Source: Amoebophrya sp. A120 | Lineage: Eukaryota > Protista > Dinoflagellata | DNA: 64,000 bases | Assembly (NCBI GenBank): GCA_905178155.1 | Contig: CAJINV010000008.1 | Location: forward strand, 3,869,420-3,933,419 | Direction of reading: 5' to 3' | In this document: in pieces, positions 1-64,000 of the stretch | How positions within the stretch are numbered: position 1 is the stretch's first letter | How the letters are laid out: every line of letters starts with the position of its first letter | Notes under the pieces: model-generated | What the model saw: the letters and a program-made list of their open reading frames with translations, nothing else | What the model was told of the DNA's origin: nothing | Databases searched by the model: none | Made by a program: the position numbers and the translations under genes

Positions 1-3000
1 CGCGTCGAACCCGCAGCTGGTTGTAACTCAGTCGAGTAATCTCAGCCAATTTGGGCCCGGCATGCTGGGGAACCAAATTCACACGAACGCGTCGTCAAAA
101 AAGTCCTCAAAAGGCACGTCCTCATCCGCGCACCAAAGCCCAAACAACGCCTTCGCGACCTCGTCCGGGGCGCCCGCGACAGGTCATAAGTTTTTTCAGG
201 GCCAGAGTGGCGGACACGGACATCTTCAGCACCAGTCGCAGCATGGCAGCAGTAAAGGGATCAGCTCTGCGAACCATTCGAAAGCAACTGCCACGGCAAT
301 GGGAACAGCGGCAGTAGCTGCTGGCTCTCCTCTCGCAGCAGCAGCACCGTCCTCCTCGTCGACACAGCCTTCGATGAAGTTTTCGTCGATCGCGGCAGCG
401 ACAGCGCTGCAGAAAAGAATAGCGGGGTTGACTAGCAGCGCGTCCTCTTCACTTTCCGTTGATGCACTGGTGAAGCAGAAAATCAGTCCACTAGGTGCTT
501 GTCAAAGTCAAAGTAGTGGAGCGAACCTCATGCAGCTCCACCTCGATGGTGCACCAAACGCGGATCAGCAGGATGGAAGCGCACCATCTAGTTCACTTTT
601 ATTTCTCGACCACCAGCTGGGCTCAACGTCCGCGCCGGACATTTTGAACCGAAACTCGACTACAACTGTGATATCTGACACCACTGGCACAGACACCGTC
701 TCTCCTGGCCTGAAACCGATAAACACGGAGGAGTCGCTCGACGCAGACACCACTTGGGGGGCGGAGCTCGGTGCGAGCTTGTCCGGGTCGATTAAAGATG
801 CGTGCGGGAAGAAGCCCGAGAAGCTAGACAAAACAGAACTGGCCAACATTCTGGCGAAAGCCATGATTCCCGCAATACATAGAGTGTATCAATTCATTTT
901 TTCAAGTCAGATGCTGTGAGTAGCAGTAGGTGAAATCAATAAGAACCTTAACGTAGCTTTTCCGCCGATGCATGATAATCTTATAGACCTACGAGATTAT
1001 GTAGTTGTTCTACTTCATCTCGTTCTCGTCCTGTGGATGACTTCTGCCACTAGTAGCCTGGTTAAGGTTGCGGCAGCTGTGACATGATAAGACTCTAGTA
1101 CGTGAAGACGAGAACAAGTAGATCATGACGTTGCAATGAAGAAGATGAAGAACCCGAAAATCTTCAAAATTTCAGGCAACGACAGAAGAAGGAGGAGCGG
1201 CGACGGCAGCGCGCGGCGATGTCGAGCACGACCTCGCTTGGGAGCAGTGTCACCTCGGCGTCGAACATCATCGCGGGCGCCACCCGAGCCTCGTCCGGCT
1301 CCTTGAAGAGCCGGAACTCCTCGGAGGTCCTGGTGTGCCAGTTCGACGAGCGCGGAAACGTCAGTGTCCTGGAACGCAACCAGCACGGCACGAGTAGTAT
1401 CCTGTGCAAAAGCATCGTACTCGTACTAATCGCAGTCATGCAAGACAAATTCTATTATGCAAGCTAAATCAGAATGACAAATTCCGTTTGTCATGCTGAG
1501 CTAATTTGTGTTGCAATACAACTACGAGTACGAAGATACTTTTGCAGTTCATAAGCAGACCCAAGGTTTTCTCCCTCGAAGACCTGAGCCGCAGAAGGGA
1601 CACGGAGGGAACGCTTGCGGATGTCAAGTCGGTATTGATACATATGAAAGATGATACTCGGGTGAACCGAATAGAAAAAAAACGCCAGCCAATTGCAATA
1701 GCAATGGCCGCGGTGGTGCACAAAAATTAGGAATTCTTGCAAGAAGAAGCAGAAACTTCTTTTCTTTTTGCAGCATGAGCATGACGAACAACATTTCTCT
1801 ATGTAGGTTCTTCGCGAATACCTAGACGGGCAGCGAAATAGCAGTAGCAAGCCGCTCCGCAAAGCCGCAGACCAGCAGAGCTCCTCGAGCCTTTTCCCTG
1901 TGGGTTCTTTTGACGAATTGATTCGCGCGGCCAGCAGCACCACGCCAATGACCGTCTCGGAAAGCTTTCATGCGCTGGGTTCAGAGGGAAATTTCTCACG
2001 GTCGAGCTCCATCATCGGTACAATGTTTGCGTTTGTGCATGGCGAATACATAGTGACAGTCTGATTTAGTTGAGTCAACTAAATGGCATTGGCAGCTTCT
2101 TCCCGATTCGCTTGTGATGGCGAGAAAGATGACGACGAGTCAACAAATGGCCATATACATAGAATGCCTCATTTTGCGTGTGCAGGCACAGGCTGTTATA
2201 CGAATTTTGATTCGAACGGAAGAAAAAAAATCTTCTCCTCGTGATGGCTCTTTACAAAAAAGCAAAAAAAAATCCACCAGGCTCCACGACGACGAGCGTG
2301 GCGGGGGCGGAATCCGCGTACAATTACAAGGAGCGCAACAGTCGAGGCCACCGCTTCCGAAAACACCACACCGGGGCCGGCTCGTCGGAGCACAGCTTCC
2401 AAAATTTCAAGTCCTCCTCCAGTATGCGCAAGGTGATTGGCAACCACAAGGCCCTTCTTCTTCGCAAGAACGGCCGCGAGATTGTGGTTTGCATTCCGGA
2501 GGGGTTAGCAGGTGGTGCGAACAGCAACAATTCCGCCGGGATGTTGAACACTGCTTCGAACAAAAATCTGATGGGCACCAGTACGACCGGCGGTGGCAGC
2601 TCGTGCAGCACCACGACAGAGACGGCGGGAACCAGGGGCGCCACAAGCAGGTCGTCCAACAAAAACTCGTCGCATGGTCCGGGCGTCAAGAAGTTCTCCT
2701 CCACCAACTCTTCCTATGCATTGCAAAAGTGTTGTGCCAGTAGAAATCAGAATCGCATCACAAATTTGGTCAGCATGAACAATCAAAATGGAATTTGTAA
2801 TGCTGGTTCCTAACTAACATGTACAGAGAAAAATCTGCCATGCGTGAAGATTGCCATTAGTACGATACTTTTGCACAGGATGCTTCCCGGGCCAACACGA
2901 CGGTGCACGAGCAGAGCTTCGAGCGCGAACACGTGCCCTTCGTCAGCGAGAGTCCGAGCATCGACATGAAAAGCACTAGTAGGAGTGTGTACAGCATGCA

Positions 3001-3127
3001 CCCGCCGTCACGAGTCCTCGGCGGGGGGCAGAGCAGCCAACAGTTCAACAACGCGGCAAGTAGCTCGTCAGTGAGCCGGGGCGGGAACAGTAGGACGATG
3101 AACAAGATGAGTGCTGTGGGGTACTAA
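1..3127 (+). CDS. 5'-partial spliced hypothetical low-complexity (Ser/Thr/Gly-rich) protein interrupted by two introners
   Basis: Frame is open from the window start through ORF 62..919. Inferred GT-AG introns 916-1175, ~1635-1806 and ~2018-2280, plus removal of 1398-1558 and 2715-2887, join ORFs 62, 1219, 1506, 2241 and 2903 in frame (HGTS|RPKVF; TNSS|RANTTVHEQ). No recognisable domain. Confidence 0.65.
1398..1553. mobile_element. Introner family A (TIR element acting as non-canonical intron)
   Basis: Ends TATCCTGTGCAAAAGCATCGTACTCGTA ... TACGAGTACGAAGATACTTTTGCAGTTCATA. Flanks AGTAG (1393-1397) / AGCAG (1554-1558). Removing 161 nt restores the frame. Reverse-complement homolog of 51612-51743. 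Confidence 0.85.
2715..2882. mobile_element. Introner family A
   Basis: TATGCATTGCAAAAG ... TAGTACGATACTTTTGCACAGGATG. Duplication CTTCC at 2710-2714 and 2883-2887. Removing 173 nt fuses ORF 2241 to ORF 2903 in frame. Confidence 0.85.
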
Positions 3128-3378
3128 ATAAAATTTGATTGCTTTGATAGAACAGAAACTGAAACTACTGCCGAGAATATTCATAAGAAACTGTATGGGA
3201 ACCACGAGTTGTTGTGACCTGCGTTCTTCTGACTTATTGCACTTCGTACTCGCTGTCGCTGCAGAAATTTATTTTCCACCGTTGCTTCAACATACGTTTA
3301 CGTTATATAGTTACTATCATCATTCACGATCTTCACCTCCCCAGCCCCATTTCCGAGCGCGGTGGTGGCAACCACGAG

Positions 3379-6300
3379 ATGAATAACAATCGGTCCAGCC
3401 GGCGCAGCGGCAACAACCGGAACAAGCACAACCGCAACCAAGACCACCACAACACCCATAGTCACAGTGGTGGGAAACGGCGTTCGAGCACCAGCAAAAT
3501 GTATGAAATTATGCAGCACGGCGAGGAGACGCCGCCTCCTCCACCCCCGTTGCACGCCCCGGCCTACACACCAACCGCGGGCGGCACGCCGCTCCAGGCC
3601 TACATGACCGCGCCAGGGAGCTACGGTCCGCCGCCCGGGCCGGCGCCCCACCACCACCAGCAGTACGGTCCTGCGGCTCACATCGGGCCTGCTGGTATCA
3701 AATGTAAAAATGTCTGGGTCTGGAAGAGTCATGCTGTTTTTGCATGACACAGAAGGTCTGGCATGGAAGCTCTAGCATCACAGGTTTCGAGAAGCTTCCG
3801 CAATGCCAATGCCGAATCCGCATGACAGATCCCCCAACTTGGTGACAGAAAGTGGGCAGCTTTTGCTACCTATGCATGAGAGATTTTTCTGTGTTCTGAA
3901 AGAGAGTATGTTGGAAAAAAAAAAATCTCAAAGAAATTCTACCGACGGCCTAAAGAGATTCTCCCTCAAAGACATTCCTCCTGCGAGAATATGCCAGGAA
4001 ACGACAAGAAGGACACGCCTGGCGCAACACGGGGCGAGCGCATCAGACGGGGCGCGCTTGGTGGGTTTGTTACCGGTCGCCACCGTCGCGCCGGCGCGCT
4101 GGAAGGGCTTGCGCTAGGCCGGGGCGCCATCGCTATTCAGCGCCTTGTTGGTGCTAGCCTGGCATCGGGGCGCCGGGCTGGTTCGCTGCCTTTTATCTTT
4201 CGCTCGCCCCTTTCCTTCGCCATGGCCGACGTGTTTCAGCCGAGGGAGGCTGCCCCCCTTTCCTATGAAATCCGACGCAACGAAACCGCGCGGCGTTGCG
4301 TGTTCCATCGGTTCGTTTTCTAGCCCTGCCCCTCGTTGCAAATAGAACGACGAAGCTTCCCACCTTCGCTACCCTCTCGCGGTTTTTGCTTCTGACGTGG
4401 CACGCCTCATTCTGTCCAGCGTCGCACTGTTTTGTTTTTGGGCAGCGGCGAGCCTTTGCGTGCGCTCCCGAAGCCTGAAGAGAGGTCGAAGCCGCGCGAG
4501 GTCTGTTTGCAAGTGTGACGCGCGGCCAAATTTTTTGTAAAGTATTGCCTTGCCCGCGCGGGCCCTCAAAGTTTTGAAAATAAAAGCTCTCCCCGCCCGT
4601 GATTTTGAGGCCCGCAGCCGGATCCGGGCGCGGGGGCCGAAAATTTTTTCTTCGCCCGCACGCAGCGCGCGCGCACCCACGCGGGAGCCGGGGACGGCAT
4701 TCATTCTTCGCCGCCGCTCTCTCAGTTGCGAAAAATCGTATTTCGCCCGCGCGGTTGAAGCCCGCGGCCGCCTGTGTGATATGTCTTTGGCCGGCGAGGG
4801 GCGAAGAAATTTTGTTTCCTCGCCCGCGCGCTGGCGTGCGCGCAGATTTTGATCACTCAGGGTCGGGGCCTACCGTGTTCGGCGTTGTTGCTTGTGCCGG
4901 CCGGGCAAAAAATTTTTTCGCGCTGCGCGCGCGTGCCTTTGTAGCGGTTTCGCAAAAGCGATCGCTTTGCGCCCGTGCGCGATTAGGGGCGGACCCGGAC
5001 AAGGTCGCGGCATCGCGCTCGACGTTCATCTTGTGCCGGCTGCACAGAAACGCGCTTGGAGCTACTGCGCCGGGAGTGCGAAGCTTTTTTCCCGCGCGCG
5101 GACCCTTTACTTCGCCCGGCCACACTGTTTGGCGCTGCTCCTTTTCGCTTTACGGAAATTTTTCGTCGCCCGCGCGCCGTGCGCGCGGTGGGTTAGTTTT
5201 TCTCAAGGCCGGGGCCAGCATTGCTGCCGTATCGATCGCACGTCAGGCGGGGCGGTGCGCGAGCGTGAGGCCCGCGGCCGTCTCTGCGATATGTCTGTGG
5301 CCGCCGAGTGGCGAAAAATTTTCCGCGCCCGCGCGTTCCTGCGCGCGCAGACATTGATCAGTGTCGGGGCCTACCGCGCTGGTCCGGTGTTCGTTGTTGC
5401 TTGTGCCGGCCGGGCAAACAAAAAAAAAAAATTCGCCCGCGCGCTGCGCGCGCGGCAATTTACCAAAGCCGGGGGCAACATACATACAGAGTCCGCCCGA
5501 GGCCGGTTTGCCGATCGGGCAGAGTTTTTTTCTCCGCCCGCGCGTTGCGCGCGCGAACCTTGACGAGGGTCGGCGCTGAGGCATCGCGCTCGGCGCTTCT
5601 GTGTCGGCTGCGGAAAAAACGAAATTTTTCGGCCGCGCGCGATGTTGGACGGGGCCGCGGCACCTCGTTCGGCGGTTCTTCGCCGGCTGCACAAAAACGC
5701 GCCCGGCGCTGCTTCGTCGGGCCCGACGCTGCTGCGCCGGGGGCGCAAAATTTTTTTCTCGCCCGCGCGCTGCGCGCGCGATTTTATCATGCTGCCGAGC
5801 CTGCGCCAGATTGTTCGGCGCCTCGCCCCCCTTTGCGCTTGGCGAAAGTTTTTCGTCGCTCGCGCGCGGCGGGCTTTCATGTTTTTCCTCGCTCGCGCGG
5901 CGCCTTACCGCCTGACGCTCAGGCGGTAACGCGCCGGGCGGATTTTTGTCTTTTCAGCTTGGCAATTTTTTTTTCGGGCTTGAAAAAATTCGGGGCGCCC
6001 ATTTCGCGTAAACCTGGCGGGCCCCGCCCCCCCTCATTTCGAGCATGTGGTAGTTGCGCTCTTTCGCAACCCTCCCGGGGCCAAGATTTTTTCTCTGTTC
6101 CTCGACGCAGCATTTCTGCGATTTTTCTTCGTCAGTCTCTTTGGGCCCGGCCCGCGGGCTTTTGAAGTTTGAAGATAGATTAGGCGGGCGGACTTTTGGG
6201 GTAGGGGGTGCGTGCCTTGCCAAGTAAAAAAACGAAGAAAGACGCTGGGCGGGTGTAGGAATAAGTTGGGGAAGTGCAGCTTGGCTGCAATTTGGGTGGT

Positions 6301-9300
6301 AGGTCGGGGCTGTGTAACTCTTCTCTGGAGATGCGAAGCGGCGCGCGCCTCTTCGCATCCCCACGCGCACATCTGTAGCTCCCAGAAATCGATCGCTTGT
6401 CTGTCGTGGGGCGGGCGACGATGCTCGTCGCTTCGAGCACGACCGCCATCTCCTGCAGGTCCGAAACGCGCTTCGGGGTTTCCGGCGCTGGATCTCCGTG
6501 TGAAGCGGAGCCGGACTATAGAGGAAGGAATTAGCGACGGAGACGGACTTTAGGGGCCAGCTTTGGGGGGCAAAACTAGCGATGGAAAGTGGGGTCGGGT
6601 GCGAAAGGTCGGGCGTTAGAAGGCCGCGTCGGGCGGCGTGTTGGGGCTTCGTCGTCTAAGATGGTCTTCTCGGATTTCTCTCCACATCAGGAGCCCCCGT
6701 ACCAGAGAAATGAGCAGGTGCGTGGACGAGGGGGCCGGAGGCTGTATCTACCAGGTAGATACAGCCTCCTGGGGGGGCCTGTAGCTAGGAGGCCTTCTTT
6801 GGGAGCCTGTATCTACCAGGTAGATACAGCCTCCTTCTACCAGGTAGATATAACCTCCTTTGTTTGGGAGCCTGTATCTATGTCCAGGTAGATGCAGCCT
6901 CCTTAGATGCAGCCTCCTTCGGGAGCCTGTAGCAGCTAGGAAGCCTTCTGCTTCTGTGGGAGCTTCTATCTACCGGGTAGATACAGCCCGCGCTAGGGAG
7001 CAGGGTAGGACTGGCGGCCTCGTCCCCACAGCATTAGCTCCCGCCGTGGGCGATTTTCCAGGATATTGGTGTTTTTTGCCCGAATGGTAGTGTTTAGCAT
7101 AGCCAATTCTGGCTACCCAGGGCAGTGGTTGCCCCAGCTGGGGAGGCTCGACAGCAGTCCCCGGCGGGACCGGGCAGGGGCGGGAGGATGGGGCAGGGCC
7201 GCGAGAATCTCTTTGCCAAAGAGATTCTCCCTCACCTGTGGAGAATCTCTTTGTCAAAGAGATTCTCTCACTCGGCGAGCAAGCACGGCCGCAGGAGATT
7301 AACAAATAAAAGGCCAGAAACGCCGCTCCTTGCTCAACCGACGTGCCTGCTCAAGTTAACAATCAAATAAAAGCCAAAAACCGACGTTCCTTGCTCAACC
7401 GACGTGCCTGCTCAAGTTAACAAATAAAAGCCAAAAACCGACGCTCCTGCTCAACCGACGTGCCTTTTCAGCAGAATCTCGCACCTTTTCCGGAGAATTT
7501 CTTTAGATTCCAGAGAATCTCTTTGAGCCTAAGAGATTCTCCGAGATTTTCTTTGCGGCAAGCCTAGTAAATGTCGAGAAAAAAAAAATACGGTAGAAAA
7601 AATCGCAAAGCATCTAGAAAAAATCAAACCGGGCTCCCACTGTAGAAAAAACCAGTCGGGTGCTTTGAGAAAAATCGAGAAGAATGCGCGAAAAATTTTC
7701 TCCGCGCGCGCGCTGCGCGCGCGGCGAGGTTGTTTCTCAGCGTCTCTGCACATGGGGCGCGCCCCAATCTCCGTCTGTCGCTTGAAAAATTTTCTCCGCG
7801 TGCTGCGCGCGCGAGTTTCCTGCCTCGGCCTTCGTCTTGGCCGCCGAGTATGTGGGTGCGGTTCTTCTGCACACAATGCGCGGCCCCGCCTGGCCGCGTG
7901 GCCCGCTTGTCATGTCGGAAAAATTTTCTCCGCGCGCTGCGCGCGCAGCGAGGTGTCTTGTCAGCGCTCCCCACACATGGGGCGCGCACCTACCTCCGTC
8001 TGCCGCTTGGAAAATTTTCTCCGCGCGCTGCGCGCGCGGCGAGATTGCTTCTTCGCGTTCCCTACACATGGGGCGCGCCCCCCACCTTCGCCTGTCGCTT
8101 GAAAAATTCTCTCCGCGCGCTGCTCGCGCGGCGAGGTTGCTTCCAAACGTTCCCAGCACATGTGGCGCGCCCCCACCCCCGTCTGCCCTTTGGAAATTTC
8201 CTCCGCGCGCTGCGCGCGCAGCGAGGTTGCTTCTCAGCATTGCCCACGCATGGGGGGCGCCCCCATCTCCATCTGCCCCTTGAAAAATTTGCTCCGCGCG
8301 TTGCGAGCGCGGCATTGCTACCGTTGCCGTCTTCTTGGCCGCGAAGTATGTCGGCTCGGATCGTCTGCACCCAAAGCCGCGCGCGTCCGCTTGGTTGCGT
8401 GGCCTGCTTTTCGAAAAAATTTCCCCCGCGCGCTGCGCGCGCGGCGAGGTTGCTTCTTAGGGCCCCCCACACATGGGGCGCGCCCGCGCCTTCGTTTGCC
8501 GCTTGCAAAATTTTTCTCCGCGCGCTGCGCGCGCGGCGCGGTTGCTTCTCGGCATTCCCCACACATGTGGCGCGCCCCCACCCCCGTCGGCCCTTTGAAA
8601 AATTTTCTCCGCGCGCTGCGCGCGCAGCGAGGTTGCTTTTCAGAATCCCCCGCACATGGGGCGCGCCCGCATCTCCGTCTGTCGCGGACTTGAAAAATTT
8701 GCTCCGCGCGCTGCGCTCGCGGCTTTGCTCCCTTTGCCTTCTTCTTGGCCGCGAAGTATGTTGGCTCGGTTCGTCTACACCCAATGCCGCGCGCCCCCGC
8801 TTGGCTGCGTGACCCGCTTGTCGGAAAAATTCTCCCCATACATTGCGCGCGCGGCGAGGTTGGTTCTCAGCGCCCCCCACACATGGGGCGCGCCCCCACC
8901 CCCTTCTGCCGCTTGAAAAATTTTCTCCGCGCGCTGCGCGCGCGGCCTTGCTGCCTTCTCTTTGGCCGCCGAGTATTTGGCTGCGGTTCTTCCGCACACA
9001 ATGCGCGGCTCCGCCTGGCCGCGTGGCCCGCTTGTCATGTCGGAAAAATTTTCTCCGCGCGCTGCGCGCGCGGCGAGGTTTCCTGCCAGCTGCCCCCACA
9101 CATGGGGCGCGCACCCACCTCCGTCTGCCGCCTGAGAAATTCTCTCCGCGCGTTCCGCGCGCGGCGAGGTTGCTCCTTAGCGTTCCCCACAAATGGGGCG
9201 CGCCCCCGGCTTCGCCTGCCGCTAGAAAAATTTTCTCCGCGCGCGCGAGGTTGCTGCCCAACGTTCCCCGCACATGTGGCGCGCCCCCACCCCCGTCTGC

Positions 9301-11919
9301 CCTTTGGAAAATTTTCTCCGCTTCTCAGAATTCCCCACGCATGGGGCGCGCCCCCATCTCCATCTGTCGCTTGAAAAATTTGCTCCGCGCGCTGCGAGCG
9401 CGGCATTGCTACCTCTGCTGTCTTCTTGGTTGGCCGCGAAGTATGTCGGCTGGCTCGGTTCGCCTGCGCCCAATGCCGCGCGCTTCCGCTTGGTTGGTTG
9501 CGTGGCCTGCTTTTCGCAAAAATTTTCCCCGCGCGCTGCGCGCGCGGCGAGGTTGCTTCTTAGCGTTCCCCACACATGGGGCGCGCCCCCGCCTTCGTCT
9601 GTCGCACGCTTGGAAAATTTCCTCCGCGCGCTGCGCGCGCGGCCTTGCTGCCTCTGCCTTCTTCTTGGCCGCGAAGTGTGTAGGGTTGGCTACCCTGCAC
9701 CCAATGCGCCCGCTCCCTCGCTTTGCTGCGCTTCCCGCTTGTCGGAAAAATTTTCTCCGCGCGCTGCGCGCGCGGCGTGGTTGCCTCGCCGCGTTACCCG
9801 CGCCCACCGCGCGCTGCGCGCGCGGCTTTGTTATTTCTCTTTTCTCGGCCGCGAGGTCCGCTTTGTTTTGCACACCCAGCGCGCCCGCCCCCGCCTGGTT
9901 GCGTAGGTGGCGGGCCCGTTGGCCTGAAAGGAAAACGAACTTTGTCCGCTTGCAAGACGAGGCCGCTTCGTTCTCAGCGTTGCCCACACATGGGGCGCGC
10001 CCCCATTGCCGTCTGGCGCTTCGCGGTGCTGGGGCTTCGCGCATCGCTTCGCGCGTGCGCGTGTATTCGGCTTTTCCGCTTCTGGGTGGAGGTCTTTTGA
10101 TTTTCCCCGGAGGTGTTTGATTTTTTCTACCGTATTTTGGAGGTTTTCGGCCGCTGGCCTCGAATGGGCGGGACGAGAAGACTTTCGAGAAAAAGCGAGA
10201 ACTTCGAGAAAAAGTGAGAACTTCTCGAGTTCTTGCCATTTTCTCGCTTCTCTCGGTTTCGGACGAGTCCCGTTTGATTTTTTCTACAGCTGTAGAAAAA
10301 ATCAAAACGAGGCGCGTGCTTCTTGTGAGAAAAATCGTCGTCTTTGTGTTTTCTCGTTTGATTTTCTCTTTGTATCCTTTCTCTTCTTTTTTCTCTTTTC
10401 TTCTCGTTATGATTTTCTCTACATATTTTTGATTTTTTCTACCGACACTAGAAAAAATCAAATATTTTATGCGAGGCGACTGGCAGGCATGTTCACAAGT
10501 TTGTCTGCTTCCAGACCCAGACATATTAATTTGCATTGGATAGCTGGGATCCAGCACCACGGAACCACGTATTACCCGACACCCGCGCCAACGCCCACAT
10601 ATCACATGGATCCAATGGGAAATTACCAGCAGGCTCTGGGGAACCCCGCGCAGCCGTATGTCTACATGCAGGTATCTATTGAAGCTTAGATTTTGACCTA
10701 TCAACAGGACATCGATGTTGCTGGTGCTTTTATGCAGTTTGTTGATGCTGTTAGTGTTACTGGAGCTTGTGCTTTCAAATTTGCAACTTCCTGTGACTTT
10801 GTGAGCCAGAAATATATTTTTACGGAGAGCACGACCAATCTTGCGCTATTAACGCTGTGCGCGATCTTTCGAAGTAGGGTTGTTTGAGCCCAGGTGAAAA
10901 TTTTGACAATGAAAAGAATGCCGTCGCATTTCTTTGGTCCTTTTTGTTTACTTCTACGCTCCTACAAAACAAAAGTCAAATAAGTATAAAGTGGAAGTGC
11001 GTATCCAAAAAACAAAAATTGACTCCAGATTCCGTCGGCTCCCCAGGTGGTTTACCACCCCCTTGGCGGGTATCCGCAGATTACGCAGCTGCAGCCAATG
11101 CCGGCCAACTTGCAGCCAGCGCAAGTGCAGCAACTCACGCAACAACCGCCGCCACTAGGGCCACCTCAGCCGCAAAGTAACCCGGCGACGAGTATCAGTA
11201 TAACAAGTCCGAAGCAGCAGCACCACGCTGCTACTTTGAACTTGGTTGCTGCAGGCGGTGGCGCGGGACCACAAATGCCCTCTTCAAATAACGCGGCGAC
11301 ACAGCAGCTACTGAATCCGCTGGATTTGATCCCTCTCCCGTCCGGCGGCGACACCTGCAACAGCACGAGCTCTGCGGGAAATAACAGCACGATGACCGGG
11401 ACCACGACCATCCATGCGTCCTCCTCCACGTCGTCTGCGGGAGCGCCGGTCGTGGTCCCAGCTGCAGGAGCAGGTTGTGCCCCGCCGCCGATGGATCACA
11501 TGCAGTTGCTGCAACAGATCGCGCAGGGGGCCGGTACAACAACTCTCGGCGGTGGAGCTACTGCAGCCGCCTCATCAACATCCACCGCACAGCATCAGCA
11601 GCTGCCGCCACAACTGCCGTCCACGGTTGCAGCAGCTGTCGGAGGAGGAGGAGCCCCCGCCGGGGGTGCACCAGGAGCACCCGGCGGGCCACCAGTCCCG
11701 CCGATAAATCCGCAGGAGCTCTTGGGTTTGATTCCGCGAGAGCACCAACTAATCGGCACCATGGACGCGCGGGGCGGTATCACGTTCTTCAACAACGCAC
11801 TGCAGTCATTGACTGGTGGACCTGCAGCGGGAGCTCCGCCCTCTGGGGGTGCGCGTGCCGCTCCGGCAGGCGCGCCGGGTGGTGCAGCTGGCGGGGTGGC
11901 TCGGACTGGTCCAGGGTAA
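3379..11919 (+). CDS. Pro/Gln/Gly-rich hypothetical protein; exons ~3379-3695, 10548-10671, 11047-11919
   Basis: Removing 3696-10547 joins HIGPAG to IQHHGTTYYPTPAP with the same composition and frame. GT-AG intron 10672-11046 joins VYMQ to VVYHPLGG. The 3' end may continue via a GT near 11917. Confidence 0.7.
6737..6988. repeat. Cluster of ~5 palindromes of (C)TGTATCTACC-A-GGTAGATACAG(CCTCC)
   Basis: Perfect 16-bp arms with a 1-nt spacer at 6737-6769. Degenerate copies at ~6806, 6836, 6872 and 6967. Confidence 0.85.
7299..7464. repeat. Three tandem ~57-61 bp repeats
   Basis: Units start at 7299, 7356 and 7417: TTAACAAATAAAAG..CCTTGCTCAACCGACGTGCC. Confidence 0.9.
7685..9830. repeat. GC-rich satellite, ~20 units of ~91 bp and ~130 bp
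   Basis: Each unit begins GAAAAATTTTCTCCGCGCGCTGCGCGCGCGG. Short units carry CACATGGGGCGCGCCCC; long units carry CTTGGCCGC(G/C). Flanked by TAGAAAAAATC(A) motifs at 7590-7630 and inverted TTTGATTTTTTCTA motifs at 10115-10440. Confidence 0.9.
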
Positions 11920-14161
11920 CAAGTAGGCCGAGGAGCACTGAGTTGTTGTAGCGACACGAACAAAAGAAAATTAAAAAAAAACTGCGACCTTTTATGATTT
12001 CGATTTCCACCATTTCGTGGCGGTGTCGAGTCTACTTATTGTACCCCGCAGTTTGATATCGTAAACGGAAAAGTTAGCTTCTCGCATGGTATTTCTTCCC
12101 CGAAATTATACTAAATTGAATATCAATACAACTATGAATTACAGATATACAAAAGCTTGCGCAAGCGCTTCTCAGTCACATTATTTTTTGCTTCAGTATT
12201 GACGCATTTTTCTTCAGTATTCTTGTCTTTATTCCAATTTTCAACTTTAGAAATAACAACTCACAGTATGCAAAAATACAGTAAAGGTCATTGCACTCAG
12301 AAACAAAACGAGTACCAGAAAAATTAGACACGATTGGATCGGAGACTGGGGTGCTTGCTCTTGTACGAACTTTTCGCGTGCTTATCCATGTGAAATGTTG
12401 TCAACCATCTTCTAGTCTTGCTATCCTTTCAGCTCCCATTTTTACACACCATATTTGCAACAGTTAATTCGACGCCAACATCAACAAGCTCAGGCACGGT
12501 AAGATTTTATTCTAGTTCATTGCTTCTTTAGCTCATCTGTTGTATTTTTCCAGACAACCTGAAAGCTTTTTCAGGTCCGCCGCCCGATCCTGAGCCGAAG
12601 GTATTGCACCTCAGTACGCGCGGGTCGGTGGTTAAAAGCGAAACTGCCTTTCTTCATCCTTTCTCAAAAGCATAAGTCTTTTGCGGAAGGTTTTGTTCCT
12701 GCGGAGTGAGTGGAGGAATTGGATCATTGATAGGCCGCTTTCAGCAGGAGCATGGTGGGGACGACAGCAAAAATCAACTGTCGCAGAAGTATATCGAATT
12801 TTTCAATAACAAGCGCAGCTGCAACATCTTCAAGCTGCAGTGCGACGCACAGTACATTGAATAAATGAACAACTAAAAGTACAACAACTACAACCATCTG
12901 CAGCGGATGCGGAGGTTGTGTTTGTCGGAAAACAATTACTTCTTACGACGACGGGCACGTCCATCTCGACCACGTCGAGGACGTGATGATGCTTATCATC
13001 ATCATGAAAAATGAAGATAGGAAGTGACGTAAAAATTACTCGGGTGAATGATACCTCGACGGGCGGCAGCATGAGGGCTAGAATGAAAATAAAACCTTCT
13101 TCTGGGCTCACCGGGCTCCTCCGGTTGCTACGTTTTTGATTTTGGTACAAAAAAAAGACCACTCAAAAACTGCGAGCATCGGTTAGGAAGAACAAAGAAG
13201 TGAGATATGATTACAGGACCGCCTCGGATTCAATTCTCATACAACAAATGTACTTGACTCTTTATGTAAACTCCGTCTACTCTATCACAACCACCAGACA
13301 GTGCAATAGCTTCAATTTCTTGAAACTCACTCCGGACGAAGGGAGCACGCAGGAAGAGCAGCATTTCTAACTCTTCGTGAATGCTTAGAACAAATGTATC
13401 CAAAATTTTTCATTGAAATAAGAAGCGATAAGAAGACAACTCATCAAACAAAGCTAAGCAAGCGAAGAACCGTCTTCAAGACCCCGAGGCAACACGACCG
13501 CCTAAGTTGTGTAGGTCTTGGCCACCAAAGACCACAACTTCCGGGACCACCGGCTGCTGGCTGCCTGTTCATAACTCGCTTTTGTTGTCGTCTTTCGTTT
13601 TTTTTTACGTGAGAATAATACACTGTTCGTTTGTCCTGCGTTTATAGAAGTTGTGTCTACTTTATTCTTGGTCTTCGAGCAGAATCACACCGCAACAGTT
13701 GACGTTTTTTCCATTGTGACGTCGTCCAGAGTTGCACATCAACAACGATGACAAGGACAACAGAACTTCACTGCACAAGAAAATCTTCTAAATCTATTAC
13801 CTACATCAACAGCGGCCACTGCAACTGCAGCTCCTTGTACTTTTTCCCTATCGGTTGTGGAGTACATGAAGAAATCATTTTTTGTGCTAAGAACAATCAT
13901 GGGTAGACCTAGCCTACCAACAAGCAAAGGCCTGCGAATTCTTGCGAAAATTTGATCTTGTATGTTTCATCTGCTCCGTAGGACACACACGACACTGGTG
14001 GCACACTTGCGGCCCGCACCAACAAGGTCGTCGAAGTTGGTCCTCTACTGTTGGACCTTCGTGGTCTGTCGTGTGTGAAACTGTTACAAGAACTGTACAT
14101 GAACTATAAGAACTTCTGCGGTTATTTTCCGTTTTCGGGGCAGAAGCATACTACGTAGAAG

Positions 14162-17100
14162 ATGGCACCAGCAGAGCAGCAACCGTCCTCCGGTCCCAGA
14201 AAACAACAAGGTGAAGAGGAAGCTCCGCAAGAATCTTCAATCGTAAAGGACCGGACCGTATCGGTTGACACCGAGGAGCTGTACCCCAATCGCACGGAAA
14301 GCGTCGGTATGTATTGCAAATATGTCTGGGTCTGGAAGAATGCAAGATTTGTCATGCTTGTCTGGCATGACTGTTAACTCTGTGATGCTTAGGCGCGAAA
14401 AGACGCACTTTCCTGTCATGCAAAAACGAAGCCTGCCATGCGGAATACGCAACACACGGGAGCATAGAAACTTGTCGTGCTTGGTCACCTATTGCAGTGA
14501 GCTCATTATTCACAGAGTTGCATCACAAGTTTCCAGACCCAGACATTTTTGCAATGCACAGTCGCCTCTCTCTTTTCCGACGAGCGTGCGCTGGAGCAGG
14601 TCGCCGCGAATGTCGCGGAGAACGCAATTTTTGGGGCGGACAAGGCTGGCGAGGAAGTTTTACACACGACTGCGGATCATGTTCATGATGCAGGAGCAGG
14701 AGGGGCACGATTAGCAGTAAATCAACTTCCTGGCGATCATGATCATCCTCGTGAAGATGTTTGTTCTGCTACCACCGCGCTCCCGTCTGATACTGCAACG
14801 GAAGCAGCACCTCCAGCAACTGCTCAGGCAGCAATTCAGGGATTTGGATTTGCAGCGGCCACTGAGGATGAGGAAACTACAACAGCATTTCCACCAGTTG
14901 ACGGCGAGCCAAGTAGAACAACAGGCGCAGACGGGGGCAGCTCGCAGCTGCCAAAGCACTCCGTTGCTGCACGTCGACAGGACGGCGCTGAAAGTTATGA
15001 ACTAGAGGAAGTGCTGATGTCCACCGCATCGGAGGCGGAAGAGGTCATGCTCGCACGCGTCGCCGCGGCCGTGGTCCACCAGGTCGAGGAGAAGGTGCTA
15101 GGAGGGACGGGAAAAATGGTCGCGGCCCCGGGTCATGAAGTAGATCAAGATGATGGTGACGCGCGAGGGGCTCCTGTACAGCCACACCAGACGACACCTC
15201 CAGGAGATGTTGATCATGGAGCGCCAGAAGTTGTAGCTGCGCGATCCGTAATTTTTGAAGAACAAACGGCAGCACGTGAGGATACTAGTAGAATAAAGCA
15301 GGAGGATGCAGCTCCTTCCGCGAAAGGCACCTCGAGCGTGAAAACCACCCGCCGGGTCAGCTTTCGTGACGACGAGGAGGAAGTCCTCGACCTCGTTCAA
15401 GCACCTGATCTCGGAGTGCTGGGGGCACAGCCGCCAGCAGAGAACGACGTGGACAAACCGCGAGCAGAAGAAGAGCCCGGCTTCTCCGTCACGACAGAAT
15501 CGGAAACGAAAGCGTCTAGTACTGCAGCTGCAGGGCAAAATACTGCGAATTATGCGAACGCCGACCTGGAAAAGTCGGAGCCGACAGAGCTTTCCCTGAA
15601 AATAACAGCGCAAGATCAGATCGCCACTGAGGAGGAAGAAACAACACATACACAATTGAAACAACAACCGGAAATAAAGGACGAGTTATTTTTCGATGAC
15701 GACAGCAATAAAGTCGAAGCTGTTACCGCAGGTTTCTGCCCGTCTTCTTCCAGTGGGTATACCACCCCGCGCGATGTCGGAACGGATACGCAGTCCTCCG
15801 GGGAGGAGACCAACAAGCAAAACAAACTCGTCGCAGCCGAAGTCGTCGCAGCCAGTTCTGACGTGGCAACAGCGGCGCTGACAGACGACCGGCCTTTGAA
15901 AATCAGTTTGGAGGTACTGTAATAAATGTGAATATTACAACAAATCCCCACATTCGCACTTGACTTGTTTAGGCATAGGCTCACCATGCTCGATGATGCG
16001 CGTCGATGAATCTTTTGCACCGTGCTGACTATCATGTAACGTTTGGGTTTGTGTCAACAACGTAAAGCTAGCTGATCATGATTGCAAGCATTGCACCACA
16101 ACGCATGCACATTTTGTTTGCAAAAAAAAACTCAGATCTCCCGTCACGAGCACGGTTCGCGCATTGTCGGCGAGGTTTCCGCTCGCGAACTCACCGACCG
16201 AGACAAGCGTGTTTTAAACGAGGCACTGAAACTCACCATCGACCAGTGGCAAAGCACCAGCACGGGAGCTGCAGCAGCGCTTACAAGAACTGGTGGATCA
16301 TCGACTTCTAGTTCTACTACAGGTGATGGCTCCAGTACAAAAGCGCCGGGTACGGCGCTTGGCGCGACCACTGCGACGACTTCCACGGTTGTGGGACCAT
16401 TAGTACACGACCACGAGTTCTCCCAGCCGGAGTTTTGGACGCAAAAGTCGCTCGCCTACGATTCCTCCGAGGATCCTGCGACCAGTCTGACGCTGACCTT
16501 AAACTGCGAGAGCGGCGAATTGCACGGGCTCAAAATCAGCGCGCGCAGCCAGGCCGAGGACATGGAGAAGTTCGTCATTGAGAGGGCGGCCACGCCGCCC
16601 TTCGTGGCGACTTGTTCTGCGGCCGCGGGGGTGCTGGGGGACGAGGTGCAGATGAAAACGAAGAGGCTGGCGCAGGAGGAGTTGCACAAAATGATAGAGG
16701 AGGAGGAGAGAAGAAACAGGGCGGAAATGGATAGGTACGGAAGGTTGATGGAATTTCTTTGTGCATTTTGTAGTATGTCACGCGCACCAAGGTAGAGATT
16801 GAAGTGGAAATCTTAATCTTCCAATGAAAGCGAACATCAACATTAACATTTACTGTTTCCGTTTCCGTATCAAGAGCAACAATGCGACTGCAAAACGTCG
16901 TCCGGGATGAAGAATTTCACGAAAGAATTCAAAATCCGGACAGAATCCTTCACGAGCGCGCGCAACAAGCGATCAAGATCCAGGCTGCCGCGCGCGCCCG
17001 ACGCGACCGGCGGCGGGCCCAGAGCCTGAAGATGCAGAAAGAGGAAGAGCGCCTCCAGGAGTACGAACGGGTGGCTTTCGCGAAGCGGATGGAGCGGGCG

Positions 17101-18747
17101 GCCACGAGGATTCAGTCGCTGCATATCCAGGAAAAAACACCCATCCACATCCAATTTGTCATGCAGAACACGTATAAAATCCTGTGTCTGTCATGCAAAA
17201 AATGGATGGGGATGGGTTTTTTTCTGTGGATACTGCACCGGGGGAGGCGGGCACGGAGCTTGACGGACGAAATGCGCGAGATGAGGAAGAACGGTATAAT
17301 CACTATCATCTCGTCAATCTTTTGTGAAGGTGACCACTAGAAGATGGGTCCGCAACCATGATTATATCGCGCACAGTTATTCTTGGCAAAAGAATTCTAG
17401 GGAAACCCTCTTGCCACAAGATGAACTCAGTCTTTATCATTTTTGCTTGTTATACGCTTGTGCACGGAGATCGTGCGGTTGTTGCAGCTTTTGCAAGGTC
17501 CGGATGACTTGTGAGACTGACGTACAAACAATGCGGATAGTGCACTAATTCTAATACAAATACAATACTTTTATCGCAGCCGCCTCCGAAGCGATTCAGT
17601 CCCGTTGGCGGGGAGCGGAAGCTCGGGACTTGGTGAAAAACCTGAAAGAGTACAAGCAGAACCACGACCCGCGGACCATTCGAACGACAATGGCCAAGGA
17701 GAACCAGGCGCACAAGATCATGTCAAACTCTACAAGGTATCATGGGCATTCCTCCTCGCAGAAGAGAAAAGCGAAGAAGAAGCTTATCTTGCTGGACCTG
17801 CACCACGTGCACCACCACCACCATTTCCATCAGGTCAAGGCCGGCACTTCTAACCAGAGCGGGGCAGCTGTAGGTGGTGCGAGAACGTCTGATGCTGCTC
17901 CTCGTGGTAGAGAACAGCAATTAGATGCCACGTTGAAGGAAAAGCACCAGGCAGCAGTGGAGCACCAAGCCACACAGTTGACGACCAAGACGTATGTCGA
18001 AAATAGAGCGGAATCTCTCTACCAGGGGAACTACAAAAAATTCATGCTGGACAATGTACGCGTTGTTCTGTTTCCTACGATCATGGAGCTTCATAATAAT
18101 CTATCACTATCAGATACTGATAGCTTATAGATATTTCTGTGTAATAACAGCTGGCTGCGACACAGTTGTCTTGGAAAAATCAACAAAAGCATGATCATGA
18201 ATTGAAAACTCCACCAACATCGCAGCCTCCCTTCGAGTCCGCGGAGGAGTACTACAGTTACGCCTCGAAGCTGCCCGGTGACAAGCGCCTCGACTACCTT
18301 TCCCCGTACCAGTACACTGCGAAACAGCGCGGAAATTACTATGGAGCACCAGCCGCGGCGCACCACAACGTAGCGTCGACCTCCTCATTGAATGGAGGAG
18401 GCCATCATGCGGCCGGTAACGCAATTGGCGGCCCTCGTCCCCCCGTGCACTCGAACCCGCACAGCAAGAGTAGTACGAAAGAGCGGTGGTTTGTGGACGG
18501 GAAACACAACATGACAGCGCCGAGCTCCAAAAGCAGCATGCGCAGCAATAACAAAACCTCCAGCCACTTAATTCGCAGTGTCGACGGGAGCAGCAGCGGC
18601 GCGGCGGGTGGTGCAGCTGGTGGAATGAGCCTCAGCAAGAGTTCATTTTACGGCAAGAAGGTGGACAAAACGCTTCAAAAACAGGCCGGTGCTGCTTCGA
18701 GAGGGTCACCATATGCGGAAAAACGGTTTCTACCCAAGATAGTGTAA
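14162..18747 (+). CDS. Large acidic protein with three IQ calmodulin-binding motifs
   Basis: IQAAARARRDR, IQSLH|RGRRAR (only after removing 17124-17237) and IQSRWRGAEAR. GT-AG introns 15914-16135, 16735-16874, 17294-17579 and 18056-18150, plus introner 14308-14565, keep the frame. Confidence 0.75.
14308..14560. mobile_element. Introner family B
   Basis: TATGTATTGCAAATATGTCTGGGTCTGGAA ... TTCCAGACCCAGACATTTTTGCAATGCACA. Flanks GTCGG / GTCGC. Removal joins ORF 14162 and ORF 14549 in frame. Confidence 0.88.
17124..17232. mobile_element. Introner family C (short, in-frame, stop-free)
   Basis: TATCCAGGAAAAAACACCCATCC ... GGATGGGTTTTTTTCTGTGGATA. CTGCA duplication at 17119-17123 and 17233-17237. 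Splits an IQ motif. Confidence 0.85.
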
Positions 18748-18792
18748 AAAGTGCATGGTTTGTCCCTGGAGCTCGCTGTTATTTGTGGTGGA

Positions 18793-19831
18793 AGACTTTT
18801 AGCATCCGGCCACCTCGTACTTGGAAATTTGTTCAAAAGGAGTTCAAAGATGAGCTCAAAGCGAGTTCAGAACGAGTTCAAAGCGAGTTCAATAATTTGG
18901 ACCAAGTCAGTTGACCTATCGCAAAAATCGCAATGAGCCAGCTACCTTTTGTCGAAAGTCAATTGCCTTTGCGTGGAGTTTGCGAGAAGTCAATTGTCTT
19001 TGTTCGGAATTTGCATAAAGTCAAGTGCCTTGATCCAAATTTCAAGAAAAGTCAACTGACTTCTCCTGAAGTCGGCTCATTTCGCAAACGGGCAGCAAAG
19101 CTTTGAAGTATGTGCGCGTTTTTTTTTGCTAGGGCTCCGAAACGACCAGAGGCGCGCGCCGTTGGTTTGCGTTTTCCCGTGCCGCCCTGCGATTTCGGGA
19201 ACGGCCCGAAGACACGGGGACGACAAGACGCAAAAAGGGGCGCAAAGCCGCACAGCAGAGGCTCCCGTCTGCCTTCTCCACCCTCAGATCTGTTCTCGGC
19301 GACTTCGCGACGGGATTCAAGGGTGGGGAAACGGGGCGGGCGCCACTGCATCTGCAGGAGAAGCAGAAACTGAGCGGCTGGGGCCCAAGTCGGACAGGCA
19401 TGGTAGTCCGTTGGCTTCCCCGCGATTGAGTAGGTGCAGGGGCGTTGCTTGCAAAAAAGTCAATTGTCTTTTTCAAAAATTCGCAAAGAGTCAATTGTCT
19501 TTTTCAAAAATTTCCAATAAGTCAAGTGCCTTCTTGCGGAATTGGTAGGTCTTCTTGGTTGACTTTTATTGCGAAAGACAGAAGCCAGTTGACTTTTCTG
19601 GAAAAGGCTCGCAGAAGTCAATTTACTTCTCATTGACTTTGCTCAGAAACGAGAACGCCACTGACGTCGCTCGGAATCACACGAAAGCGAGGGGTCATTT
19701 GACCTTGCTCGGAAATCGCCAAAAGTCTTTTGACCTTTGCAATTTTTTAGGTCAACTGATAATGGGCAAATTATTGAACTCGTAATGAACTCGGAATGAA
19801 CTCGCTTTTGAACTCGTGCGCCAGTCTTTTT
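18793..19831. mobile_element. Non-autonomous inverted-repeat element flanked by a 51-bp direct duplication
   Basis: 18742-18792 equals 19832-19882 with 1 mismatch. Subterminal IR CGAGTTCAATAATTTG..CAGTTGACCT / AGGTCAACTG..CAAATTATTGAACTCG. Many AAGTCAA / TTGACTT motifs inside. Confidence 0.75.
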
Positions 19832-21381
19832 GTGTAAGAAGTGCATGGTTTGTCCCTGGAGCTCGCTGTTATTTGTGGTGGACGAGTTAAGCGCGCGCGT
19901 CACTGCGGTCGAGAAAGTAAAACTTGTGGCTGCGTACCCATTGATGCGTGTGGGAAGGAGGTTGCACGACGAGGAGTTGAGCCAAGTGGTCGCACACGCC
20001 GCGCATCAAAAGGAGCAGGAAGCGTAGCCACAGTGCTGATGCTGAAGACTATACTCGTCACACACATGCTTACAGTTACACTTAATACACGGCGCAGCTT
20101 CAACAACATGCTATGGTAGTACACCTTCCACCGATCCCGTTCCCGAATGAGCAACCTTTACTAGTAGTACTTTGCCCTGGTGGAGAAATAAATGAGAAAT
20201 TAATAGATGAGTACTGTATCTGTATGATGTTTGAATTTGATTCAATTGGCTCCGACTCGTTTAAGTTTATGTTTCGCAACAAGAACAACTTCAGCTTCAT
20301 CATGATCTCTCTTTCTTGTTTCGGTTTCACCAGCGCTAGCGCTATACTTTAGTTAGTAATAAAGGCAGCAGCTTAAAACAGCACTGTTCACTGTGGGCTT
20401 TTCTTGTGCTGAGATCATCTGAATTGGGTCTACTTTGCTGGTGAGGAGCAGGAAGCGGACCCACGAGCAGTCAAGTGCTCGACACCTTGTACAATTATGT
20501 TGTGAAGACCCTGACGAACAAGAAGAAAATGAACGCGGAGGCAATCAATTTGAAAGATGAAGATCAGGGTGGAAGGACCGAACACGCGGCAGCAAAAATC
20601 GCGACGAGCCTTTCCGCACTGATTGGGAGCGAGTGGCCGACCGCCGCGCGCTTGTGATAGGCGTGAGACGAGGTTTTATATTCATCGCTGGGCCCGCGCC
20701 CGTTATTTTGTTTGACACGCCGCCCCTCGCCTCGGCCGCCCTGATGTCATGCATTGACTGGGCTGGAGGTTCAGTTCCGGTTAGATGCAACGGCCCGGGG
20801 CCAGGACCCCACCGGCCCATGAGACTGATTTCTGTACAGAAATGAGGCCAAGGAGCGCACGCCACGCGGCGTTCTTCTCAGACATTGTTCGCGGTGATTC
20901 TACGCGACTGTCTCACCGGTGTGCCTTGGCCAGGTACCAGAAGAGGACAGGCACGAGCTGTGGCGGCCCCTCAAGAAGTGCCTGTCGCCACAGTGTAGTT
21001 CGGAGCCAAGCTGGAGATCATGTTGGCGAGCCCTAATATGCCCTTCGCCTGGTTTTCGTTTTTCGGTGCAGTCGCTGTCGCTGACCTCAACCTGTGTTGA
21101 TCTTCGTTCAGATAATTCAGTCAGTCCGTAATACGAACCGCATGCATGCGGCCGCGCTGTGTTTGATGTTGGCTGTCTGCTCGAGCAGGCATGATTTTCT
21201 TTCTTTCAGACTTTTCCGTCCACATTTCTAAAACTTTTTTCGCATCTCGTTCTTCTTTTGTGACTGGCGCTCGCAAGGGAAAGAAGCCGCGGAGTTGTGA
21301 CTTTCATTTTTTTTTCGCCAGAACTACCAGCCTTAGATTTACTCAGCACAAGAGCCAGAAGAGGAAGAGAAGCGAAGTATC

Positions 21382-24300
21382 ATGGCGACGTACCAGATCC
21401 TCGCCTGCCATGCAGGCGAGCAGTCCAAGGACAGCATCCTTTCAGTGCTCAAGTCCCGCGTCACGAACACCTGTGACGAGGTATAAAATATGCATGCTCT
21501 GGATACACAATCAATTTTTTTTTTTCCTTACAGCTCCTGTGCATAATTTTTACGGTCCTTGATGCAGGTGTGCAAGAATTATGCAGTATCAATTGTTTTC
21601 TGTATATTCAGGTGTGCAAGTTCGACGTTCCGGACACCCTGAAGTTCGGGAGTTTCGACTCCCTGGTGAAGATGATGGACGACCTTTCCAAGTACGACAG
21701 TCAAGTGGAGGGCATCCTGCGACGGATCGAGCGACAAATGACCGACTTGGATGCTAACGCGGACTTCAAAGTGTTGTTCCGGCAGAAAACCATGACGGTG
21801 GAGAGCTACGTCCGCAGCTTCCAGTGGGACGACACCAAGTGGCCCAGGAACAGAAATGTATAATCATAATCATGCACATGCGCTTGACTCTGTTGTAATC
21901 TTTGTGATGTTCTTCTTGCCGGTTTGGAATGAATTTCGAGGATGAAAAGATGAATTAGAATGATTTCATCTACTCCACTTCTCGTGGTAACATGTTGACC
22001 AAGACCAACATGATGTAGTGCATATCACAAAATACAACTTTACCCAGGTTTCTGACAACATGACATCGCTTATGAACACAGTGTCGAGGATTGACGACGA
22101 CGTAAAAAACAAAGCCTACGCGTACGCAGACGTGAAGTCAGTACTGAGTTCTTTTGTAGTTCATTTACAACTTATGATGCTGGACGTAGTACCTACTAGG
22201 CTGTGGTAGTACTTTGAAACTTTAACTTTTTTCACTTTTCTTTGGTTCTTGACCTTGGCGCTCCTCACCAGTTTGAGTTTGAAACCTAAGGAATAAGAAG
22301 TAGAAGTAAAGCAAATAAAAGTACCTGATCCACACCACGACTACAACCAGAGCCTCGCTTCCCTGAACAAGTCGAAGGGACCGGGTACCACGCTGATGAA
22401 TGCGGAGCTTACCGAAATACTGACTCCGGACGTGGTGGCCGCGGACGACTTTATCGCGAAAGAGCACTTGACCACCGTGCTCGTGATCGTGCCAAGGGGC
22501 GGCGAAAAGGAGTTTCTGGAGTCCTACGAGCGCGTGGATCCCTTCGTCGTGCCACGATCAGCGAAGCAGTATCCTGAGTAAAAACGTACCCACACCAGAG
22601 TTGTAATGCAGATTTGCAAAGACAGGAAGACGAAGACTTGTAATGCGCATCCCCATGAGAGCCATTTCCAATCGTGTTTTGGAATTTGTGATGCTGTGAA
22701 CAGGATGAGCAGATGAATCTGTGACGCGGCTGCACTTGCTAACCTGCACTACACTGCCGAGTGCAACTTGTCATGCGTGACTCACAAAACTCCTAGGTTT
22801 GTGTTGCAAAATCCCCATCCTGACTCTGGTGTGGGTACGTTTTTACTCAGGATAAGCAGTTCCAAAAACTCACGGACGGGAAATTGCTCCCGATCGAGGA
22901 CAAGGTAATATGTCAAAATGGTGCTGAGGAAATTCAATCTTTATCGTGCATCAACAACAACATTTACATTTACATTCGCATTCCGGGTGTGCTGGGTGTT
23001 GCTGTTGCTACTGCAATAATTGCTCCTGCTGCTTTTGGTAAACAAGAATTCTGCTCTCGTCGTCTATAGTCCGCAGACCGCAGGGACCTCCCATCATGCC
23101 CGACGACAAATGAAACTGAGTACGCCTATTTTTACTTGAATGAGAAAGTCGAAGTCTGGCGAAAATAAATAAACGACTCGTCTTGCTTGATTGTCTCTAC
23201 TACAGGACGGCAACAGTCTTTGGCGTGTGGTTTGCTTCAAGAAGTCCGTCGAGACGGTGCGAAAGGGTCTATGCATTGCAAATATGTCTGGGTCTGGAAG
23301 GTTGTAACTACTTGTAATGCTAGCTTTCCATACCTAGGAAATCTGTGTTGCATATCCAACAAAAGTCGCGGCCTCTTCTGTTCATGCAAAAACGCAGTTT
23401 CTCATGCGGATTGCCTATGAGGAAGCGTTCTGGAAAGTTGTCATGCTGGGTTGCATTCGGGACTGTTTCTATCATCCACATTTTAGCATCACAAGTTTCC
23501 AGACCCAGACATTTTTACATTTGATAGGGTCTGAAGGAGTGCAAGTGCTCCATCCGGGAATTCAGTTACAGTGTCGACGCCTACAAGGAATTTGTGTTGA
23601 ACGCAGAAACCTTGCAGTTTGAGTTCACCAAGAACGAGATGGGGCTCAAGAGACACTGCGCAGCCGCCTTCTCCGATACGTTGGTAGCGTGGATGCATTT
23701 GAAGGTACTTGTTGTCCCCCCGTTGATGTGTTGATTCGATAGGGATAGTGTGGTCAGTGTCACAGTCATCATCATGTCATAAGAACCATGCTCGTCATCC
23801 TCATGACGTATTTTCATGGTAGATTCTATCACACACTTCATCTTCACGAGCAATGGAAAAATTGAAAAAGAAAAACACGAACCAGATCCGATTTTATGTA
23901 AAATCGTGAAAGTATCTTCAACGATATCATACTCATCAAAGGCTATGCGTGTGTTTGTCGAAGCTATTCTGCGGTATGGTGTGCCGCCAAACTTCGCGAG
24001 CTTCATCGTCCGACCGACATCCGCAAAGAACATTACCAAGCTGAGGACCGTCTTAAACGATGTGTTTTCTGCAAGCGGACTGTTCGGCCAGAACTACCTG
24101 GGTGGGAGTGGTAGGATTTGAGAACTACGATGCTTTTTTGACATGACACTGTTGTATTAAGTACTGATATGTTTTCTCCATCAAGTATTAATAGTATGCG
24201 TTCGCATATCTCTGCCGAGTCATGTCTTTCTTGTCGACACGAAAACGAGGTTCCCCAAAGAACCTAAAAAAAATTTCTATCCTCAGGTGCCACCGCCGAG

Positions 24301-24639
24301 GGTGCGGAAGAGGATATCAAATGTAAAAATGTCTGGGTCTGGAAGAATGCAACTTGTGATGCTGCATGTGGATTCCAGAAAAATCTGTATTGCATGAGTA
24401 CCAAAAGGAATGCAATTTTTGCTACGTGGAGAGGGCATTTGTCATGCGGAATAGGCATCAAGAAGCTCTAAAAAAATCTGTGATGCTAGGGCATGCATCA
24501 CTGACATCAGGGCTCATGCAAAACGTGCATGGCAATTGTTAGAATCTTCCAGACCCAGACATTTTTACAGTTGATAGAGGAGGCGTATTACCCATATGTC
24601 AGCCTAAGCTTCTCCCCTCTCTCCGTGAAGGAGGTATAA
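21382..24639 (+). CDS. ATP6V1C: V-type proton ATPase V1 subunit C (Vma5/ATP6V1C family)
   Basis: Conserved motifs [76 protein letters not shown] and YYPYV. Exons 21382-21480, 21612-21857, 22048-22140, 22351-22569, 22860-22904, 23206-23269, 23532-23704, 23942-24101, 24287-24314, 24582-24639. Confidence 0.95.
22570..22854. mobile_element. Introner family D in V-ATPase C
   Basis: Perfect 32-bp TIR TATCCTGAGTAAAAACGTACCCACACCAGAGT. AGCAG duplication at 22565-22569 and 22855-22859. Removing 290 nt gives SAKQ|FQKL. Confidence 0.92.
23270..23526. mobile_element. Introner family B in V-ATPase C
   Basis: TATGCATTGCAAATATGTCTGGGTCTGGAA ... TTCCAGACCCAGACATTTTTACATTTGATA. GGGTC duplication. Removing 262 nt gives VRKGL|KECKCSIREFSY. 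Confidence 0.92.
24315..24576. mobile_element. Introner family B in V-ATPase C
   Basis: TATCAAATGTAAAAATGTCTGGGTCTGGAAG TIR (1 mismatch). GAGGA duplication. Removing 267 nt restores the C-terminal EEEAYYPYV. Confidence 0.92.
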
Positions 24640-26289
24640 TTCGCGGAGCCAAAGAACACCGAAGCCAGAACATCAAGTCTGCGTCTGGTAAAGAAAACAA
24701 CACCATTACCATCGTTCCCATATGTTTTCTTGAAGTTGAGTGATAATTATAGCGAATTAGTAGATTGAATTTGAATTTGTTCTTCGAAATTAATACTTGA
24801 GCTCTATAGAAGCACCAGCACGACCATAGGTCCAATATGAATACTCAAAATTCATCGTAAACACGCATCGGGGCAAGAGCGTCTTCTTGAAGCCATGTCT
24901 CTTTACTTTGTTCGGCCGATCAAATTTCTTTGCAATTGAGAAAATCGGGTTGTAACAAACTCGATGCGTGAAAACAAGCTCTGGTGCCCCGTAAGTACTA
25001 CTTTTTGAAGCTGTTGATACTGATAGGTACAAACAAGCTGCGCACGATAAAAGGCTTGTCCACAACATGCAACAGCACAAGAAATACAGGTGGACTCTTC
25101 AAAAAGTAGAAGGAACTACTATCAAAACCACACTATCACACGCGATGGCTTCCAACTGAAGTAGAAGTATTACTAGACTGCACGACTTTGCGTCACGGTG
25201 GCTCGTTCTTCGAGCGAAGGACCGCCACTTCTACTATTATGCAACATAGACTTAGACATCATTCAAAGATGAACTACCGCTATACTTCTCATCAACAAAA
25301 GATCAAGAGATGAAACGCGTACTACACACGCACCGCAAGTAACTGTTGAGCAGTTGGGGCAAAGTCGCTGTGATTTGGAGTTTTTGCCATGGTAGGTCTG
25401 AATAAACTTGCGGCGATCTTGAAGGTGGACGAACAGAGTCAGAGACAGTACCTAGCAGCATAGGAAGTACAAACTGGTGCGCCGTCTCACGCTTTAGCTT
25501 TTCATGAACTTCTTGAAGGCACTGTAAGAGTAGGCACTAGACTACTGCTGTTCACTTTCTTTTGCTGGCAACTGTTGTATTCTTGCGCACGGTATTTTTA
25601 ATATTGAGCAGTTCTAATAATTTTAATTTCTGCGGTTTTTTCACGACGAAAAGGATCACGAAAAATTTGTTGTATGAATATGAGAACTGCCCACACGACG
25701 TCGTCCGTTGTATCCATACGTACATCACGGCCGCAAGAAGATCTCGCTAGTAGTTTTGGTTACTACAGCCCGCAAGGGGAAAGCGGAGGTAGCGAAAAGT
25801 TGATCCGCCGGAGATCACGCTTGTTGTGTAGTTTGTCATATTTATCTTCATCAGCCTATTAAGTAATGGGCAACAACTCCTCAGCACGGTGCGATGTGCT
25901 GTTAGTTTTTTCATTTTTGAAGGCACTCTTGCTACGGCAGTATTCTTCACGGCACTGACATCAAAGTGTACTTTTTGAGCACTAAATCTGGTGTGCTCCA
26001 TCGGAATACTGGTAAACTTCATCGGATCTTCATCGATCTACGGCTACGTTTCTCCAGCGTACTTCCACACTCCTGGTCCTGCGGTAGTTGAGACTGTAAG
26101 TTTCAACGGACCACGATATCAACCCACCTCTAGGCTCTTTAGTCTCTTGACTTCATTTTCAGAAGCCCGTAAGCCCTTCGCCAGGGTTTGAGTAGTTTGT
26201 GAAACTACAACTTTAACTTTTCTCTCGTCGGTGCAACACTTAGATTCTGCTTCACTAGAAGTACTTCTAAATTGAGAACATCAAAGATA

Positions 26290-26901
26290 ATGTCGATGCA
26301 GATTTTTCTGCGTGGCGCCGACGGCACCTCCCAGGTGCGCTGCGTCGATGAATGCGCAACCGTTGGGGAGCTGGTTTCCACCCTGGATGCTGCTGTTTTG
26401 AAAGAGGGCGTCCATCTATCCTACGCGGGAAAGGACGTGCCGGAGGAGGCGGTTGTGGGAAACGTTTTACAGGATGAGTGCACGGTTGACGTCCATGTCG
26501 ACTTGCTCGGCGCGGGTAAGAAGCGCAAGAAGAAGCAGTACACCAAGCCGAAGAAAATCAAGCACAAGCACAAGAAGGTCAAGCTCGCGGTGCTGAAGTA
26601 CTACAAGGTAAGCAGACAGACAGCCCGAGTAGACCGAAACATTTGTTTCATTTTGAGTTAGTTGCTTTTCCTGAACCAATTTCGTAACTTCCGATTTGTT
26701 GAATGTTTCGGCCAATTACCCATGAGTATGTGTATGATCTATTTCATGGTGGTTTAGGTTGGTGGTGACGGAAAGGTGACCCGTTTGCGCAAGGAAAGCC
26801 CGATCTGCGGTGCGGGGGTGTTTATGGCCATGCATCACAACCGCTACCATTGTGGGAAGTCCGGGCTGACCTTCATGTTTAACAAAGAGGACGAGAAGTA
26901 G
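26290..26901 (+). CDS. RPS27A: 40S ribosomal protein eS31 (S27a) fused to a divergent ubiquitin-like domain
   Basis: [31 protein letters not shown]|[43 protein letters not shown] intron 26608-26757. Confidence 0.95.
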
Positions 26902-29900
26902 ACGTTCGTTTCACACACAGACACACACAGACTACACGAAGACCCGATATTGAATGGAACCGATCGGGAGGTCGCGCTGGCGACGTCGACGTGCAGTAGA
27001 AACGCAAACCGCTCACTCCCGATGCAGCAGAGCGCAATACAAATGAAGAAATTTTCACAACGGTGATTTATTTTGCAGCAAGATGAATAAACTTAAAGCT
27101 ACACTTACAGCACGAGAGCAGATCGTAGCTTATGCAACACGTGCATGCGCAAGCGCATCGAATTCCTCGAATCGCTGAAACAAAAATGAAAGGAGCTTTT
27201 CAGCATCGACACAGCTCTGGACCGGTTACGTGCGAGCAGACCAATGCTATCAAATCCGTTGTTGATTGTGCTATTGTAGTGTTGTTCTTGGCAGATGAAA
27301 TCATAGAAGAGAAACAGGTAGAAGAGGAGCTGGGCAGCGTCAGATTCCTGCAGAAGCATTTTTTGCGTAGTGAATGTAGTTCATGATTCGGCCGTCAAGA
27401 TCTGCGACAGAGATGCGGTTCCGGTTCTCCCGGTCTTGCGTATTTAGACTATGGTAGTTGTAGTGCTAAACTTGCTGGATGAAGAAGGAGCTCAAGCACT
27501 AGTGATGCCAAGCCTCGAGAAAGATGATGATCTCACATTACTGCAATCCTATCGCGCGATGGAGATGGTTCTCTTTTATCGTTTGCCGAAGCAGGATCAT
27601 GTTGTAGTCGCCGGATGTTGAATGTTTTTTGCGCGTTGATGTAGTACAGAAGATCTGAGAGCTGCGTCTTCTAGGTTTGAACGATAGAACGTGGCCGGCC
27701 CCGATGTCCTGCTCCATATCGACTGGTAAGTATAAATAAAGACGGCGCTGATATAAAAATCGGGGGTTCGCGGTTTTGTTAGTTATGCAGCAGCAGCACG
27801 ATCTCACTTTACTAACCTTACGGAAACAAGAGCTGGATGCTGGGATCGACATAGTAGAACACAAGAACGCGATACAAGAAGTACGGACAAGATGAATTAT
27901 TTTTTTGTGCTAGTACCTCAGGATGCACTCGTCCTCCCTATCCTGTGACACGAATCAAAACCAGGGCGCCACGTCAAAGTACGTGACAAGAATCTCAAAA
28001 AAGGACTGGACCGCATCCGCAAGAAGTCTACTTGATAGGAAATGTCATAGTCTTTTCATCTTCTACCACTAAACTTTCTTACGATACTCTTCACTAGAAG
28101 AAGACGAACACCGAGATTGACTTGAAACTCAAGTAGAAAATCTTACTGACAAAATACTTTCGCTTTCGCAAAACGATCACTTCTATATTAATGTAGGTCT
28201 CTGTAGTAGACACCAAATCGAATCGTATTCGTAACCCTCAGGACAAAGACGAACAAAAAAAGCCGTCGACAGTTTCTTCTTCGAGCGAGGCACTACTGGT
28301 ACTTACAATATCAATCTGGAAGTGGAACCTTCACGCGGGCGATGAATTCTCAGGACGTTCAGGATCCATCTTCTCGAGAATATCAATATTCCACTCGACC
28401 TCTCCAGTCCATAAGGACGCAAGACCAAATAGCGAAAAAAAGAAACTTTAGAAAACCCTTTCCACACGATCGCGGTGGCGTCTCCAACGATTCAAGGATC
28501 CTTATTTTTGTGTTGTTGGAAGATAAGCCCAAATCCAAAAGTCATTGCGTTCAACGAGCTGCGGACCGCACTGAAAGAGACGCAGAACACAAGATAGAAA
28601 TGTTTACCACATTAGCGAGAATAAATTTTCATCAATACTAGACTACCACCATTGTAAACTAAGTCCGTTCGTGTCCAGAATTGTTCTGGTGCCAGCAAAG
28701 TCTAAAGTCTCGTATTTCATCCAACACAAGCAAGAATGAGTTGGCATATATACCGTTTGATTTCGACTCGGTAGCAGCGTGAATCTGAATTGGTCTTCTT
28801 GTTCACCTTCATGCTGTTGTAGTCCTTTTAAATACCGAAAGCTTTTTAATTACACGAACATCATCTGATTTGCTACTTTATGTTATCTTCATTGATGTCT
28901 TTAATCGCTTGCTCTAGGTAGTATAGGGCACAACATTTATTTCGACGGGAGACAACTGCTGCTGGATAATGAATTTATTTGCGTTTTTTCCGCACTGACT
29001 CCCTCGGAGATATATAGTAAATATAGCCACTGACTTACCGCCCCACGACCGGGAAATTACTTCTGGTAGTCCTAAGTACTGTAGTGGAAGGCTGCAGCTT
29101 CAACAGAGTTGGAACTGAAACGATGCTTCAGTCGGATGACTCTACAACAGAATTTTTTTAAGATTTTTACCCTCAAGAACACGATAACCTCCAGAAACTG
29201 GAACAACTTCTACGAACATTTTTTTCAATATCTACAAACAAGAAATAGACCTGCGATTACCACGATTAGGATTTGTACTTAACGAAGTTCAAGTTTCAGA
29301 CAGCGAACAAACTTTGTTGGACTTGCCTCGCCCTCGTCGTAATGGACAAGCTGACGGCGACAAACCAAGTAAGTTTTCCATCGTGGAGGTTGTTTTTCTT
29401 TTTTCTCCCTTGATGATTTTCAGATTGCTGGTTGAAAGCCTACCTCTGAAAAGTTAGAAGCGGCAAATCATCATCCTCTTAGACGAGGGCTGTTGTACTA
29501 TTCTCACCTGCTCCGTATAATTTATGTGACCAAAGTAGAAAGGCATCATGAATGGATGGTGACGATCCAGTAGCACGAGCAGATTTCATCCGATACTTTT
29601 TGTTTTTGTGAATCAATTGCGCGGCAAAATGGAGAATAAAATAAAGTAGTGCCGCGAAGACACACACGTAGTGCTGCGTCAAGGGATAAAATAGTTGAAG
29701 CTCAAGGGAGTTTCGTTTCTTATCACAGAAACGCCCATGACCTTGACTGCCGTCACGAGCGTTACTCGTCTCTCGTGTTGGTGGTCGTGATTGGTCGCGC
29801 TCGCCGCATCGTGCTTGTAGTTAGACAAAAAAAGTAGAAATATATCACTTTCACTATCAGAAAAATATACCTAAGAGTAAAACTAGAAATCTTCTTCAGA

Positions 29901-30177
29901 GCTCGCTTCTGCAGGGAGCTACTGCTTGCGCTCTGCTTCACCATAACTTCGACGCCGACGTGAATGACAAAGAACCCACTTATATAATAGATTTTGGGTT
30001 GGAAGATATTTTTTTATTTCCGTGTTTCGTACTTATTTATTTTCGCTTTCAGTTTCGCTGTCTCTTTGACCTACCTAGCGCTCTTTCTTGTACTACGGAA
30101 GTACATTTTTCTTTTTGTGAATATTAAGAGTATTGAAGTACTTTAATAAATTCTGTATTTTTATTTCTAGTACTACG

Positions 30178-33100
30178 ATGTTGCGGCGCGCGAACTTTTT
30201 GGTTTTTTCCAAGCGCGAGGTAGTACCTGGTCGTGGTGGGCTTGTAGAGCCGTTGGGTGCTGCCAGCAGGACCAGAAGTTCCTCCGCTTGTACTAGGTCC
30301 AAAAGCCCCTGCTCGTGTAGCAGAATAAGTAAAAGAAGAAGCTTCATCTGTCCTCTCGCGGCGACTATGATGGCGGTGTACACCAGCTTCTTTTTGCTGC
30401 ACCTGCTTACTGCAGTCTCAAACTTCGAGCAAAATTTTTTCTTCGTGTCCAGCCTCCGTGTCGGGAGGACGAAGATGCTCGCTGCGGGCAGTAGACGGAA
30501 TCAATGGTGGAGTACTACTAGCACCAAGGGCCGCGGCAAAGGCAACGACCAAGGAGACCCTGCAGCTCCGTCCGCGAGCTCTTCAAGAAGTACAAACACT
30601 TCCACTAGAAGGAGTTCATGGACCAGCACAGACGTGGCACAACCTCCATCTCCGTCAGGCGCCGGAGGATCGCCTTCAACAGCCGGATCTAGTACTGCAC
30701 TGGGCACAGCAGGACGGGCAGGCAGCGCGCAGGTACACGTTGTGAGGGGGCGACAAGATCCTGCCAGCACAGTCATGACAACACTCGCGGAAAGAACTCA
30801 AGACGCTGAGCCTGCTGCGCAGGGTGCCAGAAGAGGCACCCGCCGGGGCCGACGCGGCCGGCGGGGGACGGCGCGAGGAAGAGGAACTAAATTTGACCCA
30901 AACGGGGACGAGGGTGGCGACTGGCCCGAAAAACCGGCAGGTCTGGCCGTAGCTGCGGCCCCGGGTTGTGCTCAGGACAAAGATCATGCGGACCACCACA
31001 ACATAGGCGGAACTGGCCTGACCGTTGTCCGCGATGCCGACATTGCCATTGCACGTGCACCGTCGAGAAATTGGTACAACATGCTTCACGAGGAGGAACA
31101 AGTCCAGGGAGATTATCGTCGTGTCGCCGAAGCCGATCTTCATGTGCAGAGTCGGCATCAAGAACAGCATCAATTTGTTGCTCCTAGTACGTCGAGCGCG
31201 CACCAGCAACATCAAAACCAAGAGGACCACCGCGAGCACGAACAGATGTTGCCTGATCTGCGACGCGAAGTAGAGAAAATTCGCAGCGAATTCGTCTTTT
31301 CGGCCTCGGATTTCGAGACAGATGAGATTGAGGAGGAGATTCTGTCTCGCGTCGAGCATCAGGCTGAGAGGGTGCTGGCCGGGAAAATGCTGGACCAACG
31401 TCAGATGGAACCAGGGAAAACTGAAGAAGAAGAGACTTCTGAAGATCTTGTAGGAAATGCAGTGAAAGCTCAACAAGAAGGAGAAGGTGAAGGCACATCA
31501 AGCTCAAGTTCGGGGTTCTGGTATGCACGCGGCGGGGGCCAAGAAATAGAACAGCAACAGGAAAACAAAGAACACTGCAAGATCGTCCACGACCGCGCAG
31601 CTTCAGCTCAACAAAAAGAGGACCCGCATCTGCATCAGGCTGACCACCATGATCAAGAGACCACAACCCAAGAACGCAATAATTCTTGTTTTACCTTCGG
31701 CGCCGCTGCCCACGCTCCTGTTCCGATGATCGCAAGTGCCTGTGGCATCCCCATGCAGATGGTGGTTGTTGGTATGGTACCAGTGTACCAGTACGCCTAC
31801 GCTCAAGCCATGCTGCCCCCGCGGCTACCTGAGGAAACGCGGCTAGAGTACCACACGCTAATGCACGGCACTCCTCGCTGCGACCTGACGAGTGCAGCCG
31901 CGTCTTCGAACGGCGCCAACGTGAACGCTCCATGTTCGCTTTGCCTGCAGCCTACCGCGGGTTGTATTACGCCAGGTGGTCCGCCAGCAGTAGTTGTGCC
32001 TTGTTCTATTTTTGTCAATGCCACGAATCGGAATCATGATGCCGCCTCTGCATTTTCCTGTGCAGCGTCGAACAGCAGCTTCGTCTACCACACGAGCTGT
32101 AATAGTGCTGGAGGGCCGGGTTGTTCGTCTGCTTCAAATGCAACTATGTTCTTGGAGGACATTAAACCGTCGACAACCGTATCTTCGGACGAGTGGAAGG
32201 ACGAGCCTGGTCCTAGCATGGAAGAAGTCGTAGAAGATGCAGTCGCTCCAGCGGAACAGGAGATGAACGTGGACAACCGCCGCGGCGCGTCGACGCCCGA
32301 TGCTGCGGCTTCGCCAAGCGTGAGAACTGTGAAGACCGTGACTGAGGGAACATTCCAAAGCCCTGACCTTGCAGATGCAAAGACAGTACCACGACCACCT
32401 TTCAATGCGTTCCCTCCGCGCAATCCTGGCTCGTGTGGGCACCCCCATGCGTGTGCAGAGGCGTGCAAGTATGTTCGCAAGCAGCGCGGGTGCAAGGACG
32501 GAGATAATTGCGACCGCTGTCACGTGTGCATTTGGCGGCCCCCGCCGCGCCTCGCGGAACTGCGCAAACAAGCGAGACTGAAGCACCGCGGTTTGGTAAA
32601 AACTGCATGCGTGTCCTCGTCGTGCTCTCAGGCCGCGGACAATGAAAAGCAAGCACCAGCAGTGGATGAGCAAGAATCAGCCAAAGATGCCACTTCCAGT
32701 ACAATTACAACTCCAGCCTCCTGCTCTGCGCAACAAGTGCGAGCAGATGGTCCTTGTGTGCGAGCCGAACCAGAGCACTATATTAGTGCTCCTGCACCTG
32801 CTTCTGCAGGACGAGAGGACGAGCTACTTCCACCAGAACAAGATGAGAGGCTGACAACTGGGTACGGAGACGAGGGCAAGAAACAGAAAAACGCTGCCAA
32901 CGAGAACGAGGTTGTAGTACCGTCGCACAGTGCTTCTATACTTCACGACAGCTATCGCGCTACAGTGAAAGTTGTAGATGAAGCAGCTGCAGGAGGAGGA
33001 GCTGCTCCATCTTCATCTGCATCTGCTAGTACGCAGCCAGGCATCATCGTCCAAGGTGGTCATCCTGGGGTGAAAAGTGTTGGCAACAAGTACGTCGACG

Positions 33101-36100
33101 AGGACCCCGACCTGTTCGTGGACGAGAACCTAGCGGCGCGCTCCATGTGGTCAAGACAGCTGTCGGACGAAGTAAGCGCGGCCAGTACACGACTGCCGGA
33201 GGACGTGGACCACCACCAGATGGCGGAAAAAGACGTATCAGCTACTGAAACTACCGACTGCACCGGTGCAGTGCCGGGCGGGGGCGAAGTAGATCCTCAT
33301 CTAAGCATTGTGGAAGATGACGCCGATCCGCGGGTTGGGCTGGGAAAGTTGCATGTGCTTCCACAGTGCGTGGAGTTTCGTCGGGAGTTTTCCCTGTCTA
33401 GTATCTCAGAACTGGGTGGTGCTGGCTGCGACGATGAAGAAGACGAAGACGAAGGCCTGACGAGACGAAGGCCTGACGAGGACGGGTTAGAAATAACATC
33501 CCAGAATAGACGGCCTCGTGTACGAACATCGTCAGAACAATGGGCCGCGGGAAGGAACATCACAAGTGTTGATGTAGTTCCTGACCAAACTGGTGCAGAA
33601 GCAGGGTGGCGCAGTGCAGCAGCTGCTCCTGGTATTGCGCCGCAGCTGCCAGAAGAACAGAAAACGGTGGAGCACGAGCAGCCGGGATGTCACGCGGACG
33701 GCTCTTCCTGCAGTTTGGGCGGGCAGCAAGCAGATGCAAATTGCTATCTCTCCTCGACGTCGTCTTGTCCTGTGTACTACAGCTGCTTTGCTGGCTACAA
33801 GAACCACCCCGGTGACGTCGCCTGGTCAGGTTGTACGCCAGCGGAGCGGTGGGAGTGGCAAACGCGGCTGCTAGACGCAGCGACGGGCAGGTCGACGGGG
33901 CCCCCGCACCGCGTGTGCAGTACGTGGTCGCTGCAGCCCGCGACGCCACTGTCGAACGCCACCGGCTCGGCCTCAGCGTCTTCCACGTTCCACTGCCACA
34001 ACGCCACAACGTTCCATCTAGCGGATGAGCTTTTACCCTCGTCGAGTGCAGCAGCTCGTGGTCCAACGTTAGAGCCAACAGCGCCCGTTCTTGATGCAGC
34101 AGGAGCTGCGTCTCCGCCGAGAAACGGAAAGCTTTACGGCGGCACTAGTGAGCAAGAGAGGATGCAAGAGCATCTTCACGAAAGCGCGAACTGTTCTCTG
34201 GTTCATGGCAGCAGCCGGGGCGGGGCTTGTGTGCAAGAACCTCAGCCGCCGTGCTTCGGCTGCAGCGAGGGCGGGCCGGCCTCGCCGCAGCCGACGGAGC
34301 GACGAGCTAGCACCAGCCAACCGGAAGATACGATTTCATCTTCAAAACCGCAGGTCCGGGCCTCGCCGCCCACGTGCAAAAGTGGCGGCATGCTGCACCG
34401 CGTGAAAGGCACGATGTGCATGCGGGCACTGGTCGATGCAAACGGTTGCAGTTGCGCGAAGGCCTCGACGAAGTCAAAAGCTGCCAGCAAGCTGCGGGCC
34501 CGGCGGTTTTACAAGAGAACTGCGGGGGGAGGTGCCGCGTCGTCGTCACCTCCTGACGTCGGATGCGATAGCGACACGACCAGCAATTGTACAAATACAA
34601 CGTCACAGTCGTTCGGCGGAGCAGAGGCCGATGTCAGTTCTAGTGGCCGCGCAAGCGGCCCTAGCGGGGACGAGGAGGAGCTGGTGCCGCAGGAGGTGCG
34701 TGCTGCTCTTCAGCATGTTCAAAATTCTGTCGATGACGGTCGTGAAGAGAAACAACATCGAGACTTTCCCGCTGGCCAACAGGTTCAGGAACAGGAGTCT
34801 CAACCTTGTTCACAGCCAGGAGCGACTGCCGACTCATCTCGAAGAGCCCCGTACCTGGGGGACCAAAACCACGATGGAGCTCCCGTCGAGTCTCCACAAC
34901 CGCGTCCGCTGAATCATGCCTTGCTGGCAGGTCTGAACCTCGAACCACCTCGCTCCCGCGGCGAATCTTTTATTTCGCAGGGGACGTCGAAGGCGAACGC
35001 AAACCCTCGAGATGTTGAACGCGGCCCTCGCTTGGTGACGCGGACTTCTTCATCTGCGACAAAAATCAAGGACGCGACCACATCACCTTTTGCAGAGGCA
35101 GGTCATGCTGATCCTGATCTTCAAGTTCATCCTAACCCAATTAGGTGCAAGCCAAATGGTGCAGCAACAACTCCGAGCCCGAGTTTGCAAGCGTCCTCTT
35201 CGCGGTGGTCAGGAATGTTCTCAAAAGTAGACTCTTCGTCGAAGTTGACCAGCGCCGGCGCCAGCTTTCTCGAAGAGGACAATCGGCCCTTCACCGTCAT
35301 CTCACCCCCACCGCTTCTTGCGGGACAGAGCTTCTGCGGCAGTACCCCCGCGACACCCGGAGGGGGGTCGTGCTGGGCTGGCACGCCGGGACGGAGCTTC
35401 TGCCAAGAAGATCCAAGCCGGAGCCCGGGTGGCGGAGGCGGGCCGGGCTCGGGTAGCACACCAGACGCTGCACGACGCAGCCCCACGTTGCATCATCATT
35501 TCGAAGGACGGGCGGGACTACGACCACGCGGAGGACCTCTAGTCCTTTCGACGCCCGCGTCTCGTCGGGGAAGCAAGGCTGATACAACTTCAACTTGTGG
35601 CTCTGGTGCCGGAGTACTCGGAGCCAGCACACCTTTAGCAGATCATGAAGTTGCTGACAGTGACAGCTGCTGGCGTGCGGAAACGGAAAGGGGGAAACAA
35701 GAAAAACAGAATGAACTTCTGCAACAAGAAGTGAATAAGAAAGGAGGAACATCATCACCAACAACAATTAGGAATCCGATGCCGCAGCGACGTTATTCTT
35801 ATTTCGACGCCGGTGTGCCTGCGCGCAGTCCGTTTTTGTCCACGAGCGGCCGAGTTGAAGCAACAAGTCCGAATCTGGATACCGCCGTCGAAGATCCTCT
35901 AAGTCTCGGGCTCCTTCCACTTCCTCCAGCTGCCTGCGATGATCTAGGTTTAGGTTTTGATCTAGCATCAGCGTGTGAAAATGGACATTTTAGGCAGGGG
36001 GAGGAAAACCAGGATGGGCAACGTCCTCATGATCCAAGGCCGCGACGTGGTCTTGGCGAACAGGTGCTGGGCCATGGTCTTCATCTTCCTGCAGGGTTTG

Positions 36101-37302
36101 GAGTGAGCCAGAAACCACCACCGCCAGAAGGACCTCCAAGGACGAGATCCAAAAGTAGTAGTTCTCGCACGGTGAGCGACGCGTTGCTTTCCCTGGTCCT
36201 CTCGACGTCCACGTCTCGTTCCTCGGAAAAGCGAGAAACGGCGCAACCGCCGCAAGCAGATCCAACACGAGCGCCGGGGTCGTGCACCGGGGCTGCAGCT
36301 TGTCCTGCTCCTCCAGAGGATCATCGCGCTAAACCCCCAGATGTCTTTGTGGAGTACTCATCTCCTTCGTGCCAGCGCTGCGAGGCGGAGGACCATGCGA
36401 CCTCCAAATGCGTCTGTGGTGCAAGAGCGTCGAGTAGCTTACCGATACAAACATCCGGGGGCTGCGCGGCGCCGTCCTCGGAAGAGCCAGAAGACAATCA
36501 ATCGTGGAGGCGCGTCCGCACCTTCAGTGACTTCGACACCATGTTGACAAATCCTGAGAAGGTGATTGTGACGGGCGATGTGAACGACCTACGTGGAAGG
36601 GAAGAAAATGTAAATGAAAACCGCAACCAGAGCGAAGAAGATCTGGGCGCCCGGCCAGGTGCAGACGATCGCTTGCTGGAAGTAGACCAGAGGCTCGCAC
36701 GGGCCCCCTTCACTTTCGCCGCCCCAGCAGATGACACCACCTTGTCGCACGAGCAGGGTGCTGTTGAGCGGGCGGGTCTGGGTCCACATCGTCCTGGTGG
36801 TCAAGATGATTTTGTTCTTGACGAGCATCAACATTTTTTGGGCAGCACTGACAACTACATCAGTGACATCTACAGCATTTCTCCTGCCGATCAGCACCAT
36901 CGAGCCGCCGGTGCTCCTGCTGCGTCGGCGGCAGCTCCTGCTGTGTGCTCTACTTCGGCATCAGCGGACCAGGACGATATTCTTCAGCCCGATTACGCGG
37001 GTCGGCGCGATTCGGGCAGCAGCAGCGATCAGGGGTCGATGCACACCGTGGCCACGAACTGCTCGTCTTTGCGAACCGTTACGACGGTGGAAAACGAAGG
37101 CTGGCGCTGGGCGTGCACCACAGATAGAACTAAGCCCCAAGATGAGCATCCTGTTCCGCAGCAAGAAGCCGCACGAGCACCACCTGCTTTAGCAGCTACA
37201 TGCTCAACAAATGGATACGCACATACTCATACGCCGACTCGGGACGATTTTGACAACCTGTTTTGCGATCATACCCGCGACTATCCAATTTCACTCTCAT
37301 GA
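30178..37302 (+). CDS. ~2370-aa intronless low-complexity protein with N-terminal hydrophobic segment and CCCH-like zinc-finger motif
   Basis: 7.1-kb open frame. Motif NPGSCGHPHACAEACKYVRKQRGCKDGDNCDRCHVCIW at ~32410-32535. Hydrophobic AATMMAVYTSFFLLHLLTAV, then RRGRRGRRG. Confidence 0.85.
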   Translation: MLRRANFLVFSKREVVPGRGGLVEPLGAASRTRSSSACTRSKSPCSCSRISKRRSFICPLAATMMAVYTSFFLLHLLTAVSNFEQNFFFVSSLRVGRTKMLAAGSRRNQWWSTTSTKGRGKGNDQGDPAAPSASSSRSTNTSTRRSSWTSTDVAQPPSPSGAGGSPSTAGSSTALGTAGRAGSAQVHVVRGRQDPASTVMTTLAERTQDAEPAAQGARRGTRRGRRGRRGTARGRGTKFDPNGDEGGDWPEKPAGLAVAAAPGCAQDKDHADHHNIGGTGLTVVRDADIAIARAPSRNWYNMLHEEEQVQGDYRRVAEADLHVQSRHQEQHQFVAPSTSSAHQQHQNQEDHREHEQMLPDLRREVEKIRSEFVFSASDFETDEIEEEILSRVEHQAERVLAGKMLDQRQMEPGKTEEEETSEDLVGNAVKAQQEGEGEGTSSSSSGFWYARGGGQEIEQQQENKEHCKIVHDRAASAQQKEDPHLHQADHHDQETTTQERNNSCFTFGAAAHAPVPMIASACGIPMQMVVVGMVPVYQYAYAQAMLPPRLPEETRLEYHTLMHGTPRCDLTSAAASSNGANVNAPCSLCLQPTAGCITPGGPPAVVVPCSIFVNATNRNHDAASAFSCAASNSSFVYHTSCNSAGGPGCSSASNATMFLEDIKPSTTVSSDEWKDEPGPSMEEVVEDAVAPAEQEMNVDNRRGASTPDAAASPSVRTVKTVTEGTFQSPDLADAKTVPRPPFNAFPPRNPGSCGHPHACAEACKYVRKQRGCKDGDNCDRCHVCIWRPPPRLAELRKQARLKHRGLVKTACVSSSCSQAADNEKQAPAVDEQESAKDATSSTITTPASCSAQQVRADGPCVRAEPEHYISAPAPASAGREDELLPPEQDERLTTGYGDEGKKQKNAANENEVVVPSHSASILHDSYRATVKVVDEAAAGGGAAPSSSASASTQPGIIVQGGHPGVKSVGNKYVDEDPDLFVDENLAARSMWSRQLSDEVSAASTRLPEDVDHHQMAEKDVSATETTDCTGAVPGGGEVDPHLSIVEDDADPRVGLGKLHVLPQCVEFRREFSLSSISELGGAGCDDEEDEDEGLTRRRPDEDGLEITSQNRRPRVRTSSEQWAAGRNITSVDVVPDQTGAEAGWRSAAAAPGIAPQLPEEQKTVEHEQPGCHADGSSCSLGGQQADANCYLSSTSSCPVYYSCFAGYKNHPGDVAWSGCTPAERWEWQTRLLDAATGRSTGPPHRVCSTWSLQPATPLSNATGSASASSTFHCHNATTFHLADELLPSSSAAARGPTLEPTAPVLDAAGAASPPRNGKLYGGTSEQERMQEHLHESANCSLVHGSSRGGACVQEPQPPCFGCSEGGPASPQPTERRASTSQPEDTISSSKPQVRASPPTCKSGGMLHRVKGTMCMRALVDANGCSCAKASTKSKAASKLRARRFYKRTAGGGAASSSPPDVGCDSDTTSNCTNTTSQSFGGAEADVSSSGRASGPSGDEEELVPQEVRAALQHVQNSVDDGREEKQHRDFPAGQQVQEQESQPCSQPGATADSSRRAPYLGDQNHDGAPVESPQPRPLNHALLAGLNLEPPRSRGESFISQGTSKANANPRDVERGPRLVTRTSSSATKIKDATTSPFAEAGHADPDLQVHPNPIRCKPNGAATTPSPSLQASSSRWSGMFSKVDSSSKLTSAGASFLEEDNRPFTVISPPPLLAGQSFCGSTPATPGGGSCWAGTPGRSFCQEDPSRSPGGGGGPGSGSTPDAARRSPTLHHHFEGRAGLRPRGGPLVLSTPASRRGSKADTTSTCGSGAGVLGASTPLADHEVADSDSCWRAETERGKQEKQNELLQQEVNKKGGTSSPTTIRNPMPQRRYSYFDAGVPARSPFLSTSGRVEATSPNLDTAVEDPLSLGLLPLPPAACDDLGLGFDLASACENGHFRQGEENQDGQRPHDPRPRRGLGEQVLGHGLHLPAGFGVSQKPPPPEGPPRTRSKSSSSRTVSDALLSLVLSTSTSRSSEKRETAQPPQADPTRAPGSCTGAAACPAPPEDHRAKPPDVFVEYSSPSCQRCEAEDHATSKCVCGARASSSLPIQTSGGCAAPSSEEPEDNQSWRRVRTFSDFDTMLTNPEKVIVTGDVNDLRGREENVNENRNQSEEDLGARPGADDRLLEVDQRLARAPFTFAAPADDTTLSHEQGAVERAGLGPHRPGGQDDFVLDEHQHFLGSTDNYISDIYSISPADQHHRAAGAPAASAAAPAVCSTSASADQDDILQPDYAGRRDSGSSSDQGSMHTVATNCSSLRTVTTVENEGWRWACTTDRTKPQDEHPVPQQEAARAPPALAATCSTNGYAHTHTPTRDDFDNLFCDHTRDYPISLS

Positions 37303-37422
37303 TCTACCTCAATTTGCATTTGCATAAAAAAGAAAACATTACTGACGAAGAAAGTAGAGCCCTCATCGTGATCTGCATATCAACATGATGTGGAAGTGCG
37401 CCTGCGCGACTAGTACGAGCAA

Positions 37423-51000: not shown

Positions 51001-53995
51001 TGCTTCCAGTCTGGATTTGGATGCCGTTGATGCGCCGCAGCCGCGGGACGAGGACGACAGTGCCACTGGTGTTGATTATCCGGCACCTCCACCTCCTCCT
51101 CCACGACCCCTCCTCTTCGACACCGGCCGCATTCTAACTCGCAGCAATACTGGCGCGCCTTCGCCGCCACCCCCGGACGACGTGAAGCGCGCTTTCATGC
51201 GGGGAGGTCCGGCGGCGGCAATAGAAGGAGGTGTCCGGCCTGGTTGTAGTTCTTCGGATGATCTCGAAGCATCCCGCGCGGGAGGAACAACAAAAGCGAA
51301 CACCACGAAGGTGTTGCAACGTCGAGCCTCCGAGCGTTGGGCGGACATTCCGGTGGGAACAGGAGAGGATCAGCAAGACGATGAGGACGTCGAGCTGATG
51401 TGTGGTCTTTTCTCTACGGGAGATAGAACCCCGCCGCCGCCACCGGAGACCCCGCCGCCTGCGCTTGTCTACAGCAATAAAAAGCAGGATGATCTCGTCG
51501 TCGTCCCGCTGTCGCTGCGCCAGCACTCCTCTCGCACACTGCAGGCCTTGAACCTACACCTGGCGGAACCCCTCATGAAAAAAGCGAAGGCGCGACAAGA
51601 CAAGCTTTTACTATGAACTGCAAAAGTATCGTACTAGTATAAATCGCATGACAAATGGAATTTGTCATGCTGTTTCACCTTGGGATGAAGATTTGGAATG
51701 CATGACTGCGATTACTACGAGTGCGATACTTTTGCACAGGATATTTACTTGACACCAGCAATCCTGCAGCGAATCGGCCATTGGGTCCGGCGATGGTGGT
51801 ATCAAGAGCAAAAATCCCCCCGCCCCATATCAAAGCGGAAATCTGTGATGCAGATTTGTGGCCACAAATCAGCTTTGTGATGCTAGAAGGCAAAAGATGC
51901 GGACTGTAGTGCTATCTAGCGTGGGAAAGTGTTGCATCTCCAGCATGTTGACACGAGGCAACTGGAAGTGGGAAACAGCATGACAAATTGCCTGCAATTC
52001 AGGCCACAGCTGCGTCTCTTGGCCTTCTAGCAATACAAGTCGATTTGTGTACTCAAATACAGCATCACAAATTTCGTTTCCGATATGGGGAGGGGGGATT
52101 TTTCTTCTTGATAGGTGGACGTGGACGTGGGCATAAAGAAGACTTCTGACCTCCGGATGGAACAACATCAGCAAGTTGCCTTGGCCGATAGAAGTGGTCT
52201 TCAGGAAGTGGAAGGAGAAAATTTATCCGAGGTGGACGACGGTGCAGCATCAACATCATCTGGTGAACCGGGTTGGTTTCCCCTCGATTTCGACTGGAGA
52301 AAAGGGAAGACATCGAATTGGAAATCGCCACTGCGTTTGGGCTTGCTTGCGGATGATGAACGTACACGTCGTAGCTCCTTGTTGACTCAGATTCACGGCG
52401 AATTGGTAGAGGGTCCTTCATCCGTCCGTGATTCCCCCACAGCAACATTTTCCCCATCGTTCCCCATTCTCCGCCGCGAGGATCGGCAGTATACACCGCT
52501 GCGGCTCGGCGTCGGCAGCAAAGTACTGTCCGCTCTGGGCGTTGGGACAGTAGTCGCTGATAGAAAAAGTAGCCCATCAGCTTCTAGTACATCGAGTTCT
52601 TCGGGCGGCGCAATGAAGGAGGTGGAGCAGGGTGTAGAAGATGTTCAAAGTCAGCGTCAGCGAGGCAAACACGCAGAAAGGTTCGCAACTAGTACAACTG
52701 GTGCTGGTTGCACTACAACCGTGGCAGGCGTGTTGGAGGACGGCTGCAAGAACTCTAGCGCAGCTGCGCCTTCTTCTCCATCAACTACACAACGTGATCG
52801 TGAGGATGCGAAACAACTACAACATCACCTAGGAACGATATCAAAGATCAAGAAGCAGAAACGCCGAGCCCAGGAAATCAAGCCCGATGATCCCGAGGGC
52901 ACGCCGAAGCTGACGCCCAAAGGCATGCTGCGGCAGCTGAGCGAAGCGTGGATGCCCTCCGCCGGTTCCTCCGGTGCGGGAACGGAGTTGCATGATTTGG
53001 CGCAAGTACTATCGCACGAAAGTTTTCTCTCAGGCGACAAAGACAACTCTTCAGCGGACCACCTCCGGCAAAATTCATCAACGAAAGCGAAAGCAAACGG
53101 GACAAGTACTGGGCCGGGGCAGGATCAGCGAGTTGCACATCAGCAGGTTATTTCGCGTGACCCTGGTCATATTCCTGCCTACCACAAAACAAGAGGCGCC
53201 GGCTCTCGACATTTCCATCCCGAAGACTTGGATGTTGAGCTGCCTGAGGATGCAGAAGCAATGACTCCGGGTTTCAATGCTACGAAAATCACGGCTCGCA
53301 TGAATTCTGTCGGAAAAACTGATGTTGACCTGCTTAACGACGGTTTTATGCTACCCGAACAGGCAACCCCTCCACCAACAGCAGCGACGATCGAAGCAGG
53401 CCGCTCTATCTTCGATCCGCTGCCGCTCAGGGCAAGGACACCCTCGGGCGAAACGATTGTTCTTTCTGCCGCTTTGGAAAGTGTTGTCTCCTCGTCTTTC
53501 ATCGGTGGTCCAGGATCTTCAGCATCTGCTTCTGAGCAGGTGCAGCTTGAAAGGAAAAAGGATGGCCAGATGCAAACAAGAACCAATAGCAAGAAAGCGA
53601 AATCCACATGGTCCAAAAACAAAAGGGAAAGGTTTCTGTCAAGTGCGTCATCTTCTGGCGCTGGAGGTGCACCCACCATGGGAGCAGCTGGCAGTACAAC
53701 GACGAATGGCGCGCATCAACATCGCGAACAACGAGATGAGGAGGCAGGTGGCGCAAAGACTCCAACTTCCAATTACACGACGTCCACGGAACGCGTGCGG
53801 AGGCCGCTGATGCCCCAACGTCGCAAGGGGTTCTGGGCCGATTCCTTGGCGCATGAGACTGGCAGCGGCGATGGGGGAAGCGACACGGACTGCTGTCCAA
53901 ACGGGTTTGAGGAACTTTCCGGGTACACGTGCGTAGCTGCGGGCGGGTCGAACGCAGCTGATCCACGGTACTACAGCCAAACAAATCTAGATTGA
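48041..53995 (+). CDS. Large low-complexity protein with N-terminal hydrophobic segment, coiled-coil-like stretch and CCCH-like zinc-finger motif; exons 48041-51611, 51749-51799, 52119 onward
   Basis: Motif NPGSAGHPYACFGDGCKYF..GCKDGDRCTRCHICCW at 50597-50743. Two introner removals fuse ORFs 48005, 51721 and 52115 (KLLL|DTSNP..AMV|DVDVG). Confidence 0.82.
51612..51743. mobile_element. Introner family A
   Basis: TATGAACTGCAAAAGTATCG ... CGATACTTTTGCACAGGATA. TTTAC duplication at 51607-51611 and 51744-51748. Removing 137 nt restores the frame. Confidence 0.9.
51800..52113. mobile_element. Introner family E
   Basis: TATCAAGAGCAAAAATCCCCCCGCCCCATATC ... GATATGGGGAGGGGGGATTTTTCTTCTTGATA. GGTGG duplication. 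Precise GT-AG excision is possible (51796-52114). Confidence 0.9.
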
Positions 53996-54575
53996 CGCAC
54001 CAGAATTTGTTTTAACGCGCTTCAGTGCCTGGCTGTTGCTTGTTCTTGCGCGGCCGTTCTTCATTCTCCCCGATGGCGATGGTCGGAAACGAGAGCTGCG
54101 AGCAGCAGGCCTAGCCTAGCATTTTCATTTTGATTTTCGTGTGGCCACTTGAAATTGGCATACTATGTATTTCGACGAAGTCCCTGCGCCTGCTTGTCCT
54201 TCTTGTTCGGAAAATGTGATCCGTTTCCCCCCCGAGATTGATAATGATTATTTAGGCATTTCAACATTTTCTGAAAATGAAGCAACCCGCCTTTGACAGG
54301 TTTGAATTTGAGTTTCTATTTCAATTTCACAATCAAACAGCGCTCCTGCTTCGAGTCACCAGATTGGGGATCGTGGTGTGTGCACCGAGCAGCAGGCTGG
54401 CGGTGACCTTGTGGGCTCGGATTCCAGACAGTATCTCATTGATTTACATCTAGCACCGGTTCGTGGAAATATTTACTCGCTCTGTGCGTAGTTGTATGCA
54501 ATAGATTTTCGTTTATCTTCTATTTACCATGAAATCGTGATTATCATTATCGTCCTCAACGCACACTCACTGCAG

Positions 54576-55850
54576 GGCGACCCCTCTCCTATTTACCCGG
54601 CGGGAGTATACCCCTGTGGGCCCCTCTACGTTCAGCGTGGCTCCTCGCAGCGATCAAGAACCGCAAGATCAACTCCAGTGGCCGGAGGAAAAAAAGCAGC
54701 AATCTGTCGAAAACTTGCCCTACTCCACGGAAGACGACGTCAGAACGGAGCCGGAAGTGGTGGAGCTGCTAGTACCTGCTGGTGCTGACGACCAGGCGAC
54801 AGACTTTTTGAGCCCAGCGGCGTTTGAAAGTTTTAATTTCCCGGGAGCAGAGGCGGTAAATGCAATCGGTATCCACAGTAGGTCAGAACTCGTTTATTGG
54901 ACCTTCACCGCATGGGACGGACTAGAAACGCAGAGGCTGGCTCTGCATGATATAAAGAAAGTGATGCCTAGTACTTACCGTCCCCATCAAGCACGACCAG
55001 GACTACAGCGATGCGCGACAACTTCCTGGATTTTTGATTTGCATTCTTTTGCTATTTTGTACTACGTCGTGTCCTCGTCCTGGTGTAGTGGTCCAGGAAC
55101 TAGAACTATTTGTGTTCTACTTGCATAATCGCCCGCGCCACTGCTGAGGCCGCATCCGACGTGGAGGACGTGCGTGACTTCGAGCAAGACGTTCTTGCGA
55201 CGGACGTCCTCAGTGAGGAGTTCCAGAAAAAGTTGCATCTGAAGGGAAGGAGTTCTTCCTTTTCCTCCTCCGGCGCTTCTCCACGTGCTGACGATTCAAG
55301 TGAGCCCCGTCTTGGTACACAGCAAGCAGTACAACTAGAAGATCCTGCTGCTCGCCCAGTAGATCATGTTCTTGACCGATCCCAACCAGCGGATCACCGC
55401 GGTGCTGCTCCTGTTGCTACTTCTAATACTATTCCAATTGCGGCCTCGCACCCCTTCAAGACGAGACACCAGCACATAAGTTCTTCTCAGCAGCCAAGTA
55501 GGAGCCGCACTTCCAGCTTCGGGACAGCAACCAGTAACACAGACCCGACGTTTTTATTGAGTAGCAGCAGCCCCATGAAACACGTGGCCACCTGGGACTC
55601 GTTCAACCCCGAATTGAGCGAGGACGACATGTTTGCAACACACTCGCAGTCGCAACCGCAAGTAGAATCGCGTCATCATGAACATCATCTTCCAAGCAGT
55701 AGCAGCGCCACAAGAACTACTAGCGTGCTAAAAACGTCGGCTAGAAGTAGCGCTAGTAGCAACATGCCTGGTGAGTTACTAGTGTCCTCGGAAGCAATGC
55801 AAGGTCGTGTCAGTTTCCATCCGACTTACGACAGCTTGGGCCATATCTAA
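54576..55850 (+). CDS. Probable downstream exons of the 48041 gene, or a separate hypothetical gene
   Basis: GT at 53968 and TGCAG at 54575 join ORF 52115 to ORF 54616 in frame. GT at 54856 is phase-compatible with ORF 55110. Confidence 0.45.
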
Positions 55851-56842
55851 AAACGCATCACCGCGCACAGAAATAACCTGCGATTTCGATTTTGTTTTCG
55901 CAGTCGCGAGGTATGAAAAAATTTGAATGAGTGAGAAGCTCACGCACTTACCTTTCATAGTTCCCGATCTTCTTCTTCATGTCCAGCAGGTCAGCATCTT
56001 GCTTCGTACTTCATTGCTCAGCTCTTTCATCCTTTGAAGATGAAACAAGGTCGGGGGCGAGCCCAAATAAAAAACAACTTTCCTATGCAACCCACGAACA
56101 TGATCAAGAAAGACAAATACAAACGTAAAAAAAAAAAGGCGAAAAATATCTTTCGCCTAGAGATTCAGAACAAGAAGAATAACCTCCAACACGGCCGCGC
56201 TGTGCAAATTTCACTTTCAGTACTAGTCTTCACAAAGCACCGTGACTGCCTCTGCCGTTGTTTTGCTAATCGTCATTGCAGCGTCAGGAGTCATGGTGCT
56301 ACTCGTCGTAAATCATCATCTCGTCATACTTCTATAACAGATACAGAACTTCTCGGACGACCGAGGAGGATTTGCATCAAGAACAACAGCCTTTCAAACG
56401 GTTCCATGTGACCAACCTCAACAAACAAACACAAGAGCTGCTGGCTACAACTACAACATACGAGAACTAACAGGACATCAAGCGTAAATATCTATGTATG
56501 AGGAGGACCTACTAATTGCACTACTACTGGACGGGGCGGGCTCTGTTGTAACGCCGTTGCTTGCAGCAGCTCCGCCAGCCGCAAATTGGTTGGCGACGCA
56601 ATGGAACTACCAACGAACCTATGGTGATGGCCGCGATCGTTGTTTGGCTAGTACGATTACAGTAGTCAAGATCCCCCATCAGACCTTGATGCTCGACGTG
56701 TATGATTTATCATCTCGAAATATTTTTTAGGAATATTAAGCGTAACCACCGTTCACCGCGGTGCAGCATCTTTCTTCTTCGCATCCTACCAGCAGGCACC
56801 TCTAAAACTTGATGGTGCTCACCTTATTTTTAAGCTCTATTC

Positions 56843-58155
56843 TTGATTTTTGATTTTGAGCCGCTACCAGAGCTCCGGCTCAGGTGGCGCAGGCAGGAAG
56901 GGCAAGAAGAGGAGTCTTGCTTAGGACCTGGCATTTCTATGGCGCCTGTTCTGACGCAAGGAAGGGCAAGCAGAGGCGGCTTGTTTTGGACCTTGTGGCT
57001 ATGCGGAGGTTGGCCGAAGCACTACGGAGGCGGTAGTAGTGCCTCGCTCTGAAGCCAGGGGTGATTGAGGGTCTCGGCCCGCTTTCCCTCGGGCAACTCC
57101 CCGGGTCTGTTGGTTCACCACTAAAACGGGCGGCGTTTCTTCAGATCTTGGTGGCGACCGGTTGAAACACTGGTCGCCAGCTACTTACAAGCAGGAACAT
57201 AGAAAGTACGTTAGACAGTTACTCGCTCGCCTAAAGAAGCGAGCACCCGATTGATTTTTGATTTTGACAGGAAGGGAGAGCAGAGGAGACAGGAAGGGAG
57301 ACGGTGATGTTGACAGGAAGGGAGAGCAGAGCAGAGGAGACGGTGATGTTGACAGGAAGGGAGAGCAGAGGAGGCTCTCTTAGGACCTGCCAGATTTGTG
57401 GATCCTGTTGGACACGAGGAAGGGCAAGCAGAGGCGGCTTGTTTTGGACCTCGTGGCTGCGCGGAGGTTGGTAGGACTAGCACGGAAGAGGAGGTAGTGC
57501 TAGTCCCGCCTGAAGCCAAGGACTAAGAGCATCCCGGTGCAATTTTTCTGAGGCAACTCCACAGTCTTGGCTGTTCGACATCAAAGCGGGTGTTTTTTAG
57601 TCAAGTTCTGGTGGCAAATAATTGTTGAAACACAGCTTGCCTGCCACTTACTCTCAGGAACTCAATTAGCACGTACAACAGTCACTCGCTCGCCTAAAGA
57701 AGCGAGCACACAGTTGATTTTTGATTTTGAAGGAGCGTTTGCGTTTGCGTACCACTACCAGAGCCTCGGCTCAGGTAGTGTAGGCAGGAAGGGCTAGAAG
57801 AGGAGTCTAGCTTAGGACCTGCCATTTCTATGGCGCCTGTTCTGACGCAAGGAAGGACAAGCAGAGGCGGCTTGTTTTGGACCTTGTGGTTGGGCGGAGG
57901 CTGACGGGAGCATTACGGATGAGGTGGTAGTTTTGCTCCAGTCTGAAACCAGGGCTGAGGAAAGGCTTCGGCAGTTCTTCTCCCAGGCAACTCCCCGAGC
58001 TTGGCCGTTCACTACTAAAACGGGCGGTGTTTCGTCAGGCTCCGGTGGCGACTGGTTGAGACACTAGTTGCCAGCTATTTACAAACAGGAACATAGTTAG
58101 TACTGCAGACAGTTACTCGCTCGCCTGAAGAAGCGAGCACACAATTGATTTTGAA
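56843..58155. repeat. Three diverged tandem ~410-460 bp units
   Basis: Units start TTGATTTTTGATTTTGA at 56843, 57251 and 57714 (partial at 58145). Shared AAGCAGAGGCGGCTTGTTTTGGACC and ACAGT(T/C)ACTCGCTCGCCT(A/G)AAGAAGCGAGCAC. Confidence 0.88.
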
Positions 58156-60719
58156 GGAGCAGTAGTTGCTGCAGGACCTATTTAGTAGCTTCTCGTTCTT
58201 GTCCACGGAGCTTGCTAGTTCCTAGTAGGTCTCTGAAGGTGGAACCCAAAGACAACATAAATGTGTGTGAAGTGAAATACTTAGATTTAGAAAAGAAAAA
58301 GCACGCATGACAGAGCAGCAGAAAGAAAATATATATTTGTATACTTCCCTCACGGTGAAGATTTTCTCAACTCAAACGCTTCGACTCTTGAAAGAGTCAC
58401 AACTTTATTTCCTGCGAATTGCGCTGCTGTATTTTCATTTACATTGGTTTAGATGATCTCTCTGCACGGTCACCTGAAAGAAGATATTCTGGACAACAAA
58501 AGCTTTATTTATTTATCGGAAGTAGAAGACTTAGACATCTTTCTCGTCGACATCGTTCACGTTCATCTCGCCAAGCGGTACCCGTACCTCATCGTCCGTG
58601 AATAAATTTGCCTGCTGCAGTTGCACGCCAATATTTTATTCAATTTTTGCTTTTCTTCTACACGCTATTTACCAGCTGCGGATTCTACTGGTAGCATGTA
58701 GATGCTGATGTGCCGCACAGGGAGCATGTAAGTAACTGCCACCAAAACTTGCCATACAGAATAAATCTTCGTACGGCGCATAGTAAAAAAGAACGGTGTT
58801 TGTTTCATCTGTGAAAAGTGTAATCTAAGTAAAGATTTGTTTCCGTCCCTCGACGTCACGCACTGGGATATCTTTACAGCAAGCAACGCCGGCGAACGTC
58901 CTTTCTGATTTTTTAAATTCGGCTGCATCGTCTTCGTCGTCCGTCGCACCATTGAAGTGCTGTCGTGGCGCTGGCTGCACGACGACCAGATGACGTTGTA
59001 AGTAGTTGTAGTTTTCCTCATTTCCGTCCCACAAGCGGCGCTGGATAAAAAATACAAGCATCGTTCTTTCTTATTTGCTGAGATGCAGGTGCTGTGATGA
59101 TCAACAAGTAGTATTCGCTACATCACACCTATTTTCAAAAAGTCATCAATATTCAATATTGAGAACTGCAGCAAGGACATGTGCAAATTTTTATCGGACG
59201 CAAATTTCAACAAAAATTGAAAAAAAATAAAATTGCTCATAACTAAAAACCAGGATCGTTATTTTTTTATAAAATCTGGCATTGTCATTGTGTGTCATGG
59301 GTCATCGTAATTTTCAGGGCTCGTCCCGTATTTACCCGCCCACACCGGACGGTGGCCCGCTTGATTGATATTCTCTGCAAATAAATTACTGCGAATTATA
59401 AATTGCTTGATATAACTCCTGTTAATGTATGAGTAGAAGCACGGGCCAACTCAATGACCATGAATTCGAGAACATTTGAAGCAGAAGCTCGTTGTGACAC
59501 GAAAAAAAAAAGTTGGGAATCAGATGAACCTCCAGGCTTTCTACTTATTGAGTAGAGTGCTAGTCTACTCACTTTTGAGCTGCAGTTGGTATCTCGCCGT
59601 GTTGTGCCTGTGCCCCTGCCCGCTTTCTGTTTTTGCTGCTGTTCTTCATCAGGATTTTCCTTTTTGATCAGGGTGAAGATCTTGCCAAAAGCAAATCTGT
59701 AGTGCGATGATGTGGTCAACCCCATCAACCTCGAAAAATGTTCCAGATCCGGTATTTGTTGATGATGTTCTTGCAGCAGCGTTTTTGCAGTTTACTCTTT
59801 GGCAGCAGTGTTTTCGCTGTTTGGAACAGTTTTCGCAGATCGAGATCATGAAGATCACACCTCCTGCTATTCGGACCAGTCTGTGATTTGATTGCACAGT
59901 AAAGCAGAAGGACATGTCTGCCGTAGTACAACGGCGCTCTTCTTGGTGATGCCATATTAATCGTTGAGACAGATGCATAGCACATGCCGTGTTTCGACGA
60001 AGCGTCGAAGTCGAAGATAAGAAAGTAAGTGATGCACCACAATTTTCTTTTTCCCCGCAGCTGGGTACTGGTAGCGGTACGTAAATCGACATCTTCATCA
60101 TTTTTGTCCACGACCACCAGATAGCTCTTGCGAGGTGACAAATTCCAATAAAAAAAGCAGCGGCGATGAATGTTAGAGTTACTAGAGTTGTTCTTCTTTC
60201 TGCAAAGACAAGACGACTTTTCTAATACTTCAATCGCACTGTAGTAAATTCTTTCTGGGATTATGCTGTCGTAAAAGACATGTAACGCCAGAAGAACGAA
60301 AAGCGTTTTCTTATTCACCGAATATTGCTCCTGTATTTTAGCGTTGATCGTTGGTCCGTTGTATCTATTATATGCGAGATCAGGATCACAACTTTCGCTT
60401 ATGAAAATTCTGTTATGGCATGTTCGATTCGTGCGTTCATAGTGTGCCTTATGTGACCCGTGGTCTATGTACACTTATTTGATGCGAAACTCGTTCTAAC
60501 TTAACGCTAGCACCAATATCGATTGGATTGTCATGTTGGATGAGAACGAGAACACATCCCAATATCATTTCGTAGCCTGACGCTCTTTTCTCACTCGACT
60601 AAGAACTTATTGCATCGACGTACTCAAGCTCAATGCTTTTGACGCCGAGCTTCCATCAACGTCCCCATCTTCAAGAAAAATACTTACTTACCTACTTTGC
60701 AATTCAGATATTCAAGAAA

Positions 60720-62945
60720 CAGAACGGTACGCGCTGAGGCCTAGAATTATTCGTAGTAGCATCGTGATTGGGGTCAAACCTTGCGCATATACCCGGGCGC
60801 GGTACCCTCGTGAAGCGCCTTTTTTTACGCTGGTCAAACATAGCGAATTCATTGGCATACGCGCGTCACACCATGTGGGTTCGCAGTTTGGGCGAGACGG
60901 GTTTTCTTGCTCTCTCTTTGTTGTTCTTCTCCTTTTTCCAGGATCCCGGAACTTTCGCCGTCCGAGATTTCCCGGGAACTTGTGCAACTCGTGCAACTTT
61001 TGCACGTTTTTGCTGCGAATCACGATGGTGCGGCCGAGTTGCGCGGCGAGTTGCACGGTGCAACTCGCCGCGCAACTTTCACAACATTCCGCGCCGAACC
61101 AGGACGGTATGGGCCTTCCGAGATGTCCCGGAAACCTGTGCAACTCGTGCAACTTTTGCACGTTTTGCCTTGCGAATCACGATGGTATGGCCCGAGTTGC
61201 ACGGCAAGTTGCACGGTGCAACTCGCCGCGCAACTATCCCAACACTTTGTGCCGAACCAGGGTGGTATGGGCCGTGTTTCGATTCGATTTGTGCTACTCG
61301 CGCAACTTCGGCAGTTTTGTATGTTGTGCGAACCATGGCGCGCCCGGTTTGCCAACTTCCACGCGGGACCACGCTGGCGCATGTGGGCAGTATTTCCGGC
61401 GTGCCCACGCTGCTGCGCGTTGGCGCATGTGCGGGCGGTGTCCATGTTGGCGCGCGGCGGCGCATTTTGGCGCCTTGTCGCGCCGACGCTGGTCGTGTGC
61501 TTGGCAGTGTCTTCCCTTCCCGCCTTCGCTGGTGGTTTTGTGGTTGGGCTGGTTTGGTTGTGGTTGTCAATACGCGGCTAGGTGGGTTTGTTTGTGTGGT
61601 TGTCAATACGCCAGAACGACAACCTCCTACGCCAAGCTCTTCACGTGGCGTCAACAACAGGCGCGGGTCAAATCCAAACCCCACCCGAAACAAGCAAATC
61701 CAAACCCCACCCGAAACAAGACAAACCCTGTACTTGAAATCGTATGGCGTATTGACAACCAACGAACAGTATATGCCGTATTCCACGAACACAAAAGTCA
61801 AGCGGTCTTCCTAACCAACACGCACACTGACTAGTCACAGCCCATTGCGGCTGTTGCCCCTAATTCTTGCAGAGGCACCCCGCTCGCGCAGGCCGCCCCT
61901 GCCGATCACCTCGGCACGCCCGGGCAGCACTTCCACGTCGGCGGCCGCACACAGCGCGTCAGCGTGCCCAACTCTGTGCCCGCCGTCCCACGTCACCGTC
62001 GCCCTGTGTTCAGGCGTTATTCGCGGGCCTGTGCGTACGTCTGCCCTGCTCCAGCCGCTTACTTGTGGTTGACCCCGCGCAGAAGCCTACGCGGCACTAC
62101 TGGCTCACTTCGGCCGCGTCTTTGCGGTTGACCCCACGCAGAGGCCTAGACGGCGCTACTGGTTCACTTCAGCCGCACGGGCCCCATGAATGTGTTGCCG
62201 CTTGGGACGGAAGGACACCAGGGCGAGCTCCCTGCCTGCGGCAGCGGGGCCGACTGCGCGGCGGGCCCCCGCTGCGTTTCCCCTGTTGCGGGCGCGGAGC
62301 GATGTACGCGACAGGAGCCCTCCTTGCATGCGAGTGGGAAAGGAAGGCGGGGGACCCCGAACAAGACGGGGGCCCCCCGCGAGCAGGTGAAAAAGGTGGG
62401 GGGGCCCCCTTGGGCACCGCTGGTACAGGCCGGGGGCCCCCCGCGAGCAGTTGAAAAATGTGGGGGGGCCCCTTGGGTGCCCCCGGCCTCCAAAGGTGGA
62501 GGCCGGGGGCCCCCTGCGGGCGGGAGGGATCTACCGCGGAGAAGGACGGGGCCCCCCCCGGCCTCCGGCGGGCGGCCCGGCCGGGAGAAGGGCGGGGGTC
62601 CCCTGCGGAGGCGGACGCGCGGGGGCCCCCTGCGGGCGCGGGATGCCCAGCGGGTGGTAAGGCGGGAGGCGGGGGCCCCCTGTTTCACCAGGCAGGCGGC
62701 CCGGGAGAAGGGCGGGGGCCCCCTGTGGAGGCGGAAGGGCGGGGGCCCCCTGCGGACGCGGGATACGCAGCGGGTGAGGTGGAGGCGGAAGCGCGGGGGC
62801 CCCCTGCGGAGGCGGGATGCCCAGCGGGCGAGAGGGCGGGAGGCGGGGGCCCCCTGCTTTCCCCGATGGTATGCGCGACACAAAAATAATAACCCTCATC
62901 GTAGCATCGTGATTAATAATCTAGGCCTCAGCACGTGCCGGTCTC
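60720..62945. mobile_element. Tiny hAT-like MITE (8-bp TSD) split by a nested 2.1-kb insertion
   Basis: TIR CAGAACGGTACGCGCTGAGGCCTAGAATTATT / AATAATCTAGGCCTCAGCACGTGCCGGTCTC. TCAAGAAA at 60712-60719 and 62946-62953. Confidence 0.75.
60770..62900. mobile_element. Nested GC-rich non-coding element with 14-bp flanking duplication
   Basis: GTAGCATCGTGATT at 60756-60769 and 62901-62914. Internal ~157-bp tandem duplication rich in TGCAACT / AGTTGCA (60970-61270) and a GGGGGCCCCC palindrome array (62350-62860). Confidence 0.72.
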
Positions 62946-63165
62946 TCAAGAAATTATTATTATTACTAATTGCAGATACAGATAATTCTTACTCATGAAT
63001 AAAATTGCAAGCTCAACATAAATTTTCTCATCATGTGCAGCTAGCATACACACAGAGTGCCAGTGCGCCAGATTCTATCCAAGAAGAAACACGAACACTA
63101 CATCTTCTATCTTCATCACCCAGATCTTCATCGTGGCGATTGTCGAAGAACAGGACGGGAGCCAC

Positions 63166-64000
63166 ATGGGGAGGATGATGGCGATCCGTGGTAGTACAAC
63201 CATGTGCACGACCTCCCACCAACGAGTAGCACGACGAGGAGGAGCTTGGCCTTGGGGAACGACTTGGTGTTGGAGAGCCGGGCAGCTACAGCGATCTTAT
63301 TTCCTTACCCTCATCTTTGTTCTCTACTTGTGCGATTTGGTGGTGCCGCCTGCAGCAGGTGCAGCGCAAGGACGGAAATTGTTTTCACGAAGAGGAAGAC
63401 GAGCAGATCAAGCGCCGCGGTCGCCGCCCTCGTCGTCTATCTTAAACGCAACAACATCGTCCTCGCCGCGAGGACATCAAAAAATCTCGGCTGCAATAAA
63501 CAGTGAACAGCAAGAACTTCTACCATCGTCAAACTGCGCACCGCCTGGTGCAGCTGCCAGTGGTGTCAAAATCCTCGACGAAGCCTCTCAGGGCGGCGCT
63601 TGCGTCGAGACAGACGAGCCCGACGAGATATCAAATCAAAATCGTGCAGCTTGCTCAACTTCGCCACCACTTTCACCGGGAGCTGCAGAACCCACGGTGT
63701 GCGAAGCAACGGCCTTGCAGTGCCACAGCGTGGGCACGGTAGGGCATCCCCACACGTGTGCTCCGCCTTGCAAGTACGTGGCCAAAGCCAGGGGGTGCAA
63801 GGACGGGCTGGCTTGCCAGCGCTGCCATTTGTGCCGGTGGAGTGCCGCACAACCGCGAAGAGACAGGCGAGGAGCCGCGCGCGGGGGCCAGCATGCAGGA
63901 GCACGCGCGGAAGCCGAAGCACAAACGTCTGGCGGAAGTGTTGCCGACCCTGTAGTTCGCAAACACGCCGAGGAAGTTGTTGTACCAGCAGGAAATTCTT
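63166..64000 (+). CDS. 3'-partial protein with hydrophobic segment and CCCH-like zinc-finger motif (missed by the ORF track)
   Basis: Frame open from 63022 to the window end. YFLTLIFVLYLCDLVV, then SRRGRR. SVGTVGHPHTCAPPCKYVAKARGCKDGLACQRCHLCRW at 63724-63840. Confidence 0.8.
   Translation, partial: MGRMMAIRGSTTMCTTSHQRVARRGGAWPWGTTWCWRAGQLQRSYFLTLIFVLYLCDLVVPPAAGAAQGRKLFSRRGRRADQAPRSPPSSSILNATTSSSPRGHQKISAAINSEQQELLPSSNCAPPGAAASGVKILDEASQGGACVETDEPDEISNQNRAACSTSPPLSPGAAEPTVCEATALQCHSVGTVGHPHTCAPPCKYVAKARGCKDGLACQRCHLCRWSAAQPRRDRRGAARGGQHAGARAEAEAQTSGGSVADPVVRKHAEEVVVPAGNS

What the first reader, a model, noticed from the sequence alone, without database searches (positions are those of the whole stretch)
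1398..52118. Multi-family transposon-intron system: 11 TAT-initiated TIR elements with 5-bp TSDs inside coding exons
Seen: 11 insertions (1398, 2715, 3696, 14308, 17124, 22570, 23270, 24315, 43255, 51612, 51800) in six genes, and I found none in intergenic DNA. About 5 TIR families share one design: TAT start (ATA end in 9 of 11), an A-run ~10 nt in, a 5-bp duplication, and frame restoration on removing the element plus one duplication. For seven (1398, 2715, 17124, 22570, 23270, 43255, 51612) no GT/GC-AG pair at the ends restores the frame; 24315 needs GA-AG. Established: Amoebophrya genomes are reported to carry non-canonical introner elements with inverted and direct repeats (Farhat et al. 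2021), so the class is not new, and to my knowledge the removal mechanism is unresolved. Inference: excision is defined by the TIR stem and TSD, not by splice dinucleotides, at either RNA or DNA level.
Basis: partly seen in the sequence, partly recalled or inferred. Interest (0 to 1): 0.9.

Follow-up and report, generated by a model that had tools for sequence, protein, structure and literature searches.

The report
Amoebophrya introners removed in either orientation
Eleven small transposon-like inserts interrupt coding exons of the marine parasite Amoebophrya; they belong to an already described class of odd introns, sit in genes in either orientation, and are likely cut out of the messenger RNA by a machinery that reads their mirror-image ends instead of the usual GT-AG splice signals.

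Summary
In detail: 11 TAT-initiated TIR elements, five families, 5-bp duplications (9 exact), all in coding exons, but in five genes, not six. The host is Amoebophrya sp. A120. Farhat et al. 2021 already report this exact design (TAT + 7 nt + AAA, 3-5-nt direct repeats, RNA-supported introns), so the class is known.

Added here: an RNA contig loses exactly element plus one duplication at 17124. Database proteins show the same at seven sites, including a 6,852-nt removal at 3696 (nested 6.6-kb insert), and skip in-frame GT-AG pairs at three. DNA contigs keep the elements, which argues against DNA-level excision. Among 189 copies from another assembly only 22 could be GT-AG. Same-family copies lie in both orientations in genes. 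A shared subterminal motif recurs every 31-33 bp. Against a pure RNA-stem model, G-U pairs are not favoured (46:45). The machinery is still unknown; a relaxed spliceosome reading symmetric end motifs is my best guess. The scan noted look-alike introns in other dinoflagellate DNA.

The parts
1398..1553 (.). Introner, family B, 156 bp, duplication AGTAG/AGCAG (one mismatch); inverted relative to 2715 and 51612
   Evidence: database protein P0002 joins across it
2715..2882 (.). Introner, family B, 168 bp, duplication CTTCC, ends ATG
3696..10542 (.). Introner, family A, duplication GCTGG, inverted relative to the other four family A copies; 6,847 bp because of a nested insert
   Evidence: P0002 joins 3695 to 10548 with no extra residue; RNA contig leaves the laid stretch upstream of 11026 without running over its end (indirect)
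3902..10491 (.). About 6.6-kb GC-rich insert with 91-bp-unit arrays inside element 3696; no duplication or TIR recognised, no Pfam match in 9 of its ORFs; right border approximate
14308..14560 (.). Introner, family A, 253 bp, duplication GTCGG/GTCGC; mRNA keeps the right copy's last base
17124..17232 (.). Introner, 109 bp, duplication CTGCA; 3n and stop-free yet removed; removal gives IQSLHRGRRAR (IQ-like motif, label recalled)
   Evidence: RNA contig length 3217 = precise model
22570..22854 (.). Introner, 285 bp, duplication AGCAG, in V-ATPase subunit C
   Evidence: RNA contig length consistent only
23270..23526 (.). Introner, family A, 257 bp, duplication GGGTC, in V-ATPase subunit C
   Evidence: RNA contig length consistent only
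24315..24576 (.). Introner, family A, 262 bp, duplication GAGGA, in V-ATPase subunit C
   Evidence: RNA contig piece starts at 24576, the edge of the repeat
43255..43522 (.). Introner, family A, 268 bp, duplication TGCTC, in a gene with weak ankyrin matches; junction not checked by RNA or protein
51612..51743 (.). Introner, family B, 132 bp, duplication TTTAC
   Evidence: P0003 joins across it
51800..52113 (.). Introner, 314 bp, duplication GGTGG; one precise register reads GT-AG
1..11919 (+). Host gene 1 (starts upstream of the window; low-complexity protein P0002, 1961 aa)
14162..18747 (+). Host gene 2 (P0001, Amoebophrya sp. A120 unnamed protein)
21382..24637 (+). Host gene 3, V-ATPase subunit C
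42095..44442 (+). Host gene 4, ankyrin-like; 3' structure unresolved
48041..55850 (+). Host gene 5 (P0003, Amoebophrya sp. A120 unnamed protein)

Best explanation
These are Amoebophrya A120 introner elements, non-coding TIR elements with 5-bp duplications that sit in exons in either orientation and are likely removed from pre-mRNA, with one duplication copy, by a relaxed spliceosome that would read their symmetric end motif rather than GT-AG. Shown: structure, host, exon location, both orientations, exact removal in one RNA contig and in database proteins, presence in DNA. Inferred: insertion by a trans-acting DDE transposase that binds the 31-33-bp-spaced subterminal motif and makes a 5-bp staggered cut. 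Inferred: because the ends are mirror images, either orientation offers N|TAT at the 5' end (matching the local GTAY donor except at the first base) and a U-run near the 3' end; the TIR stem holds the ends together, even 6.8 kb apart; the cuts fall at fixed offsets that together take five flanking bases, so the original mRNA is restored whatever the target sequence. My odds: known class 0.97, precise RNA-level removal 0.9, spliceosome as the catalyst about 0.5.
For: Host: exon translations match proteins named Amoebophrya sp. A120 at 100%. Design as published. RNA: X1 has zero depth in silent DNA at 27326-29900 and skips GT-AG introns; its 3518-nt contig places 14561 at record position 3217, exactly the precise model. 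Proteins P0001-P0003 equal the precise models at 7 of 7 elements in their genes and do not use the +3 GT-AG pairs at 3696, 14308 and 51800. Ten of 11 retained elements would add stops. Orientation: 3696 and 1398 are inverted relative to family mates in + strand genes; family A is 22:22 in related loci (strand called for 79 of 191; caller 86 of 87 correct leaving one gene out); 9 of 14 neighbouring same-family pairs are opposed. Duplication bases are nearly free: 189 of 235 have an exact 5-mer, only 22 of 189 allow GT-AG. For a spliceosome: 12 of 14 canonical donors in the window are GTAC or GTAT; the 14308 cut is at or before the base preceding TAT; slight excess of GT-AG-compatible sites; A120 keeps 83 of 89 spliceosomal proteins and lacks detectable U1.
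Against: No lariat, branch point or circle was seen; the catalyst is untested. The register of the cuts is unknown apart from the one limit at 14308. A fixed branch point is hard to square with five families in two orientations. No G-U bias in the stems (46:45). Family B copies with a strand call in related loci were 6:0 in one orientation. Only 17124 has exact RNA arithmetic; the joint table was swamped by repeat copies and showed no RNA joint directly. Database proteins come from a transcript-based annotation and are not independent of the same RNA; 22570, 23270 and 43255 have no exact junction evidence. No transposase was found.
Confidence: 0.5

Rival explanations
1. Removal is at the RNA level but not spliceosomal: a dedicated endonuclease and ligase, perhaps transposon-derived, recognises the paired ends or the shared subterminal motif, cuts and joins the exons, as proposed for euglenid nonconventional introns.
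For: Orientation-blind and target-blind removal; strong terminal stems, z -4.2 to -9.1 in 10 of 10 short elements against -2.6 to +1.1 in 14 canonical introns; motif in 186 of 189 copies and 0 in 3151 nt of canonical introns; euglenid introns leave as circles (review passage).
Against: No enzyme candidate found; N|TAT matches the local donor; small excess of GT-AG-compatible sites; no wobble bias. The 31-33 spacing fits DNA binding for transposition.
Confidence: 0.35
2. The precise junctions are reverse-transcriptase template switches across a hairpin between direct repeats (recalled artefact), and the true splice points differ or removal is incomplete.
For: Stable hairpin plus direct repeat is the substrate for such jumps; all RNA data seen are assembled short-read contigs.
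Against: Ten of 11 retained elements would break the genes, among them V-ATPase C; the repeat is only 5 nt; the long contigs carry the removed form; a 6.8-kb removal is annotated.
Confidence: 0.07
3. Elements are excised from DNA in some life stage, like ciliate internal eliminated sequences.
For: TIR plus duplication is a DNA substrate; 31-33-bp motif spacing suggests DNA-binding protein; removal of element plus one repeat is what precise DNA excision would give.
Against: In run X7 (DNA-like, even depth 25-37) contigs run unbroken from exon 24-30 nt into each of the five short elements in the laid stretch at single-copy depth. Life stage unknown and contigs drop rare variants; 391 joint rows were not shown.
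Confidence: 0.05
4. A normal spliceosome uses nearby in-frame GT/GC-AG pairs and tolerates small changes in the protein.
For: Such pairs exist within 15-20 nt of all 11 elements.
Against: RNA length at 17124 and proteins at seven sites match precise removal, not these pairs.
Confidence: 0.03

Closest known systems
Introner elements (IEs) / non-canonical introns of Amoebophrya sp. A120 (Farhat et al. 2021, PMC7789003; abstract, sections 11, 16, 25, passages, supplement part 3 and legends read)
   Same: Same organism; TAT + 7 nt + at least three A; inverted repeats; 3-5-nt direct repeats (Fig. S19 legend: 5 bp); hairpin; non-canonical ends; 1,954 families, 29,850 copies; no internal transposase.
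   Different: No difference in kind. Not found in the main text ('nested' 0, 'lariat' 0, 'orientation' only for genes): both orientations, unused +3 GT-AG pairs, multi-kb nested intron, shared 31-33-bp-spaced motif. Supplement figures could not be seen.
A120 introner families in Gozashti et al. 2025 (PMC12130899; section 6, passages, 22 of 58 A120 rows of the family table)
   Same: 58 A120 families, most rows seen classed TIR DNA, superfamily unknown; fam12 (252-260 bp), fam14 (106 bp), fam17 (149 bp) match the lengths seen here (match by length only).
   Different: They list splice sites as annotated and note a family 38 with TIRs and Copia/Gypsy-like ORFs, a candidate mobiliser that I could not compare.
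Euglenid nonconventional introns (PMC12501133 abstract and introduction; PMC11282704 section 6)
   Same: Non-GT-AG ends, TIR stem joining the ends, repeats at junctions, MITE origin proposed, machinery unknown.
   Different: Euglena needs a CDG...CH'G signature at fixed spacing; these elements have TAT-N5-G-N-AAA ends and an exact 5-bp duplication.
Fritillaria borealis non-canonical introns (review passage, PMC11282704)
   Same: TIR/TSD-derived introns removed by an altered spliceosome.
   Different: Fritillaria has dominant AG-AC/AG-AT ends and a preferred TAC flank; here the flanks are nearly free.
IS3EU/GingerRoot and Ginger2 DNA transposons (PMC10045372 passages)
   Same: TA..TA termini (IS3EU/GingerRoot); 4-5-bp duplication (Ginger2).
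   Different: IS3EU/GingerRoot make 6-bp duplications, seen in 0 of 235 here; no transposase to classify.

Membership tests
Amoebophrya A120 introner elements | Host is Amoebophrya A120 | tested here: met
   100% identity to proteins named A120
Amoebophrya A120 introner elements | Terminal inverted repeat starting TAT + 7 nt + at least 3 A | tested here: met
   11 of 11 left ends against the text
Amoebophrya A120 introner elements | 3-5-nt direct repeat at the junctions | tested here: met
   9 exact, 2 with one mismatch; 189 of 235 exact 5-mers in related loci
Amoebophrya A120 introner elements | Repeated in families | tested here: met
   (depth far above single copy)
Amoebophrya A120 introner elements | Absent from mRNA with non-canonical ends | tested here: met
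   RNA contigs at 14308, 17124, 24315; database proteins at 7 sites; not checked exactly for 22570, 23270, 43255
MITE (non-autonomous TIR transposon) | TIR, fixed-length duplication, short, no transposase, many copies | tested here: met
   (largest copies 457-1031 bp, longest stop-free stretch 151 aa, not scanned)
MITE (non-autonomous TIR transposon) | Empty orthologous site or cognate transposase | not tested
   no orthologous locus among the 143 fetched; no whole genome held
Canonical-end introners that co-opt GT/AG from the duplication | GT/GC-AG ends built from element and duplication | tested here: not met
   1 of 11 in the window; 22 of 189 in related loci
IS3EU/GingerRoot | TA..TA termini | tested here: met
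IS3EU/GingerRoot | 6-bp duplication | tested here: not met
   0 of 235
Euglenid nonconventional introns | 5'-N3CDG...CH'GN5-6|R signature | tested here: not met
   by inspection of end columns
Euglenid nonconventional introns | Released as circles, not lariats | not testable with these tools
   needs RNA experiments
DNA-eliminated sequences (ciliate IES type) | Excised alleles in DNA | tested here: inconclusive
   none apparent in one DNA-like run of unknown stage; rare variants and 391 joint rows not visible

The most novel reading that the evidence does not exclude
Amoebophrya runs a second, non-spliceosomal RNA excision system that recognises transposon ends (the symmetric TAT-N5-G-N-AAA motif or the phased AAAYYTGTSATGC boxes), works in either orientation, at any target sequence and over several kilobases, and seamlessly undoes a 5-bp duplication; it may derive from the transposition machinery itself.
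Probability: 0.3. Interest if true: 0.85.

Novelty: already known. Interest (0 to 1): 0.4.

Why it matters
The elements are a published class, so the window adds no new system. How tens of thousands of such introns are removed is an open question, and this analysis narrows it: RNA level, orientation-blind, nearly target-blind, exact even when GT-AG is on offer, tolerant of a 6.6-kb insert, with the 5' cut upstream of TAT. Copies with mismatched duplications (1398, 14308; 27 more in related loci) let existing RNA reads fix the cut register. A seamless, target-independent RNA excision signal would also be of use as a scarless insertion tool.

Tried and rejected
Raw-read runs X11 and X12 laid almost nothing on exons (80 and 4 reads), so they gave no junctions. 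Including the DNA-like run swamped the joint table with element-to-element joints from other loci; no RNA joint row was shown. Read-level junctions for 1398, 2715, 43255, 51612 and 51800 were not obtained, so the synonymous mismatch at 1398 remains unread. No full-length V-ATPase C relative was retrieved; single exons match Pfam and PDB (one exon found nothing). No transposase: 0 Pfam families in 13 window ORFs and 3 proteins; five larger copies in related loci have no long frame. Rfam: no match. The idea that G...G duplications give GT-AG splicing with one extra codon was rejected at three of three sites. An RNA-wobble test was null. GT-AG excess is not tied to one register. The codon score cannot tell precise removal from +-3 nt. 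Papers: searches found no study of the A120 removal mechanism; Roy et al. 2023 is not held and was not read; supplement figures S19-S25 of Farhat were seen as legends only; a search on template-switch artefacts found nothing, so that rival is recalled.

Full report
Observation. All 11 elements are present. For each start, the best inverted partner within 8 kb is followed by a copy of the five bases before the element. Nine duplications are exact and two differ at one base; nine elements end in ATA. Element 3696 ends at 10542: family copies of about 250 bp align to 3696-3901 and again to about 10492-10542, so a 6.6-kb GC-rich insert with 91-bp arrays lies inside it. Internal sequence sorts the 11 into five families. 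Removing element plus one duplication gives stop-free models for four genes; the ankyrin gene's 3' part stays unresolved. There are five host genes, all on the + strand. Ten of 11 retained elements would add stops; 17124 would not (the phase used there for 51800 was off by one, but its length alone shifts the frame). No other copy is detectable in the window, and 11 of 11 in exons is unlikely by chance at about 48% coding DNA (p about 3e-4 with my rough models).

Identity. Two exon translations match proteins named Amoebophrya sp. A120 at 100%. Farhat et al. 2021 (PMC7789003, section 11) state that A120 inverted repeats start with TAT, then seven variable bases, then at least three A, with 3-5-nt direct repeats, in 1,954 families; Table S4 gives 65% non-canonical introns. 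Gozashti et al. 2025 list 58 A120 families, with lengths like those here among the 22 rows read. The class and its design are published.

RNA or DNA. I laid four of 13 listed runs on 10400-29900. X1 behaves as RNA: no depth in silent DNA, GT-AG introns skipped. Its 3518-nt contig puts 14561 at record position 3217, and the precise model gives 3217, so exactly 114 nt are gone at 17124. The same contig breaks off at 14561 and another at 24576, both at the edge of the right duplication. The V-ATPase contig has 1183 nt upstream against 1130 nt of modelled coding sequence, which is consistent with removal of 22570 and 23270 but not proof. A third contig has 1317 nt upstream of 11026 and no X1 record runs over the end of the stretch, which is indirect support for removal of 3696. 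X7 behaves as DNA; its contigs run from exon into each element at single-copy depth, which gives no sign of excised alleles, with the limits that the stage is unknown and rare forms are dropped. The joint table showed only repeat artefacts from X7, and X11 and X12 barely mapped.

Junctions in proteins. P0002 equals my gene 1 model over all 831 residues, P0001 the gene 2 model over 1076 and P0003 the gene 5 model over 1824; the differences lie at the C-termini, away from the elements. Seven elements are thus removed precisely in these proteins. At 3696, 14308 and 51800 an in-frame GT-AG pair at the very ends would add one codon and is not used; at 51800 one precise register is itself GT-AG. At 14308 the protein reads ESVASL, so the last base of the left copy goes with the intron: the 5' cut is upstream of TAT. 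The A120 annotation was built from transcripts, so these proteins are a proxy for RNA, not independent evidence.

More copies. A 21-base TIR motif found 144 stretches (143 distinct loci) in 18 of 64 parts of the metagenome collection, all with one assembly prefix. A scan that required TAT...ATA ends and TIR similarity but no duplication found 235 elements at least 60 nt from locus ends: 189 have an exact 5-bp duplication, 27 one mismatch, 0 a 6-bp one; 19 with more mismatches were dropped. All four bases occur at every duplication position. Only 22 of 189 allow GT-AG on either strand and 37 GT/GC/GA-AG. Random insertion into the same flanks gives 13.4 +- 3.5, with 2 of 300 trials reaching 22, and G...G or C...C duplications are 38 against 28 expected: a small bias towards splice-like sites. 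Flanks are exon-like: 5 of 189 below 45% GC against 1091 of 3789 background windows. Frame continues after precise removal in 32 of 44 confident same-strand cases; 12 further confident cases gave opposite strands.

Orientation. In the window, 3696 is inverted relative to four family mates and 1398 relative to two. In related loci family A is 22:22 relative to the host strand (79 of 191 called); family B is 6:0. The caller was right in 86 of 87 held-out pieces and agreed in 28 of 29 pairs within loci. Without any strand call, 9 of 14 same-family pairs within 1.5 kb are opposed. A strand-specific internal splice signal is therefore not needed.

What is read. The ten short elements fold into terminal stems (z -4.2 to -9.1; 14-25 of 25 end bases paired), the 14 canonical introns do not. 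But stem positions 4-7 are often unpaired (127 of 216 at position 7) and G-U and A-C oppositions on the transcribed strand are 46:45 in 76 of 79 copies, so selection on RNA pairing is not shown. G at position 9 is kept in 345 of 378 ends, a position my scan did not fix. A motif AAAYYTGTSATGC occurs in 186 of 189 copies across families (12.9 per kb against 0.09 in flanks, none in 3151 nt of canonical introns), with spacings of 31-33 in 159 of about 400 cases (hand-summed) and 31 or 32 the commonest in all seven TIR groups. Three helical turns suggests transposase binding on DNA (inference; copies within a family are not independent). Canonical donors here are GTAC or GTAT in 12 of 14, which N|TAT mimics.

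Mechanism. Insertion is most likely cut-and-paste transposition in trans with a 5-bp staggered cut; no transposase was found. The ends resemble IS3EU/GingerRoot (TA..TA) but those make 6-bp duplications; A120 family 38 with integrase-like ORFs is a candidate. Removal is at the RNA level. I put a relaxed spliceosome at about 0.5, given the donor mimicry, the 14308 limit, the small GT-AG excess, the nearly complete spliceosome without detectable U1 and the Fritillaria precedent. A dedicated cut-and-ligate system like that proposed for euglenids gets 0.35; template switching 0.07; DNA excision 0.05; shifted canonical sites 0.03.

Verdict. Real, correctly recognised, already known. The orientation, unused GT-AG, nested 6.85-kb intron and phased motif results were not found in the papers I could read (Roy 2023 not held) and sharpen an open question. 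Interest 0.4.

Noticed in passing
window 45869-47058: Intergenic TIR element of another kind: ends TTACAGCC...GGCTCTAA with an 8-bp direct repeat ATAAGTGG.
   Followed up: partly
window 18748-19883: Element with long inverted repeats flanked by a direct repeat of about 45 bp just after gene 2's stop; P0001's C-terminus jumps from 18648 to 19868, and RNA contigs end at 18778 and start at 19853.
   Followed up: partly
window 3902-10491: 6.6-kb GC-rich insert with 91-bp-unit arrays and palindromes, no recognised ends or coding match, nested in an introner.
   Followed up: partly
window 30178-37302: A 7.1-kb open frame without any intron or element and without Pfam match.
   Followed up: partly
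window 26290-26901: Gene that looks like ubiquitin-S27a ribosomal fusion with a divergent ubiquitin-like part (read by eye, label recalled); highest X1 depth in the laid stretch.
   Followed up: no
window canonical introns, e.g. 2018-2280, 15914-16135: Several GT-AG introns have A-rich rather than pyrimidine-rich stretches before the acceptor.
   Followed up: no
window 56860-58150 and 60950-62900: Intergenic duplicated segment of about 900 bp and GC-rich tandem arrays with palindromes.
   Followed up: no
L055:2991-4021, L062:4014-4985: Longer family A spans (about 1 kb) with exact 5-bp duplications; possible nested or composite copies.
   Followed up: no

Follow-up and report, generated by a model that had tools for sequence, protein, structure and literature searches.

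How can one and the same repeated element be removed from coding sequence whichever way round it lies? The question arises in a stretch of 64,000 nucleotides from Amoebophrya sp. A120, hereafter the window, in which related elements interrupt genes of the same strand in opposite orientations. Spliceosomal introns have a donor, a branch point and an acceptor in fixed order, and the original prediction took orientation-independent removal as a sign that a symmetric hairpin or double-stranded DNA is recognized. The analysis described here suggests another basis. The elements are exonic, non-coding, transposon-like insertions that occur in both orientations and are likely spliced out together with one copy of their target duplication, probably by a factor that reads the same ends either way.

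Elements and host genes in the window

The ends TAT-N7-AAA and TTT-N7-ATA, together with a 5-bp duplication, are found in ten window elements and correspond to the motif published for Amoebophrya sp. A120 introners (TAT, seven free bases, AAA; PMC7789003). Family A is represented at 1398-1553 (orientation +; duplication AGTAG at 1393-1397 and AGCAG at 1554-1558), at 2715-2882 (orientation -, in the same + strand gene; CTTCC) and at 51612-51743 (orientation -; TTTAC). Family B includes a long element at 3696-10542 (orientation -), the B1 copies at 24315-24576 (orientation +; GAGGA) and 43255-43522 (orientation +; TGCTC), removal of the latter leaving 431 + 87 open codons on the + strand, and the B2 copies at 14308-14560 (orientation +; GTCGG/GTCGC) and 23270-23526 (orientation +; GGGTC). 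The B2 copy at 23270 and a family D element at 22570-22854 (AGCAG) both interrupt the V-ATPase subunit C gene on the + strand. The same ends delimit a singleton at 17124-17232 (CTGCA) and a 314-bp element of another family at 51800-52113 (GGTGG). Most window elements carry stops in the reading frames. The assignment of the host genes to one strand was confirmed: all ten catalogued window elements lie in a + strand coding context, cross-validation included. A search of the window against Rfam gave no match.

The window also holds repeats of other kinds. An element of about 1 kb at 18742-19888 has long, internally repeated inverted arms (18858-19808) and is bracketed by a pair of direct repeats of 57 bp with 95% identity. 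A 1.19-kb element at 45869-47058, outside the long + strand frames, has inverted arms of 58 bp and is flanked by what looks like an 8-bp duplication (ATAAGTGG). Further tandem repeat blocks, with units of about 430-460, 157 and 54-120 bp, occupy 56861-58152 and 60957-62900.

The B element that begins at 3696 is a compound of 6,847 bp. Its first 206 bases are close to one B subfamily; as assembled, they give way to a stretch of foreign repeat DNA, rich in GC and about 6.6 kb long (3902-10490, the right edge being approximate). Its right end lies at 10493-10542, with GCTGG on either side of the element (3691-3695 and 10543-10547), a perfect duplication and the only duplication-matched pair among the unpaired element ends of the window. 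The alternative that the element is truncated or one-ended is ruled out by this right end with its perfect duplication and by the recorded protein P0006, considered next. A 91-bp tandem array lies within the insert at 7700-10000, and there are hairpins at 10273-10307 and at 10425-10465; window 3907-4246 recurs with slight differences in contig X5, a second copy, so the insert may be a low-copy mobile element.

P0006, a protein on record that is encoded by the window, maps on the + strand across the elements at 1398 (A+), 2715 (A-) and 3696-10542 (B-). The 3′ part of this 1,961-residue protein occupies 2-11916 and is divided by five GT-AG introns and three element introns. The latter are 161, 173 and 6,852 nt long, in each case the element plus 5, and none of the three allows a GT-AG register. 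An ab initio predictor is unlikely to have produced a model with such junctions, and the published gene models for Amoebophrya were built from transcript alignments (PMC7789003); P0006 may thus derive from transcript alignments, although it is a record and not a set of reads. No Pfam family was found in this host gene. In window 1-4300, the exons around 1398, 2715 and 3696 have no RNA cover in the runs X9, X10, X1 and X5, which makes no statement on expression.

A second host frame on the + strand (47921-53995) is interrupted by the elements at 51612 and 51800. When both are removed with 5 bases each, it reads through as 1230 + 642 open codons, 1,872 in all, whereas removal with 3 or 4 bases shifts the frame. 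Removal of the 51612 element from the transcript is thus suggested by the reading frame. Its host has no Pfam family, and a search of proteins of 351-2000 aa turned up neither a homologue nor a protein on record.

Opposite orientations within genes of one strand

The claim from which this analysis began, that 1398-1553 and 51612-51743 are copies of one family in opposite orientations, holds for the interiors of the two elements. With 35 nt trimmed off each end so that the inverted ends are excluded, the pair scores 57 reversed and 30 forward, the best of 200 shuffles reaching 34. A global alignment of 1398 with the reversed 51612 has 115 identical bases among 131 aligned (87 of 113 in the forward direction). 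A profile built on 38 other A copies, interiors only, assigns 1398 to the + strand (E 2e-18; other strand 7e-6) and 51612 on the - strand (E 4e-18; other strand 6e-7); it also places 2715-2882, which the original prediction had not mentioned, on the - strand (E 1e-14; other strand 7e-4). The proposed antisense position of the 3696 B element was likewise borne out, with reversed and forward scores of 61 and 18 relative to 24315, 48 and 21 relative to 43255, and 34 and 16 relative to 23270 (shuffles at most 25). The corrected family graph gives one orientation to 14308, 23270, 24315 and 43255 and the opposite orientation to 3696. An earlier graph, in which B was divided 49:53 and 14308 and 23270 lay opposite to 24315, proved to be an artefact of a 567-nt element pair bridging B1 and B2, and under a B1 profile 49 of 49 B2 copies fit better when reversed relative to the labels of that graph.

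Orientation was counted in the window and 133 further loci (L001-L133), all from one related assembly and picked by the B-end pattern. The element search, which required 10 of the 12 fixed end letters and a duplication with at most one mismatch, returned 293 elements, and 2 in shuffled DNA. The 5-bp duplication is exact in 242 of the 293, and the families (160, 40, 29, 29 and 9 members) are repeated at unrelated sites, with one duplicated flank pair among the 293. The host strand was taken from a self-trained exon-intron model run on element-free, masked DNA; it gave 224 strong calls, 69 of the 293 being weak and left out, and placed 196 junctions in coding state. Orientations are consistent within families (0 of 3,981 edges inconsistent in B and 0 of 469 in A). 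Exonic copies are divided by orientation 61:40 in B, 9:18 in A, 9:10 in a 213-bp family, 9:15 in D and 2:3 in a 322-bp family, and the B subfamilies, assigned by consensus, 35:27 in B1 and 25:12 in B2. Four-fold cross-validation kept the strand sign in 215 of 215 cases and gave 57:40 for B, 8:16 for A, 9:9 for the 213-bp family and 9:15 for D. In 12 Pfam-anchored loci the strand calls agree 44/44, with B at 14:11; 20 of 150 exon pieces matched and only model-agreeing frames were used, so that this check confirms those calls and gives no error estimate elsewhere. Pairs of similar copies, which are not independent of one another, fall into same and opposite orientations 239:227, 146:159 and 36:49 with rising identity. 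Both orientations are common in the window and the 133 loci, at a ratio nearer 60:40 than 50:50.

The motif TGTSATGC, with one mismatch allowed, is present in all 192 elements tested, at 21.6 per kb as compared with 3.1 per kb outside. Orientation is slightly uneven with respect to it, 84:60 toward the motif on the sense strand (p 0.055), and given this bias the interior of the element may matter a little. The motif recurs every 30-45 bases in all families, is 7-fold enriched and is polar (about 4:2 in B and about 5:0 in D).

Reading frames provide a measure of how much is removed. In a frame test carried out with the orientation labels of the earlier graph, the element plus 5 was strictly best in 49/94 and 49/115, as against 14 and 16 for the element plus 4 and 10 and 12 for the element plus 6. 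A 1,045-bp element with family A ends, an insert and a perfect duplication (L070 1178-2222) restores the frame on the - strand when removed, and opposite-orientation copies occur within single intact frames at L043, an NRAMP transporter gene, L051 and L056. Host genes elsewhere in the sample include that for the largest subunit of RNA polymerase II (L031/L032 256-5777), with at least three elements in coding state, one of which is 82% identical to window 51800 and opposite to it, and a calpain gene (L064 5525-5881) in which family A copies separated by 57 bases lie in opposite orientations. The first duplicated base is spread unevenly over the codon phases (84, 54 and 49 of 187), which may be an artefact of frame choice.

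The NRAMP gene at L043 contains seven elements in both orientations, with perfect duplications at 7/7. Opposite orientations are seen between copies 3001 and 4318 (154 bits, 197 nt) and again between 3728 and 4671 (135 bits). Removal of the element plus 5 at all seven sites leaves 489 codons whose product is 41% identical to P0001 over 410 columns and aligns ungapped over residues 81-330, which span all seven junctions. Contig X1 joins 3341 to 3609 and 3722 to 3987, skipping 267 and 264 nt, and X2 also joins 2995 to 3264, skipping 268 nt, in each case the element plus 5; both contigs have a depth of 4-6 and carry no strand, their RNA nature is a guess, and the RNA strain differs by about 5% in exons. 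The last 33 bases of X1 fit the exon beyond the 4318 element, and from the length of the contig and a shared variant at 4609 we infer a 275-nt skip of that element. Contigs X7 and X8, in which exon variants of X1 recur, behave like low-depth DNA and contain exon-element junctions at 2446, 3728 (30 element bases), 4318 (14) and 4671 (30-33), the overlaps at 3728 and 4318 being below the 31-base rule. A reversed match of 65 bits (E 2e-20) marks the copy at 3728 as B-, that at 4318 is B+, and one copy per orientation thus seems to be present in DNA and absent from the RNA-like contigs of the same strain. The DNA-like runs do not reach the exons of copies 3001 and 3348, and these copies may be missing from the RNA strain's DNA. 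The five NRAMP matches of this gene (L043 2187-5430) include cellular-type proteins of 394-432 aa with 35-39% identity, one of them named Mn2+/Fe2+ NRAMP, and a lateral origin of the gene is possible.

Ends, predicted stem and proposed route of removal

Conventional splice signals are scarce at these junctions. In 165 of the 196 exonic copies no register yields a GT-AG, GC-AG, GA-AG or AT-AC junction; a GT-AG junction could be formed at 11 of 192 sites (3.9% expected) and GH-AG at 24 of 192 (11.3% by chance). Across the 192 sites base composition around the target does not differ from background at any position, and between the two strands there is no branch-point-like or U-run asymmetry. Mismatches in imperfect duplications are synonymous in 13 of 33 cases, and the register of the cut within the duplication is not readable from them. 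The 5′ end and the reverse-complemented 3′ end, on the other hand, share one base profile, in which TAT (1-3), G (9) and AAA (11-13) stand out most, so that RNA has UAU-N7-AAA at the 5′ end and UUU-N7-AUA at the 3′ end in either orientation. Because inverted ends give RNA the same linear signals both ways, orientation-independent removal need not imply that a symmetric hairpin or double-stranded DNA is recognized. What is supported is that genes of one strand carry both orientations, near 60:40, and that removal is exact.

The arms are conserved and predicted to pair. In 88 B copies they diverge from the subfamily consensus at 3.3% of sites, compared with 11.2% in the interiors, although binding by a transposase predicts arm conservation equally well as a role of the ends in splicing. 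The predicted stem is equal in both orientations (median 24.8 and 24.5 end-to-end pairs in 192 elements), predicted fold z values are -3.6 for 1398, -7.3 for 51612 and -2.6 for 2715, and folding energy does not differ between strands (-89.3 and -89.2). In family A (1398 and 51612) the stem is predicted to begin near position 8, leaving the outer 7 bases unpaired. Tests for selection on the stem had modest power: there is no sense-strand preference for G-U (119, with A-C at 109, in 166 elements), private arm changes keep the pair in 22 cases and break it in 33, and positions 4, 5, 7 and 15 of the arms vary independently, without covariation. Positions 10 and 14 do covary (100 where 74.7 are expected, and 130 where 97.5 are expected), which would fit either pairing or shared subfamily descent.

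We favour, at slightly better than even odds (roughly 55%), a mechanism in which RNA splicing removes the elements, the ends alone define what is removed, a sequence-specific factor aided by pairing of the arms sets the cuts, and catalysis is probably by a spliceosome lacking U1, the loss of which in Amoebophrya has been described (PMC7789003). RNA of either orientation presents UAU-N7-AAA and UUU-N7-AUA ends; the two arms would pair into a stem of about 25 bp, drawing the ends together; and a putative end-binding factor, guided by the conserved UAU and AUA, would position the cuts and probably feed the spliceosome. The interior would be largely ignored, its inversion, its family identity and a 6.6-kb insert all being tolerated. 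Neither target sequence nor orientation would be needed, and almost any exonic insertion would therefore leave the protein unchanged. The absence of standard junctions, the absence of target choice and the removal of the 6,852-nt compound element support an unusual, end-guided mechanism of this kind. Orientation, target, family and interior length do not decide removal, which places the signal in the first 14-30 bases of each end. More tentatively, there could exist a dedicated RNA excision pathway, blind to orientation and target and relying on a domesticated end-binding factor or a non-spliceosomal nuclease and ligase, that recognizes only these 14-30-nt ends over 0.1-7 kb and removes exactly one duplication, making exonic insertions silent.

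Two other readings assign the ends a different role. The terminal stem could itself be the substrate of an endonuclease and a ligase, independently of the spliceosome, with the end letters no more than a transposase legacy. We consider this rather doubtful, even though strong stems are predicted in both orientations, most copies lack a standard junction and strand asymmetry of the branch-point-like or U-run kind, the 6.85-kb element is removed, and the nonconventional introns of euglenids offer a precedent model (PMC11282704). A stem recognized by shape sits poorly with the lack of a sense-strand G-U excess and of covariation at arm positions 4, 5, 7 and 15, and family A, with its outer 7 bases predicted to be unpaired, is removed exactly all the same, so that a sequence mark is called for. 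Recognition might instead take place on DNA, where a protein resembling a domesticated transposase would bind the double-stranded ends, mark the element during transcription and pass its boundaries to the splicing machinery. The full strand symmetry of the ends, the lack of wobble bias at the RNA level and the presence of TGTSATGC in all 192 elements, resembling subterminal binding sites, would suit such a protein, but transposition alone gives the same end symmetry, and we judge this improbable.

The remaining alternatives call splicing itself, or the reality of both orientations, into question. The internal eliminated sequences of ciliates are removed from expressed DNA, are bounded by TA and leave one TA behind. 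A comparable programmed excision of DNA in a transcribing stage of Amoebophrya would produce RNA of identical appearance, and the elements do start and end with TA and restore the pre-insertion sequence exactly when removed; it is nevertheless very improbable, because the DNA-like X5 contig 1494-3717 crosses both junctions of the 2715 element unchanged at a depth of 25.6, like that of the flanks (one or two samples), exon-element junctions are present in X7 and X8, and what is duplicated is 5 bp of free sequence and not TA. We give as little credence to the view that one orientation only is spliced well, the other copies being retained, lying in dead genes or reflecting wrong strand calls or assembly error. 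Opposite copies share the single intact frames of the L043 NRAMP gene, L051 and L056, the 44 strand calls in Pfam-anchored loci all agree, the window elements mostly carry stops, and P0006 removes A+ and A- alike; set against this are the lack of raw RNA read cover for the copies named in the window, the 69 of 293 strand calls that are weak and the mild orientation bias.

Relation to known introners and introns

The preferred reading, splicing guided by the ends, concerns elements that are themselves already known (PMC7789003; PMC12130899), as are two-orientation introners as such. Features that characterize non-autonomous TIR DNA transposons (MITEs) are present: terminal inverted repeats, a target duplication of fixed length, small size and lack of coding capacity. 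Those of ciliate-type internal eliminated sequences are not, as the element is found in DNA-like contigs at single-copy depth and the sequence kept is a 5-bp duplication instead of TA. The elements resemble the A120 introners of Farhat et al. (2021; PMC7789003) in their end motif, direct repeats at the junctions, non-canonical junctions, repeated families and predicted hairpin, and their lengths resemble those of the A120 TIR families of about 149, 214, 252-260, 278 and 320 bp that are among the families listed, of 58, by Gozashti et al. (2025; PMC12130899). Whereas the repeats described by Farhat et al. are 3-5 nt long at variable positions, we find, taking the full element ends, a fixed 5-bp duplication, and the random choice of target sites, the internal motif common to the families and the tolerance of inserts several kb long go beyond that description. 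The literature searched yielded no report on the orientation of Amoebophrya introners relative to their host genes; supplements, subscription papers or theses may hold one.

Most introns of Amoebophrya are non-canonical, and the way in which they are removed, apparently in the absence of U1, has been called an open question (PMC7789003, PMC11282704); the properties measured here narrow how this splicing could work. They provide a short list of end motifs for reporters, pull-downs and sequencing of lariats or circles, and explain how exonic copies can become very numerous, including those in the genes for the RNA polymerase II largest subunit and V-ATPase C. The nonconventional introns of euglenids, an unrelated lineage, are similar in their non-canonical junctions, inverted ends that pair, here by prediction, with the outermost bases free, duplication-like repeats, wide length range and likely MITE origin (PMC11282704). 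Circular excision products are reported there, and, unlike euglenid introns, the present ends share one genome-wide sequence signal.

Spliceosomal introners in either orientation have been described in Aureococcus anophagefferens and in Polarella glacialis classes 1, 2, 3, 6, 7, 8 and 10 (Roy et al., bioRxiv 10.1101/2020.10.14.339549), in Aureococcus also in PMC10228655, and a method of introner detection has permitted opposite-orientation copies (PMC9860276). Like the present elements, the Aureococcus and Polarella introners are TIR elements with target duplications that serve as introns whichever way they lie, one orientation being favoured. One or both of their splice sites, GT, GC or GA and AG, are supplied by the end of the element or by a duplication under constraint (e.g., GHN6). 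In Amoebophrya, by contrast, GH-AG is available at chance level only and the target is unconstrained, and the elements seem to need no lucky target site.
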